In this document: positions 1-34,952 of the stretch, piece by piece
How positions within the stretch are numbered: position 1 is the first letter of the stretch
Layout of the letters: the number at the start of each line of letters is the position of its first letter
NCBI GenBank assembly: GCA_008015855.1
Contig: SSGK01000012.1
Location: 1-34,952 of the forward strand
Source of the DNA: Candidatus Altimarinota bacterium
GTDB taxonomy: Bacteria; Patescibacteriota; Gracilibacteria; BD1-5; UBA2023
Reading direction: 5' to 3'
DNA length: 34,952 nt
Position numbers and translations under genes: made by a program
Notes under the pieces: generated by a model
Told to the model about the DNA's origin: nothing
The model's database searches: none
The model's input: only the letters and a program-made list of their open reading frames with translations

Positions 1-2085
1 AATTCAATGAGTGGTCTCTGTATTAATAATATGTGTCTTGCTGACTGGACTGATTTGAATAATGTTGTAAAAAGTCGATGAACGGCTCATTATCTTGCAA
101 AGTTTGATAGTGGTGGATATATTGGTGACTCTTCTCTTTATGAAACAGGTGCTCAATTATGGATTCAGGATATCAATGAAATTATCAATGATTGGTGAAG
201 TTCACCAGTAAATCGTGGTGCTATTACTATTGCCAACTATTCTGCCTGACCAGCAACAAGTGGAACAAATCCTCTTCTAACCCTTCGCGATAAATCAGAT
301 AATAAAACATGTTGAATTTGGCTTGGCGTTTGAAAAATCCAATCAAACTGTACTTGGGATGGTTGAGCAGCATCTACCACAACGATTCAGAATAATGTTG
401 TAAAATATGATGATACTGTTGGTACCATGACGGGATCGGCACTCTATAGTGTAGGAAATCAGATCTGAATCAACACAGCAACTCCAACCGCAGGATATGC
501 TCTTGATATATCAGGATCCACTCGAGTTACTGGTAATATCGTTGCCTGAGCTGCTAATTCATATGATCTCTGATGATCAGCTATTGCACAAAGATTCCGA
601 AATCTCTACGTAGGAACATGAATGATATATAACACAGGAATCATTGCATCTACTGCATGAACTCGTCTTCTTGTAGGTACATGAAATACAGGATCATGAG
701 CATATAAGGCTGATATATATGGCTGATATGTGAATTCATCATCTGGTTATTGTATTAATGGTAACTGTGTAGCAAGTTGGACTGGAACATCTATGGGGCC
801 ATGGACATTCAATGGAACAACGAGTGTTTATCCAAATCAGACAACTTGGAATGTTGCTCTATGAGCATCCACCGTAACAGCGGGGTATAGGCTCGATATT
901 AATGGAAACACTCGTTCTGTTGGTAATATTATAGCATCCACCAATAATACATATGATTTAGGGTCAACACTCTCATATTGGAATAATATATACGTAAGAA
1001 CAGCAAATATCTCTAGTAGTCTTTGTTTGAATGGAAACTGTATTTCAAATTGGACAGGTATATCAGCGTGACCTTGGTCAATTTCAGGATCAGTTGTTTA
1101 TAATAATACAGGAGCAAGTGTTGCTATAGGGAAAACAACAATCTGATCAGGGGTATATAAATTGGATATTGCGGGAGGATATGCAAATGTTTCAAGTGGT
1201 ATATGTATTAATAATTCATGTTTGAATTCTTGGTCAGCTATCTTAAGTGTACTTCAGGGTTCTGGAAACTATCTTCCAAAGTGGAATGCTGCAGGTACTG
1301 CCATTGTTCCATCTCGTTTAAAAGATGATGGGGTTGATATCTCTATTGCCACAGGGTCTCTTCAATATGTAAGTATTACTCCTGCAAACAGTAGTCAATA
1401 TAGTCAAGTATTGGTTTCAAGTGGGTGAATACTTAAGCAGTGACTTACTTCTCGAGAAAAGCTTCGCATATTTGCATATTCTAATTATTGACCAAATAAT
1501 GATAATTCGACTCGTCAAAGATTATGTCTCGATACATCATCGGATACTACAAATTGTCGTCCTGGATGAGTTTCTGCTATAACAAATGTACCAAATTTTA
1601 ATATCATTGATACAAAGTCTTATACTGGTTGAATAGGTGAATATATTCCTTCAAATGGTACAAGACCAGGATACTTTATATCATACTTTACATGAACATA
1701 TTTAGTGGTTACTAGTTATACATTTACTTCAAATTCAATGACTACTGCAGATCTTGGATGTAATGTTTTTCCATATTATAGCTTATATAACAATGTTGGG
1801 TCACTTCCAAATCTTGCTCGTTTTGATGCAACCATGCCAGATGCGCATTTTACGATTGATTCCTCTAGTGTTATTAGTAATGTAGTGTCTTCTACTAATC
1901 TTCCAATTCCTACACAGAAAACCACCCGTGTTTGATCTCAATTTACATCAAATGTATTTATGACTCCTGGACAAGTGCTTTTGATGACTATATGAGTTCA
2001 GTCTTGTGCTTCTCGTGCAGATAGGGATATGTCACTAGTAATTAATCTTCAAAAGAAAATGACATTAAGTGTTGCTGAGTTGTAA
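1..2085 (+). CDS. 3' part of a gene whose 5' end lies outside the window (694 codons + TAA). Repeat-rich, Cys-loop, fibre-like secreted or surface protein of unknown function. Read with UGA=Gly.
   Basis: Phase 1 is open from the window edge to TAA 2083-2085 once TGA is sense. Every standard-code break I checked is TGA (e.g. 79-81, 196-198, 1426-1428, 1933-1935). There are four copies of C-[IL]-N-[NG]-x-C-[LVI]-x-x-W-[TS] (19-51, 751-783, 1024-1056, 1204-1236). These are interleaved with recurring G-Y-x-L-D-I-x-G..G-N-I-[IV]-A..Y-D-L-G..W/F-x-N-[IL]-Y-V segments. Composition is rich in G/S/T/N. A strong hairpin follows immediately. Confidence 0.7.
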
Positions 2086-2086
2086 T

Positions 2087-2121
2087 AATAAATAAGACTT
2101 CTTAAGGAAGTCTTATTTATT
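2087..2121. terminator. Perfect 15-bp-stem hairpin right after the stop of the first CDS, between the convergent CDS and tRNA.
   Basis: aataaataagacttc (2087-2101), loop ttaag, gaagtcttatttatt (2107-2121). The arms are exact reverse complements with T-rich flanks. Confidence 0.6.
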
Positions 2122-2130
2122 ATTATTTCC

Positions 2131-2175
2131 AAAAAGTAAAAATCCTCTTTATTTTTTATGAATAGAGAGGATTTT
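2131..2175 (-). terminator. Rho-independent terminator downstream of tRNA-Lys.
   Basis: Stem aaaatcctct (2139-2148) pairs with agaggatttt (2166-2175). On the minus strand the hairpin is followed by TTTTTACTTTTT. Confidence 0.5.
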
Positions 2176-2190
2176 ATTGTATGTTATATG

Positions 2191-2266
2191 TGGTGGGATT
2201 GGCGGGGCTCGAACCCGCGACCTTGGCCTTAAAAGGGCCCTGCTCTACCAACTGAGCTACAATCCC
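2191..2266 (-). tRNA. tRNA-Lys (anticodon UUU), 76 nt, CCA encoded.
   Basis: The reverse complement folds as a cloverleaf: GGGATTG-TA-GCTC-AGTTGGTA-GAGC-A-GGGCC-CTTTTAA-GGCCA-AGGTC-GCGGG-TTCGAGC-CCCGC-CAATCCC-A-CCA. This gives a 7-bp acceptor stem, GTTCGA T-loop, U33 and anticodon TTT. The only imperfection is one G-A mismatch at the top of the anticodon stem. Confidence 0.93.
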
Positions 2267-2292
2267 ATAGGTGTTCTTTATAACGCGAGGGT

Positions 2293-2320
2293 ATCATATA
2301 AAAAAAATAGAATTTGTCGA
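2293..2320 (-). promoter_or_regulatory. Candidate sigma70-type promoter for tRNA-Lys.
   Basis: The minus strand reads TCGACA (2320-2315), a 16-nt spacer, then TATGAT (2298-2293). This lies about 27 nt upstream of the mature tRNA 5' end. Pattern match only. Confidence 0.3.
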
Positions 2321-2402
2321 ATTTTTTTTCATATTTTCCCTGTTTTTCCCTTTGAAAAAAAGAAAAAACGCGTATTATCACAGTAATGTTTTTTCTATTA
2401 TT

Positions 2403-5400
2403 ATGGTTGAATTTGCTTATTCTCGAATTCAGAAAATACTATCATGAATTCTTATGTTTTTGATAGTATTTACTCAAACCTTTCATGTTGTTTGGTTTCA
2501 ATGAGTATCAGCTTATGCTTCTGACTATCGTGATATAGTTTCGATTTTTGTCGACAAAGAAACGTATGATGAATTTTCTTCTCAAATTCGTTGATATGCT
2601 CGTAATATTCAATCCTACCTATGATCCACACGGGTGGTAATATTTCCAGTTCAAGAAACCATTTCACCCTTTGCTATTGCATCACTTAATGAGAAACTGT
2701 ATTATGAATGAGATGGGGATGGGATTTCTCGCCTGGTTGGAACGATTCTTATTTGAAACATTCCACTTCCTGTGGTTCATAGAGAAGGGAAGACTTTCGT
2801 AAGTGTTTTCCCGTATACCGATTTTACAGATAAGAGCTTTTTATTTAATTCAGAAAAAGGATATTATGAATACTCTAATCAGTATAGGGAAACTTCAGAT
2901 GCTGATATTTGGCATTGAGTTATAAATCCAAATACAGGAAATAAATCAACAGATTCAACCGCATTACAAACCTTTTTTGATAAATCCGAAGACTTTTATG
3001 CTCAATCTGGAAAATACTCTGATGCAAATACCCTCGATGATCCTTATGTATTCTATTATGATGGATACCACGAACAGCTTGCTACCAAATTGAATGGATG
3101 GAAGTCGTATGAGCTTTACATGAAGCATCAAGAGGATATTTCATATAAACGTTGGAATAAAGATCTTGCCAATCAGATTACAAAAGAACAAGGGAATGTT
3201 GGAACAGAGGAAATGTGAGATATGGTTGATGGAATTGTTTCCCAACTTGAACAAACAGCTTCTTGATCTGATCAATTAGAAAGTGCTCTTGAAATTCAAG
3301 ATGCTTTTAATAGTTGAGGTTTGATGGAAAAGCAAGAGAATCAAATGAATAATGTTCCCGACATTAAATCAAAGGAAATTATTCAAAATCTTGCCAAGCC
3401 ATTTCATGAGATTATTAATTCTCAAACCATAGGGACTGAGTTAAAAAATGTGCATAATGCAGGAAGATATACTTCTGGTACAACCGTTCGTGCCGATATA
3501 GTTCCTCTTATGGTGACAAAACAAGATGAGATAATGAATAGAATATTGAAAGATGCAAATGGAGTTTTGGAATCTTTTACTGACAATCTTGTTGTGACAT
3601 GAGGATTATCAAGAAAAATTCCTGTGCTTACTCAGATTCAATTTGATCGTCAAGAATTTACTCATTGGTTGTATGGATATCAGCCAATGGATCCGCCTTT
3701 TGTTGAATTAAAGACTACAGCAAATTATCAGTGAAATAATATTGCAAACTACCAGGGGTATTATATAGGTGCTGATCATACTGGGAGTTACATATATAAA
3801 AATTATTTTTTCTGAAAGGAGGGATCCGATATAGTTAGTACGACCGGGTGTACTATATTGCGATGAAGTTCTCGTCTCGTTGAGGCAAATAGAGCATACA
3901 ATACACTTTTAGCTTTATCTGATGTTACTTTATTGCAAGATGATACCCAAGCACTTGCATGAGTAAATGGTATTCGTGATGCCTGTTTTCAACCAAATTC
4001 AAATGGTGCTGATATACGCACAATGACATATTGGGGATGAAATACTCCTCTTAACATAGATAATGCAAAAACAGCAGAAACGGGTTATATGGAGTTATGA
4101 GATCATAGATATGATTCTTTTGTTCGTCCGATTCTTGATATTGCCTGAATGCGTCAGGTTGATTCAGGATCATCGCTCATGGATACATATCATAACTCAC
4201 CAGCACGTTGTCTTGCTCACGATGATCTTATTTTACAACCAAGGACAAAACAGATATGTAATAATTGGTTTTGGGATTCGTGATGTACTCCACCATATTG
4301 ATCAGTAGCTGATAGTTCTTGGGATGAATGGAATAAATGAAGTTCATTTAATAAAAGACTTGCAATTAATGCGGATGATCTAAGATTTTCATGTTCCTCA
4401 ACGGTTAATAAAAAGACATCAAATTCATTTGAAGAATACTACCAGACTATCCCAACAGCAACCTGTACTGTTGGGAATTTGAGGCTTGATAATAGTCTCG
4501 TGCTTTCCGGTTCAAATCCATGTATTCAATATATATACTCGGGTTCTGAAAATGGAGGGTATCAAATTATATCAACCTTTGATCCTGTTACAAAGAAGCC
4601 TATAACACCAATGGATCCACTTCTTTGAATTTTTTATGATTACTATAGGATAGATGATTCACGATATTTAAATATTGATTACAAGTCAATCCAGTCGGCA
4701 ATGTTTCATAAGTCCCCAACGGATGAAGAATTATCAGTAGCTGAAGCTACTCAAATGACACCATGACTTGCTATTGATCGCGATAGGTATGTTTCATTTA
4801 TTAGTGCTGCTTGAAATGAGCAGAAAATAGTATATCCAAACCTTTTTCGTATTGAATTGACTGACGAAGAAATTGTGGATATCGAAAAGGCAAGACTAGC
4901 AATCAAGAAGTTCTTAGATATATCAAGCACTGAGGTAAATGCCTTGATTGCAAGTGAGATTCCTCCAACCTCAGGCATTGCAAAAGATATCTATAATCTT
5001 TTTAAAAATGGCGCATATCCAACACAGAATATTGATTATTATGCTGTTCTTGAAAAAGATCCACAAGTTCTAAAAACTGTTATTCAAAACGTTATTTGGA
5101 ATAATTTGAAAAATGCGACTGCAAAGTACTCATTCATCTTTGAGCATTATATTGATGAAAAAGGGAAGGATAAAACGCTCTTGCCACTTCATAGAACGGA
5201 TTATGAAATAAGCTATATGGGATGACTTGGGAACGCTCAATGAATGAGAGTTCTCCTTGATCCAGAATGAACGGAAGAAGTAATTCCGCCATATATTGCC
5301 GATATTATGAAGGCATATGATACTGGAATTAATGCAATTGATGCTGCAAATGTTACAGAAGATACCTATAATGATAATGGAAATAAAACAGATGACCAAT

Positions 5401-8400
5401 GTGGGTCGCCTGATGGAGTAAATATTTTCTTTGAATGGTTTCCGGCTATTATATGTTGGATTCAAACACTCCTTCCTCCTAAAATTCTTGCCGGATCTTG
5501 TACACCATCTACGATTGGTCAAGATTCAAATAATGATACTACGAATCGTGTAACTCCTCCTACCATTACAGGTACATGATATCAATGAACTCTCGCTGAT
5601 TTTTTCAATGGTGGTAGTATGAAAGTAGTATTTGATAAGAATACTATTAATACAAATGATACCGTTACTATAACATCATTTTTTGAAACATCTTCTGGTT
5701 CCATCGTTGATTTTGATAATACGTATGATGTTGTTGGAACTATTACGAAGATTGAAGCGTATAAGGAAGATGGTTCTTTCGGTGTGGTATATCAGAGCGG
5801 CATGGATCAATCTATTCTCCGAAAATATGTCAGCACCGAATCGGTACTAACTTCTTGATTTACCAATGGAGAAGCTCAATTTTATATTGGAAGTCGATCA
5901 GAGGATGCAAATATCACATTTCAAACAGCAGTAAGAAGATATGATCCTGAGTGAAATCCTCTCCTTGATGTTACCAGTAGTCCAACAATATTTAAGATTC
6001 GAGCTGGTAATATTAATGTAACGGTTCAGAGTGGATCTGAAGTCGTTTCAAGTGTTCCAGTTCAATCGAATCCAAATCTTTCACTCGTTTTTGATGCAAT
6101 ATCTGCGAGCGGAGCAAGAAAAGAATCAGTATTTCCTTATACATATTCATTTATTGATGATGTTTCAGAAGAAATTATAGCAACAGGAACCGTAAGTGAA
6201 GATATTGTTCCATTTCCAACATCCATCTTTTCTCGTATTGGTGTTTATAAAATTGAGGTACAAGATGGTCGTTGAGTCTACGGTGTTTCTAGTTTTTCAG
6301 TGAATCCTTGAGAACTTCATGAGATTCGTGTAGCAGCATCTTCCAATTATCTGGTTCAATGAGAAAATACACCCGTTGTTATTCAACTCATAGATGCGTA
6401 TGGTAATCTTACTTCTGGAGAATTGTATGATCTTGAGATCTCGGTAACCAATGGGTATATAGATGATTGAGAGGGGGAAAGAGATACGGTAACTCGTTCC
6501 ATTTTAGATGGAGCACTTGTTATTAATGTTGGAACAAAAAATTCATGATCAGCAATTGTAAGTGTTCGAGAAAAAAATTCAGGAAAGACATGACAATCGA
6601 GTATACAATCTATTCCATTTGCAAAGTGAAAGATTACTCTCGGGAGTACTCCAATTGCAGGATGAACTGGTGTAACCGTAGCTATTACAGTGGTTGATCA
6701 AAATAATCAAAAAATATCATGATTTAATGGGGTAGCATTATTTGATTTCCCTGGGTCATCTGGGTTATTTTCTGGAAGTACGGTACAGATTATAAATTGA
6801 GAAGCATCTACACGATTCCTTCCTGGAACAGTGGCTTCAAGTGGTATACAGCCTCAAGTGCAAATTCCTGGAATTAAAAATATAGAAGTTCCTTCGATTG
6901 TAATTGAACCAAACGATCCAATGTATATTGAGATGCGTACCACTGGAAATGAGGCTTTTGAGGCAAAACAGTGAAATACCTATGAAGTAGTTGCATCATT
7001 ACGAGATAGATATGGAAATAAAGTAATATCTCCAAGAAATAATGCCCAGGTTTCATTCCTTATACCTGATGATTATGCTCGTTATCTCCGATTTGAAAAT
7101 GGGTCAACGGGTCAGGTTGTTCCATTATGAGCAAGCTGAACTGCTCGTGCTACTATTGTTTCGACTGGTATTCCGGGGACTTCCTATATTTTAGGTGAGG
7201 TTACTCCAGGACTTACCTCTGATATACAAGTCACTGATGGTAATGAAACAACCATTATATCGGCACTCTCAAATGCAGTGATTCGATTGCAAACCTATTA
7301 TGTCTTTAATAAAGAGAAGGTTGATAGAATTGATTATAATTCTCTCTATACGGTTCTATTATGAGCTCCCTATTGAGATACAACCATTGAACAATATCTT
7401 GGATGAGAATTGCTTTTTAGTGAATGATCTCGTTGATTGGCAGTTACAACTCTTTCCGATGATCCATATATTCGTGAGACAGTTTGATCATTTCATCCAA
7501 ATGGTGGCTTTAAATGACAACTCAGCACATCTCCTGAAGTTTCCGTAACAGCTCATACAGAGATGACGAATAATGGAATTTCCGTTGTATTCTATGATGA
7601 AACATACAAGGAAAATATTGCAAGAATTACTCCTCGTTTTCTTGGTACACCAAAAATGATTTCATGTGGATTCGCATCTGGAACAATTAAGGATGACTGT
7701 ACTCTTCCAGACGTATCGCATATAGCAATTCATTCACTTGATTCTTCTGTTGTTTCAAATGTAAATGGAAATGTGCTTACACTTTCTCAGAGTGGATCTG
7801 CGGATGTATTCCTTGCTATTGATTCTGGGGGAAGGGTAACGAAACATCCTCTTGTAAATCTTATTCTCGATGAATCTCATGAAACGAATGGTATGTATTT
7901 TCGTATTGAATTTTCATGAACACCAATAGCGGAACTTATTTATTCAACCATATGAGATGGATCTATTTATAGTCCAGATACAGGTGCTACAACCGATGGA
8001 ATTATAGTAGAAGAAACATCTTCTCGCTATACAACAAGGCATGCATTCAATGGGGCAACTACGAAAGATTCAAAGTGAGTTGAGATTTATAAAAAAGTCT
8101 CACCATTTGATAAACCAGAAATTGACGATGTTTTTTCTCGACCAGGTGCTCTTGCATGAGTTGAGCAATTTACCGGAAATGAATGACTTGGATGGAAAGG
8201 AATGAACAAGATGCTCCTCTCATTTACGTCTGGTGATACTACCGGGGAAGCTTCTAAGTTCTTTGCAAGCTATCTTACTATTAACCTCTGAGATCCAGTT
8301 GTTCATATTGATCCAAAGAAGGTTATAAAACACAACCTTGATAGAACCATTGGAAAAACCATTCTTATGGAGACACGATGAGTTATTACTGGATATAAAG

Positions 8401-11400
8401 TTTTTGATGTAAATAATGATGAATGGGAAGATATTGTGGTATTTTATAATGATGGTCATATACAGCTTATCATGAATATGTCATGAAAATGGCGTGATAT
8501 GGGATATATTGCGTATGTTTCTGATGTAAAAGATGGTTTAAAATGAGTATGAGATTTTAGTGGTGATGGATATGAAGATATCGTTGTAACTGATCAGAAA
8601 GGAAAATTGATATTGCTTGATAATCAAGAGGGGCGTTTTACGAGAAAGAGTGTGAGTTATAATGAAAATGGAGTGACACAGACTCTTTCTGGAAGGTTAA
8701 TCCAGTTAGAAGTTTTCAATATGGATAACGACAAAAATGGAGCTCATGATATTGATGATCTTGTTGTTATGACCGAAGAATGACAGATATCGATACTCTA
8801 TTGATGAATAACCGTTTGAACAAAAACATCAAAGGAGTTTACAAGAAAAATAATAGAAGAAAATTTAGGAATATCTCTTGATACTAATGTTCGACACGAT
8901 GGATGAGCTGTTTATTTTAATGAGCTTGTTATTCCTGATTCATTTAAAAACACAAATACAACAACATCTGGAACATGACTTGATACAATAACTGATGGTG
9001 CAATACTCTCCCATGTATATTATGAACGATCAGTAGACTACTATAGTGATGCAAATTTAAGTGACTATTCGTATCTTGCTTCGGATGTAAGTAGTACCGA
9101 TGGATACTGAAATCCAGTTGATATTTGATCAGATGTTGGAAATCTTTTATCATGAATACCTGATTATGCTCGCTGATCCCAATCGGGAGATGGAATGCTT
9201 TCTTCTGTATCAGGGGATTCAAATGAAAACCCTGAAAGCAGAATATATATACGATCTGAATTTTCTGAAAGTGCGAATATTCTTGTTTCAAAACGATTTG
9301 AGCCGACTGGAGATACAAACTCATTGAAATCGGACGATATCGTAAAAATGGTTGTGACTATTGAAAATCAAGGAGCAGTAAATGCAACAAACTTTGAGTA
9401 TCTCGATGATATACCTGATAATTTTATACTCAATCAAGAAAAGCCATATACATTACTCTATAATAATACTGGTTCTGAAATTTGATGAGTTTGAAGTGAT
9501 ATTGCGATTGATGATTCTTATTTTGATGTTGCTGTTCCTATTGGCTCTCTTCCTGCTGGATCAAAGGTAATGCTTACATATTATGTTAATGTCCTTCCTT
9601 TTGTCTTTGGAAAGATGATTGTAGGACTACTTGAGAAGTGAGAAGTAGGAGACGATGTTTGGGGTGATATTGCATTTGATACAAAGAATCGTTCTGAATG
9701 TGATCGTGATATTCTTATGTGGCGATCTATTGCAAATCGTGAATATGAAAAATGATCAAAGAATTTCACGGATGATACCTATTCAACGCTTGCCCCAGAA
9801 ATTCAAGATGAAATGCTTCGAAATTCAACCGATGAGAATGGGAATGGTATTCCTGATTATGTTGATGCTGGAAGAGAAGATCCAAGTACGCTGCTCGAAT
9901 ATCAAAATGATGCAAAAGAGAAATTTGATGAAGTACAGGCTCAAGAAGCAGCAATTAGTACAATATCACCATTATTGACCTATAATCCTAATACTTGAGC
10001 AAGCACTTCGTCACCATCAGGAAGTGATATAGCTCAAATTGAGCAATCTATTGATACTTTGATGCGATGAATATCATGTTGATTTGGATGAGGTGGGTGT
10101 TTAAATATGCCAGTCAATTGGGCTCCGCTTGCTCCTGGAAGTGCACCAAATGTACTTGGGTTTCCAATGGGAGATATGTCAGCTGATACGTGACTTCCTA
10201 TTTTCTCGATGCTTACTGGATTACAAATGACATGTTGATATGTTCCTTGTTGTATACCGGTTGTTTGGCCTGTGTCGCCTTTAGCGTATGTTCCTGGTCC
10301 AACATGTTGAACTCCATCTGCATGATGATATCTTGGAACTTGGTCACCGCAAAACACGCTTCGAATCTTTGTAACACCAACCCTTACTATGTGAGCAGGA
10401 GTTGCCGTTTGTTTCGGTGGTCCTGCGATGCAAGCAAATGTTACAACTCCATTGTGGCCACTCCCTCCAACGGCATGATGTGTTGTAGCTGCTGCATCTC
10501 TTCCATTTTGTAAGGAAGATGGTTCTGACGGGGATGCTGAATGAGTGAGTTGAGTAGGTACTTTTACTGATACATGGAATGCTGGAAGTCAAACAAGCTG
10601 TGATGTAGTCGCAAATCCTGCTACTTCAACGGAGAAACAGGAAGTTATTACTGAAGTGAATGAGTATATTCGTACGGGTAATAAAGATAATCTTCAGAGG
10701 TTATACGTACAAAATAGAAATAATGCCTCTTTCCTTAATCAACTTTCTTCTCGTCCATTGATCTCTATGGGAAATTCATCAAATGGAGATGTTTCCATTG
10801 ATTTAGAGATAGATCCAAAGGCTGCAAATATAGGCGATGTAGTGAAGATTAAAAATATTCGAGTTCCAGCATTTCCAGAATTTATTATGGATTGGGTAAA
10901 TAGGCAAGTAGAGGAGATTATTAATAAGCTTACAATTCTCCCAACTCTTTACATTATACTCCCTGATGTATCGAGAATGTCTCTTGATGGAAATCTTGAT
11001 GGATTTACTGATAAGATGTCCGGATTTATTAGTTGAGCTAAGAATTCTGTAGGTAGTTTTGGGGATAGATTTTCTAATTCTTTGAATGGATCAAATCGAA
11101 AATACAATAGCATAGGATGAACGGCTGTGTGACTCCGTTCTGCATATGAATTCATGAATAAACTCCCATTTATTCGTGTACGTACTGCGAATATTCCAAT
11201 CAATATTCCTTGGATTGATGGAGCTCAACTTGAAAAAGAAATCGCAAAACTTTCATCTCAAATTGATGCGTATAAAAAAGAAATAGATTCTAAAACAAAA
11301 TCTTGGGAATGAATTGGTGCTGATAATCTTCGTGCTGGAACGAGTAAATTTATCTCGTCTCTTGAAAAAAATCTTCGTACACTTGAGGATTACAAGAAAT

Positions 11401-14400
11401 TTCCAGAAAAACTCCAGAAGCTTCTTACTTGGAAACAACGATATATTGAACAAATTGTATGTAATATTCGAACGATTGAAAAAATGCTTGGCGGATGGTT
11501 GAAAGATAATGCAAAGCGTTTCAAGAAGTGGGTAGAATTCATCATTATTATTAAGTCAATCCTCAAGGGGTGGCAAGCAATTATCGATTTGTTTTCTGGA
11601 TATCAGCAATCATGTGCGGTATGTAAGAATGAACGATATGATCTTCGTACATGGAAGGTTCGACTTCTTTCCATGCTTATACCAAAGATTCCTGTTATTA
11701 AATTTCCTCGATGGCCTGATATTGTCTTAGATTTACATAATATTCGCCTTGGTCTTGATATCGTCATGCCGGAATTTACTATTAAGCCAGTGCCAATTAT
11801 TTTACCGAATTTGCCAAAGCTTTTCCTTCCTGATGCGCCAAATGCGCTCATTAATATTCCAGCTATACCGACGCTTCCAGCCCTTCCAAATCTTCCAAAT
11901 CTTCCGGATCTTCCATCGCTTCCTCGTATTGAGCTTCCAAATCTTCCTCCACCACCAAAGATTCCAAATCTCTTTGGAGGAATAGCAGGAGTTCTCGATA
12001 TATTAAAACTCCTTATCAAGGTAGTGTGTTATATGCAAAATACACCACTTGTTCCAGAATGATATGCTGGTGAGAGAATTGCACAACTTACTCAAAGACA
12101 AGGAAAAAACCCTCTCGACTTCCTCAATCTTGATATGGCATCTATGGCCGATCTTCAGATTCCTGGTATGAAAGAAATACGGGTAAGTACGTATTTAAAC
12201 CTTGAATTAAAGACCGATTTTATTGCAGAGGCTGCTCGACAGATTGTTCGTCCAATTAATGAGTTTGGTGCAGACATGCGATGACTTCTTCCAAAAGAAG
12301 TAGGGACGACTGTTGATATGCGAAACACGGTTCCAAAGAATATTCGCTTGAATTATAATTCAGAAACATTGAAAAAATGAGATGCAACACTCTTTGGAAT
12401 TATTTGAGATAAGGATTTAGGAGAATCAGATATTGAAGAATTCAAGAAGATTTTTATTTCGGAAGTGAACAAGATAGAGAATCCATTTGTAAGAAAGCAA
12501 TTTCTTGATATCTATTCTGAAATGATTCATCCTGAGATGGGAGATGCAAATGAATTCATTGCTTCTCTTGAAAAAGATCAGAAAGAAAGATTCCAGGAAA
12601 TTTATGATTATCTTGATTCCGAACAGAAGGAAGTTCAGAATTTTGAAAATGAATTGAATCGACTTATAAAGAATTATAGTAATTCGGATCTTCTCTCTCG
12701 TTTCTCTCCAAGCACATCAGTACAAATGGCTGAGAGTTCTCAATCGAATAATGCAATAAATCCGTATATCGAGAAGATTAATGCTCGTTCCGAATGAGTA
12801 TTTGATGCTCTTTATCAAGGTAAAAAAGATTCATATGTATCCGCACTGGAAACAGAAGGTACTATATTGAGTAATAAATTACGTTCCATGAGGCTTGCTG
12901 TAAATGATGGAATAAACACTTCTTCTGAATACAATCCAATGAAATCATGAGATACTTCTGTACCAACCTCTGTATATCAAGGAGTGTATGCGATTGATAG
13001 TGGTTGAAATCGAGTATGGCTATTTGATTATTTTGATGAATTAAATGGGGAAGAAGAGATTATACGTGTTGATTATGATAATGATGGAGATAGAGACTAT
13101 CTTTACATGAATGGGAATGGAATATTCTTGAAAGAAAATCATGAATTTACTCCTCATAAAAATCGTGATACGGCTGTTCAAGAGATTTCAAGCATCTCTC
13201 TTGAGGATGAATTACTTTCTCCTGCACCGAATTATTTTCATGAAGCAATTACCACGCCGAATAGTATTAATGTTACGTTTGCCCCTATTCGGAAAGAGCT
13301 TGATGATTACTTCCGATTGGAGTATTACAACAGAATTTATGAATTCGATCTCAATACCTCTATTCCACAAAACTCTTCTTCATGAAGACATGTGGTTGAT
13401 TTAACACCTGTTTTACCACAGAGTGATGGTGATAGAGAGCTCCTTTCTTGAGCAATAGTAATGAAAAATAGGGCATATGTTGATAATATGGTCTGAGATG
13501 TTTTAATATTTGGTCCAAAACTTATTAAAAAATCTTCAAATGATAGCGCATTTGGAGTTTCTGTATGAAGAGATGTATATGTATGAAACTCATCAGCCAC
13601 CATCTCTTATCGCAATAAAAATACTGATACTTGGAATGAAGTTACCCTCCCAAAAAATATACGAATTCGATTCCAATCTGCCATGGAGGTTCGAGTAGAG
13701 TCGGGAATACTTTATATTAACAATGGTATAAATTCAGATACTCCAATGAGTATATATGAATATGAGAAATGATTCCCTATTTTACCGGATATGAAGATTG
13801 TTCCGGCTCCAGGTACGAATGCTCGTGTTGATATTTATGCTAATGGGGTAATGGATAGCGTATTTGGCTGACAGGATTATCGTATGATTAATCTCTGAAC
13901 AAAGAGTTCTTATTATTCGGTTGCATTTGATGAAGAAAATGCATGGTACCATGCTCGAATGTCTACTATTTATCCAGAGGGACGAACATCAAACGTTGCT
14001 CTCACTCTTATGTCTCCTCAATTTGAGTCAGACAATGAGCCTCCATTCTTTGATATGGATAGAACACTCTATGTTCCTGTGTATACCAGTAAAACCTTGG
14101 AACTTCTTGACCTTATTCAGGATACATCTGGCTTATCCGAAATACAAATGGATATTGATGTATCATCGGATGCAAATGGAAATGGAATTGTAGATGATGA
14201 TTTTGTGTCGTTATCTGATCCGAGTCTATCATCCATTCCACTTTCTCTTGTCTCAAATAGTGATTTTGTTGTAAAACTTTGAATCTTTGAAAAATTATGA
14301 ATTCACCAGGTTCGAATCAAAGCAGTCGATAACAATAATAATAGCTCAGAAATGAATGTCTCAATTATTGTTTACGCTCCAATTCCAACTATTGAATGAA

Positions 14401-15071
14401 CAGAGAATAATACGCTCTCTGGTTATCTTGATGAAACCGTTTATGGTGAACCAGTTGATATCGTTCGTGTGAGAGATGGAAATACTTCAATTGTGAAGCC
14501 AGCAACTCCACAAAAATATGATGCTGTTATATCACTTACAGGATGATTCTTTACGGGATCATATAATTCAAATATTCTGACAGCTTCCGGACAGGTTTCT
14601 ATTAAGGATGGAGAAAATGAGGCATGAATTGTTCGGGAGGATACTTGAAAGATTCAAAGCTCTCGTTCAATTGATGTAATTCCTGCGACAGCTGATGCTC
14701 CAATGCAATTAAAAATGGATAATGTGTACTATCAAAATATTATACTGAATCCAAAAACAACCAAGTTCTACTCTACTTCAGATTTTGGAAGAGTTTCTGA
14801 TGAGGGTGTATACATTAAGATGGAAAATCCAGCATACTCATATATTCAAAATCCACTCACTTCACTTCTTTTACCAGGAGGAATAAGTGTTATATCATGA
14901 AATGAATTTATATTTGGAATTGCGACAGATGGAAACATCTATACAAATGCGACAAATATAACATTTGAATACACTTCTTTAGGAAATTATATTATCATCA
15001 AGGCAAAACAAAACACTGATACTATTGCTGAAATTTTCTATAAGATACAAGGTATATTTGTTGCCCGCTAG
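2403..15071 (+). CDS. Giant (4,222 aa) secreted or membrane-associated multi-domain adhesin-like protein. It has an N-terminal signal peptide, tandem Ig-like (Big-type) domains, FG-GAP/integrin-like and TSP3-like Ca-binding motifs, and a CARDB/DUF11-like domain. It also carries a central Cys/Gly/Pro-rich hydrophobic module, a coiled-coil, a CxxC and an LPxLP proline tract. Read with UGA=Gly.
   Basis: I walked phase 3 from ATG 2403 to TAG 15069-15071, codon by codon across every gap between the listed fragments and relying on the track for the fragments themselves. It contains no TAA or TAG, only TGA. All 12 large + strand fragments in the supplied track (3321, 4857, 5619, 7563, 9195, 9813, 10656, 11484, 12465, 13107, 13959, 14703) are in this same phase. 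The N-terminus MVEFAYSRIQKILSGILMFLIVFTQTFHVVWFQGVSAYA/SDY looks like a signal peptide. FG-GAP-like motifs are FDVNNDEWEDIVVFYNDG (8403-), GDFSGDGYEDIVVTDQKGKLILLDN (8550-), MDNDKNGAHDIDDLVVM (8721-) and VDYDNDGDRDYLYMNGNG (13068-). TSP3-like motifs are DENGNGIPDYVD (9831-9866) and DANGNGIVDDD (14169-14201). Confidence 0.85.
11874..11951 (+). repeat. Imperfect 9-bp (3-codon) tandem repeat CTTCCAAAT inside the giant ORF, encoding (L-P-x)n.
   Basis: The units are cttccagcc, cttccaaat, cttccaaat, cttccggat, cttccatcg, cttcctcgt, [attgag], cttccaaat, cttcctcca. They translate as LPALPNLPNLPDLPSLPRIELPNLPP. Confidence 0.8.
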
Positions 15072-15189
15072 AACAGAATAGGGCTCCATACTTGCAAAAA
15101 ATATTTTCTATTGTTTTTTAGAAGTTTTTTGCTATTATGCACGAACAAACTTTTCATTTTTATTAAAGAAATATTATCAATTTATTCGT

Positions 15190-16593
15190 ATGCTTCCAAG
15201 AGTTACTATAGTAGGACGTCCAAATGTTGGGAAATCAAGCCTTTTTAATATGCTCACGAGGCATAAGATTGCAATTGTCTCTGATATTGAAAATACAACG
15301 AGAGATATTATTGAGTATGAGGTATATGATCAAGATAACCATATGTCATATATTCTTTGTGATAGCGGTTGATTGGTAGTGGGTACACAAGAAAGCATTC
15401 TTGATGATGTTCGAAGTCGTGTAGATGATGCTATTGAATCATCTGACATTATTCTTTTCGTAATGGAATATAATAAGATTACGGAACTGGATGAGGTAAT
15501 TGCTAAGAAACTTCGAAAGAGTCGTAAGCCTATTATTCTTGTGGGAAATAAGGCTGATAATATGAATCGAGCCCTTGAATCATATGAACTTTTGTCTCTC
15601 GGATTTGGTGATGTTATTCCAACAAGTCCTGTGCAGCATAGAGGGATACAAGACTTACGAAATGCTCTTACTGTTGAATTGAAGGCAATTGGTTTTACTG
15701 AGACAGAAGAGAATCCAATGAAGGATAATTCTAAGCTTCACTTGGCAATTATTGGACGTCCAAATGTTGGAAAATCATCACTCGTAAATGCTCTTTCTGG
15801 AACCATGCGTTCTATCGTTAAGGATTTACCAGGGACAACCAGAGATTCCATTGATACCGTTATTGACTGGAATGGGGAAGAGATATGCCTCATCGATACT
15901 GCTGGTATTCGTCGTGCTGGAAAGATTTGAACTGCAAATATTGAACAATGGAGTGTTCTCCGTGCTGAGCGCGCAATTAGTCGATCTGATGTTGTTGCCG
16001 TTGTTATGGATGCTTTTGAATGAGTATCTCATCAAGATCAGATTATTGTATGAAAGGCTCTTGAAGAAAAGAAGGGAATTATTCTTGTGATGAATAAATG
16101 GGATAAGGTTCTTTCAAAACCAGGAGTAAATACGGAAACTATTTTGGATAGATATATGACGTATTTATCGAAGAAGTTCGATTTTCTTTCGTATGTTCCT
16201 GTTATATTTACTTCTGCGATTGATGGGAAGAGAATTGATCGTGTTTTTGAAAATGCGCTTCTTATTCGAAATGAGCGAAATAAGAGAGTGAAAACGGGGG
16301 TATTTAATAAATTTCTTGCACAAATTACTTATGAACATGCTCCAACGGGGAATAGAAAATCACATAAACCAAAGGTATATTACGGATCACAGGTAGATGT
16401 GAATCCACCGAAATTTGTTATTTCCGTAAATAACTCAGATCACTTCCACTTTTCTTATTCACGTTATATCGAGAATAAGATTCGAGAATTCTTTTCTTTT
16501 GAAGGAACTCCTATTATTGTTGAATTAAAGAGTCGTAAGAGTATTTATAAAAACAATGACAAGGATAGAAATAATGATGAATCAGATGAATAA
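15190..16593 (+). CDS. der: Ribosome-associated GTPase Der/EngA (two tandem GTPase domains plus a KH-like C-terminus).
   Basis: Domain 1 has G1 [10 protein letters not shown]3 D-S-G-G (15361-15372, the last Gly being TGA) and NKAD. Domain 2 has [16 protein letters not shown] and NKWD. Three track fragments (15190, 15373, 16087) share phase 1 and are joined by TGA. The stop is TAA 16591-16593. Confidence 0.95.
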
Positions 16594-17587
16594 GAAGTCT
16601 CTTTGGATATACTGTGCTATTGGTATCGTATATATTTTATTGAATGGTTGGCTCTCGGGAATACCTTCAATGCTTCAAATGTTGTTGCGTTCAATTATTC
16701 TCATTGCATTCCTCCTTTCTCCTTATTTCTTTTATACAACTCTTTTTCCATGAAAATGAGGGGTAAGAAGATTTATATCTCTGGCTATTCCTCTCTATTT
16801 TATAGGATTATTTTTAGAAATACTCCTTTTTATCATACTAATGGGGGTATCATATTATTATAATGCGCAATCTCCGGCAACAATGTCGCGTATTACACTT
16901 TCGAATTCCGAAAAGACGCTTATTTTTCAAGAGATGTCTCATATTGGAACAGAAAATTTTTATGCTTGTGCATGATCAGGGGTTTCAATGCTCTCAAATT
17001 CAGGATTTCAAGTATATTATGAAGGTGTTTGAAGTGGAACTGTTGAAAATATGAAGACCTTCCAGAAGATGCTTTGAATAGAATTTACCGATACTCTCTA
17101 TGAGAGTTTTGCTCAATCTATCTGAATGCGATCACAGAAATATGAATCGTTTATTCCATGAGAGATATTGCGTACGGCAAAAAATGTTGATATATGAATT
17201 GATACGATTGTTCAAATCGCAAATAGTAAGTACGGATCATGATTCTATAGGGAATCAGTTCCTCTTTCGATTGAATCGGATATTATAGGGTGAATATCTC
17301 AAATGACAGAAAATGAAAAGAGACTCTATTCCTATTTTATACGAGGTATCCTTAATATGATGGCTCATAATTCCCAAGAAATGTCGGTATTTTGAATGAA
17401 TCAGGAAATTATGGATGTAATACTTCATGAGAGAAATAAGGTAATTTCAGAGAAGATTCAAACATCCTCTGATAGGAAAATTATTGCTTTTTACGGTGCT
17501 CTTCATTTCAATGGAATATTCGAGGAACTAAAAAAACGTGATATTCGTTGGAAGGTGCTTCAGATAGAAAATTGTTATCCTTATTAA
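16586..17587 (+). CDS. Membrane protein with about 3 N-terminal TM helices and a soluble domain weakly resembling the TraB/GumN/Tiki (GxxH) superfamily. Function unknown.
   Basis: Phase 2 is open from 16556 to TAA 17585-17587 with TGA as sense. Hydrophobic segments are SLWIYCAIGIVYILLNGWLSGI, LLRSIILIAFLLSPYFFYTTLF and FISLAIPLYFIGLFLEILLFIILMGVSYYY. Candidate family motifs are LIFQEMSHIG and AFYGALHFNG. The start is uncertain (ATG at 16556, 16574, 16577 or 16586). I chose 16586, which gives MNKKS.. and an ATGAATAA overlap with the der stop. Confidence 0.6.
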
Positions 17588-17621
17588 AATACTCTTTTCA
17601 AGTTAAAACATGAAAGAGATT

Positions 17622-17650
17622 TTGATTTAAGCCTTGTTCATTTATAATAT
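17622..17650 (+). promoter_or_regulatory. Candidate promoter upstream of ftsH.
   Basis: TTGATT (17622-17627) is followed by TATAAT (17643-17648) after a 15-nt spacer, or by TAATAT (17645-17650) after a 17-nt spacer. This lies about 40 nt upstream of ATG 17690. Pattern match only. Confidence 0.3.
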
Positions 17651-17689
17651 ACACTACTTTTTTAATTTTAATTTAAATCTATTTTTCAG

Positions 17690-19634
<1,945 letters not shown>

Positions 19635-19636
<2 letters not shown>

Positions 19637-19666
19637 AAAAAATCAGGATTAATCCTGATTTTTTTT
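19635..19666. terminator. Perfect 32-nt palindrome serving as a bidirectional terminator between convergent ftsH and mutY.
   Basis: The sequence is aaaaaaaatcaggatt|aatcctgatttttttt. An A-run and a T-run flank the stem. The ftsH stop (19634-19636) and the mutY stop (19649-19651) both lie at or inside it. Confidence 0.75.
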
Positions 19667-20683
19667 ATATTGCTTTAAGATGTTTTGAATCTCTTTATCT
19701 TTTCTAAATCTTGCAAATTTGTGAGTTCCGGTCTGTATTTGAGCGTTACACGCGATATAAGGGTCCCCTTTATTATCGAGCCATTTATGATGTACCGGAC
19801 GAACTGATACCTCGAGTTCATATGTTTCCCGAAAATAGGATTGTACTCATTTTCGAATATCTGTTCATTCGAGGGGATTGAGAATAAAGGGTGTGTATTT
19901 TTCTATGTCTTTAGAAAAATATTCTCTATGATTTTCATGAAGAATAACGACAACTTTTGCATCCTGGAGTGGGAAATATATTTTTTTAACTTCTGCCATC
20001 TCTTCTTTTATTCATTCTGTTGTATAGAATAGGCTCTCCTTTAAAGGATATTCCTCCCAATTTATAAGGGTTTTATTGTTTACATCGATGATACTTGAAA
20101 AATCCATAAATGCCCCATTGATAATGGGTATATAGATTTGATTTTCCTTCTTTTTAAAAAATTGTTGAAAATCATAAGTAATCCCTTGCTTTATTTCCTT
20201 TGTTAATTTATTAAATCTGCTTCCAGTATAGTAGCGTGCAAATATTTTTTCTATATTGGTATCCCATGCAATTACTGGATTTCCTAATGCAAATGAGAGA
20301 ATAGCATTGGCTGTATATTCTCAGATTCATGGAAGTTTTATGAGTTCATCTTTTGTTTTTGGGAACACTCCATGGAACTCTTCTGATATAATTTTTGCAG
20401 TTTTTAGTAAATTTCTTGCACGAGAATAATAACCAAGTCATTGATAATAAGGAAAAAACTCATCATAGGATGCTTTTGCAAGGCAATGAATATTCGGATA
20501 TGCTTGAGTAATTCAGTTAAAGTATTCTATAACGCGTGACACCTGCGTTTGTTGGAGAAAGATTTCAGATAACCAAACATAATAACATCGTTGTTCTTCT
20601 GAATAATGTTCTAATCATCGCCAAGGAAGTGTTTTTCTTCCATTTATTTCATACCAGGAGAGAATTGTTTGAAATGGGAACAT
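19649..20683 (-). CDS. mutY: A/G-specific adenine DNA glycosylase MutY (344 aa) that lacks the four Fe-S cluster cysteines.
   Basis: Minus-strand translation gives ILSWYEINGRKTLPWR, catalytic-Glu motif VWLSEIFLQQTQV, YQGLGYYSRARNL, helix-hairpin-helix LPGIGEYTANAI (20321-20335, both Gly being TGA), catalytic-Asp motif AWDTNIEKIF, and a C-terminal MutT-like domain. I checked every in-frame triplet and found no TAA or TAG, and 8 TGA. An alternative in-frame ATG at 20731 would add 16 aa. Confidence 0.9.
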
Positions 20684-20766
20684 GAGGATAAAATTATTGA
20701 TTGGTTTGATTGATTTAATATTTTTTTTCATACAATGGTGAGTATATAATTTCTTCCCATTGGTAT

Positions 20767-23700
20767 ATGAAAAAAATATTTCAGTACTTTCTTGTTTTTA
20801 TTTGATTTATATCTGTAATTACATTAGGGGTGTATGCTCTTGATGTTCAGTCAAAGACGCTTACAACCGTTGTATCAGACGGTTATTATAGGGAAGGAAG
20901 CTCTTGGCGTTTTATAGTTTCTGAACCAAGACCATTTCTTGGGATTATTCCAGTTCAGGTAACAAAGAATTGTACTGATTTAAAGGATGTTGCATGTGCA
21001 TTACTCGATATTGATGCTATTCAAAAGAGTATAAAAATCAATTGACTTATTCAGAAGGAGCTCCCTAAGGGGATATCTGCTTCCCTTACGAATACCTATA
21101 CATTTATTTTGAATATTTTCCCTGAAGCAAATATTCGTGATGGTGATGAAATTCATGTAGATGTTGGAATTTATAACTCTCTTCAGAAAACAGGATACAA
21201 ATTAGCCCAAGATATAATTCTTGTGTACCGTAAAAATGATCCGATTCTTACAATTGATTCCATTTGAATACCGAAAAACAAAGAATATAGAGTAGTTGCT
21301 GAAGGTTTTCGTTCAACCAATATCCTTACAACGATAGATTTTTACACTCTACAAAGAAATGACCTTGGCCAGTGTAGTTTGGAATCTTCCAGGGATTTTC
21401 AGAATGCTTCTTTTGAAGTAACCGAGGCATTAAATGAAGGAATGAAATCAACTGCATACATTAAGATTCAATCACCAATTCAATATAATGCAGAATGTCT
21501 ATTTGCTTCAATAAATGGTGAAATGGCATTGGTGGAGAATATGACGATACCCGAGTTTACTGTATCTTGAGAGGTGTGAGTTCAGCTCTCCCCAGAACTT
21601 GATATGAAAACAGAGGTGACATTTTCATTCTCATCCCCCTTATTTATCGAGAGTGGTTCGGTAAATTCAGAAGAATTTATTGATAATCGAACGAAGGCAA
21701 AAGTTGAATTTTTGAAGCATCTTTCAATTTCTTCTTGAATTGAAGCAAAGATAGATGATTTGGTATTATATCCTAAGAAGGCAATACTTCTTTTACCACT
21801 TTTAGCTGATAAAAAATATTCATTTTCTCTTGATGAATTGGAAGATATATATGGTCAGATTACTTCTCTGGATTTTCCTGTGCAAGTAAAAAGAGAACCG
21901 TATCTTTCTGTAAAGACAAAAGAGCGATATCATACCTTCTCAAAACTGCAAAATCCTGAGTTCCAATTATATTCTTACTGAATAGGAACAGGATCTCAGG
22001 AGATTTCTGTTTGTCGAGTTTCTTTGGATAACTTTTCTCGTTTGGAACAGATATATGATGTTGGGAAGAAGGGTGATTCATGAATACTCTACAGTATTCT
22101 TTCTTCATCTTGATCAGGGGTATATGGTTGTGAAAAAACAATTCTTTCTATTCCAGAAGGAAGTTATTCATATAAATTCACGCTTCAAGATGTTCTAAAA
22201 AAGAAGGAAGTTGGTCAATATGTTCTCTTCTTTAGTAAGATCGAGGATATTACAAAGGCTCAAAACTTTGTAAAACCTATTCTATTCTCCATTTTAGATA
22301 CGAATATTGTCATGAAAGTATCACAAGAAGGTGATTCACTCTTTCTTGTAACGGATATCTATACCTGAAAACCGATGAAGGATCAGGAGATAATGGTATA
22401 TCAAAATATATCTCGTTCCGTTGAGAGAACGTGGAATTCTCAAAAAGGAATGTATGATCTAAAATATATTCCACTTGCGGAAAAAAGATTTTCGACATGA
22501 GTTTATATCTGAAAAACCAATAATGAAGGGTTTCTTCAGGTGAATCTAAAAAATTATATAAAAGATGGTGATCCATATAGTTTAACATTTGAAGATTGGT
22601 GGGGATCTCAAGAAGATGGATCATATCGTTCATTTGTGGCCGTTGTTCGATCTGACTCTCATTTTTGATTTGTAGTAAGTACCTGGAATGATGGAATCGC
22701 TCCTTGGAATTTTTGATTTGATACATCGGACACTCGTTATTATTATGGATCACTCCAGCGTTATAATGCATATATACATACAGATAGAATGCTGTATCTT
22801 CCTGGTGAAGAGGTATACATCCATGGAATATTGCGTGAAAATAATGGAAAATTAGTGGTTCCAAAGAATAAGAATTATACCGTTACGGTTACTGATTCAT
22901 TCTGAAAAACCCTTTCTTCTCAGGCTGTTCAGATAAATGAATTTGGAAGTTTCTCTGTAAAATCTTCATTACCAAAGGAGGCTGATATGGGAACTTATAC
23001 CGTTCAGCTGATTGGTGAAACTCCTGATACTTCTTATATTCCAGGGGGATATACTAACTTTCAGGTGGAAATTTTTAAAAATCCAACATTTCAAATTACG
23101 GTTGATGCTGAGTGAGTTGAACTCGATAATGGGATTATAACTGTTAAGAAAGAGGCAAATAAAGATGTTTCAAATTGGTGGTATGAGTCTGTTTACAATG
23201 GTGCATTTACTCTCAACGCAAAAGTGCTTGCACGATACTATAATGGAGCAATATTAAAGAATGCCAATTTTTCATATAAGATTTTAAGAAAAGAGTATTG
23301 GGGTGATAATTATTGGGCGGAATGTTTCTGGTGATGTTATTACGAATGAAATACAGAATTTTATACCGAATGAGTTTGAAGACTTGATGGGGATGGCTAT
23401 GGAATAATACGAACTCCTGTAGATTTTACTTCGTTTTATGCAGACTATAAATATATTATCGAGGTAACGGTAGTTGATCCACTTACCGGCGAGACTATTA
23501 CGAGCGCCTGAAATCTTATTGTAAAACTTCCCGCTGAAATAAAGGAATACAATCCAGCGAGTATTGCAAATGTTGTTCCTGATAGGAAATTTATTTCAGC
23601 TTGAGATGTATTTCGTGCTTGAATACGATTTAATGATACCCCATGGAAGCTTGGCTATAACAATAAATATGAATATAAGATTGTTGCAAAGCAGTATACA

Positions 23701-26700
23701 AATCGAATCATTCAGGATGTTCGATGAGTTTCTCGTTCTGTTTTAAAAGAAGAGGATACTGTTATTTCTTCTGGTGTTCTTACTTCAACTGGAAGATTAC
23801 TTACCCAATCAGGCATTCTTATTTTTACTGGTAAATATCAAAATTCAGGGGAGTATAATCTGGTTATTCAACCGATTTGATATTCTGGATCTGATGAAAC
23901 AAGAATATCTCGCACAGCCTTTTACGTGTATGGAACCGGAAATGCAAAAAATCCTATTATTGATGATAATAAGATACATGTATTTACCGAAAAGCCAGTA
24001 TATAAGCTCGGAGAAACATGAAAGATTCTTGTTCGACTTCCATTTAATCAAGGGAAGATATTGCTTACAACTGAGAAATGAGGGGTTATTGATAAAAAAT
24101 ATATCGATGTTACATCCAATCTCTTTATTCATGAATTTCAGGTTGATGAATCATATTTCCCAAATGCATACATAAGTGTTGTTGCTTTAGAGACTATTTC
24201 AAATTGAGATTCAAAAACAATTACAAGAAATCCAACCTATAGAGTAGGTTATGCTGAAGTGGTGGTTGATCAATCAGAGAAACTTGGAACTATTGCGATA
24301 TCTCCGGATAAAAATGATTATAAGGTAGGGGAAAATGTTAATATATCTCTTGCTCTCAAGAATAAAAAGTGAGAGGGGATAAAAGGAGAATTTGCTGTTA
24401 TGGTGATTGATGATAGTCTTATCTCTCTTCTTGGTAATATTGACCTTGATATTTTGCCAAAGTTTTATCAAAAAGTTGGACTTTGAATCCATACCGCACT
24501 TTCACTCTTGTGAATGGAAGAGAACTTTTATTTTTCTCGTAAATGAATTGCTGGTGGAAGTGGAGGAAAATGATGAGATTGAATTGTTTCAACGAGAACA
24601 ATCTTTAAAAATACAGCATACTATAATCCATCTGTTATTACTGATGAGAAGTGATATGCAAAAGTAAATTTTACACTTCCAGATAATATAACAAACTACC
24701 GAATTATTGTTATTGCCAATACGAAGGATTCAACTTTTGCAGTTGGCGAAAAGATGATTCATGTTCGTAAGGATATTGTTGCCACAGCACATGCACCGTA
24801 TATTGTGAGAAATGGTGATAGATTTGTTGTATCTGCTTCTATTTTTAATAACACGAAGACCATTCAATCACTTATTGTTGCCTTTGAAGCAAATCCTCTT
24901 GATATACAAGGATCGAATGAGCAGAAAATAACTCTCGAACCTGGAAAGACATTATCAGTAGATTTTCCAGCATCAGTAGATAAAAAATCAAAGGCAGTAA
25001 AACTTTCATATGTCATTCGAGTGAAAAATATGAGCTGAATAACCCTTGATGCCATTGAACAAAAAATTGATTATGTACTTGATCCAATTCTTATAGAGCG
25101 TTATCAGCAAAACATCATTCTTACAGGATCTAAAATCATTCCTATTCCACTTGATAAATCGAATGTAAATGAGAATCAGAGTACATTTTCGCTTCGAATA
25201 AGTCCAACATTTCTCCCTTCCATGGAAGATGTTCTTCAATCACTCAAAATGTACCCATATGGTTGTATAGAACAAACGACTTCTTCAACTTTGCCGAATG
25301 CACTTCTTCTCGCAGTATCGAATCTCATAGATACGACAAAATTTTCACCTGAGGATTTAAGAGCAAATGTGGCAGCATGAGTTAAAAGAATTGCATGAAT
25401 GCAAACAGATATTGGTGGATTTTCATATTGGCCAGGAGATACTGTTACAAACTCTCAAATAACTCCTTATGTAGTAAGAAGTCTTATTGCCATGAGTGAA
25501 TTGTGAGCCGATGTTCCAAGAGAAATAATTGACCGCTCTATGAGTTATTTGGAGTCGAATATTTCTGCATATGCTGATAATAATGAAAAGGCAGAACTTT
25601 TTTGGACACTTGCACGAGCGAAAAATAATAAGGCAAAAGTGGTAGCGGATTCGATTGATTCAAATACACTTACGCTTCATTCCTTGTTAGCTTATACATA
25701 TGGAATGCACTATCTCGATCAACAAAAAATTATAAAATTTGATATTCGTTTGATTGATAGAATCCGTGCAGAATTAAAGAAAACAAAACAAAGTGAGTAT
25801 AATTGGTATTATTGGGATCTTCTTGCTGATAAAGCTCTTTTTGCAAGTCTTCTTATAGATAGAACGGGCTATTTTAATGAGGCAGAAGGGATACTTCGTG
25901 AACTTGCGAAAAATGATTGGGATAGTTACTATTATTCGACACAAACGAAGTATCAGGTGTTCCTCGCGTTTTTTAAACACGCACAGAAGATAAAGCAACT
26001 TCCAACCACTGAGGTAACCGTGAAGTATGGTGCATATCAGTGAGTGCTTACTATTTGAGGAAATAAATTGGTACATTCTCTTGAGGTTCCATTTGCTGAT
26101 ATTGGAAATGAATTAAATTTTTCATTTCGATCACAGTATCCAATATATGCAAATATTACCCATTCTCTTTATCCAGCTGACCCATATGCTATTACCAAGA
26201 AGGATAATGGTGTTAAGATTTCCCGTACTCTCTTCTCGGTTGATGAGGAAGCATGAGTGTTTGTGAGTGGAGAAGGGACATATAATCAAGAAATTCAATA
26301 CCTTCATGTTACCCCTGTAAATGATAAGGTGATTCATAAGTGAAAACTTTATAAAGTGGTTATCGAGGCGAATATTCCAACAAAGAAGGATATGAACTGG
26401 ACAAATTTTGTTCTTGAAGATTTCTTTCCTGGTTGATTCCGACCAATTAATAAGGTATTTCATTCCGCAGATTCTCTTCTTGGTGCGACTTCCAATATGT
26501 TCTATTCTACCCAAAATAAAATAGATAGAATACTCGCACATGCTCCTTGGTGATATGGTGATAGCGTGCACTATGAGTATTATTTCCGTCCAGAGTTTGA
26601 AGGAAATTTTATATGGCCTCCTGCTACTGGTTATTTCATGTATAATCCATCTATTATGTGATTTACAGAGTATGAATCACTGACAGTAAAAAAGAATTAG
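20767..26700 (+). CDS. Bacterial alpha-2-macroglobulin family thioester protein (1,977 aa) with an N-terminal signal or anchor.
   Basis: Phase 1 is open from ATG 20767 to TAG 26698-26700 with TGA as sense. The thioester motif MYPYGCIEQT places CIEQ at 25264-25275. MG-domain signatures seen are STWNDGIAPWNF, HTDRMLYLPGEEVYIHGI, INEFGSFSVKSSLPKEADMGTYTV, FQVEIFKNPTF and TAYYNPSVITDEKGYAKVNFTLPDNITNYRIIVIA. The N-terminus MKKIFQYFLVFIGFISVITLGVYA/LD has no lipobox Cys. Confidence 0.9.
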
Positions 26701-26712
26701 TCGTGAACTTTT

Positions 26713-26751
26713 TTGACATCTTTTTGAAACCAATTAGTATGTATCTATAAC
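26713..26751 (+). promoter_or_regulatory. Candidate promoter(s) for the nrdR-priA' unit.
   Basis: One option is TTGACA (26713-26718), a 16-nt spacer and TAGTAT (26735-26740). The other is TTGAAA (26724-26729), a 16-nt spacer and TATAAC (26746-26751). Both lie just upstream of ATG 26761. Pattern match only. Confidence 0.35.
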
Positions 26752-26760
26752 TTTTTTTAT

Positions 26761-27207
26761 ATGAAATGTCCAAAGTGTAAAAATCTTGATACAAAGGTAA
26801 TTGATTCTCGTATGACAGAGGATTGAAAGGCAGTAAGAAGAAGACGAGAATGTGAAAAATGCTGAGCTCGTTTTACAACATTTGAACGACTTGAATTCGT
26901 TTCATTTATGGTTACTAAGTCTTCTGGTGAATCGGAACAATATGATCGGACGAAGGTAGTAAATTCTATGATGAAGGCATTGGTAAAGAGAAAATTCAAT
27001 CCAGATAAGATAGAGCAGATAATAAATACCCTTGAAACTGATTGGGCTCAAAACAAACAAGGGATCACTTCAAAGCGAATTGGACGTGATATTCTGCGAA
27101 AGCTTCGAGACTTGGATGAAGTTGCCTTTCTTCGGTATGCATCAATCTATCATAACCATGAAAATGTAGCAGAATTTATTAAATTTCTTGAGGAAGAATT
27201 GTGATAA
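26761..27207 (+). CDS. nrdR: Transcriptional repressor NrdR (zinc ribbon plus ATP-cone).
   Basis: The protein begins [46 protein letters not shown], followed by an ATP-cone-like C-terminal half. Under code 25 the ORF reads through TGA 27202-27204 to TAA 27205-27207. Confidence 0.93.
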
Positions 27208-28205
27208 AACAATCGTCGGATACATTACATCAAACAATCACTATTATTAATCTCTCTAATACAAAACTTCAGGGTGATTATATTTCATATGAGCTTCTGC
27301 AAACCATTACCCAAACAATTGAAAAATGATGAAAGGTTCTCCTTTTTTTCAATAGAAGAGGGGAATATAGGAGCATCTCATGTCCTGATTGTTCGAACCG
27401 ATTATTATGCCCCTATTGTAATATCCCTCTTTCCTATCATTCATTTCCCTCTAAGAAGTGTATTTGTCACCAGTGTAACTATATAGAGCCCTTTCATCCG
27501 ACGTGTAAAAAGTGTGGATCCAATACAATGATTTTCTCTTGAGTTGGTATTCAGAAAATTGAGGAAATTCTTGTTCGTCATTTTCCATGAAAATCTATTC
27601 TCCGAGTAGATTCAGATGCTCTGATACATGATTCTCAGTTACTAAGCTCTATTGATTCTTCTGATATTATTCTCGGAACAACCCTTGCCACCTCCCTTAT
27701 TCATAAGGATATTCAATTGGTTGCAAGTCTTCTCTTTGAAAGTGAATTCTCTATTCCTGAATATACCATAGAAGAAGATGTTTATATACGCGCAAATTTT
27801 TATATTCGACAAGGGATTCCATTTTTTATTCAAACTTTTATACCATCGCATCCCTTATTGGATATGATACTTAATGGAAACTATAAGGAGTATATGAAGT
27901 ATTTAATGAATGAAAGAAAGAGCTTCTGATATCCTCCATTTTGAAAACTTCTTTATATTTGGGTGAAAGATTCAAAAAAAGAGAAGGTCCAAGATATTAT
28001 TTATAAACTCGCCAACAAGCTCGATATTCTTCAGACTGAACATAACTTCTCTCTCTTCTTTTCGTATGATAAGGATATATGGGATCGATATATGGATGAG
28101 TGGCGACAGAAAATTGTTATTAAATGACCTGATGCTGAAAAAATGCTTACTTTTTTCCACTCAGAAATTATTAAAAATCGAAATGTCTTTCTGGAACGAA
28201 AATAA
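27201..28205 (+). CDS. priA: PriA-like protein comprising only the C-terminal half of PriA: helicase lobe 2 remnant, Cys-rich zinc region and C-terminal domain (334 aa). The N-terminal DNA-binding domains and the Walker A/B lobe are absent.
   Basis: VLLFFNRRGEYRSISCPDCSNRLLCPYCNIPLSYHSFPSKKCICHQCNYIEPFHPTCKKCGS matches the PriA CRR. It continues GVGIQKIEEILVRHFP, RVDSD and IILGTTLA. Phase 3 opens only after TAA 27180-27182 and the first usable start is GTG 27201, which overlaps the nrdR end. The stop is TAA 28203-28205. The helicase motif V/VI positions are degenerate (GTTLATSLIHKD; FYIRQG in place of QVAGRAGR). Confidence 0.75.
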
Positions 28206-28231
28206 CAACCTGGTTCGGTTGTTATTTTTTT
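28201..28231. terminator. Bidirectional rho-independent terminator between priA' (+) and the SpoU-family gene (-).
   Basis: aataacaacc (28201-28210), loop tggttc, ggttgttatt (28217-28226), with a T-run extending to 28231. The priA' stop codon lies within the stem. Confidence 0.7.
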
Positions 28232-28288
28232 ATTGTTCTGAGTAACCATCCTGCTTGACCGAGCTGGATACAGAAATGGTATCATAAG

Positions 28289-28774
28289 TTATGATATTTC
28301 TCAATTCTTTTGCCTTGCAAAATATCAAATATAGTACATGACTATTCCAGCAGTCACCGATACATTGAGTGATTGTTTTATTCCCTGCATTGGAAGCTCG
28401 AAAATAACATCCGATAAATCTAATAAATCCTTTGATACTCCGTTTATTTCGTTTCCCATGATGATACAAATATTCTTTGAATTATCCTCAAGGTATTTTT
28501 GAATATTTCCTGTACTTGAAGTAGCTTGTTCGATGCTTATAATGAGAGTACCTTCTTTCTTGAGTGTGCTAATTATTTCTCGAGGGTCCTCATAGTATTC
28601 CCATAGAACAGATTTTTCAGCTCATAGTGCTGTTTTTGCTATTTCTTTTCTCGGGGGAGTTGGAGTATATCCTGTGAGGAATATTTTTTCAAATCAGGCA
28701 CCATCTGCGGTGCGAAATATTGATCCAACGTTATGGAGTGATCGAATATTGTCTAAAAGTATAGAGTATTTCAT
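28289..28774 (-). CDS. SpoU/TrmH-family RNA 2'-O-ribose methyltransferase (161 aa).
   Basis: The minus-strand translation begins [40 protein letters not shown]. It continues AKTALGAEKSVLW, ICIIMGNEINGVS and ELPMQGIKQSLNVSVTAGIVMYYI. These are the SPOUT motifs 1-3. It has 4 in-frame TGA, two of them at typical Gly positions (RTADGAG, TALGAE). The stop is TAA 28289-28291. Confidence 0.85.
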
Positions 28775-28779
28775 GGGAA

Positions 28780-29454
28780 TTAGAGTTGGTATCGAATAGC
28801 TTCCAGCATTGGTTTGATATTTTCCGGAATGGTTTTTGGCATTTTTGCATCCACAATAACATACATATCTCCGGTTTTTCCATGACTGGTCCGTCATTTT
28901 CCTGTTATCTTAAATTTTGTCCCTGGTTTCGTTCCTGATTTAATCTTGAGAGTAAGATGTTTTCAATACACTGTTTTTACAGAAACAGATGTGTCAAAGA
29001 GAAAGTCTAAGAAGGGGATTTCAATGGTCTCTACTACATCAAGGGATTCAGAAACTTCTTCTTGTTTTCCTGTTTTTTGATTGCTTCGTGTATTTCCTTG
29101 AGAAAAAAAGTCGCTAAAATCAAATCCTCCCATTCATTGCGTTCTTCCTGTTCCTCAAAAGATATCTCAAAAATCAAATCCTCCCATCCCACTTCATCCG
29201 AATGGATTTCCTCATCCCATTCATCCAAATGGGTTTCAATCTGCCGATCAGAATTGGTCATAGTTTTTTCGTTTTTTTGAATCCCCCAGTGTTTGATAGG
29301 CTTCATTGATTTCTTTAAATTTCGCTTCAGCTTTTTTATCATCCTTGTTTCTATCAGGATGATATTGCATTGCGAGTTTTTTATAGGCCTTTTTTATATC
29401 TGCTTCACTCGCATTTTTTTCGATTCCAAGTATGGAATAATAGTCTTTTTTCAT
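28780..29454 (-). CDS. J-domain co-chaperone (DnaJ/CbpA-like, 224 aa): J domain, G/F-rich linker and a short C-terminal beta domain, with no zinc-finger domain.
   Basis: The J domain is [60 protein letters not shown]. The G/F region is [48 protein letters not shown]. The C-terminal part is [41 protein letters not shown] checked all in-frame triplets and found 10 TGA and no TAA or TAG before TAA 28780-28782. Confidence 0.85.
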
Positions 29455-29552
29455 GGGAATAATTGATGAATTGAGTTCATATTTTATGAAAAATTTCACA
29501 CCTGTAAAGGGTCTCTATTGATTATTTTTTGTTTTAGATATGATGGATTGTG

Positions 29553-31448
29553 ATGAAAAAAGAAAAAAATGAACATATTGAGAAAATTCTTTCAACACTT
29601 CCCACTTCTCCATGAGTATATCAGATGAAGGATAGCAAAGGAGGTGTTTTATACGTAGGGAAAAGTGTTAATCTTAAATCGAGAGTTTCCTCTTATTTTC
29701 GTGAAAATGCTGATTTGAATCCAGCAAAAAAACAAATGGTTACGAAGGTGAGGGATATTGAGATTATTATCTGCCAGACAGAAGTAGAAGCGCTGGTACT
29801 TGAGACCAATCTTATAAAACATCTTTCTCCAAAATATAATATTCTTATGAAGGATGATAAGAATCTCACCTATATAAAAATTACTTCATGAATTATTCCA
29901 GAGATTCTAAAGTCTCGTAAAAAAATCAATGATGGTTGAGTATACTACTGACCCTATACACAATGAGCTGATATACATGAGAATATTAAAAATCTTAAGC
30001 GAATATTTAAGATTCGAAATTGCAAGCTTTTATTTCAAAAGCAATGAAAAGATTTTTCTATCTTTTGAGCAGCGAAGAAGGGTATTCCGTGTATGGATTA
30101 TTATATTGGAATTTGCCCTGGTCCTTGTCAGTGAACGGATGATACCATTCAGGAGCATGCCGATAATGTTATGAACCTCAGAAAGTTTCTTGATGGAGGA
30201 AATAAAGAAATAATTTCTCGATTGGAATCAAAAATGAGGGATTATGCGAAAAATCTTGAGTTCGAAAAGGCGGGGAAACTAAAAAGTCAGATAGATGCTA
30301 TGAAAGTTCTTTCAGAAAGACAGATAGCTCGTGATGTTCTCCCTTGAAATCATGATATACTGGCGATTTTACAGAATTATGGAAAGGTATTTGTTTGACT
30401 CTTGCAGATTCGTTCTGGAAAAATGATTGGGGTCTTTCGAACATCGATTGAATTGAATGGGGAAGAATATGATAGAATTATTGTTCAGTTTCTTGCGAGG
30501 CAATACATGGAAGGTGAAACAGATTATCCGGATAATCTGTTTATCACTGAAGATATTCAGGATCCATCCTTAATTGCATTCTTTCATGATAAAAATATTA
30601 CACTCAAATCAGCGGATATTTGAGTTCAAAAGGAACTCTATGATTTTACGATGAATCAGGTTCGAGAATATGCATATAAATCAGAACTTCAAAGCTTAGA
30701 ACAAAAGACTCTGACACGAGAGCATATGACCTCGATTCTAACTGAGCTATGATACGTTGTTCCAAAAAAATGAGAAATTCATTTTGAATGCTACGATATA
30801 TCTCATACTCATGGGCAGTTTACTATCGCCTCACGTGTTCATATGTTAAATGGAAAGATGGAGAATTCTCTCTATAGAAAGTATAAAATTAAGACACTTG
30901 CCGCCTGAGATATTGATGACTTTGCTTCTCATAAGGAGGTAATGGAACGAAGAACTATAGAGGGCTTAACCGAATGAAATTTTCCAAATCTTATCCTGAT
31001 TGATGGAGGAAAATGACAACTTTCATCCGCACTCCAATGAGCAAAAGAATGAGCTTATAAATATTCACTGGAGCAGTGACTTGATATTAATGAGGTTATG
31101 CTTCGTCTTCCTTCCTTTGCGAGCATTGCGAAACGGGAAGAAGAAATATTTGTTCCTCATAAAAAGGAATCTATTCTTTTTGGAAAATGAACTCCTGAAT
31201 TAATGATACTTCAGAAACTTCGAGATGAATCTCATCGATTTGCAATTACCGCTAACCGTTCATCGAGAACAAAAGCCATGAAGAAAAATATTCTGGAAGA
31301 AATCCCAGGTAGATGACCAATAACAAGAAAAAAACTCCTTCGAATTGCAGGAAGTATCGAGAATCTGTCTTCTCTTTCATATGAAGAGATTATGAAGGTG
31401 TGCACTGCATCTCAATATATCTCCCTTCGCGAACATTGAATTATTTAA
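29553..31448 (+). CDS. uvrC: Excinuclease ABC subunit C (UvrC, 631 aa).
   Basis: GIY-YIG domain: [34 protein letters not shown] (P-G-V-Y at 29610-29621, with Gly encoded by TGA). Cys motif: CMDYYIGICPGPC. UVR domain: AKNLEFEKAGKLKSQIDAM. Endonuclease domain: ECYDISHTHGQ, LILIDGGKGQL, IAKREEEIF and LRDESHRFAI. C-terminal HhH: IPGRGPITRKKLL. Phase 3 is continuous to TAA 31446-31448. Confidence 0.93.
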
Positions 31449-31459
31449 TCTCCATTTTT

Positions 31460-32419
31460 ATGTATATCCTTGCTTTTGAAACATCATGTGATGATACATC
31501 CGTAGCATTGTTTCAAGATACTACCTGTATAGCTCTTTCTACGCGAACACAGATTGAACATGAAATCACTTGAGGGGTAGTACCAGAGGTGGCTGCACGC
31601 CTCCATGCAAATGCTATTTTTCCATGTATTGAGGATGTTGTAAGGGATGCAGGAATATGATTGGATTGAATTGATTATATCGCATGCACAAAACAACCAG
31701 GACTTCTTCCATCACTTTTAACTGGTATGACGGTTGCTAAGACGCTCGCAAATTCTCTCGACAAACCGCTTATTTGGGTAGACCATATTGAGTGACATAT
31801 TTTTGCTAATCTACTTGAGAGAAGTGAAAGTGAGATACCATTTCCGAGTATTGTCCTTACAGTATCTGGAGGACACAATGAACTCTATATTTGGAAGTCA
31901 TTGTTTGATATGGAGAAAATCTGAGAAACCCTTGATGATGCTGCATGAGAAGCCTTTGATAAGGTTGCAAAGATGCTCGGGTGCTGATTCCCTGGTGGTC
32001 CTATTATTGCGAAGCTTGCACAATCAGAGACAACAGGCTATGAATGATTATTTCCAATTGTTACATTAGAAAAAGATTCCCTTAATTTTTCATTCTCATG
32101 ATTGAAAACTGCCGTAAAACGAGAAGTAGATAAGAAAATATATAGTGATTCAAAGATTGCCTTTGAGTTTGAAGAAGCAGTGATTCGAACACTGGTAAAG
32201 AAGCTTTTTTTGGCAGCAGAAAAACATAACATCAAAACTATTTGTCTTGCTGGATGAGTGAGTGCCAATAAAAAATTAAAAGATTGTATCTCTCATGAGG
32301 CAGAAAAACGAGGTATGCAATTTATTTCCCCAAAAAAGCCCGTATATTCTCAAGACAATGCTGCTATGATTGGAATCCGAGCATATTATGGAATTGTATC
32401 AGGGAGAGTGGACAATTAG
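31460..32419 (+). CDS. tsaD: tRNA N6-adenosine threonylcarbamoyltransferase TsaD (Kae1/Gcp family, 319 aa).
   Basis: Motifs present are ILAFETSCDDTSVAL, GGVVPEVAARLH (31571-), TKQPGLLPSLLTG, VDHIEGHIFA, LTVSGGHNELY, GETLDDAAGEAFDKVAKMLG, FPGGP, FSFSGLKTA, LAGGVSANKKL and DNAAMIG. Many of these invariant Gly residues are encoded by TGA. The stop is TAG 32417-32419. Confidence 0.95.
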
Positions 32420-32493
32420 GTCCAGTCAAGGGTTTTTCATTTGATTTCCATGTATTTTCTCATAAGCTCTTCGTGTATTTTTTAAATTATTAT

Positions 32494-33408
32494 ATGGAAA
32501 AAAATTCTTCTCTTGAACAAGTTCTTGTTGTTCTTGTGAGTATATCTCTTGTTTTTAATGCTGTCTCGCTTTATTTCCTTACGGGATATTGATTTGGAGA
32601 GAAACTTCAATGATCTGAAACAAATGGTGTTGGTATTAAGCGTGCTGTTATGGATGCAGTTCTTGAATTAGAATATGCAAAAGTTGGTGGAAAAGAGAAT
32701 TTTGAACTTATGCAAAAGGCACAAAAATTTTCATTCCAAGATCAGCTTCCACAAGTAAAGCAGTATATAACTTCTCGTGAAAAGGGTGGGTCAGCTCCAA
32801 CTACTACAACAGAAACAACTTCCAATGAAGTAAAAACCCTTTCTCAGGAAGAAATTGCACTTCTTAAGAAAGATGCAGTGATTGAAGGGGATAAAAATGC
32901 AGAAGTGACCCTTATTGAATATTCAGATATGGAATGTCCATTCTGTATTCGTCAGCATAATGAAGAAAAAGCGATTGAAAATGTTCGAGCAAAGTATGGA
33001 AATAAGGTAAATAGTACATTTAAACACAATCGATGAGTAAATCATCCTGGAACTGAGAAGAAGGCAGTTGCGGTTCTTTGTGCAAAGACCGCTGGAAATG
33101 ATTCTGCATATGTAAAACTCTATAAGAGCATCTATTCAGGTTCTACTCTTCGAAGCGTCGTTGATGTAGCTCAACTTCCAGAACTTGCAAAAACAGCAGG
33201 AGTTGATACAAAAAAGTGGCAAGAATGTTATGATAATAAGGCAACTCTTCCAATATTTGATATGCAAACACAGGAAGCAAACAAGTTTAATCTTGGAGGA
33301 ACTCCTGGAACACTCGTTATCAATAATAAGACTGGAAAATATACAACGATCGAAGGTGCTTATCCAACTTCTCAATTCGAATCAGCAATTGAATCCGTAT
33401 TAAAATAA
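32494..33408 (+). CDS. Membrane-anchored DsbA/BdbD-like thiol:disulfide oxidoreductase (304 aa).
   Basis: The N-terminal TM segment is VLVVLVSISLVFNAVSLYFL and is followed by a Thr-rich linker APTTTTETTS. The thioredoxin-fold motif is VTLIEYSDMECPFCIRQH (CPFC at 32935-32946), and the cis-Pro loop is GGTPGTLVIN. The stop is TAA 33406-33408. Confidence 0.8.
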
Positions 33409-33417
33409 TAATACATA

Positions 33418-33444
33418 AAAAGCCGAGAACATCTCGGCTTTTTT
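33418..33444 (+). terminator. Rho-independent terminator after the dsbA-like gene.
   Basis: aaaagccgag (33418-33427), loop aacat, ctcggctttt (33433-33442), running into a T-tract. Confidence 0.75.
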
Positions 33445-33445
33445 C

Positions 33446-33474
33446 TTGACTTATTTCCGTAGTTTTTGTAATAT
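33446..33474 (+). promoter_or_regulatory. Candidate promoter for the exonuclease gene.
   Basis: TTGACT (33446-33451), a 17-nt spacer ending in TG, then TAATAT (33469-33474). This lies about 30 nt upstream of ATG 33506. Pattern match only. Confidence 0.4.
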
Positions 33475-33505
33475 AAGCCATATATTTATATACATTACAT
33501 AGTTT

Positions 33506-34186
33506 ATGGATACACCTATAGCCACAGAAAATGCGCGATACCTCCTTATTGATTTAGAGATGACAGGACTCAATCCTTTTATCCACGGTGTTATTGAATT
33601 TGGGGCAATGGTTATGAATGACTCTCTTGAGAGTCTTGATGAATGGAGAGTGGTATTGTGTCCTCCGGAAGAAGTTCAGATTGACCCAAGTGCGCTTGAA
33701 TACAACGGATTTACACTTGATCAAATATCTACCGGAATGGCCTATGAAGAATTCTGTAATCACTTTGAATTATTTTTGACGACACACTTTCCAAACGATC
33801 AAAAGCCAATATTCGTAGGGCAGTATATTGCTGCAGATATTTCATTTCTTATGAGTATCTTCTATCGGGCAAATCGTAATGATCTCGTAATGCGCCTCTG
33901 AAATGATATTATTGATACAAAATCAATTGCGAATCAGGTAAATATGATTGCTCGTTACAAGAAAATGAATATTCCATTTAAGAGTACGAGTCTCTCAAAG
34001 CCAGGTGGACTCGGAGAAGTGCTCAATATTGGAACATATAAGGCACATACAGCAATTGGAGATATCAAGGCAACACGCATTGTACTTAAGAAATTATTGA
34101 GCCTTGGTGCAGAAGAACGATTAACTATGGATGCTTCCGATGATGTAAATGATACCACTCCAAATGTATGACCAACGGTTGCATAA
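33506..34186 (+). CDS. DEDDh-type 3'-5' exonuclease (DnaQ / RNase T-like fold, 226 aa).
   Basis: Exo I is LLIDLEMTGL, Exo II is FVGQYIAADISFL and Exo III is HTAIGDIKAT (H-x4-D). The two track fragments (33506, 33944) share phase 2 and are joined by TGA 33899-33901. The ORF reads through TGA 34169-34171 to TAA 34184-34186. Confidence 0.8.
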
Positions 34187-34195
34187 TTTATCACT

Positions 34196-34224
34196 AAAAA
34201 ATCCCCAGTAAATGGGGATTTTTT
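34196..34224. terminator. Bidirectional terminator between the exonuclease gene (+) and rplL (-).
   Basis: aaaaaatcccca (34196-34207), loop gtaaa, tggggatttttt (34213-34224). The arms are perfect, with an A-run and a T-run on either side. Confidence 0.75.
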
Positions 34225-34243
34225 TAATTGATACAAAGTAGAA

Positions 34244-34621
34244 TTACTTGAGTTCAATAGAAGCTCCTGATTCTTCAAGTTGCTTCTTAATCTTGTCAGC
34301 TTCATCCTTGTTAACACCCTTCTTGATATCACCACCATTGTCAGCAAGAGCCTTAGCTTCAGCAAGACCAAGTCCAGTGATTTCACGAATTACCTTAATA
34401 ACGGCAATCTTTTGAGCACCAGCAGATGTCATAACAACATCGAAGCTAGTCTTCTCATCATCTCCACCAGCAGCTCCAACAGCAGCAGCAACAGCTACAG
34501 GAGCAGCAGCAGAAACACCAAATTTTTCTTCCATTGCAGAAACAAGATCTGCAAGCTCTACGATAGTAAGTCCTTCAACAAGGTCCATAACCTTTTGAGC
34601 ATTTGAGCTGAGTTCAGCCAT
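34244..34621 (-). CDS. rplL: 50S ribosomal protein L7/L12.
   Basis: The 125-aa ORF is intact even under the standard code. It reads [41 protein letters not shown], an Ala-rich hinge, then [30 protein letters not shown]. Confidence 0.97.
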
Positions 34622-34740
34622 AATTATAAAAAATAGAAAATAAAAACAATTTTAGGGTCTTATTATAAGACACAATCGAGAGGGTTTAACCAGCTCGTAA
34701 TTCTCCATCTCTCAAATGAAATGGAGAACATACAAAATGA

Positions 34741-34952
34741 TTATTCAGCAGATGTTTCTTTCTTGAGATCACCAACCTTTGTAAGAGACTTTCCTTCAAG
34801 TTCTTTCTTTGCACCATCAAGAAAACGTGCAAATCCAGAAAGTGGAGACATCATAGAACCAAGAAGCTTTGCAAGGAGAACCTCACGAGAAGGGAGTCCA
34901 GCAAGTTTTGTTGTTTCTTCTGCATCCATAATACGTCCATCGAGGTAACCTC
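34741..34952 (-). CDS. rplJ: 50S ribosomal protein L10, 3' part (5' end outside the window).
   Basis: The C-terminal L10 sequence is GYLDGRIMDAEETTKLAGLPSREVLLAKLLGSMMSPLSGFARFLDGA. It lies immediately upstream of rplL in the canonical rplJL order. The stop is TAA 34741-34743. Confidence 0.9.
   Translation of the reverse strand, partial: GYLDGRIMDAEETTKLAGLPSREVLLAKLLGSMMSPLSGFARFLDGAKKELEGKSLTKVGDLKKETSAE

Follow-up and report, generated by a model that had tools for sequence, protein, structure and literature searches.

UGA as a probable glycine codon on a 34,952-bp contig, probably from the Gracilibacteria side of the code-25 clade

Introduction

The DNA analysed here (the window, which is a complete contig of 34,952 bp) carries TGA codons in frame with its genes, and the question is whether these codons stand for termination, tryptophan or glycine. 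A sequence-only reading of the window had proposed that UGA is decoded as glycine throughout (genetic code 25), and had placed the DNA with Absconditabacteria or Gracilibacteria. Code 4, in which UGA is tryptophan, is used by Mycoplasmatales, Hodgkinia, Zinderia and others. The code-25 clade corresponds to the GTDB class JAEDAM01, which holds Gracilibacteria/BD1-5 and Absconditabacterales; the code was reportedly described by Rinke et al. in 2013 for Gracilibacteria (BD1-5) and by Campbell et al. in 2013 for Absconditabacteria (SR1).

Materials and methods

Open reading frames were compared under tables 11, 25 and 4. For the tally of conserved columns, FtsH from the window was aligned with the raw DNA of 77 FtsH genes that use the standard code. 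The window was also compared codon for codon with the loci of three recoded relatives (L001, L002 and L004). Pfam searches were run with TGA masked as X, and scores were compared with TGA translated as Gly or as Trp. RNA genes were searched for with ARAGORN and Rfam, as indicated below.

Results

Reading frames and stop codons

Under code 11 the longest ORF in the window was 249 aa, as against 4,266 aa when TGA was read as sense; tables 25 and 4 gave the same ORFs. With TGA as sense, 17 genes of up to 4,222 aa filled 96.7% of the contig (Table 1). Their approximately 11,270 codons included 291 in-frame TGA and no in-frame TAA or TAG, a contrast far greater than chance would give. All 17 stop codons located were TAA (14) or TAG (3) and none was TGA, in agreement with the sequence-only reading. 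Its warning that standard-code calling would give fragments and spurious antisense ORFs was borne out: the code 11 ORFs of at least 100 aa (n = 46) comprised 23 in the true frame, 17 antisense and 6 out of frame, and FtsH was broken into 20 pieces. The plus-strand ORF at 34187-34636 is a spurious antisense frame of the L7/L12 gene.

TGA was the commonest glycine codon of the window genes, with one third (33%) of all Gly codons, at a contig GC of 35%. Glycine made up 7.8% of residues when TGA was counted and 5.1% when it was not; under code 4, tryptophan would reach 3.5%. Pfam searches with X in place of TGA bore out the protein identities, and the profile matches ran across the TGAs from end to end. 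For the giant ORF, only weak FG-GAP and DUF11 matches were obtained, and its ortholog at L002 was 30% identical.

Table 1. Features of the 34,952-bp window, with TGA read as sense.
Feature	Coordinates	Strand	Details
5'-truncated ORF, 694 aa, probably a surface protein	1..2085	+	Cys/Gly/Asn-rich repeats; 26 TGAs; TAA stop; no Pfam match
tRNA-Lys(UUU)	2191..2266	-	Sole RNA gene in the window (ARAGORN, Rfam); not a UGA decoder
Giant ORF, 4,222 aa	2403..15071	+	115 TGAs; TAG stop; 116 pieces under code 11
GTPase Der/EngA	15190..16593	+	4 TGAs; G3 motif D-S-G-TGA at 15370
TraB/GumN-like membrane protein	16556..17587	+	11 TGAs; Pfam
FtsH	17690..19636	+	19 TGAs
MutY-like adenine glycosylase	19649..20731	-	8 TGAs; helix-hairpin-helix LP-G-I-G with TGA at 20327 and 20321
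Alpha-2-macroglobulin family protein, 1,977 aa	20767..26700	+	47 TGAs; TAG stop; WNDGIAPW at 22684
NrdR	26761..27207	+	3 TGAs; gene end ...TTG TGA TAA
ORF, 334 aa, matching the C-terminal half of PriA only	27201..28205	+	7 TGAs; GTG start overlaps the NrdR end
SpoU-family RNA methyltransferase	28289..28774	-	4 TGAs
Short DnaJ-like protein	28780..29454	-	10 TGAs, 8 in the Gly/Phe-rich linker (29134-29250)
UvrC	29553..31448	+	22 TGAs, including P-TGA-VY at 29613
TsaD	31460..32419	+	10 TGAs, on glycines of GGVVPE, EGH, AAGEAF, FSGLKT and AGGVSAN
DsbA/thioredoxin-like protein	32494..33408	+	3 TGAs
RNase T/DEDD exonuclease-like protein	33506..34186	+	2 TGAs
Ribosomal protein L7/L12	34244..34621	-	12 Gly codons, no TGA
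Ribosomal protein L10, C-terminal part, gene runs off the contig	34741..34950	-	8 Gly codons, no TGA

TGA at conserved glycine positions

The TGAs that had been singled out at motif glycines were all found in frame: in the Walker A motif of FtsH (GILLQ-TGA-PPGT-TGA-KT; 18392 and 18407), the G3 motif of Der (15370), the minus-strand LP-TGA-I-TGA of MutY (20327 and 20321) and the P-TGA-VYQM of UvrC (29613). The TsaD motifs T-TGA-GVVPE, IE-TGA-H and DDAA-TGA-EAF were likewise present, as were the eight TGAs noted in the DnaJ linker. TGG retains its tryptophan positions, as had been claimed: both W residues of WNDGIAPW are TGG, and TGG also stands at conserved Trp of MutY (LPW, VWLSE), Der (NKWD) and FtsH.

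In the FtsH alignment, seven of the 19 TGAs (18284, 18392, 18407, 18605, 18881, 19001 and 19232) fell in columns with Gly in 77/77 sequences, and the TGA at 19358 in a column with Gly in 68/77. All eight TGA-bearing columns with at least 80% conservation were Gly columns and none a Trp column, as against a Gly share of about 14% among conserved columns (p roughly 1e-7). Over the whole protein, the behaviour of TGA resembled that of GGA and GGT: TGA agreed with Gly in 56% of comparisons, GGA in 69% and GGT in 66%, and no codon other than TGA had shifted in meaning. One TGA, at residue 138, lies in a poorly conserved transmembrane column in which Trp is the commonest residue (18/77); relatives carry Gly or Ser there. 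About one third of the TGAs faced residues other than Gly when set against distant homologs; every such position was variable, and the GGN codons behaved alike.

Alignment to solved structures from standard-code organisms (FtsH, TsaD, Der, MutY and UvrC) placed about 27 of 43 TGAs opposite Gly and none opposite Trp; two further TGAs stood opposite Gly in a PriA structure. Pfam bit scores with Gly equalled or exceeded those with Trp in every TGA-containing domain. The gain was 40.5 bits for FtsH and 30.4 for TsaD, and the helix-hairpin-helix domain of MutY scored 41.8 with Gly and was lost with Trp.

Counterpart codons in relatives

In L001, 19 of the 23 sites compared with a window TGA had GGN or TGA; the figures were 14 of 18 for L004 and 39 of 86 for L002. 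TGG was not among the counterpart codons listed, and TGG in the window faced TGG. Among relatives, the TGA share of glycine codons rose as GC fell, from 7-9% (38-43% GC) to 32% (35% GC) and 61% (29% GC). A relative with a TsaD gene 95% identical at the nucleotide level matched the window's TGA counts across the seven genes compared between them, from NrdR to the exonuclease. In a close relative (L089), 16 genes were called, eight of them past the window end, and all stop at TAA or TAG. The gene order and the lengths of the gene calls recurred in at least eight independent assemblies from different samples, as befits a genuine chromosomal locus.

Placement of the contig

Among the FtsH matches listed, the best came from a Candidatus Gracilibacteria MAG, at 66% identity, followed by a Patescibacteria MAG at 65% and an uncultured MAG at 53%; each of these FtsH genes carried in-frame TGAs. 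The giant protein, Der, the TraB-like protein and FtsH occur in the Candidatus Gracilibacteria MAG in the order seen in the window. Downstream of the locus, the relatives encode PBP, Gmk, SmpB, RsmB and AlaRS.

CGA occurred 115 times (102 per 10,000 codons) and on FtsH columns stood at positions with Arg in 77/77; the 11 CGG codons corresponded to Arg or Lys in FtsH, NrdR and UvrC. In Absconditabacteria, CGA and CGG are predicted to be reassigned to Trp, and CGA is found at fewer than 37 per 10,000 codons (PMC8629427). That both codons still read as Arg in the window argues against this pattern. The original placement was supported and could be narrowed: from the one named, syntenic Gracilibacteria relative, the closest among the matches listed, together with CGA/CGG usage, the contig most likely lies on the Gracilibacteria side. 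Judged by an FtsH only 66% identical to that of the nearest species representative among the matches listed, it would be a distinct lineage within Gracilibacteria.

tRNA and release-factor genes

A tRNA with anticodon UCA was absent from the 34,952-bp contig (ARAGORN, Rfam), where only tRNA-Lys(UUU) was found; from the relatives' loci L001, L002 and L004 (ARAGORN), which gave tRNA-Arg and tRNA-Leu only; and from the extended same-species contigs L081, L082, L089 and L090 (ARAGORN, with Rfam on L082 and L089), including the surroundings of smpB. Neither prfA nor prfB, nor any other release-factor gene, was present on the contig or the related extended loci, which is the scope of that search.

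Discussion

Solved structures, FtsH columns, the codons of relatives and Pfam scores are four independent tests, and they agree in supporting Gly, not Trp, as the meaning of TGA, as the sequence-only reading had proposed for the whole window. On this comparative evidence we put at about 0.96 the probability that the window is a chromosomal contig of an uncultured member of Patescibacteria (CPR) from the code-25 clade, closest to Gracilibacteria, in which UGA is an ordinary glycine codon and termination takes place at UAA and UAG only.

Code 4, the tryptophan reading of UGA found in Mycoplasmatales and certain insect endosymbionts, yields ORFs identical to those of code 25 and equally intact; it is the form in which FtsH and TsaD of this contig are deposited in a public protein collection, and it would suit the single variable FtsH column where Trp is the commonest residue. 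Against it stand the lack of any Trp opposite the approximately 43 TGAs aligned to structures, the uniformly Gly nature of the conserved FtsH columns with TGA, and the GGN codons, with TGG missing from the listed counterparts, that relatives carry at TGA sites. Translation as Trp would also cost 3 to 30 bits per Pfam domain and abolish the MutY helix-hairpin-helix match, would raise Trp to 3.5%, and would turn Walker A into WPPGTWKT, which would be non-functional. The column tallies refute code 4, TGG alone covering the conserved Trp positions checked, and we give it next to no credence. Likeness to code 4 systems is thus confined to the use of UGA as sense, an expected loss of release factor 2 (RF2) and an AT-rich, reduced genome; the difference is Gly in place of Trp. 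Still less credible is the standard code with TGAs as true stops in decayed, pseudogenised or mis-assembled DNA, or as sequencing errors. The window is indeed fragmentary under code 11, but decay would not yield 291 in-frame TGAs with no TAA or TAG, nor set TGAs exactly on invariant glycines, and gene calls of equal length in the at least eight assemblies, with TGA counts kept in the relative with the near-identical TsaD, refute it. Selenocysteine insertion was also rejected: the 291 sites are spread over all protein families and align to Gly, not Cys, and Rfam found only the tRNA and no SECIS element.

Some phages, among them phages of the code-25 clade, use code 25 or code 4 (PMC10746230), so that a recoded phage, prophage or other mobile element could in principle produce such a window outside a code-25 host chromosome. 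The housekeeping content (FtsH, Der, TsaD, UvrC, MutY, NrdR, L7/L12 and L10, continued in relatives by the genes from PBP to AlaRS), the lack of phage hallmark genes in the window and the synteny with the chromosome of a Gracilibacteria MAG make this extremely improbable. A slightly larger, still very small, chance is left to ambiguous decoding, in which UGA would be mostly Gly with some termination through residual RF2-like activity or context-dependent readthrough. In four genes (NrdR, UvrC, SpoU and the exonuclease) a TGA lies within the last five codons before TAA, and the lack of TGA in L7/L12 and L10 is what a costly or leaky decoding of UGA would lead one to expect. The four near-terminal TGAs compare with about two expected by chance, which is not significant, and their interpretation as relics of ancestral stops was rejected on the same count. 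Moreover, no gene ends at TGA without an in-frame TAA or TAG after it, and appreciable termination would preclude the synthesis of a protein of 4,222 aa with 115 TGAs. Proteomics of a BD1-5 bacterium detected 97 peptides specific to Gly at UGA, as against 3 for Trp and none for a stop (PMC4032931).

Code 25 as an ordinary glycine assignment comes with a known apparatus, namely tRNA-Gly(UCA) and loss of RF2 (PMC8629427; preprint 10.64898/2026.05.24.727570). Extrapolating from the clade, UGA in this organism would have a tRNA of its own, with anticodon UCA and the glycine identity elements G1:C72, C2:G71, G3:C70 and U73, and RF2 would have been lost, so that nothing would compete for UGA. AT-biased mutation may then have converted GGA to TGA once the two codons were synonymous; the rise of the TGA share with falling GC among relatives fits such a bias.

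In the use of UGA as Gly and of CGA and CGG as Arg, in termination at UAA and UAG alone, and as a CPR member, the contig shows no qualitative difference from Gracilibacteria (BD1-5), and its GC of 35% is near the 33% of the BD1-5 bin of Hanke et al. 2014 (PMC4032931). It resembles Absconditabacteria (SR1) in UGA as Gly and differs in CGA and CGG, Arg here and predicted Trp there. It also recalls Vampirococcus lugosii (PMC8080830) in its gene content, with giant membrane proteins in which DUF11 and integrin-like repeats occur, and with large proteins of the alpha-2-macroglobulin type (about 1,900-2,400 aa).

None of the 26 glycine codons of L7/L12 and L10 is TGA (p about 3e-5). We tentatively suggest, at somewhat less than even odds, that UGA has been fully reassigned yet at some cost, with mutation driving GGA to TGA and translational selection purging UGA from highly expressed genes. 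If so, decoding of UGA by tRNA-Gly(UCA) would be slower or less accurate than that of GGN, for example because U34 wobble also reaches UGG.

Code 25 is textbook knowledge for the clade, and the contig is one more well-documented instance that adds nothing new on genetic-code evolution. Both translations of FtsH and of TsaD were looked up in a large public protein collection, and for these two genes only the Trp form was present. Annotation of the contig with table 11 gives fragments, and of the longer ORFs half are out of frame or antisense; table 4 gives the right ORFs but places Trp at about 290 Gly positions. The value of the result is practical rather than conceptual, and it supports assigning the contig to the Gracilibacteria/Absconditabacteria group, most likely to the Gracilibacteria side; for the code-25 clade, Trp-translated sequences make homology searches, structure prediction and motif detection less reliable.

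Open reading frames and gene content

With TGA taken as a stop, no stop-to-stop ORF on either strand of the 34,952-bp window (35.3% GC) was longer than 249 aa, and with stops limited to TAA and TAG, ORFs reached 4,266 aa. Freeing TAG instead (longest ORF 249 aa) or TAA instead (322 aa) gave no comparable gain. When TGA was read as sense, 17 close-packed protein genes covered 96.7% of the contig, beside one tRNA, tRNA-Lys(UUU). The terminators seen in the window were UAA and UAG alone (17 of 17 stop codons: 14 TAA and 3 TAG). Gene identities were assigned by Pfam searches with each TGA masked as X, and the precomputed annotations of sister contigs matched them. The Pfam profiles were continuous over the TGA codons (Peptidase_M41 3-189/191, AAA 1-130/131 and TsaD 5-263/264).

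Under the standard code (code 11), FtsH was broken into 20 pieces of at most 80 aa, and the giant protein yielded 116 pieces. The 46 ORFs of at least 100 aa called under that code lay in the true frame (23), antisense (17) or out of frame (6), as expected from the sequence-only reading, which had predicted fragments and antisense ORFs. The ORF opposite the L7/L12 gene, called with TGA as sense, is spurious, and long antisense ORFs thus occur under the recoded table too.

Genes of the window in their order, with sites of note; the last line is a spurious ORF
Feature	Coordinates	Strand	Length (aa)	Sites
Repeat protein, 5'-truncated	1-2085	+		
Giant protein	2403-15071	+	4,222	
Der		+		In-frame TGA in G3 motif, 15370
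TraB/GumN-like membrane protein				
FtsH	17690-19636	+		In-frame TGA in Walker A, 18392 and 18407
MutY		-		In-frame TGA in helix-hairpin-helix, 20321 and 20327
Alpha-2-macroglobulin (A2M) family protein			1,977	WNDGIAPW at 22684, both Trp TGG
NrdR				Near-terminal TGA, 27199-27207
PriA C-terminal-half-like protein	27201-28205	+	334	
SpoU methyltransferase		-		Near-terminal TGA, 28289-28303
DnaJ, short		-		8 TGA in Gly/Phe linker
UvrC		+		In-frame TGA in PGVY motif, 29613; near-terminal TGA, 31437-31448
TsaD	31460-32419			TGA in GGVVPE, EGH and AAGEAF motifs
DsbA-like protein				
RNase T-like exonuclease				Near-terminal TGA, 34169-34186
Ribosomal protein L7/L12	34244-34621	-		
Ribosomal protein L10, C-terminus	34741-34950	-		
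Spurious ORF, antisense of L7/L12	34187-34636	+	149	

Amino acid assignment of UGA

The amino acid at TGA was determined by four tests, none of which relied on earlier translations. X-masked proteins were aligned with solved structures from standard-code organisms and the residue facing each X was read. Glycine was found opposite TGA at 12/15 aligned positions in FtsH, 6/10 in TsaD and 3/5 in MutY (E. coli structures), at 3/4 in Der (B. subtilis structure) and at 3/9 in UvrC (structures of individual UvrC domains), or at about 27 of 43; tryptophan was found at none of these approximately 43 positions. The non-Gly residues occupied variable positions. Two further TGA codons faced Gly in the PriA alignment.

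Raw FtsH DNA was compared over at least 80 loci, with one genome per GTDB species scanned. The FtsH core was free of in-frame TGA in 77 of the 80 listed loci, which served as the standard-code comparison set. Seven of the 19 TGA codons in the window FtsH fell in columns with Gly in 77/77 sequences and one more in a column with Gly in 68/77; Gly was the commonest residue in four additional TGA columns. In a control across all FtsH codons TGA behaved like GGN, its columns of at least 80% conservation all being Gly (8/8), and a consistent shift was seen for no other codon. Over all FtsH columns, Gly was faced by 56% of TGA, 69% of GGA and 66% of GGT codons.

Codons were also compared one by one with those of three relatives having in-frame TGA in FtsH. 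GGN or TGA stood opposite the window TGA at 19/23 positions in L001, 14/18 in L004 and 39/86 in L002, a syntenic Candidatus Gracilibacteria MAG whose set includes a giant protein of 30% identity. TGG was missing from the listed counterparts in all three, and the window TGG codons were paired mostly with TGG. Finally, the same genes were translated with Gly or Trp at TGA and their Pfam scores compared. Gly scored higher than or equal to Trp in each TGA-containing domain, with gains of 40.5 bits for FtsH (three domains summed), 30.4 bits for TsaD, 8.6 bits for DnaJ_C and about 7 bits for UvrC; the MutY HHH domain scored 41.8 bits as Gly and was unreported as Trp. Gly content was 7.8% with TGA counted and 5.1% without, and Trp would make up 3.5% under code 4 (UGA as Trp).

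From the four tests and the composition it follows that UGA is a sense codon for glycine and that UGG is still Trp, TGG also encoding conserved Trp in MutY, Der and FtsH. The sequence-only reading had assigned Gly to UGA throughout the window (code 25) from TGA at conserved motifs and TGG at Trp positions; the sites it named were recovered (table), and its observation was confirmed in full.

Alternative explanations

Code 4 was excluded by the structure, FtsH-column, relative-codon and Pfam tests. Decay or sequencing error was excluded on three grounds: the 17 genes held 291 in-frame TGA and no in-frame TAA or TAG, TGA was located on invariant glycines, and the same genes were seen again in at least eight independent assemblies. 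In a relative with a TsaD gene 95% identical at the nucleotide level, TGA counts were equal in the seven shared genes compared. Selenocysteine cannot account for 291 Gly-aligned sites, and a recoded phage was excluded by the housekeeping genes and by chromosomal synteny with the Gracilibacteria MAG. Partly ambiguous decoding of UGA would fit poorly with a protein of 4,222 aa that holds 115 TGA.

In four genes (NrdR, UvrC, SpoU and the exonuclease) a TGA was found five codons or fewer before the TAA stop, about two such genes being expected by chance; in NrdR it immediately precedes the stop (...TTG TGA TAA). Such codons may be what is left of former TGA stops that are now read through to a backup stop.

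Decoding machinery and placement

By analogy with the clade, for which decoding by tRNA-Gly(UCA) and loss of RF2 are established (PMC8629427; preprint 10.64898/2026.05.24.727570), this organism would likewise use that tRNA to read UGA and would lack RF2. A tRNA(UCA) was not found in the window (the entire contig), and neither this tRNA nor a release factor gene was found on the related or extended loci examined. Proteomics of a BD1-5 bacterium gave 97 unique peptides with Gly, 3 with Trp and 0 with a stop (PMC4032931).

Among the matches listed, the closest FtsH was that of 'Candidatus Gracilibacteria bacterium DOLZORAL124_35_19' (66% identity), followed by that of a Patescibacteria MAG (65%). 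Gene order in DOLZORAL124_35_19 was as in the window (giant protein, Der, TraB-like, FtsH). Absconditabacteria were predicted by Shulgina and Eddy to read CGA and CGG as Trp too, and use these codons rarely (CGA below 37 per 10,000 codons; PMC8629427). In the window, by contrast, CGA was frequent (115 codons, 102 per 10,000) and a major Arg codon, and was found at FtsH positions with Arg in 77/77 sequences; the 11 CGG codons were at Arg or Lys positions. Since CGA or CGG occupied conserved Arg or Lys sites (FtsH 229, 342 and 358; UvrC 528, 557 and 562; NrdR 125), the predicted change to Trp does not apply to the window. The FtsH of L004, a more distant recoded relative, had neither CGA nor CGG. 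Within the code-25 clade, the window likely belongs with Gracilibacteria/BD1-5.

TGA usage

TGA made up 33% of Gly codons overall, none of 20 in the genes for L7/L12 and the L10 C-terminus, and 14% to 50% in the other genes. The ribosomal pair with full-length L10 from a close relative (L089:12785-13833) had TGA at none of 26 Gly codons. In FtsH, TGA made up a larger part of the Gly codons at lower GC: 9% in L001 (43% GC), 7% in L002 (38%), 32% in the window (35%) and 61% in L004 (29%). This trend is consistent with AT-biased drift from GGA to TGA following reassignment, and the L7/L12 and L10 genes suggest that UGA is selected against where expression is high. Together they suggest that mutation pressure supplies TGA and selection bars it from highly expressed genes; a sample of two genes and four genomes is too small to establish this.

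Individual genes

Alignment of the PriA-like protein was confined to PriA residues about 353-620 (helicase lobe 2, the Cys-rich zinc region and the C-terminal domain), and no N-terminal half (3' DNA-binding domain and Walker A/B lobe) adjoined the gene. Its GTG start overlaps the end of NrdR. The same 334-aa gene was called in three sister contigs, so the half-gene is not a local truncation.

The giant protein has an N-terminal hydrophobic segment and a Pro/Leu-rich repeat (PNLPNLPDLPSLP); its Pfam matches, to FG-GAP and DUF11, were all sub-threshold. Its ortholog in L002 also adjoins Der. The 5'-truncated ORF, for which the Pfam search returned no match, contains a repeated Cys motif (GLCINNMCLADWT, GYCINGNCVASWTG, SLCLNGNCISNWTG, GICINNSCLNSWS) with Gly/Thr/Asn-rich stretches in between, and probably encodes a surface protein with repeats.

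Relation to known systems and annotation

The window uses translation table 25, as do Gracilibacteria and Absconditabacteria, and its gene content is typical of the code-25 clade. Vampirococcus was described as having two large A2M proteins as well as giant membrane proteins, the longest of 4,163 aa, that bear DUF11 and integrin-type domains (PMC8080830); the giant protein of the window resembles these giant surface proteins. The reading of UGA as Gly is correct here but already known, code 25 being routine by now, with dedicated predictors (preprint 10.64898/2026.05.24.727570).

Gly versions of FtsH, TsaD and six other genes were looked up in the public protein collection and were absent. Trp forms were looked up for FtsH and TsaD, both of which are stored solely with TGA translated as Trp (table 4), and the public FtsH entry therefore shows its Walker A motif as WPPGTWKT. 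The assignment of UGA to glycine is useful for annotation.

Follow-up and report, generated by a model that had tools for sequence, protein, structure and literature searches.

Gracilibacteria, Absconditabacteria and Peregrinibacteria do not make most of their own building blocks, and cultured members feed on other bacteria; to our knowledge, none of the molecules that make and exploit this contact is known. Giant bacterial adhesins of the LapA, SiiE, Bap and RTX types are tandem arrays of numerous near-identical repeats, frequently with type I secretion signals. Vampirococcus has proteins as long as 4,163 aa, and its longest ones, inferred to sit in the membrane or at the surface and to contain DUF11 and integrin domains, have been proposed to help the cell recognise its host and attach to it (PMC8080830). 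Candidatus Peribacter riflensis encodes large extracellular Cys-rich proteins (1,219-3,861 aa) that were likewise proposed for attachment and that vary between strains (PMC4736985). In groundwater Gracilibacteria, a VCBS-repeat protein has been detected in a metaproteome (PMC11452946), and giant ORFs with a proposed surface or attack role are found in Omnitrophota predators, which are small and putatively predatory bacteria (bioRxiv 10.1101/2023.11.21.568195).

The gene described here occupies positions 2403..15071 on the + strand of the window, the 34,952-nucleotide stretch of DNA that was analysed. Its 4,222-aa product resembles the LapA, SiiE, Bap and RTX-type adhesins in size, predicted export, Ig-like and Ca-binding modules and putative surface role, but it has no repeat array: self-BLAST returned no internal repeat at E<=0.01, and the only tandem repeat that TRF reported in the gene is a 9-bp unit in 3.7 copies. 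The giant protein is essentially non-repetitive. Likened by description only, VAMP_16_20 of Vampirococcus lugosii (Absconditabacteria; 4,163 aa) is of the same code-25 CPR clade and of near-equal length (PMC8080830); the Peribacter riflensis proteins, from a sister lineage, are also very large and exported but very Cys-rich, against 0.7% Cys here (PMC4736985); and the Omnitrophota giant genes belong to another phylum, are ten to twenty times larger, use the standard code and are not expected to be homologous. The V. lugosii genome also carries large alpha-2-macroglobulin genes, and one such gene is found in the window; the V. lugosii paper contains no family analysis of the Vampirococcus giants and does not describe the central module considered below (PMC8080830). 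The groundwater VCBS-repeat protein is likened to the giant family by name only, the supplement giving neither its sequence nor its length.

Positions 2403-15071 constitute a single intact gene of a Candidatus Gracilibacteria-type CPR bacterium, read with code 25. Frame 3 of the + strand has no stop between a TAG at 2268 and the TAG at 15069-15071, and its first ATG, at 2403, opens 12,669 nucleotides or 4,222 codons (36% of the window); the 50%-identical ortholog starts at the same position. TAA is absent from this frame, the only TAG is the terminal one and TGA occurs 115 times, while the remaining five frames contain 64-208 TAA or TAG codons each over the same interval. From base composition, the probability of 4,222 codons without TAA or TAG was computed as ~1e-100. 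Long ORFs (4,266, 1,993, 694 aa and others) appear in the window only when TGA is taken as a sense codon; under code 11 the frame is broken 115 times, and its longest piece is 249 aa. The first-pass annotation had proposed one 12.7-kb ORF of 4,222 aa translated with table 25, and both proposals proved correct. Its further remark that the standard code hides the ORF holds for the sequence, but the ORF and its family had already been called in public databases. The same ORF is present without gaps in three independent public assemblies, at 99.0-99.7% identity, and it is therefore not a chimera; the frameshifts and the lack of long homologs in related genomes that the annotation had named as possible grounds for doubt were not seen either.

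TGA decodes as Gly in this ORF and in the neighbouring housekeeping genes, neither as Trp nor as stop. It stands at both Walker-A glycines of FtsH (GPPGTGKT) and at conserved glycines of UvrC (IDGGKGQ), TsaD (LAGGVSAN) and Der (DSGG). At the 115 TGA positions of the giant ORF, Gly makes up 40.4% of the residues in correctly translated homologs, compared with 39.8% at GGN codons and a background of 7.0%, and Trp does not figure in the five most frequent residues there. An artefact, whether an assembly chimera, a pseudogene, several genes split at TGA stops or a frame in which TGA means Trp, would have only the 115 breaks under code 11 in its favour. The sequence data already rule such a reading out, and it has virtually no chance of being right: so long an open frame is not expected by chance, TGA columns match Gly exactly as GGN columns do and fall on invariant housekeeping glycines, three assemblies agree without gaps, and about 90 full-length homologs exist. 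The public entries of the ORF were mistranslated with code 4, as were many family members, some of which NCBI labels 'VCBS repeat-containing protein'. Most public copies of the family thus carry Trp for Gly at every TGA, which degrades homology searches and structure prediction.

Full-length homologs of 3.9-4.5 kaa were found in Candidatus Gracilibacteria (~90 clusters), together with collinear relatives of 4-6 kaa in Peregrinibacteria/Peribacteria-type genomes. Identity is 47-50% to the homolog P0002 and 25-32% to the ~90 clusters, and homology to the 4-6-kaa relatives is block-wise. The signal peptide, N-terminal domain, Ig array, FG-GAP region, DUF11 domain, charge-poor centre, core and C-terminal region match along the family, which has one copy per long contig. 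On these alignments, the giant protein belongs to an unnamed family of 4-6 kaa that is collinear end to end across Gracilibacteria and Peregrinibacteria/Peribacteria-type lineages. Its full-length collinear members of 3.9-5.9 kaa are listed by NCBI as 'VCBS repeat-containing protein', 'S-layer homology domain-containing protein' or 'DUF11 domain-containing protein'; those of the Peregrinibacteria type have SLH domains, significant TSP3_bac matches and a type IV pilus neighbourhood, whereas the protein studied here has none of the three. The strong selection that had been argued for this gene is borne out by the full-length conservation in the ~90 clusters and the Peregrinibacteria-type relatives. 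Between close relatives, identity falls to 25-33% at aa 1100-1200, 1800-1900 and 3400-3500. A genome scan with a single-protein query returned only 5 loci, and a search with the A2 profile, which spans the entire central module (aa 2545-3300), gave 739 representative proteins.

Known families cover little of the chain. A Pfam search of the giant protein in ten overlapping tiles matched only FG-GAP_3 and, marginally, DUF11. NCBIfam gave no family match for the Gracilibacteria homolog P0003 and domain-level matches only (GalA-like, DUF11-type repeat, CglD) for the distant homolog P0094; PHROGs gave no match, and PDB sequence searches started from a complete homolog, from the core profile and from the N-terminal profile found nothing meaningful. 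As an object the giant ORF is not new, being present in public collections. What is added here is the non-repetitive chain, an unmatched central module as the peak of conservation, its almost charge-free stretch and two contrasting gene neighbourhoods.

The chain begins with a predicted Sec-type signal peptide (aa 1-39; 2403..2519, + strand) with a basic K11, a hydrophobic stretch at residues 12-24 and a family-conserved Pro and A-x-A. Residue 11 is K or R in 39/39 family members, Pro stands at 30 in 30/43, and Ala is found at 35 in 26/41 and at 37 in 34/42. Since the Pro and the A-x-A are conserved, signal cleavage is favoured, and an N-terminal membrane anchor in place of a cleaved signal was rejected as the main reading. 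The signal peptide ending AYA/SD of the first-pass annotation is supported as a signal peptide, but the family A-x-A site lies two residues before AYA/SD.

A conserved N-terminal domain (aa 40-500; 2520..3902, + strand) follows. L111, G113, G118, P123, P137, Y138, W170, K194, Y236, R250, R355, D375 and C483 are invariant. It has no Pfam or PDB sequence match, and a profile search for it in other protein contexts returned only fragments of the giant family. The AlphaFold2 model (mean pLDDT 60.9) is confident only in the first ~170 residues, which are predicted to form an alternating beta/alpha fold. Foldseek gave weak gingipain-like matches (1cvr, E 0.15, prob 0.98; 6i9a, E 0.42) and none at E<0.1. 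No Peptidase C25 Pfam match was found in the giant protein or in this domain, and the His-Cys dyad is absent, H171 being Gln or Ser in some members and no conserved Cys preceding C483. Given the weak fold matches and the absent dyad, a gingipain-like protease identity was rejected. A second conserved block without a Pfam match lies at aa 750-950 (4650..5252, + strand), with conserved H769, P772, D792, R795, Y811, W899, Y934 and E935.

Adhesin-type modules occupy the remainder of the N-terminal half. A putative Ig-like (invasin/Big_1-type) array at aa ~1300-1640 (6300..7322, + strand) is marked by a D-x-x-G/N-N motif every ~100 aa, with D1331/N1335 and D1535/N1539 conserved. In tiles 3 and 4 of the giant protein, no Ig-like profile (Big_1 PF02369, Invasin_D3 PF09134) matched at E<=0.01; aa 1300-2133 align by BLAST (E 1e-32) with the Ig-bearing regions of the collinear homologs P0094 and P0095, where Invasin_D3 (1e-13), Glyco_hydro2_C5 (1e-23) and Big_1 (2e-12) match. 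The tandem Ig-like domains noted from the letters are thus significant in the homologs but not in the protein itself. The FG-GAP repeats that had also been noted are confirmed: the FG-GAP/VCBS repeat region (aa ~1900-2160; 8100..8882, + strand) has conserved D-x-x-x-D-x-x-x-D loops, and FG-GAP_3 (PF13517) at aa 2051-2110 (nt 8553-8732) scores 28.9 bits against the Pfam cut-off of 26.9, a match shared with the homologs. It is the only domain above a curated threshold in the giant protein. Integrin alpha and other FG-GAP (VCBS) proteins and the PilY1 propeller share this module and its Asp-rich Ca-type loops; here, FG-GAP covers ~6% of the chain, and no PilY1 domain was found. A marginal DUF11-like domain (PF01345) at aa 2302-2397 (9306..9593, + strand) reaches 19.4 bits, below the cut-off of 24.6, while the TIGR01451 DUF11-type repeat at the equivalent site of P0094 scores 26.6 against a cut-off of 24; the CARDB/DUF11-like assignment is above threshold in the homolog and marginal in the protein itself.

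The C-terminal region (aa 3500-4222; 12900..15068, + strand) is again probably extracellular. It has the Ca-loop motifs DYDNDGDRD (aa 3557) and DANGNGIVDD (aa 3923), and a third TSP3-like loop is found at aa 2477, those at 2477 and 3923 being of the DxNGNGIxD type. The TSP3-like Ca loops proposed earlier are present as motifs only, with no TSP3_bac (PF18884) profile match; that profile is significant in P0095, whose equivalent region carries SLH, TSP3_bac and FecR domains. SLH domains precede the centre in P0094, follow it in P0095 and flank it in P0105. By Pfam, the giant protein has no SLH domain (PF00395), in contrast to these distant homologs; nor does it have an LPxTG motif anywhere, a hydrophobic C-terminus or a transmembrane helix in aa 3500-4222. 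Its conserved Cys residues are clustered, many Cys are invariant in the family, and a DsbA-like gene lies within the window. Both halves of the chain are inferred to lie outside the cytoplasm, because SLH domains occur on either side of the centre in homologs, FG-GAP, Ig-like and TSP3_bac domains are present and Cys residues are invariant. The earlier placement of adhesin-type extracellular modules on both flanks of a hydrophobic centre is likewise supported.

By alignment, conservation in the family peaks in the central module (aa ~2550-3300), with 64-85% identity to the 50%-identical ortholog versus 50% overall. It has no Pfam, NCBIfam, PHROG, PDB-sequence or fold match. It opens with a charge-poor, Gly/Pro/Cys-rich hydrophobic segment (aa 2556-2702; 10068..10508, + strand) containing 22 G, 21 P, 8 C and 3 charged residues, in which C2559, C2566, P2570, N2572, R2654, P2659, T2660, C2670 and C2693 are conserved. 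Only 3 of the 120 residues at aa 2556-2675 are charged, whereas shuffled sequences average 13.4 and never fall below 8, which bears out the hydrophobic centre seen at first pass. A charge-poor segment of 120-150 residues is found at the same relative position in nearly all of 43 homologs. The most conserved core (aa 2818-3290; 10854..12272, + strand) comprises an FP..W..Q..E helix, long helices, C3071-x-x-C3074, FPRWPD, a Pro-rich run and amphipathic helices. Within it, a continuous helix of ~92 residues that ends at the CxxC (aa ~2981-3072; 11343..11618, + strand) is predicted by a low-confidence model (local pLDDT 64-81), and a proline-rich LPxLPxLP...LPPPPxIP segment (aa 3132-3190; 11796..11972, + strand) is the site of the gene's sole DNA tandem repeat. 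The AlphaFold2 model of the module, from an 18-sequence alignment, is unusable for fold assignment (mean pLDDT 52.9, pTM 0.31), and its target was the public Trp version, whose 18 wrong residues may have lowered confidence; Foldseek of this model against the PDB gave only noise. A transmembrane anchor at the hydrophobicity peaks at aa 3046-3064 and 3187-3212 was rejected: both helices are amphipathic and carry K, D or E in all lineages, and the centre has no true transmembrane helix.

Two contrasting gene neighbourhoods surround the family. In the window, der (EngA), a gene for a TraB/PrgY-family membrane protein and ftsH follow at 15190..19636 (+ strand), with no terminator-like site between the stop of the giant gene and der. 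The order giant gene, der, traB-like, ftsH is conserved in Gracilibacteria, the der/ftsH neighbourhood being common to three loci. In three Peregrinibacteria-type loci, T2SSE (PilB-like), T2SSF (PilC-like) and a canonical prepilin (KGFTLIE) precede the giant gene, and four conserved Sec-signal proteins, with no homologs in the window, follow it. No pilus genes were found within the 35-kb window or in the neighbourhoods of loci L006, L007 and L011; in another Gracilibacteria locus, L008, two T4SS_pilin genes lie ~7 kb downstream.

We lean, by a little over even chances, towards a cell-envelope-mounted contact device as the explanation of these sequence features. A cleavable Sec signal would export the whole chain. 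The stalk would be the N-terminal half, in which three or more Ig-like domains, the integrin-like FG-GAP region and a DUF11-like domain bearing Ca-binding loops come after a novel alpha/beta domain; Ca loops and beta-rich domains would recur in the C-terminal quarter. Between them, the centre would present a disulfide-rich, almost charge-free Gly/Pro/Cys segment, followed by long helices, the CxxC, an FPxWPD hairpin, a polyproline-like run and amphipathic helices. By analogy, the adhesin-type modules may bind the surface of another cell, host or prey; that the centre keeps the chain in a membrane or hydrophobic assembly, or pushes it into one, is a guess. The protein may plausibly take part in contact with host or prey, and attachment of the kind proposed at first pass would be consistent with the domain content and with the literature on the clade (PMC8080830, PMC4736985).

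Several observations count against such a contact device. A host-specific adhesin is expected to vary in architecture and copy number, while the family is collinear and single per long contig, and its Gracilibacteria neighbours der and ftsH are housekeeping genes. In addition, no SLH, LPXTG or transmembrane anchor was found in the giant protein, only FG-GAP_3 exceeds its curated threshold, and both models are poor (mean pLDDT 52.9 and 60.9), with no significant match in fold searches. The collinear non-repetitive layout, the most-conserved centre and the housekeeping neighbourhood would suit a conserved device with a mechanical or structural task no less well than an adhesin specific to a host. 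The protein could be a structural part of the envelope of the cell that makes it, for instance an S-layer or wall scaffold, a spacer or a holder of sister cells, with no host-specific role, its centre anchored in the cell's own membrane and its arms reaching into the wall or S-layer. SLH domains in distant homologs, collinearity across a deep clade with a single copy per long contig, and the der and ftsH neighbourhood point in this direction, as do the lack of repeats and an even conservation unlike that of fast-evolving adhesins. However, the giant protein itself lacks SLH; modules of the FG-GAP, Ig-like and DUF11 kinds usually belong to surface proteins that bind ligands, and the fast-diverging segments are as expected of exposed recognition surfaces; we consider this explanation a serious one, though clearly on the less probable side.

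The Peregrinibacteria-type loci, in which the giant gene comes after T2SSE, T2SSF and prepilin genes, and an FG-GAP region with Ca loops that is loosely like the PilY1 propeller would suggest a very large PilY1-like adhesin at the tip or base of a type IV filament, or a cargo that the pilus apparatus displays. This is very unlikely, as the window and three further neighbourhoods lack pilus genes, no counterpart of the four accessory proteins was found in the window, the chain starts with a Sec rather than a prepilin signal, and Pfam finds no PilY1/PilC match. The central module, with its nearly charge-free segment, long helices and polyproline run and no sequence or fold relative, might also be a novel type of membrane-active device, borne by the adhesin arms and perhaps cooperating with type IV pili in some lineages, that inserts into, fuses with or opens the host envelope. 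We judge this unlikely; if it were true, the module would give these non-biosynthetic bacteria access to the host cytoplasm. Because the gene fills more than a third of the window, is conserved over its full length across the sampled Gracilibacteria and Peregrinibacteria-type genomes and is best conserved where nothing known matches it, the giant protein is a concrete, testable candidate for the contact apparatus of these bacteria, or for a clade-specific core structure of their envelope.

The first-pass annotation read positions 2403-15071 (+) as a single 12.7-kb gene visible only under code 25. The frame is open between a TAG at 2268 and the one at 15069-15071; from the first ATG at 2403 it runs for 4,222 codons with no TAA, no TAG other than the terminal one, and 115 TGA. 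Over the same stretch, the remaining five frames contain 64 to 208 TAA/TAG codons each, and base composition gives such an open frame a probability of ~1e-100. GC content is 47% at first codon positions and declines to 22% at third positions, as a coding frame should show where genomic GC is 35%. Code 11 yields no fragment longer than 249 aa, and across the whole window long ORFs appear only with TGA as a sense codon. TGA encodes both Walker A glycines of FtsH (GPPGTGKT) and is also found at conserved glycines of UvrC (IDGGKGQ), TsaD (LAGGVSAN) and Der (DSGG). When the giant ORF was aligned with 43 correctly translated homologs, Gly made up 40.4% of homolog residues at the 115 TGA positions and 39.8% at GGN positions (background 7.0%), and Trp made up 38.5% at TGG positions. 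From these alignments and the housekeeping glycines, TGA therefore specifies Gly (code 25) and does not terminate translation of the giant ORF.

The public protein collection already contains the ORF as entry P0001, from the 34,952-bp NCBI contig. P0001 has Trp where the code-25 translation has Gly at each of the 115 TGA codons, with no other difference, and is thus a code-4 translation. This mistranslation prevails among database copies of the family (P0001, P0002, P0007-P0091), with Trp at every TGA; mistranslated homologs contain 2-7% Trp and as little as 0.5% Gly. Independent assemblies (Logan, ENA) contribute three further full-length copies to the 90% cluster of P0001; these copies are 99.0-99.7% identical and gapless across 4,222 residues. 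In addition, a Gracilibacteria MAG contig of 91.6 kb carries an ortholog that, translated anew with code 25, shows 50% identity from end to end and begins at the matching Met. Because of these gapless copies and this end-to-end ortholog, readings of the ORF as a chimera, a frameshift or several genes are excluded as far as sequence goes, as is an artefact; the gene is a real and intact code-25 gene.

The giant protein is a member of a deep, collinear family of giant proteins. A lack of long homologous ORFs in relatives would have spoken against the original reading, but a full-length search returned ~90 clusters of 3.9-4.5-kaa proteins with 25-32% identity, the named members being Candidatus Gracilibacteria 'hypothetical' or 'VCBS repeat-containing' proteins. 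The same search found 4-5.9-kaa proteins of Peregrinibacteria and 'Patescibacteria group' bacteria with SLH, Big_1, Invasin_D3, Glyco_hydro2_C5 and TSP3_bac domains. By BLAST, distant relatives share the N-terminal domain, middle, centre, core and C-terminal part in one order, and a 44-sequence alignment shows conserved blocks over the full length. A central-module profile (aa ~2550-3300) matched 739 representatives (50% clustering) at E<=1e-3 and 373 at E<=1e-30, the top 150 nearly all being 3.5-6-kaa proteins or fragments thereof. A core scan of species-representative genomes identified four Gracilibacteria MAGs and one Peribacteria MAG.

Residues convert to window positions as nt = 2403 + 3(aa-1). 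The proposed signal peptide is borne out by the family alignment as a conserved Sec signal (aa 1-39, hydrophobic core 12-24): residue 11 is K/R in 39/39 sequences, position 30 is Pro in 30/43, and positions 35 and 37 are Ala in 26/41 and 34/42, respectively. It is followed by a conserved N-terminal domain (aa 40-500) with many invariant residues, whose first ~170 residues are predicted to form an alternating beta/alpha fold (pLDDT 70-92). Foldseek gave no match to this model below E 0.1, and a profile search found the domain in no other protein contexts. Gingipains R and K were among the weak Foldseek matches (E 0.15-0.4); a clan CD protease was rejected because H171 varies within the family and is not followed by a conserved Cys. 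A second conserved block (aa 750-950) has no Pfam match. The adhesin-type modules named in the first-pass annotation fared unevenly. FG-GAP repeats (aa ~1900-2160) are confirmed, with Pfam FG-GAP_3 above threshold at 2051-2110. The tandem Ig-like array (aa ~1300-1640) gives no significant profile match in the giant protein itself, but is homologous to segments of the distant, collinear P0094 and P0095 with strong Invasin_D3, Glyco_hydro2_C5 and Big_1 matches; a D-x-x-x-N motif is conserved across the family at ~100-200-residue spacing. The CARDB/DUF11-like domain (aa 2302-2397) is below threshold here and above it in one homolog. A motif search places Ca-loop motifs at aa 2108, 2477, 3557 and 3923, and TSP3-like loops are seen only as such motifs.

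The hydrophobic centre is also recovered. Of the residues in the charge-poor segment (aa 2556-2702), 22 are Gly, 21 Pro and 8 Cys, and three are charged; the 120 residues of aa 2556-2675 include 3 charged ones, versus a mean of 13.4 and a minimum of 8 in shuffles. Almost all of the 43 homologs have their least charged 120-residue stretch, taken over the whole protein, at a matching relative position, and conserved residues in this region include C2559, C2566, P2570, N2572, R2654, P2659, T2660, C2670, C2693 and C2733. The core (aa 2818-3290) is the best-conserved part of the family alignment, with 64-85% identity to the ortholog versus 50% overall. It contains a conserved FP..W..Q..E helix, C3071-x-x-C3074, FP(K/R)WPD, C3209, a helix of ~92 residues predicted in a low-confidence model, and a proline-rich run, LPxLPxLP...LPPPPxIP. 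Within this conserved run, the sole DNA tandem repeat of the ORF (CTTCCAAAT x 3.7, 9-bp unit, window 11883-11915) encodes LPN repeats; self-comparison found no internal repeats in the protein. Hydrophobicity peaks at 3046-3064 and 3187-3212 were rejected as ordinary transmembrane helices, since they are amphipathic and carry Lys/Asp/Glu in every lineage. Sequence searches of Pfam, NCBIfam, PHROG and PDB gave no match to the central module; the AlphaFold2 prediction for it is of low quality (mean pLDDT 52.9), and a fold search with that model returned only noise. The giant protein lacks an LPXTG motif, a hydrophobic tail at the C-terminus and any SLH domain (Pfam). Among distant homologs, P0094 has SLH domains on the N-terminal side of the centre, P0095 on the C-terminal side and P0105 on both, indicating that both flanks are outside the cytoplasm.

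Upstream of the giant gene are a partial repeat protein and an opposite-strand tRNA-Lys(UUU) (2191-2266, -). The former (1-2085, +; at least 694 aa under code 25, 26 TGA, no Pfam match) has four copies of C-[IL]-N-[GN]-x-C-[ILV]-x-x-W (LCINNMCLADW, YCINGNCVASW, LCLNGNCISNW, ICINNSCLNSW), is followed by a terminator-like hairpin (2139-2175), and is probably another secreted repeat protein. Downstream lie der, a TraB/PrgY/GumN-family membrane protein gene (16556-17587, +) and ftsH, with no terminator-like site found between the giant gene and these genes. This order is repeated in the 50%-identical and one 31%-identical Gracilibacteria locus; other Gracilibacteria loci differ. Outside the window, a gene of comparable size (324-329 aa), with no Pfam match recorded, occupies the TraB/PrgY/GumN position in two Gracilibacteria loci. 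Further downstream, a 1,977-aa bacterial alpha-2-macroglobulin (20767-26700, +; MG2, A2M_BRD, A2M, TED, bMG10) has a GCIEQ thioester-type motif and 47 in-frame TGA. The closest relative likewise carries this gene downstream of its giant gene, and large A2M proteins are reported for Vampirococcus too (PMC8080830). Immediately 3' of NrdR (26761-27207), an ORF at 27528-28205 (+) resembles only the C-terminal part (~225 aa) of a PriA-type helicase and may be truncated or heavily reduced. An exported DsbA/thioredoxin-like protein (32494-33408, +) is compatible with disulfide formation at the giant protein's many conserved cysteines.

Three Peregrinibacteria-type loci (L009 198-30327, L010 3140-28715 and the P0100 locus) share the order T2SSE, T2SSF, prepilin, giant gene and four Sec-signal proteins, that is, a PilB-like ATPase, a PilC-like platform and a canonical prepilin (KGFTLIE) upstream, and orthologous proteins of ~200, 250-350, 600 and 355-400 aa downstream. 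The window contains no homolog of any of these four proteins. A code-25 relative (L008) has two T4SS_pilin (PF18895) genes at 27448-28187, ~7 kb downstream of the giant gene, on a contig of 1.0 Mb. One rival explanation is that the giant protein is an accessory of type IV filaments; another is that it is an envelope scaffold without a host role.

The giant protein is not new as a kind, since the ORF and its relatives are in databases and giant surface proteins have been reported in the clade, including a 4,163-aa hypothetical protein of Vampirococcus (PMC8080830) that is probably its ortholog. The literature searched did not yield the collinearity across the family, the finding that the conserved charge-free centre is its most constrained part, or the lineage-specific association with pilus genes. 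Its sequence features suggest that the protein is exported and that both arms, with their adhesin-type modules, are extracellular; as a guess, the hydrophobic centre might engage a membrane or form an assembly core. By analogy with what is described for the clade (PMC8080830, PMC4736985), the giant protein would mediate contact with another cell.

Follow-up and report, generated by a model that had tools for sequence, protein, structure and literature searches.

The stretch of DNA analysed here, hereafter the window (34,952 nucleotides), carries a giant gene that takes up about 1% of a genome of about 1 Mb. Near its middle lies a segment of unusual composition, hereafter the module, whose residue numbers are counted from the ATG at 2403. 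The features of the locus are as follows:

2403..15071, forward strand: giant gene of 4,222 residues in code 25, with 115 in-frame UGA codons read as Gly and only TAA and TAG as stops
2403..2519, forward strand: signal-peptide-like N-terminus (MVEFAYSRIQKILSGILMFLIVFTQTFHVVWFQGVSAYA), whose hydrophobic peak (residues 12-30, KD 2.03) exceeds all others in the protein
10020..10067, forward strand: amphipathic heptad helix leading into the module (residues 2543-2558), from the heptad pattern and a helix in AlphaFold
10068..10511, forward strand: the module, an uncharged Cys/Gly/Pro-rich domain (residues 2556-2703), delimited by translation, composition and conservation
10599..10601, forward strand: C2733, a conserved Cys just past the module, 100% in 63 and in 43 orthologues
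11220..11615, forward strand: long helical hairpin (residues 2940-3071) ending in an invariant SCxxC, from helices 418-452 and 454-558 of model P0017
11328..12152, forward strand: second conservation peak (residues 2976-3250), conservation 0.60-0.72, aligned in 48 distant giants
32494..33408, forward strand: separate gene for a DsbA-like thiol:disulfide oxidoreductase with an N-terminal hydrophobic segment, given as context only

The segment 10068-10511 is in frame with the giant open reading frame (2271/2403-15071) in the translation that reads UGA as Gly. At the UGA columns of this gene, 42 orthologues carry GGN 1644 times and TGG 39 times; inside the module, the orthologues gave 260 GGN, 71 TGA and 0 TGG, and homologues carry QGLSCGFGGGSC. 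Comparison of the sequences supports UGA as Gly (genetic code 25) in the giant gene. Orthologous reading frames of 3,900-4,570 residues are present in 43 genomes. The N-terminal hydrophobic peak is followed by an AxA-like ‘SAYA’, as read from the sequence. A Pfam search placed FG-GAP_3 at residues 2051-2110, outside the module, at 26.5 bits, just below the cut-off of 26.9, and at 28.2 bits in the relative P0006; this repeat lies 450 residues upstream of the module.

Translation with UGA as Gly returned exactly the peptide reported in the earlier note, and a recount gave the same nine Cys in 148 residues (6.1%, compared to 0.7% protein-wide), together with 22 Gly, 21 Pro and 4 Trp. UGA encodes 10 of the 22 Gly, more than the “several” described there. 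Only 3 of the 148 residues are charged (2.0%), compared to a protein mean of 21.2%, and the median charged fraction across 63 orthologues is 4.8%. The least charged 148-residue window of the whole protein is exactly 2556-2703, the next lowest elsewhere being 12.2%, so that the module boundaries are exact. Nowhere else in the protein is there a run without charge as long as the three that it contains (58, 49 and 35 residues). Kyte-Doolittle peaks of about 1.3-1.5 (1.32-1.54) were found at residues 2600-2630 and 2653-2671; of the three hydrophobic stretches claimed earlier, these two are borne out, whereas the third (2692-2703) is short. On the Wimley-White interfacial scale, the windows of the module rank 6th, 10th and 11th in the protein, which is unexceptional.

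Some of these properties would suit a low-complexity spacer, a mis-framed sequence or an accident of composition. The sequence entropy of 3.73 bits stands at the 0.7th percentile, in the lowest 1% of windows of the giant protein, the GC content is 0.45 against a gene average of 0.36, and two other frames over the module (forward strand 9992-10513; reverse strand 9980-10948) likewise contain neither TAA nor TAG. These open frames are, however, by-products of GC-rich Gly/Pro/Ala/Cys codons, and no tandem repeat was found in the module. Alignment of 63 orthologues revealed five Cys that are 100% conserved (C2559, C2566, C2670, C2693 and C2703), in addition to C2635 (89%) and W2573 (98%), and conservation reaches 80% or more at 11 of the 21 Pro and 13 of the 22 Gly. 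Loss of the Cys, Pro or Trp positions in orthologues had been named beforehand as the mark of a spacer; five of the nine Cys are invariant, the Pro and Trp positions are kept, and that objection fails. Moreover, the codons of identical residues differ in 63% of comparisons, and variation is greatest at the third position, which indicates protein-level selection on the frame of the module. The module is in frame and under purifying selection. Strong position-specific conservation in the 63 orthologues and synonymous turnover in this frame refute the spacer or mis-framed reading, to which we assign a negligible probability. Median identity over the module is 54%, compared to 31.5% over the whole protein, and its windowed conservation (0.54-0.69, mostly 0.60-0.69) is equalled only by residues 2976-3250; no other part of the protein is as well conserved as these two.

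Besides its five invariant Cys, the module carries the motifs C-x(2-6)-C, P-x-N-x-A-x-L-A-P-G, G-x-P-x-F, R-x-[FY]-x-x-P-T-L-T-G-G-x-G-x-A-x-C-x-G and G-x-C...C. The corresponding features are:

10077..10100, forward strand: Cys loop C2559-x6-C2566 (SCGFGGGGC), both Cys 100% in 63 orthologues
10116..10139, forward strand: NWAPLAPG motif (family-wide P-x-N-x-A-x-L-A-P-G), invariant in close homologues
10194..10214, forward strand: G-x-P-x-F motif and first predicted strand (LPIFSML), with conserved G and P; a low-confidence AlphaFold strand in both runs
10359..10427, forward strand: predicted β-hairpin LRIFVTPTLTMGAGVAVCFGGPA, with invariant R2654, P, T, T and C2670; two strands in both AlphaFold runs
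10476..10511, forward strand: last strand and closing cysteines GCVVAAASLPFC (C2693 and C2703), both Cys 100%; strand E163-170 in P0017

Across the wider family, the second Cys of the Cys loop is invariant and the first is 95% conserved, while N, A, P and G of NWAPLAPG are invariant or at least 90% conserved. In the β-hairpin LRIFVTPTLTMGAGVAVCFGGPA, R, P and T are invariant family-wide, with T, G, C and G at 90% or above. Two loops of the module tolerate large insertions, which suggests that part of it is exposed. A similar ‘ISCGF...C’ at residue 1753 was considered as a repeat of the module start and rejected, as the orthologues share only the C...C loop there.

Pfam searches with the whole protein, two relatives and 31 module sequences gave no match to the module (E <= 5); no match was found in NCBIfam and no relevant one in PHROGs. 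PDB profile searches with the module, the 700-residue core and the N-terminal conserved domain yielded nothing below E = 0.2, and Foldseek searches of the PDB with both AlphaFold models found no match at E <= 0.001. The initial description of a distinct segment matching no named domain holds across Pfam, NCBIfam, PHROGs and the PDB. Taking this descriptive part by itself, the module is very probably a genuine, undescribed protein domain.

Two AlphaFold2 runs were performed, one on the module (31 sequences, with P0001 in place of the window protein, mean pLDDT 60) and one on the core (20 sequences, with P0017 in that role, mean pLDDT 51). Most of the module lies below pLDDT 55 in these models, too uncertain for a fold, and the two independent runs place strands at the same three conserved motifs with low confidence. 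The flanks are better defined. In P0001, a helix at positions 4-36 (block pLDDT 75-92) maps upstream of the module, where hydrophobic residues recur at -2, -6, -9, -13 and -16 from the first Cys in the 63 orthologues. The helical hairpin at 11220..11615 has a block pLDDT of about 60-85 in P0017, and compact family members carry amphipathic-looking helix sequences after the closing Cys, as read from the sequence.

A profile search of 1.84 billion proteins retrieved only 142 clusters, all of them giants (3,000-5,600 residues) or fragments, and a second, word-based protein search added only 17 further matches, mostly fragmentary. The idea that the module might be mobile is thus contradicted, every match lying at the same place in one giant-protein family or in a fragment thereof. 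On these protein searches, the module is restricted to a single giant-protein family, with no other architecture, and a scan of viral contigs found no viral relatives of it. Each of 64 genome loci contains one giant reading frame with the module at about residues 2300-2850. Members of the family are single reading frames of ~4,000-5,600 residues with colinear conserved blocks at ~50-450, ~1900-2100 and ~2550-3250, and the module stands at the start of the third. There it opens a core of ~700 residues that is colinear in all 48 of the distant giants compared; 43 full-length orthologues are also colinear with the window protein. In these alignments, the module and residues 2976-3250 together form the universally conserved core.

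The giant protein was found in Gracilibacteria-type Patescibacteria only, once per matched genome, in lineages that use either UGA as Gly or the standard code. Its relatives are named in NCBI as ‘VCBS repeat-containing protein’, ‘hypothetical protein’ or ‘S-layer homology domain-containing protein’, and SLH domains are found in distant members. The gene order giant gene-der-TraB-like-ftsH recurs in ~20 loci; it was set aside as a functional clue, since der, TraB-like and ftsH are housekeeping genes and provide no functional partner. Type IV pilus genes adjoin the distant member L066 but were not seen at the 64 loci.

The position of the module, where the repeat-rich N-terminal part meets the conserved helical core, together with its invariant Asn, Arg and Thr amid apolar surroundings, would fit a processing or sorting site, at which autoproteolysis or covalent attachment would separate the adhesin and helical halves. 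The first suggestions for the module had also included a processing or anchoring site. However, it does not qualify as a sortase substrate or sorting signal: a conserved motif of the LPxTG type is lacking, the LPPTA at residue 2687 appears in 1 of 63 orthologues, and the protein runs another 1,500 residues past it. Furthermore, no orthologue is split at the module, which is far bigger than a cleavage motif requires and, in Pfam, NCBIfam and the PDB, resembles no known domain with autoprocessing activity. We consider such a site highly improbable.

Across the whole protein, 23 of 28 Cys are at least 74% conserved, and the SCxxC cysteines C3071 and C3074 are 100% conserved. Adding C2733 makes the local number of conserved Cys even. 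C2611 and C2616 occur together, being both present in 17 of 17 and both absent in 46 of 46 orthologues, although this perfect co-occurrence could stem from the shared ancestry of a single clade. The DsbA-like protein matches Pfam Thioredoxin_4 (2.2e-13) and DSBA (3.1e-08), both above cut-off, and has a CPFC motif. An export signal, oxidising machinery and an even conserved Cys count, as looked for in a disulfide domain, are all present. Taken together, the signal peptide, the conserved and co-varying Cys, the SLH domains of distant members and the DsbA-like gene provide good support for placing the module outside the cytoplasm, where it is probably disulfide-bonded. The likely pairs, as predicted from the sequence, are C2559-C2566, C2611-C2616 and C2617-C2635, whereas C2670, C2693, C2703 and C2733 would pair among themselves. 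A “disulfide-knotted core”, one of the options raised in the earlier note, fits these conserved and co-varying cysteines.

Another option was that the three hydrophobic stretches are re-entrant or multi-pass elements which tether the protein in its own membrane after cleavage of the signal peptide. Only the N-terminus has a classical transmembrane helix, several of the windows that come next in hydrophobicity lie in the module, and the window protein showed neither a sortase motif nor a C-terminal anchor. Against this, no part of the module has the ~19 or more apolar residues, uninterrupted by Pro or Gly and of hydropathy above ~1.6, that define a transmembrane or re-entrant helix. Its peaks remain at 1.32-1.54, each stretch is broken by conserved Pro or Gly, and the predicted elements are short β-strands rather than helices, in agreement with the original remark that the pattern is not that of a classical transmembrane helix. 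The invariant and co-varying Cys point to disulfides in an oxidising compartment, and the wall-binding SLH domains of distant members offer an alternative tether. With this Pro/Gly content and disulfide-type Cys pattern, a re-entrant anchor in the own membrane is unlikely, and anchoring of this kind in general is very unlikely.

Several known systems share some of these properties with the module. Fungal hydrophobins are small, secreted, nearly uncharged and β-rich proteins with four disulfides. The module is likewise small, nearly uncharged, probably secreted and predicted to be β-rich, and eight Cys, enough for four disulfides, are counted when C2733 is included. However, its spacing (C-x6-C...C...C...C...C...C...C) lacks the hydrophobin pattern C-CC-C-C-CC-C, the sole CC of the module in the window protein not being conserved, and no hydrophobin match was found in Pfam for 31 members at E <= 5. 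Hydrophobins are moreover free monomers, whereas the module is embedded in a protein of 4,000 residues. The internal fusion loops of class I viral proteins, such as Ebola GP2 and the TM of avian sarcoma/leukosis virus (ASLV), are bracketed by Cys, span ~20-45 residues, lie beside heptad repeats and rank at the top in interfacial hydrophobicity. Both these loops and the module are hydrophobic, charge-poor, Cys-bracketed, Gly/Pro-containing and adjacent to heptad helices. They differ in size, the module being three to five times larger and only 6th by Wimley-White rank, and there is no match in sequence or fold and no viral relative. The α-pore-forming toxins of the ClyA family carry a hydrophobic β-tongue or head between long helices, and the module resembles such heads as an apolar insert with a predicted β-hairpin between the long helices of an elongated helical protein. 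ClyA-type heads nevertheless have no disulfide framework, their size and context differ, and homology to the module is undetectable.

Genome papers on Absconditabacteria, Gracilibacteria and Peribacteria also record giant surface proteins. Those of Absconditabacteria and Peribacteria have been proposed to act in host attachment (PMC8080830, PMC13059738, PMC4736985) and reach about 4,163 residues in Vampirococcus (Vampirococcus lugosii, PMC8080830). The giants of V. lugosii (PMC8080830), Strigamonas (PMC13059738) and Ca. Peribacter riflensis (PMC4736985) match the present protein in lineage, size and inferred export, and in integrin/FG-GAP, DUF11 and Ig-type adhesion domains, the FG-GAP repeat of the window protein scoring just under the Pfam cut-off. 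They are filed only as probable adhesins, and these papers (PMC8080830, PMC13059738, PMC4736985) do not describe this module or the 700-residue core.

In our best reading, the module is a disulfide-stapled, uncharged, β-rich head on a helical stalk, whose function is inferred. We propose that a conserved core of ~700 residues begins with it, within a giant cell-surface protein exported by the Sec pathway. It would fold into a small β-rich body with two variable loops at the end of the heptad helix, as the models suggest, and another amphipathic helix would follow it in compact members. Being almost free of charge, the module may provide the helical core with a hydrophobic head, an assignment with modest support. 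The upstream Ig-like, FG-GAP and Ca-binding repeats would provide reach and adhesion, and the head would touch or enter a hydrophobic target; the most plausible one is the envelope or membrane of the host, reached as the episymbiont attaches. Certain observations weigh against a hydrophobic head: the interfacial hydrophobicity is unexceptional; the many conserved Pro, Gly, Cys, Asn, Arg and Thr indicate a constrained fold rather than a lipid-seeking surface; a length of 110-150 residues is far above that of known fusion loops; and the mean pLDDT of both models is low. As a whole, with the functional step included, we hold this explanation tentatively, as somewhat short of probable.

The same observations bear on a purely structural reading, in which the module is buried, e.g. 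as an oligomer interface of the adjacent coiled-coil helices, makes no membrane contact and serves to hold the giant protein together. Its invariant residues are mostly fold-determining Pro, Gly, Cys, Asn, Arg and Thr, its interfacial hydrophobicity is ordinary, and heptad helices flank it. Failure of AlphaFold on a monomer is expected for an obligate oligomer, as it is for a shallow alignment, and Cys are conserved protein-wide as in ordinary extracellular domains. However, 2-5% charged residues over 110-150 positions is extreme even for a buried segment, the oligomer is a putative one, and the two loops with large insertions suggest partial exposure. We regard the structural reading as quite possible, if doubtful. 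Most likely, the module either touches or enters a hydrophobic target, or it lies buried within an oligomer; judged from its composition and architecture, it possibly has a membrane-inserting role. That it forms the membrane-penetrating tip of a giant coiled-coil surface machine, which breaches or fuses with the host envelope, appears unlikely. If true, Gracilibacteria and Absconditabacteria would be using a new type of cell-cell pore-former or fusogen, with no relation to any toxin or viral fusion protein known to date.

Whatever its role, the module defines a domain family missing from current databases. Genomes in which UGA is recoded hide such families, most database copies being fragments or mistranslated with Trp in place of Gly. 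The giant gene is present in one copy in each of the 64 species genomes that carry it, and it is best conserved in the module and in the helical block behind it. The cultured and imaged members of the lineage, among them Vampirococcus, Absconditicoccus and Strigamonas, spend their lives fixed to other bacterial cells, which they drain. The module may bear on the way in which the host envelope is breached, and offers a short, defined experimental target.

Translation of the uncharged Cys/Gly/Pro-rich segment at 10068-10511 (hereafter the module) with the standard bacterial code gave ten in-frame TGA codons and zero TAA or TAG, and long open reading frames (ORFs) emerged in the window only with TAA and TAG as the sole stops. 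A long ORF at 2271-15071 runs in the same frame as the module, which, counted from the likely start ATG at 2403, occupies residues 2556-2703 of a 4,222-residue protein; translated with UGA as Gly (code 25), it exactly reproduced the peptide of the earlier note. Alignment with 42 orthologues placed the UGA columns of the window opposite GGN 1644 times and opposite TGG 39 times, and within the module opposite 260 GGN, 71 UGA and zero TGG. Close homologues have QGLSCGFGGGSC where the window shows RG*ISC*FG*GGC. Three Gly in the most conserved motif of the module (10068-10100) have UGA codons: G2560 and G2563, invariant among close homologues, and G2556, ~90% conserved across orthologues, indicating that the reassigned codon is used freely at strongly constrained sites. 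Two further frames across the module are also without TAA and TAG, because of the local rise in GC content (0.45 versus 0.36 for the giant gene).

The module contains nine Cys (6.1%, versus 0.7% in the giant protein), 21 Pro, four Trp, only three charged residues and 22 Gly, ten of them encoded by UGA, which matches the Cys count noted earlier and gives more UGA-coded Gly than the "several" stated there. Among all 148-residue segments of the giant protein, residues 2556-2703 have the lowest charge (2.0%, compared to a mean of 21.2% and 12.2% for the next lowest elsewhere), and the three longest charge-free runs all lie within them; thus the boundaries first drawn by eye are exact. A word-based search revealed five homologous fragments. 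Scanning a single genome for each species yielded 64 loci, all from MAGs designated Gracilibacteria, Peribacteria or Patescibacteria, and at every locus the match lies within one giant code-25 ORF. The complete ORFs have 3,900-4,570 residues, with the module at about residues 2300-2850. The earlier note had singled out Cys conservation in orthologues as informative, and among 63 orthologous modules C2559, C2566, C2670, C2693 and C2703 are invariant, whereas C2635 and W2573 are 89% and 98% conserved, respectively. In the same set, 11 of the 21 Pro and 13 of the 22 Gly are at least 80% conserved, and the median charged fraction is 4.8%. The median identity to the window is 54% across the module versus 31.5% across the entire protein; where residues are identical, their codons differ in 63% of cases, with the third codon position being most variable in the module frame. 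A profile of 43 full-length orthologues has its two top conservation peaks at residues 2551-2700 and 2976-3250. The sequence entropy of the module, 3.73 bits, is low for the giant protein, and a repeat check found no repetitive sequence; that such a segment serves as a spacer is unlikely.

Profile search against 1.84 billion representative proteins yielded just 142 clusters, each of them either a protein of ~3,000-5,600 residues in which the module falls at residues 1,850-3,400 or a short piece of such a protein. The module is thus bound to a single family rather than mobile, a possibility for which the earlier note had proposed a check. Because gene calling used the wrong genetic code, many of the copies in databases are fragmentary or show Trp where Gly belongs. 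Scanned viral contigs gave no relatives of the module. In 48 of 48 giants compared, the module aligns colinearly together with the ~550 residues that follow it. We conclude with high confidence that the giant surface protein is lineage-specific and that its universal core begins with the module. In distant members the module is compact, ~110 residues long, and has a fixed order of motifs:

Motifs of the compact module, from N- to C-terminus
1, C-x(2-6)-C
2, [LI]P-x-P-x-N-x-A-x-L-A-P-G
3, G-x-P-x-F
4, WPPSPY (often)
5, F-R-x-Y-x-S-P-T-L-T-G-G-x-G-x-A-x-C-x-G-P
6, G-x-C-F-x-x-A-x-P
7, closing Cys

Two of the inter-motif loops accept insertions of up to ~100 residues. The distant member P0134, encoded at locus L066 of another genome, has zero in-frame UGA and uses UGA as its stop, indicating that the family predates, or spans, the recoding. 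This protein (5,622 residues, standard code, L066 positions 10001-26869) has SLH domains, and its gene lies ~1.6 kb downstream of pilB-, pilC- and pilin-like genes (5175-8412), with one AAA-type gene between. None of the 64 Gracilibacteria loci shows this arrangement, save for a pilin-like N-terminus beside the gene in locus L038.

The giant gene follows a tRNA-Lys gene and precedes der, a TraB-like gene and ftsH; the order from the giant gene to ftsH recurs in ~20 loci. This neighbourhood is housekeeping and suggests no partner. Other features of the window are as follows:

1-2085 (+), partial ORF of 694 residues (code 25), several C-[IL]-N-[GN]-x-C-[LVI]-x-x-W-[ST] Cys-loop motifs in repeated fibre-like units; no Pfam match and no relative in 64 related loci
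2191-2266 (-), tRNA-Lys(UUU), just upstream of the giant gene
20767-26700 (+), bacterial alpha-2-macroglobulin of 1,977 residues with MG2, A2M, bait region, TED and bMG10 domains and the thioester motif CIEQ
27183-28205 (+), ORF resembling only the C-terminal Zn-finger half of PriA (from CxxC motifs, by eye), with no helicase half seen upstream; the 3' end of a second ORF, NrdR-like by the same kind of reading, overlaps it
32494-33408 (+), DsbA-like thioredoxin-fold oxidoreductase, CPFC motif, hydrophobic segment at the N-terminus

Alpha-2-macroglobulin-type proteins of Vampirococcus were proposed as a possible defence against host proteases (PMC8080830).

The N-terminus of the giant protein is its strongest hydrophobic segment, followed by SAYA, and resembles a Sec signal peptide. 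SLH wall-binding domains are present in distant family members, 23 of the 28 Cys of the window's giant protein are at least 74% conserved, and the DsbA-like gene fits disulfide formation in the exported proteins of this organism. Taken together, these features indicate that the module lies outside the cytoplasm and is probably oxidised. Counting the invariant C2733, the local Cys total is eight, and in the window it is ten. Cys 2611 and 2616, which make up the difference, always occur together (both in 17 orthologues, neither in 46), which could also stem from a single clade, and C2615/2617 and C2635 occur at similar frequencies. From Cys conservation and co-occurrence, the module is predicted to be probably disulfide-bonded. 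We hold with high confidence that it is a real, conserved, extracytoplasmic domain, probably stabilised by disulfides. The processing or anchoring site considered in the earlier note is judged unlikely, both as a cleavage site and as an anchor in the cell's own membrane.

The module has no match in Pfam, NCBIfam, PHROGs or PDB sequence profiles, consistent with the earlier failure to recognise a named domain. In the 16 residues before its first Cys, hydrophobic positions at -2, -6, -9, -13 and -16 form a heptad pattern, where AlphaFold predicted a helix with pLDDT up to 92. Two independent runs agreed on strands at three conserved motifs (LPIFSML, the NTLRIFVTP/GAGVAVCF hairpin and GCVVAAAS), at low confidence within the module (mean pLDDT 60 and 51), and Foldseek gave no significant match with either model. 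In the family alignment, one face of the predicted hairpin bears large apolar side chains, and the other Arg, Tyr, Ser and Thr (first strand) and Gly, Ala and Cys (second strand). Downstream, a long helical hairpin was modelled at residues 2940-3071 (pLDDT ~60-85), which ends at an invariant SCxxCxNER, followed by a Pro-rich run and another helix. The sequences of compact members resemble amphipathic helices directly after the closing Cys. Conserved elements outside the module are:

2520-3600 (+), N-terminal domain (residues ~40-400), highly conserved, with LVGTVLIG-x-x-P-x-P-V, PYVDF and EIWHG
11613-11636 (+), invariant motif SCxxCxNER (residues 3071-3078), conserved family-wide
11787-11972 (+), Pro-rich LPxLP run (residues 3129-3190) with PPPPKIP at its end, conserved family-wide

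By eye, the N-terminal domain recalls gingipain-like (peptidase C25) domains; it has no Pfam or PDB profile match. The open frame of the giant protein reaches back to 2271, and the likely start ATG precedes the signal-peptide-like segment.

The main rival reading, a buried structural or oligomerisation core, would explain both the dominance of fold-determining residues among the invariant positions and the unremarkable interfacial hydrophobicity of the module; we consider it only slightly less probable than the hydrophobic head proposed below. In composition and placement the module is analogous to hydrophobins, to viral fusion loops bracketed by Cys and to the apolar head of toxins of the ClyA type, but every one of these comparisons breaks down on one or more defining features. 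Likely adhesins described in these bacteria include very large surface proteins that carry integrin, DUF11 and fibronectin domains, and exported cysteine-rich proteins are on record in Peribacteria; the same literature does not mention the module (PMC8080830, PMC13059738, PMC4736985). Given its near-zero charge, its location where a heptad helix ends and a lineage that lives as episymbionts or predators, we tentatively propose that the module may act as a hydrophobic head that would touch or enter a hydrophobic target, for example the envelope of the host.

Follow-up and report, generated by a model that had tools for sequence, protein, structure and literature searches.

A thioester alpha-2-macroglobulin with a hydrophobic N-terminal segment and a PBP1c-like partner in a code-25 bacterium

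We have found that an open reading frame from a Candidatus Altimarinota bacterium encodes an intact bacterial alpha-2-macroglobulin (A2M) of an organism that reads UGA as glycine, and that pairing of A2M with a PBP1c-like penicillin-binding protein (PBP) is the rule across the class. The protein is probably a type I thioester A2M that is tethered by a helix, traps proteases and forms, with its PBP1c-like partner, a module for envelope defence and repair. The presence of A2M in this lineage and its defensive reading were already known: passages of PMC8080830 interpret A2M in Vampirococcus lugosii as a defence against host proteases, and passages of PMC9793634 widen this reading to Gracilibacteria, Paceibacteria and WWE3 MAGs from a vent. 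The searched text of these two papers does not mention thioester conservation, anchor type or linkage to PBP1c. Of 201 genomes belonging to this class, 117 (58%) carry A2M, as do 15% of the sampled genomes of the phylum, and the view of the first-pass annotation that it is an oddity in such a lineage had to be given up. We also note that several members of the clade carry the JGI label 'YfaS (alpha-2-macroglobulin family)'.

Gene, fold and native origin

The window referred to here is the whole stretch of DNA that was analysed (34,952 nucleotides). Within it the A2M gene (Table 1) encodes 1,977 aa and contains 47 in-frame TGA codons read as glycine; the frame is open under code 25 only, and translation with table 11 yields fragments of at most 167 aa. 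The gene had been described from the outset as a full-length thioester A2M native to a code-25 CPR genome, and both parts of that description stand. Its TGA/Gly ratio (0.34) and GC content (0.343) resemble those of the adjacent genes, GC is even along the whole window, and the locus is syntenic in same-genus and same-family genomes. With the A2M protein as query, members of its clade score 650-1,180 bits and the best matches outside the clade no more than 290 bits; overall identity among the clade sequences is just 29-39%.

Five Pfam domains (MG2, A2M_BRD, A2M, TED and bMG10) score over their curated cut-offs; the bMG1, bMG3, bMG5 and bMG6 models do not recognize the N-terminal half. The best two matches in a sequence search against the PDB were Sa-A2M from Salmonella (4u48, E 1e-25) and ECAM from E. 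coli (E 7e-21), and the same two proteins head the structural comparisons. AF2 modelled the C-terminal and N-terminal halves with pLDDT values of 80.0 and 79.7 (model m0ebdd2612fb7), the TED helices falling at fragment positions 424-682 of the former. In Foldseek searches the top matches of the C-terminal half were native ECAM (5a42, E 4e-49) and Sa-A2M (4u48), native forms giving a better fit (TMq 0.52) than protease-activated forms (0.36-0.37); those of the N-terminal half were again ECAM (5a42, E 1.7e-27) and Sa-A2M (E 2e-26). Foldseek also returned eukaryotic thioester proteins at E 1e-35 to 1e-40.

Table 1. Features of the A2M gene and its surroundings (window positions unless stated otherwise)
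Feature	Residues	Position	Strand	Basis or remark
MutY-like HhH-GPD glycosylase, divergent neighbour		19649..20731	-	context only
A2M CDS		20767..26700	+	code 25, 47 TGA = Gly; Pfam A2M-family domains; PDB sequence matches
N-terminal anchor (most likely)	1-30	20767..20856	+	MKK, then 22-residue hydrophobic segment, no Cys
MG-type beta-sandwich array (~8 domains)	31-1065	20857..23961	+	AF2, Foldseek, Pfam
MG2	668-766	22768-23064	+	Pfam; inside N-terminal array
Bait-region domain A2M_BRD	1070-1221	23974..24429	+	Pfam; aligned with Sa-A2M from residue 752
Putative bait loop	1221-1280	24427..24606	+	Gly-rich with Arg/Lys, YFSRKGIAGGSGGKGGDGIVSTR; pLDDT <50
A2M (MG9-type) domain	1283-1371	24613..24879	+	Pfam
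TED, all-helical	~1483-1741	25213..25989	+	AF2 helices; Pfam TED_complement (TED 1485-1597); Sa-A2M TED alignment
Thioester motif CIEQ in YPYGCIEQ	C1500-Q1503	25264..25275	+	aligned to CLEQ of 4u48
C-terminal MG10 (bMG10)	1848-1961	26308..26649	+	Pfam bMG10; FMY lock motif
FMY (EXMY-type) lock motif	M1958-Y1959	26638-26643	+	in bMG10; clade alignment
nrdR, downstream neighbour		26713..27207	+	89% identical in same-genus genome; context only
Window 3' end		34517..34952	.	runs on into contig C15 by colinearity with same-genus genome
PBP1c-like partner (692 aa)		C15:683-2761, outside window	same as A2M	tree, NCBIfam, motifs

Thioester, lock motifs and bait loop

The thioester motif is kept across the clade: CxEQ is present in 54 of the 55 aligned A2Ms, the single loss being in genome G069, where the PBP neighbour is still there, and conservation of the TED peaks (0.67) around the thioester. 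The Tyr ahead of GCIEQ is the counterpart of Tyr1175, a lock residue of Sa-A2M, and both this Tyr and the Met-Tyr of the C-terminal lock motif are nearly invariant in the clade alignment. A third lock motif, RDDR, is intact in close relatives, but the window protein has a degenerate version, NKIDR. Lock roles for the Tyr, EXMY and RDDR motifs are described in PMC4498604.

The putative bait loop corresponds by alignment to the bait of ECAM and Sa-A2M, at about residues 920-963 (PMC4498604). It is the only long stretch of the C-terminal model with pLDDT below 50 (fragment positions 162-221), and TGA accounts for five of its Gly codons. The bait-homologous region is among the best-conserved parts of the clade (conservation 0.69), and with such high conservation a broad-spectrum trap fits less well than a specific trigger. 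We note that A2Ms from outside the CPR have the poly-Gly core as well, which tempers this argument.

Anchor, envelope and the PBP1c-like partner

The first-pass annotation had reported a hydrophobic N-terminus without a Cys lipobox, flanked by no pbpC partner and with mutY and nrdR as neighbours. Its account of the N-terminus and of the neighbours is borne out. The Kyte-Doolittle 19-mer at residue 7 scores 2.25, AF2 gives one unbroken helix over residues 2-30, the first 45 residues contain no lipobox and the first Cys is residue 69. The hydrophobic segment is shared by 49 of the 55 clade members, the six exceptions being truncated gene calls, and none of the 55 has a lipobox; Lgt and LspA are encoded in all five same-family genomes. 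As modelled, the helix is most likely a transmembrane anchor, and it is also conceivable that a signal peptidase may cut after VYA25, in which case A2M would be released instead of anchored.

The host lineage is monoderm-like, with peptidoglycan and no detectable outer-membrane machinery. A search for Omp85 (PF01103) was negative in all nine genomes of the family and positive in all seven diderm controls, and passages of PMC8080830 describe the wall structure of Vampirococcus as Gram-positive. The lack of Omp85 in the family makes this the type I A2M-PBP1c module of a wall-only cell.

The claim that pbpC is missing stands only in part: no PBP gene adjoins A2M within the window, but an orthologous PBP lies about 9 kb downstream. 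By colinearity with a same-genus genome, contig C15 follows directly on the window end and carries this PBP gene on the same strand as A2M; some ten housekeeping genes separate them, and the pair is neither adjacent nor operonic. Adjacency of A2M and pbpC in type I A2Ms is frequent and not obligatory. In our tree the C15 protein and the PBP next to A2M in G069 form one group (100/100). Its best NCBIfam match is PBP_1c (TIGR02073) at 313 bits, under the equivalog cut-off of 494, its GT51 and SxxK/SxN/KTG catalytic motifs are intact, and a BiPBP_C domain was detected neither in this protein nor in its own genome. The mutY-A2M arrangement itself recurs in three further genomes (G109, G161 and G489).

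Across the class, a PBP scoring over the PBP_1c cut-off is found in 48 of 201 genomes. In 52 genomes A2M and a PBP1c-like gene are found on one contig; the two lie within about 3 kb of each other in 47 of these, and 29 of the 47 have the PBP immediately after A2M in the same orientation. At least two Transgly matches were found in 99 of the 117 A2M-positive genomes versus 18 of the 84 that are A2M-negative. Between the window genome and its same-genus relative, A2M is 48% identical and the partner PBP 45%, compared with 58-89% for neighbouring genes.

Proposed function, known systems and alternative readings

We suggest that the N-terminal helix would hold A2M on the outside of the cytoplasmic membrane: the short MKK end would lie in the cytoplasm, and a body of about 1,950 residues would project from the outer face. 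A protease would cleave the exposed, disordered, Gly/Arg/Lys-rich bait loop, and this cleavage would free the TED from its lock with the C-terminal MG10, a lock formed by the Tyr of YPYGCIEQ and the Met-Tyr of FMY. The thioester between Cys1500 and Gln1503 could then react with one of the protease's lysines, so that the protease is trapped covalently beside the membrane. Both thioester formation and trapping are proposed here by homology with ECAM and Sa-A2M. A2M would act together with the PBP1c-like class A PBP, combining envelope defence with repair, as in the defence and repair pair proposed by Budd 2004 (as cited in PMC4498604 and in passages of PMC5764988). Because the lineage has peptidoglycan and no detectable outer-membrane machinery, the protected space would be the wall zone of a monoderm-type cell and not a diderm periplasm. 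By analogy, a trap for proteases of the host, the prey or the cell itself is plausible, and those of competitors might also be among its targets.

The closest characterized systems are ECAM/YfhM (PDB 5a42, 4ziq, 4rtd) and Sa-A2M (4u48), with which the window protein has in common YPYGCxEQ with its lock Tyr, the MG array, BRD, A2M/MG9, a helical TED, a C-terminal MG10 with the MY motif and gene coupling, lineage-wide, to a PBP1c-type class A PBP; a Gly-rich, disordered bait in the corresponding place and tethering to the cytoplasmic membrane are predicted likenesses. It differs in being about 330 residues longer and only about 20% identical, in having a transmembrane helix, as predicted, where ECAM and Sa-A2M have a lipobox Cys (despite the presence of Lgt and LspA in relatives), in belonging to a monoderm-like lineage without Omp85 where ECAM and Sa-A2M are periplasmic proteins of diderm cells, in its degenerate RDDR motif, and in the distance of about 9 kb, with no operon, to its PBP gene. 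With the type II A2Ms P. aeruginosa MagD and E. coli YfaS it shares the superfamily and the MG architecture and, we infer, protease trapping in a periplasmic or membrane-associated setting. Type II A2Ms lack CxEQ, work without a thioester and need MagA/B/F from the six-gene magABCDEF operon (PMC5764988); the CIEQ motif and the housekeeping neighbours, with no mag-like operon, set the window protein apart from them.

Giant membrane proteins with A2M domains are described for Candidatus Vampirococcus lugosii in passages of PMC8080830 (Vamp_6_203, 2,368 aa; Vamp_19_245, 1,895 aa). They resemble the window protein, as described, in coming from a code-25 CPR epibiont, in predicted membrane location and in size classes, the A2Ms of relatives of the window genome being of about 1,950 or about 2,200 aa. 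The eukaryotic thioester proteins (human A2M, A2ML1, CD109, insect TEP1 and C3/C4/C5) have a thioester TED, an MG ring and a bait or activation loop in common with it, but are about 12-14% identical and are secreted or GPI-anchored where the window protein has a helix anchor; their anaphylatoxin, C345C and receptor-binding domains were not detected in it by Pfam.

The same molecular mechanism could serve a different target. It is possible, if rather unlikely, that A2M protects the cell against itself by trapping its own secreted proteases, or those of lysed host or prey, where the two cells are in contact, with the PBP meanwhile mending the wall. Among code-25 CPR relatives there are epibiotic predators, which secrete hydrolases (passages of PMC8080830), and a fairly conserved bait would suit a recurring, defined protease better than arbitrary foreign ones. 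Neither in the window nor in the relatives examined, however, does A2M have a linked gene for a secreted protease, and the faster divergence of A2M and PBP suggests an external, changing target.

Bait-loop conservation also bears on whether the protein might be a complement-like covalent adhesin or tagging protein, since conservation of this order resembles the convertase sites of C3/C4/C5 and is unlike the hypervariable baits of A2Ms. TEP1, CD109 and C5 are among the Foldseek matches (E 1e-36 to 1e-40), and a giant surface-tethered protein would suit a lineage whose members live attached to other cells (passages of PMC8080830). We nevertheless regard such a role as improbable: the closest structures and sequences are bacterial protease traps, ordinary A2Ms from outside the CPR have the poly-Gly core too, lineage-wide pairing with PBP1c typifies the type I protease-trap module, and A2M would be anchored in the cell's own membrane, under its own wall. 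A broader proposal, and one that we likewise hold to be a long shot, is that an ancient A2M-PBP1c module of CPR cells without an outer membrane has a comparatively conserved activation loop cut by one specific protease and a thioester with a complement-like purpose at the interface of epibiont and host, for example covalent coupling to the host surface or to a defined host or prey enzyme, and not the broad trapping of proteases. The textbook rationale for bacterial A2Ms is defence of the periplasm once the outer membrane is breached; were this proposal true, that defence would not be the essential function of the module.

It is very doubtful that the protein is a structural surface protein of A2M ancestry whose thioester no longer forms or matters. 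In G069 the gene and the PBP beside it persist although CxEQ is gone, RDDR is degenerate in the window protein, and type II A2Ms function without a thioester (PMC5764988), but retention of CxEQ (54/55), the lock Tyr and Met-Tyr despite the low overall identity, and the conservation peak near the thioester, argue against this reading. Finally, contamination by a diderm bacterium or recent horizontal import from one, which the classically Gram-negative occurrence of A2Ms (PMC4498604) and an unrooted quick tree that places relatives' type-B paralogues nearer to non-CPR sequences might suggest, is effectively refuted by the in-frame TGA-Gly codons, a TGA/Gly ratio and GC like those of the flanking housekeeping genes, uniform GC over the window, the locus shared with same-genus and same-family genomes, and the gap in bit scores between clade and non-clade matches.

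An intact A2M gene, native to its genome

The alpha-2-macroglobulin (A2M) of the window is encoded by a single open reading frame whose translation with NCBI table 25 gives 1,977 codons, 47 of them TGA; read under table 11, the same frame yields no piece longer than 167 amino acids. The observation made in the first-pass annotation is real and its location correct, with the thioester motif lying in the context YPYGCIEQ exactly where that annotation put it (see the table). In sequence alignment this CIEQ lines up with the CLEQ of both Salmonella A2M (Sa-A2M) and E. coli YfhM (ECAM), which are the top matches of the protein among solved structures (4u48, E 1e-25, and E 7e-21, respectively). The HMM and structure comparison with these two proteins that the annotation had proposed thus returned both as best matches, and found the macroglobulin (MG), bait-region and thioester (TED) domains intact. 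A scan of the protein against NCBIfam assigned no family.

Features of the A2M gene, its surroundings and the contig break
Feature	Nucleotides	A2M residues	Remark
A2M	20767..26700 (+)	1-1977	
Start region relevant to gene calls that begin after the TM helix	20767-20829		
MG2		668-766	Pfam, above curated cut-off
Bait-region domain		1070-1221	Pfam, above curated cut-off
Candidate bait		1221-1280	fragment residues 162-221 of the C-terminal half model
A2M domain		1283-1371	Pfam, above curated cut-off
TED		1485-1597	Pfam, above curated cut-off
Thioester motif CIEQ	25264-25275	Cys1500-Gln1503	
Bacterial MG10 domain		1848-1961	Pfam, above curated cut-off
Gene after nrdR	27201-28205		334 aa; weak PriA zinc-ribbon match only
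tsaD, longest ORF	31313-32419		overlaps uvrC end by 136 nt
Last small gene before the break	34517-34648		
Break region, window side	34517-34952		L002, L026 (loci)
Break region, C15 side	C15:1-2761		L002, L026 (loci)
First gene of contig C15	C15:42-518 (-)		198 aa

Contamination, or recent horizontal transfer from a diderm bacterium, is ruled out by codon use, GC content, synteny and a gap in similarity, in line with the first-pass annotation, which had called contamination unlikely. All neighbouring genes likewise require TGA as a sense codon; they encode Der, a TraB-like protein, FtsH, the MutY-like glycosylase and NrdR that the annotation had named as neighbours, a PriA fragment, SpoU, DnaJ, UvrC, TsaD, a DsbA-like protein and an exonuclease. 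TGA accounts for 34% of the Gly codons of the A2M gene (GC 0.343), a share close to the 0.34 of the gene for the giant surface protein and the 0.32 of ftsH, and the GC profile is flat over the whole window. The locus recurs in another genome of the genus and in three further genera of the same family, and the nearest sequences outside the clade of 55 aligned related A2Ms score at most 290 bits, as against 650-1,180 bits within it. NCBI labels members of this clade alpha-2-macroglobulin family proteins.

We note that the gene after nrdR keeps its position behind A2M-nrdR in four relatives (G109, G161, G099 and G489), and nrdR and this gene therefore travel with the type-A A2M in the family. Homology of tsaD to its counterpart in G489 starts at 31460, so its true start is probably just past the uvrC stop.

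Conservation and predicted fold of the putative trap

CxEQ is present in 54 of the 55 aligned clade sequences. The lock Tyr that precedes GCxEQ hardly varies, and the same is true of the Met-Tyr in the C-terminal MG domain; the RDDR motif reads NKIDR in the window protein and is retained as RDDR by close relatives. In eukaryotic TEDs, thioester reactivity is set by a residue that lies about 110 positions beyond the Cys and is either His or Asn. The bait-homologous segment is more conserved in the clade (0.69) than much of the protein (0.3-0.5). We considered and dropped the idea that a conserved bait loop is a CPR-specific oddity: the frame, K/R-G, poly-Gly and then R-x-F-x-x-T-A-Y-W-N-P, is common to non-CPR bacterial A2Ms, and bait conservation is thus characteristic of the family, with variation confined to a short core, rather than an anomaly.

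A separate case is the 1,918-aa A2M of G069, a genome of the same order (L009:5289-11045), which belongs to the same clade and lacks CxEQ throughout. From its sequence, the thioester appears to have been lost naturally, and a PBP1c-like gene still follows it on the same strand.

The protein was modelled as two halves, with the window fragment as the first alignment row and unmodified homologues as the other rows. The C-terminal half (residues 1060-1977; pLDDT 80.0) is predicted to consist of MG sandwiches, an all-helical TED and the C-terminal MG domain. Its only long low-confidence stretch aligns to the bait of ECAM and Sa-A2M, and the search for a bait region suggested in the first-pass annotation thereby gains a candidate, on model and alignment (see the table). 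In ECAM, Arg923-Leu942 is disordered, with contacts reaching residue 963 (PMC4498604). The top Foldseek matches of this half are native ECAM (5a42, E 4e-49, TMq 0.52) and Sa-A2M (4u48); protease-activated ECAM fits more poorly (TMq 0.36-0.37), and CD109, A2ML1, TEP1 and C5 rank lower. In the model of the N-terminal half (pLDDT 79.7), a single long helix spanning residues 2-30 leads into about eight beta-sandwich domains. The structures that match this half best are again ECAM (E 1.7e-27) and Sa-A2M (E 2e-26), with low global TM-scores, as expected of a poorly constrained string of domains.

A PBP1c-like partner across a contig break

The first-pass annotation held that this A2M has no pbpC partner. 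That is accurate for the window, in which no penicillin-binding protein (PBP) gene lies beside the A2M gene, but it fails at the level of the genome, which encodes two class A PBPs. One of these, a protein of 692 aa on contig C15, falls outside the housekeeping PBP clade and groups (100/100 support) with the A2M-adjacent PBP of G069, to which it is 39% identical over 683 aa. The best NCBIfam match of the C15 protein is PBP_1c, below the cut-off; a TM segment is present, and the glycosyltransferase and SxxK/SxN/KTG motifs are intact. No BiPBP_C domain was detected in this genome, nor above the cut-off in five same-family genomes. A genome truly without pbpC is ruled out, as relatives carry orthologues of this PBP next to A2M.

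The position of the partner can be read from G489, a same-genus genome (99% complete) in which A2M and PBP share contig and strand at a distance of about 8.8 kb, in the order A2M, nrdR, priA fragment, SpoU, DnaJ, UvrC, TsaD, DsbA-like, exonuclease, two small genes and PBP. The gene order of this contig (G489:C83) follows the window to its last bases and continues with the first bases of C15, the break falling between the last small gene of the window and a minus-strand gene of C15. This colinearity makes the window's contig (C23) and C15 neighbours, and places the partner about 9 kb downstream of the A2M gene on the same strand, hidden by the contig break. On gene order, then, housekeeping genes have come between the pair in the window's genus, and the missing pbpC comes down to an assembly artefact together with a modest rearrangement.

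Linkage of the two genes is widespread among relatives. A class A PBP of 660-700 aa directly adjoins the A2M gene in G154, G117, G147 and G069, and among the 201 genomes of the class a PBP exceeds the NCBI PBP_1c equivalog cut-off in 48. Where A2M and a PBP1c-like gene share a contig, they lie within an estimated 3 kb of each other in 47 of 52 cases; in 29 of these close pairs the PBP gene comes immediately after A2M in the same orientation, which is the yfhM-pbpC arrangement, and in the others it is upstream (8), divergent (7) or convergent (3). At least two Transgly matches were found in 99 of 117 A2M-positive class genomes versus 18 of 84 A2M-negative ones (raw counts that ignore relatedness). 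In the sister family the number of such matches is two in each of the six genomes with A2M and one in each of the seven that lack it.

Between G489 (L025) and the window, identity is 48% for A2M, 45% for the partner PBP and 44% for the PriA fragment, far below the values for nrdR (89%), the exonuclease (80%) and tsaD (71%). These figures suggest that the envelope pair evolves fast. In G147 a 665-aa Peptidase_M23 gene, encoding a peptidoglycan endopeptidase, lies near the A2M 3' end (L011:2092-4089) and may be another wall-related neighbour.

Probable helix anchor, envelope and distribution

The N-terminus with a signal or anchor and no Cys lipobox noted in the first-pass annotation is borne out. 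The window protein begins with MKK and 22 hydrophobic residues and has no Cys before residue 69. A hydrophobic N-terminal segment occurs in 49 of the 55 clade proteins, the six exceptions being gene calls that begin just past it, and a lipobox in none. The clade differs in this from the non-CPR A2M matches P0055-P0057, which carry classical lipoboxes. Neither Lgt nor LspA was found in this genome, which is 70.7% complete, yet both are present in all five same-family genomes of 95-100% completeness. An inability of the lineage to make lipoproteins is thereby ruled out, and the helix anchor is a trait of the A2M clade rather than one forced by absent machinery. Close relatives have in common a GYYAY motif where the helix ends on its outer side, and this motif resembles an aromatic belt at the membrane interface more than a site for signal peptidase. 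Cleavage after VYA25 could in principle occur in the window protein.

Omp85/BamA was detected in none of nine family genomes and in all seven diderm control genomes, and the A2M Pfam model found matches in diderm controls only among the control genomes. For Vampirococcus, a code-25 relative that has been observed, a Gram-positive wall structure is described (PMC8080830). The A2M-PBP module is therefore kept in cells without detected outer-membrane machinery. Type I A2M and PBP1c have been proposed as a pair for defence and repair (PMC4498604, PMC5764988).

A2M is found in 117 of the 201 class genomes (58%) and in 15% of sampled phylum genomes. A quick tree divides the A2Ms of code-25 relatives into two deeply separated paralogue types, one of about 1,950 aa and one of about 2,200 aa, and a distinct PBP1c-like subclade accompanies each. 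The A2M and PBP trees agree on this split (loci L004, L008, L010 and L011 versus the window, L005-L007 and L009), a hint that the two genes are inherited together. The window A2M belongs to a known, already reported kind: Moreira et al. 2021 describe two giant membrane proteins with A2M domains in Vampirococcus and propose protection from host proteases (PMC8080830), and Zhou et al. 2022 report homologues in Gracilibacteria orders, Paceibacteria and WWE3 (PMC9793634). In the passages and term searches covered here, the two papers mention neither thioester conservation nor a helix anchor nor PBP1c linkage.

The best-supported reading is that the window protein is a helix-anchored type I A2M that would form its thioester and act as a covalent protease trap in the wall zone, functionally tied to the PBP1c-like synthase; its topology and target proteases are likewise predictions. 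The analysis establishes the family to which the protein belongs, the integrity of its motifs, its fold, the native origin of the gene and the linkage. Self-protection against the cell's own enzymes, a role as a complement-like covalent adhesin, and persistence as a structural remnant are each less well supported. The usual rationale of bacterial A2Ms is that they guard the Gram-negative periplasm from proteases passing the outer membrane. Here the whole type I module, in which a thioester A2M is joined by a PBP1c-like synthase, proves common in a class whose members are ultrasmall, live attached to hosts and have no detected outer-membrane assembly machinery, and in the examined clade a predicted TM helix replaces the lipid anchor. 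This suggests that the module protects wall and membrane as such. It is a concrete candidate for the means by which CPR cells with an epibiotic or predatory life withstand the proteolytic surroundings that they create or meet.

We also note that A2M and its partner gene are prone to mis-annotation, through frame breaks under code 11, truncated database starts and, here, a contig break. Public gene calls that start after the TM helix include P0002, P0007, P0027, P0029, P0034 and P0038; P0002, 97% identical to the window protein, begins 21 residues late. In many public entries of the family TGA is rendered as Trp, following code 4, where Gly is correct, and the Gly-rich bait is distorted as a result.
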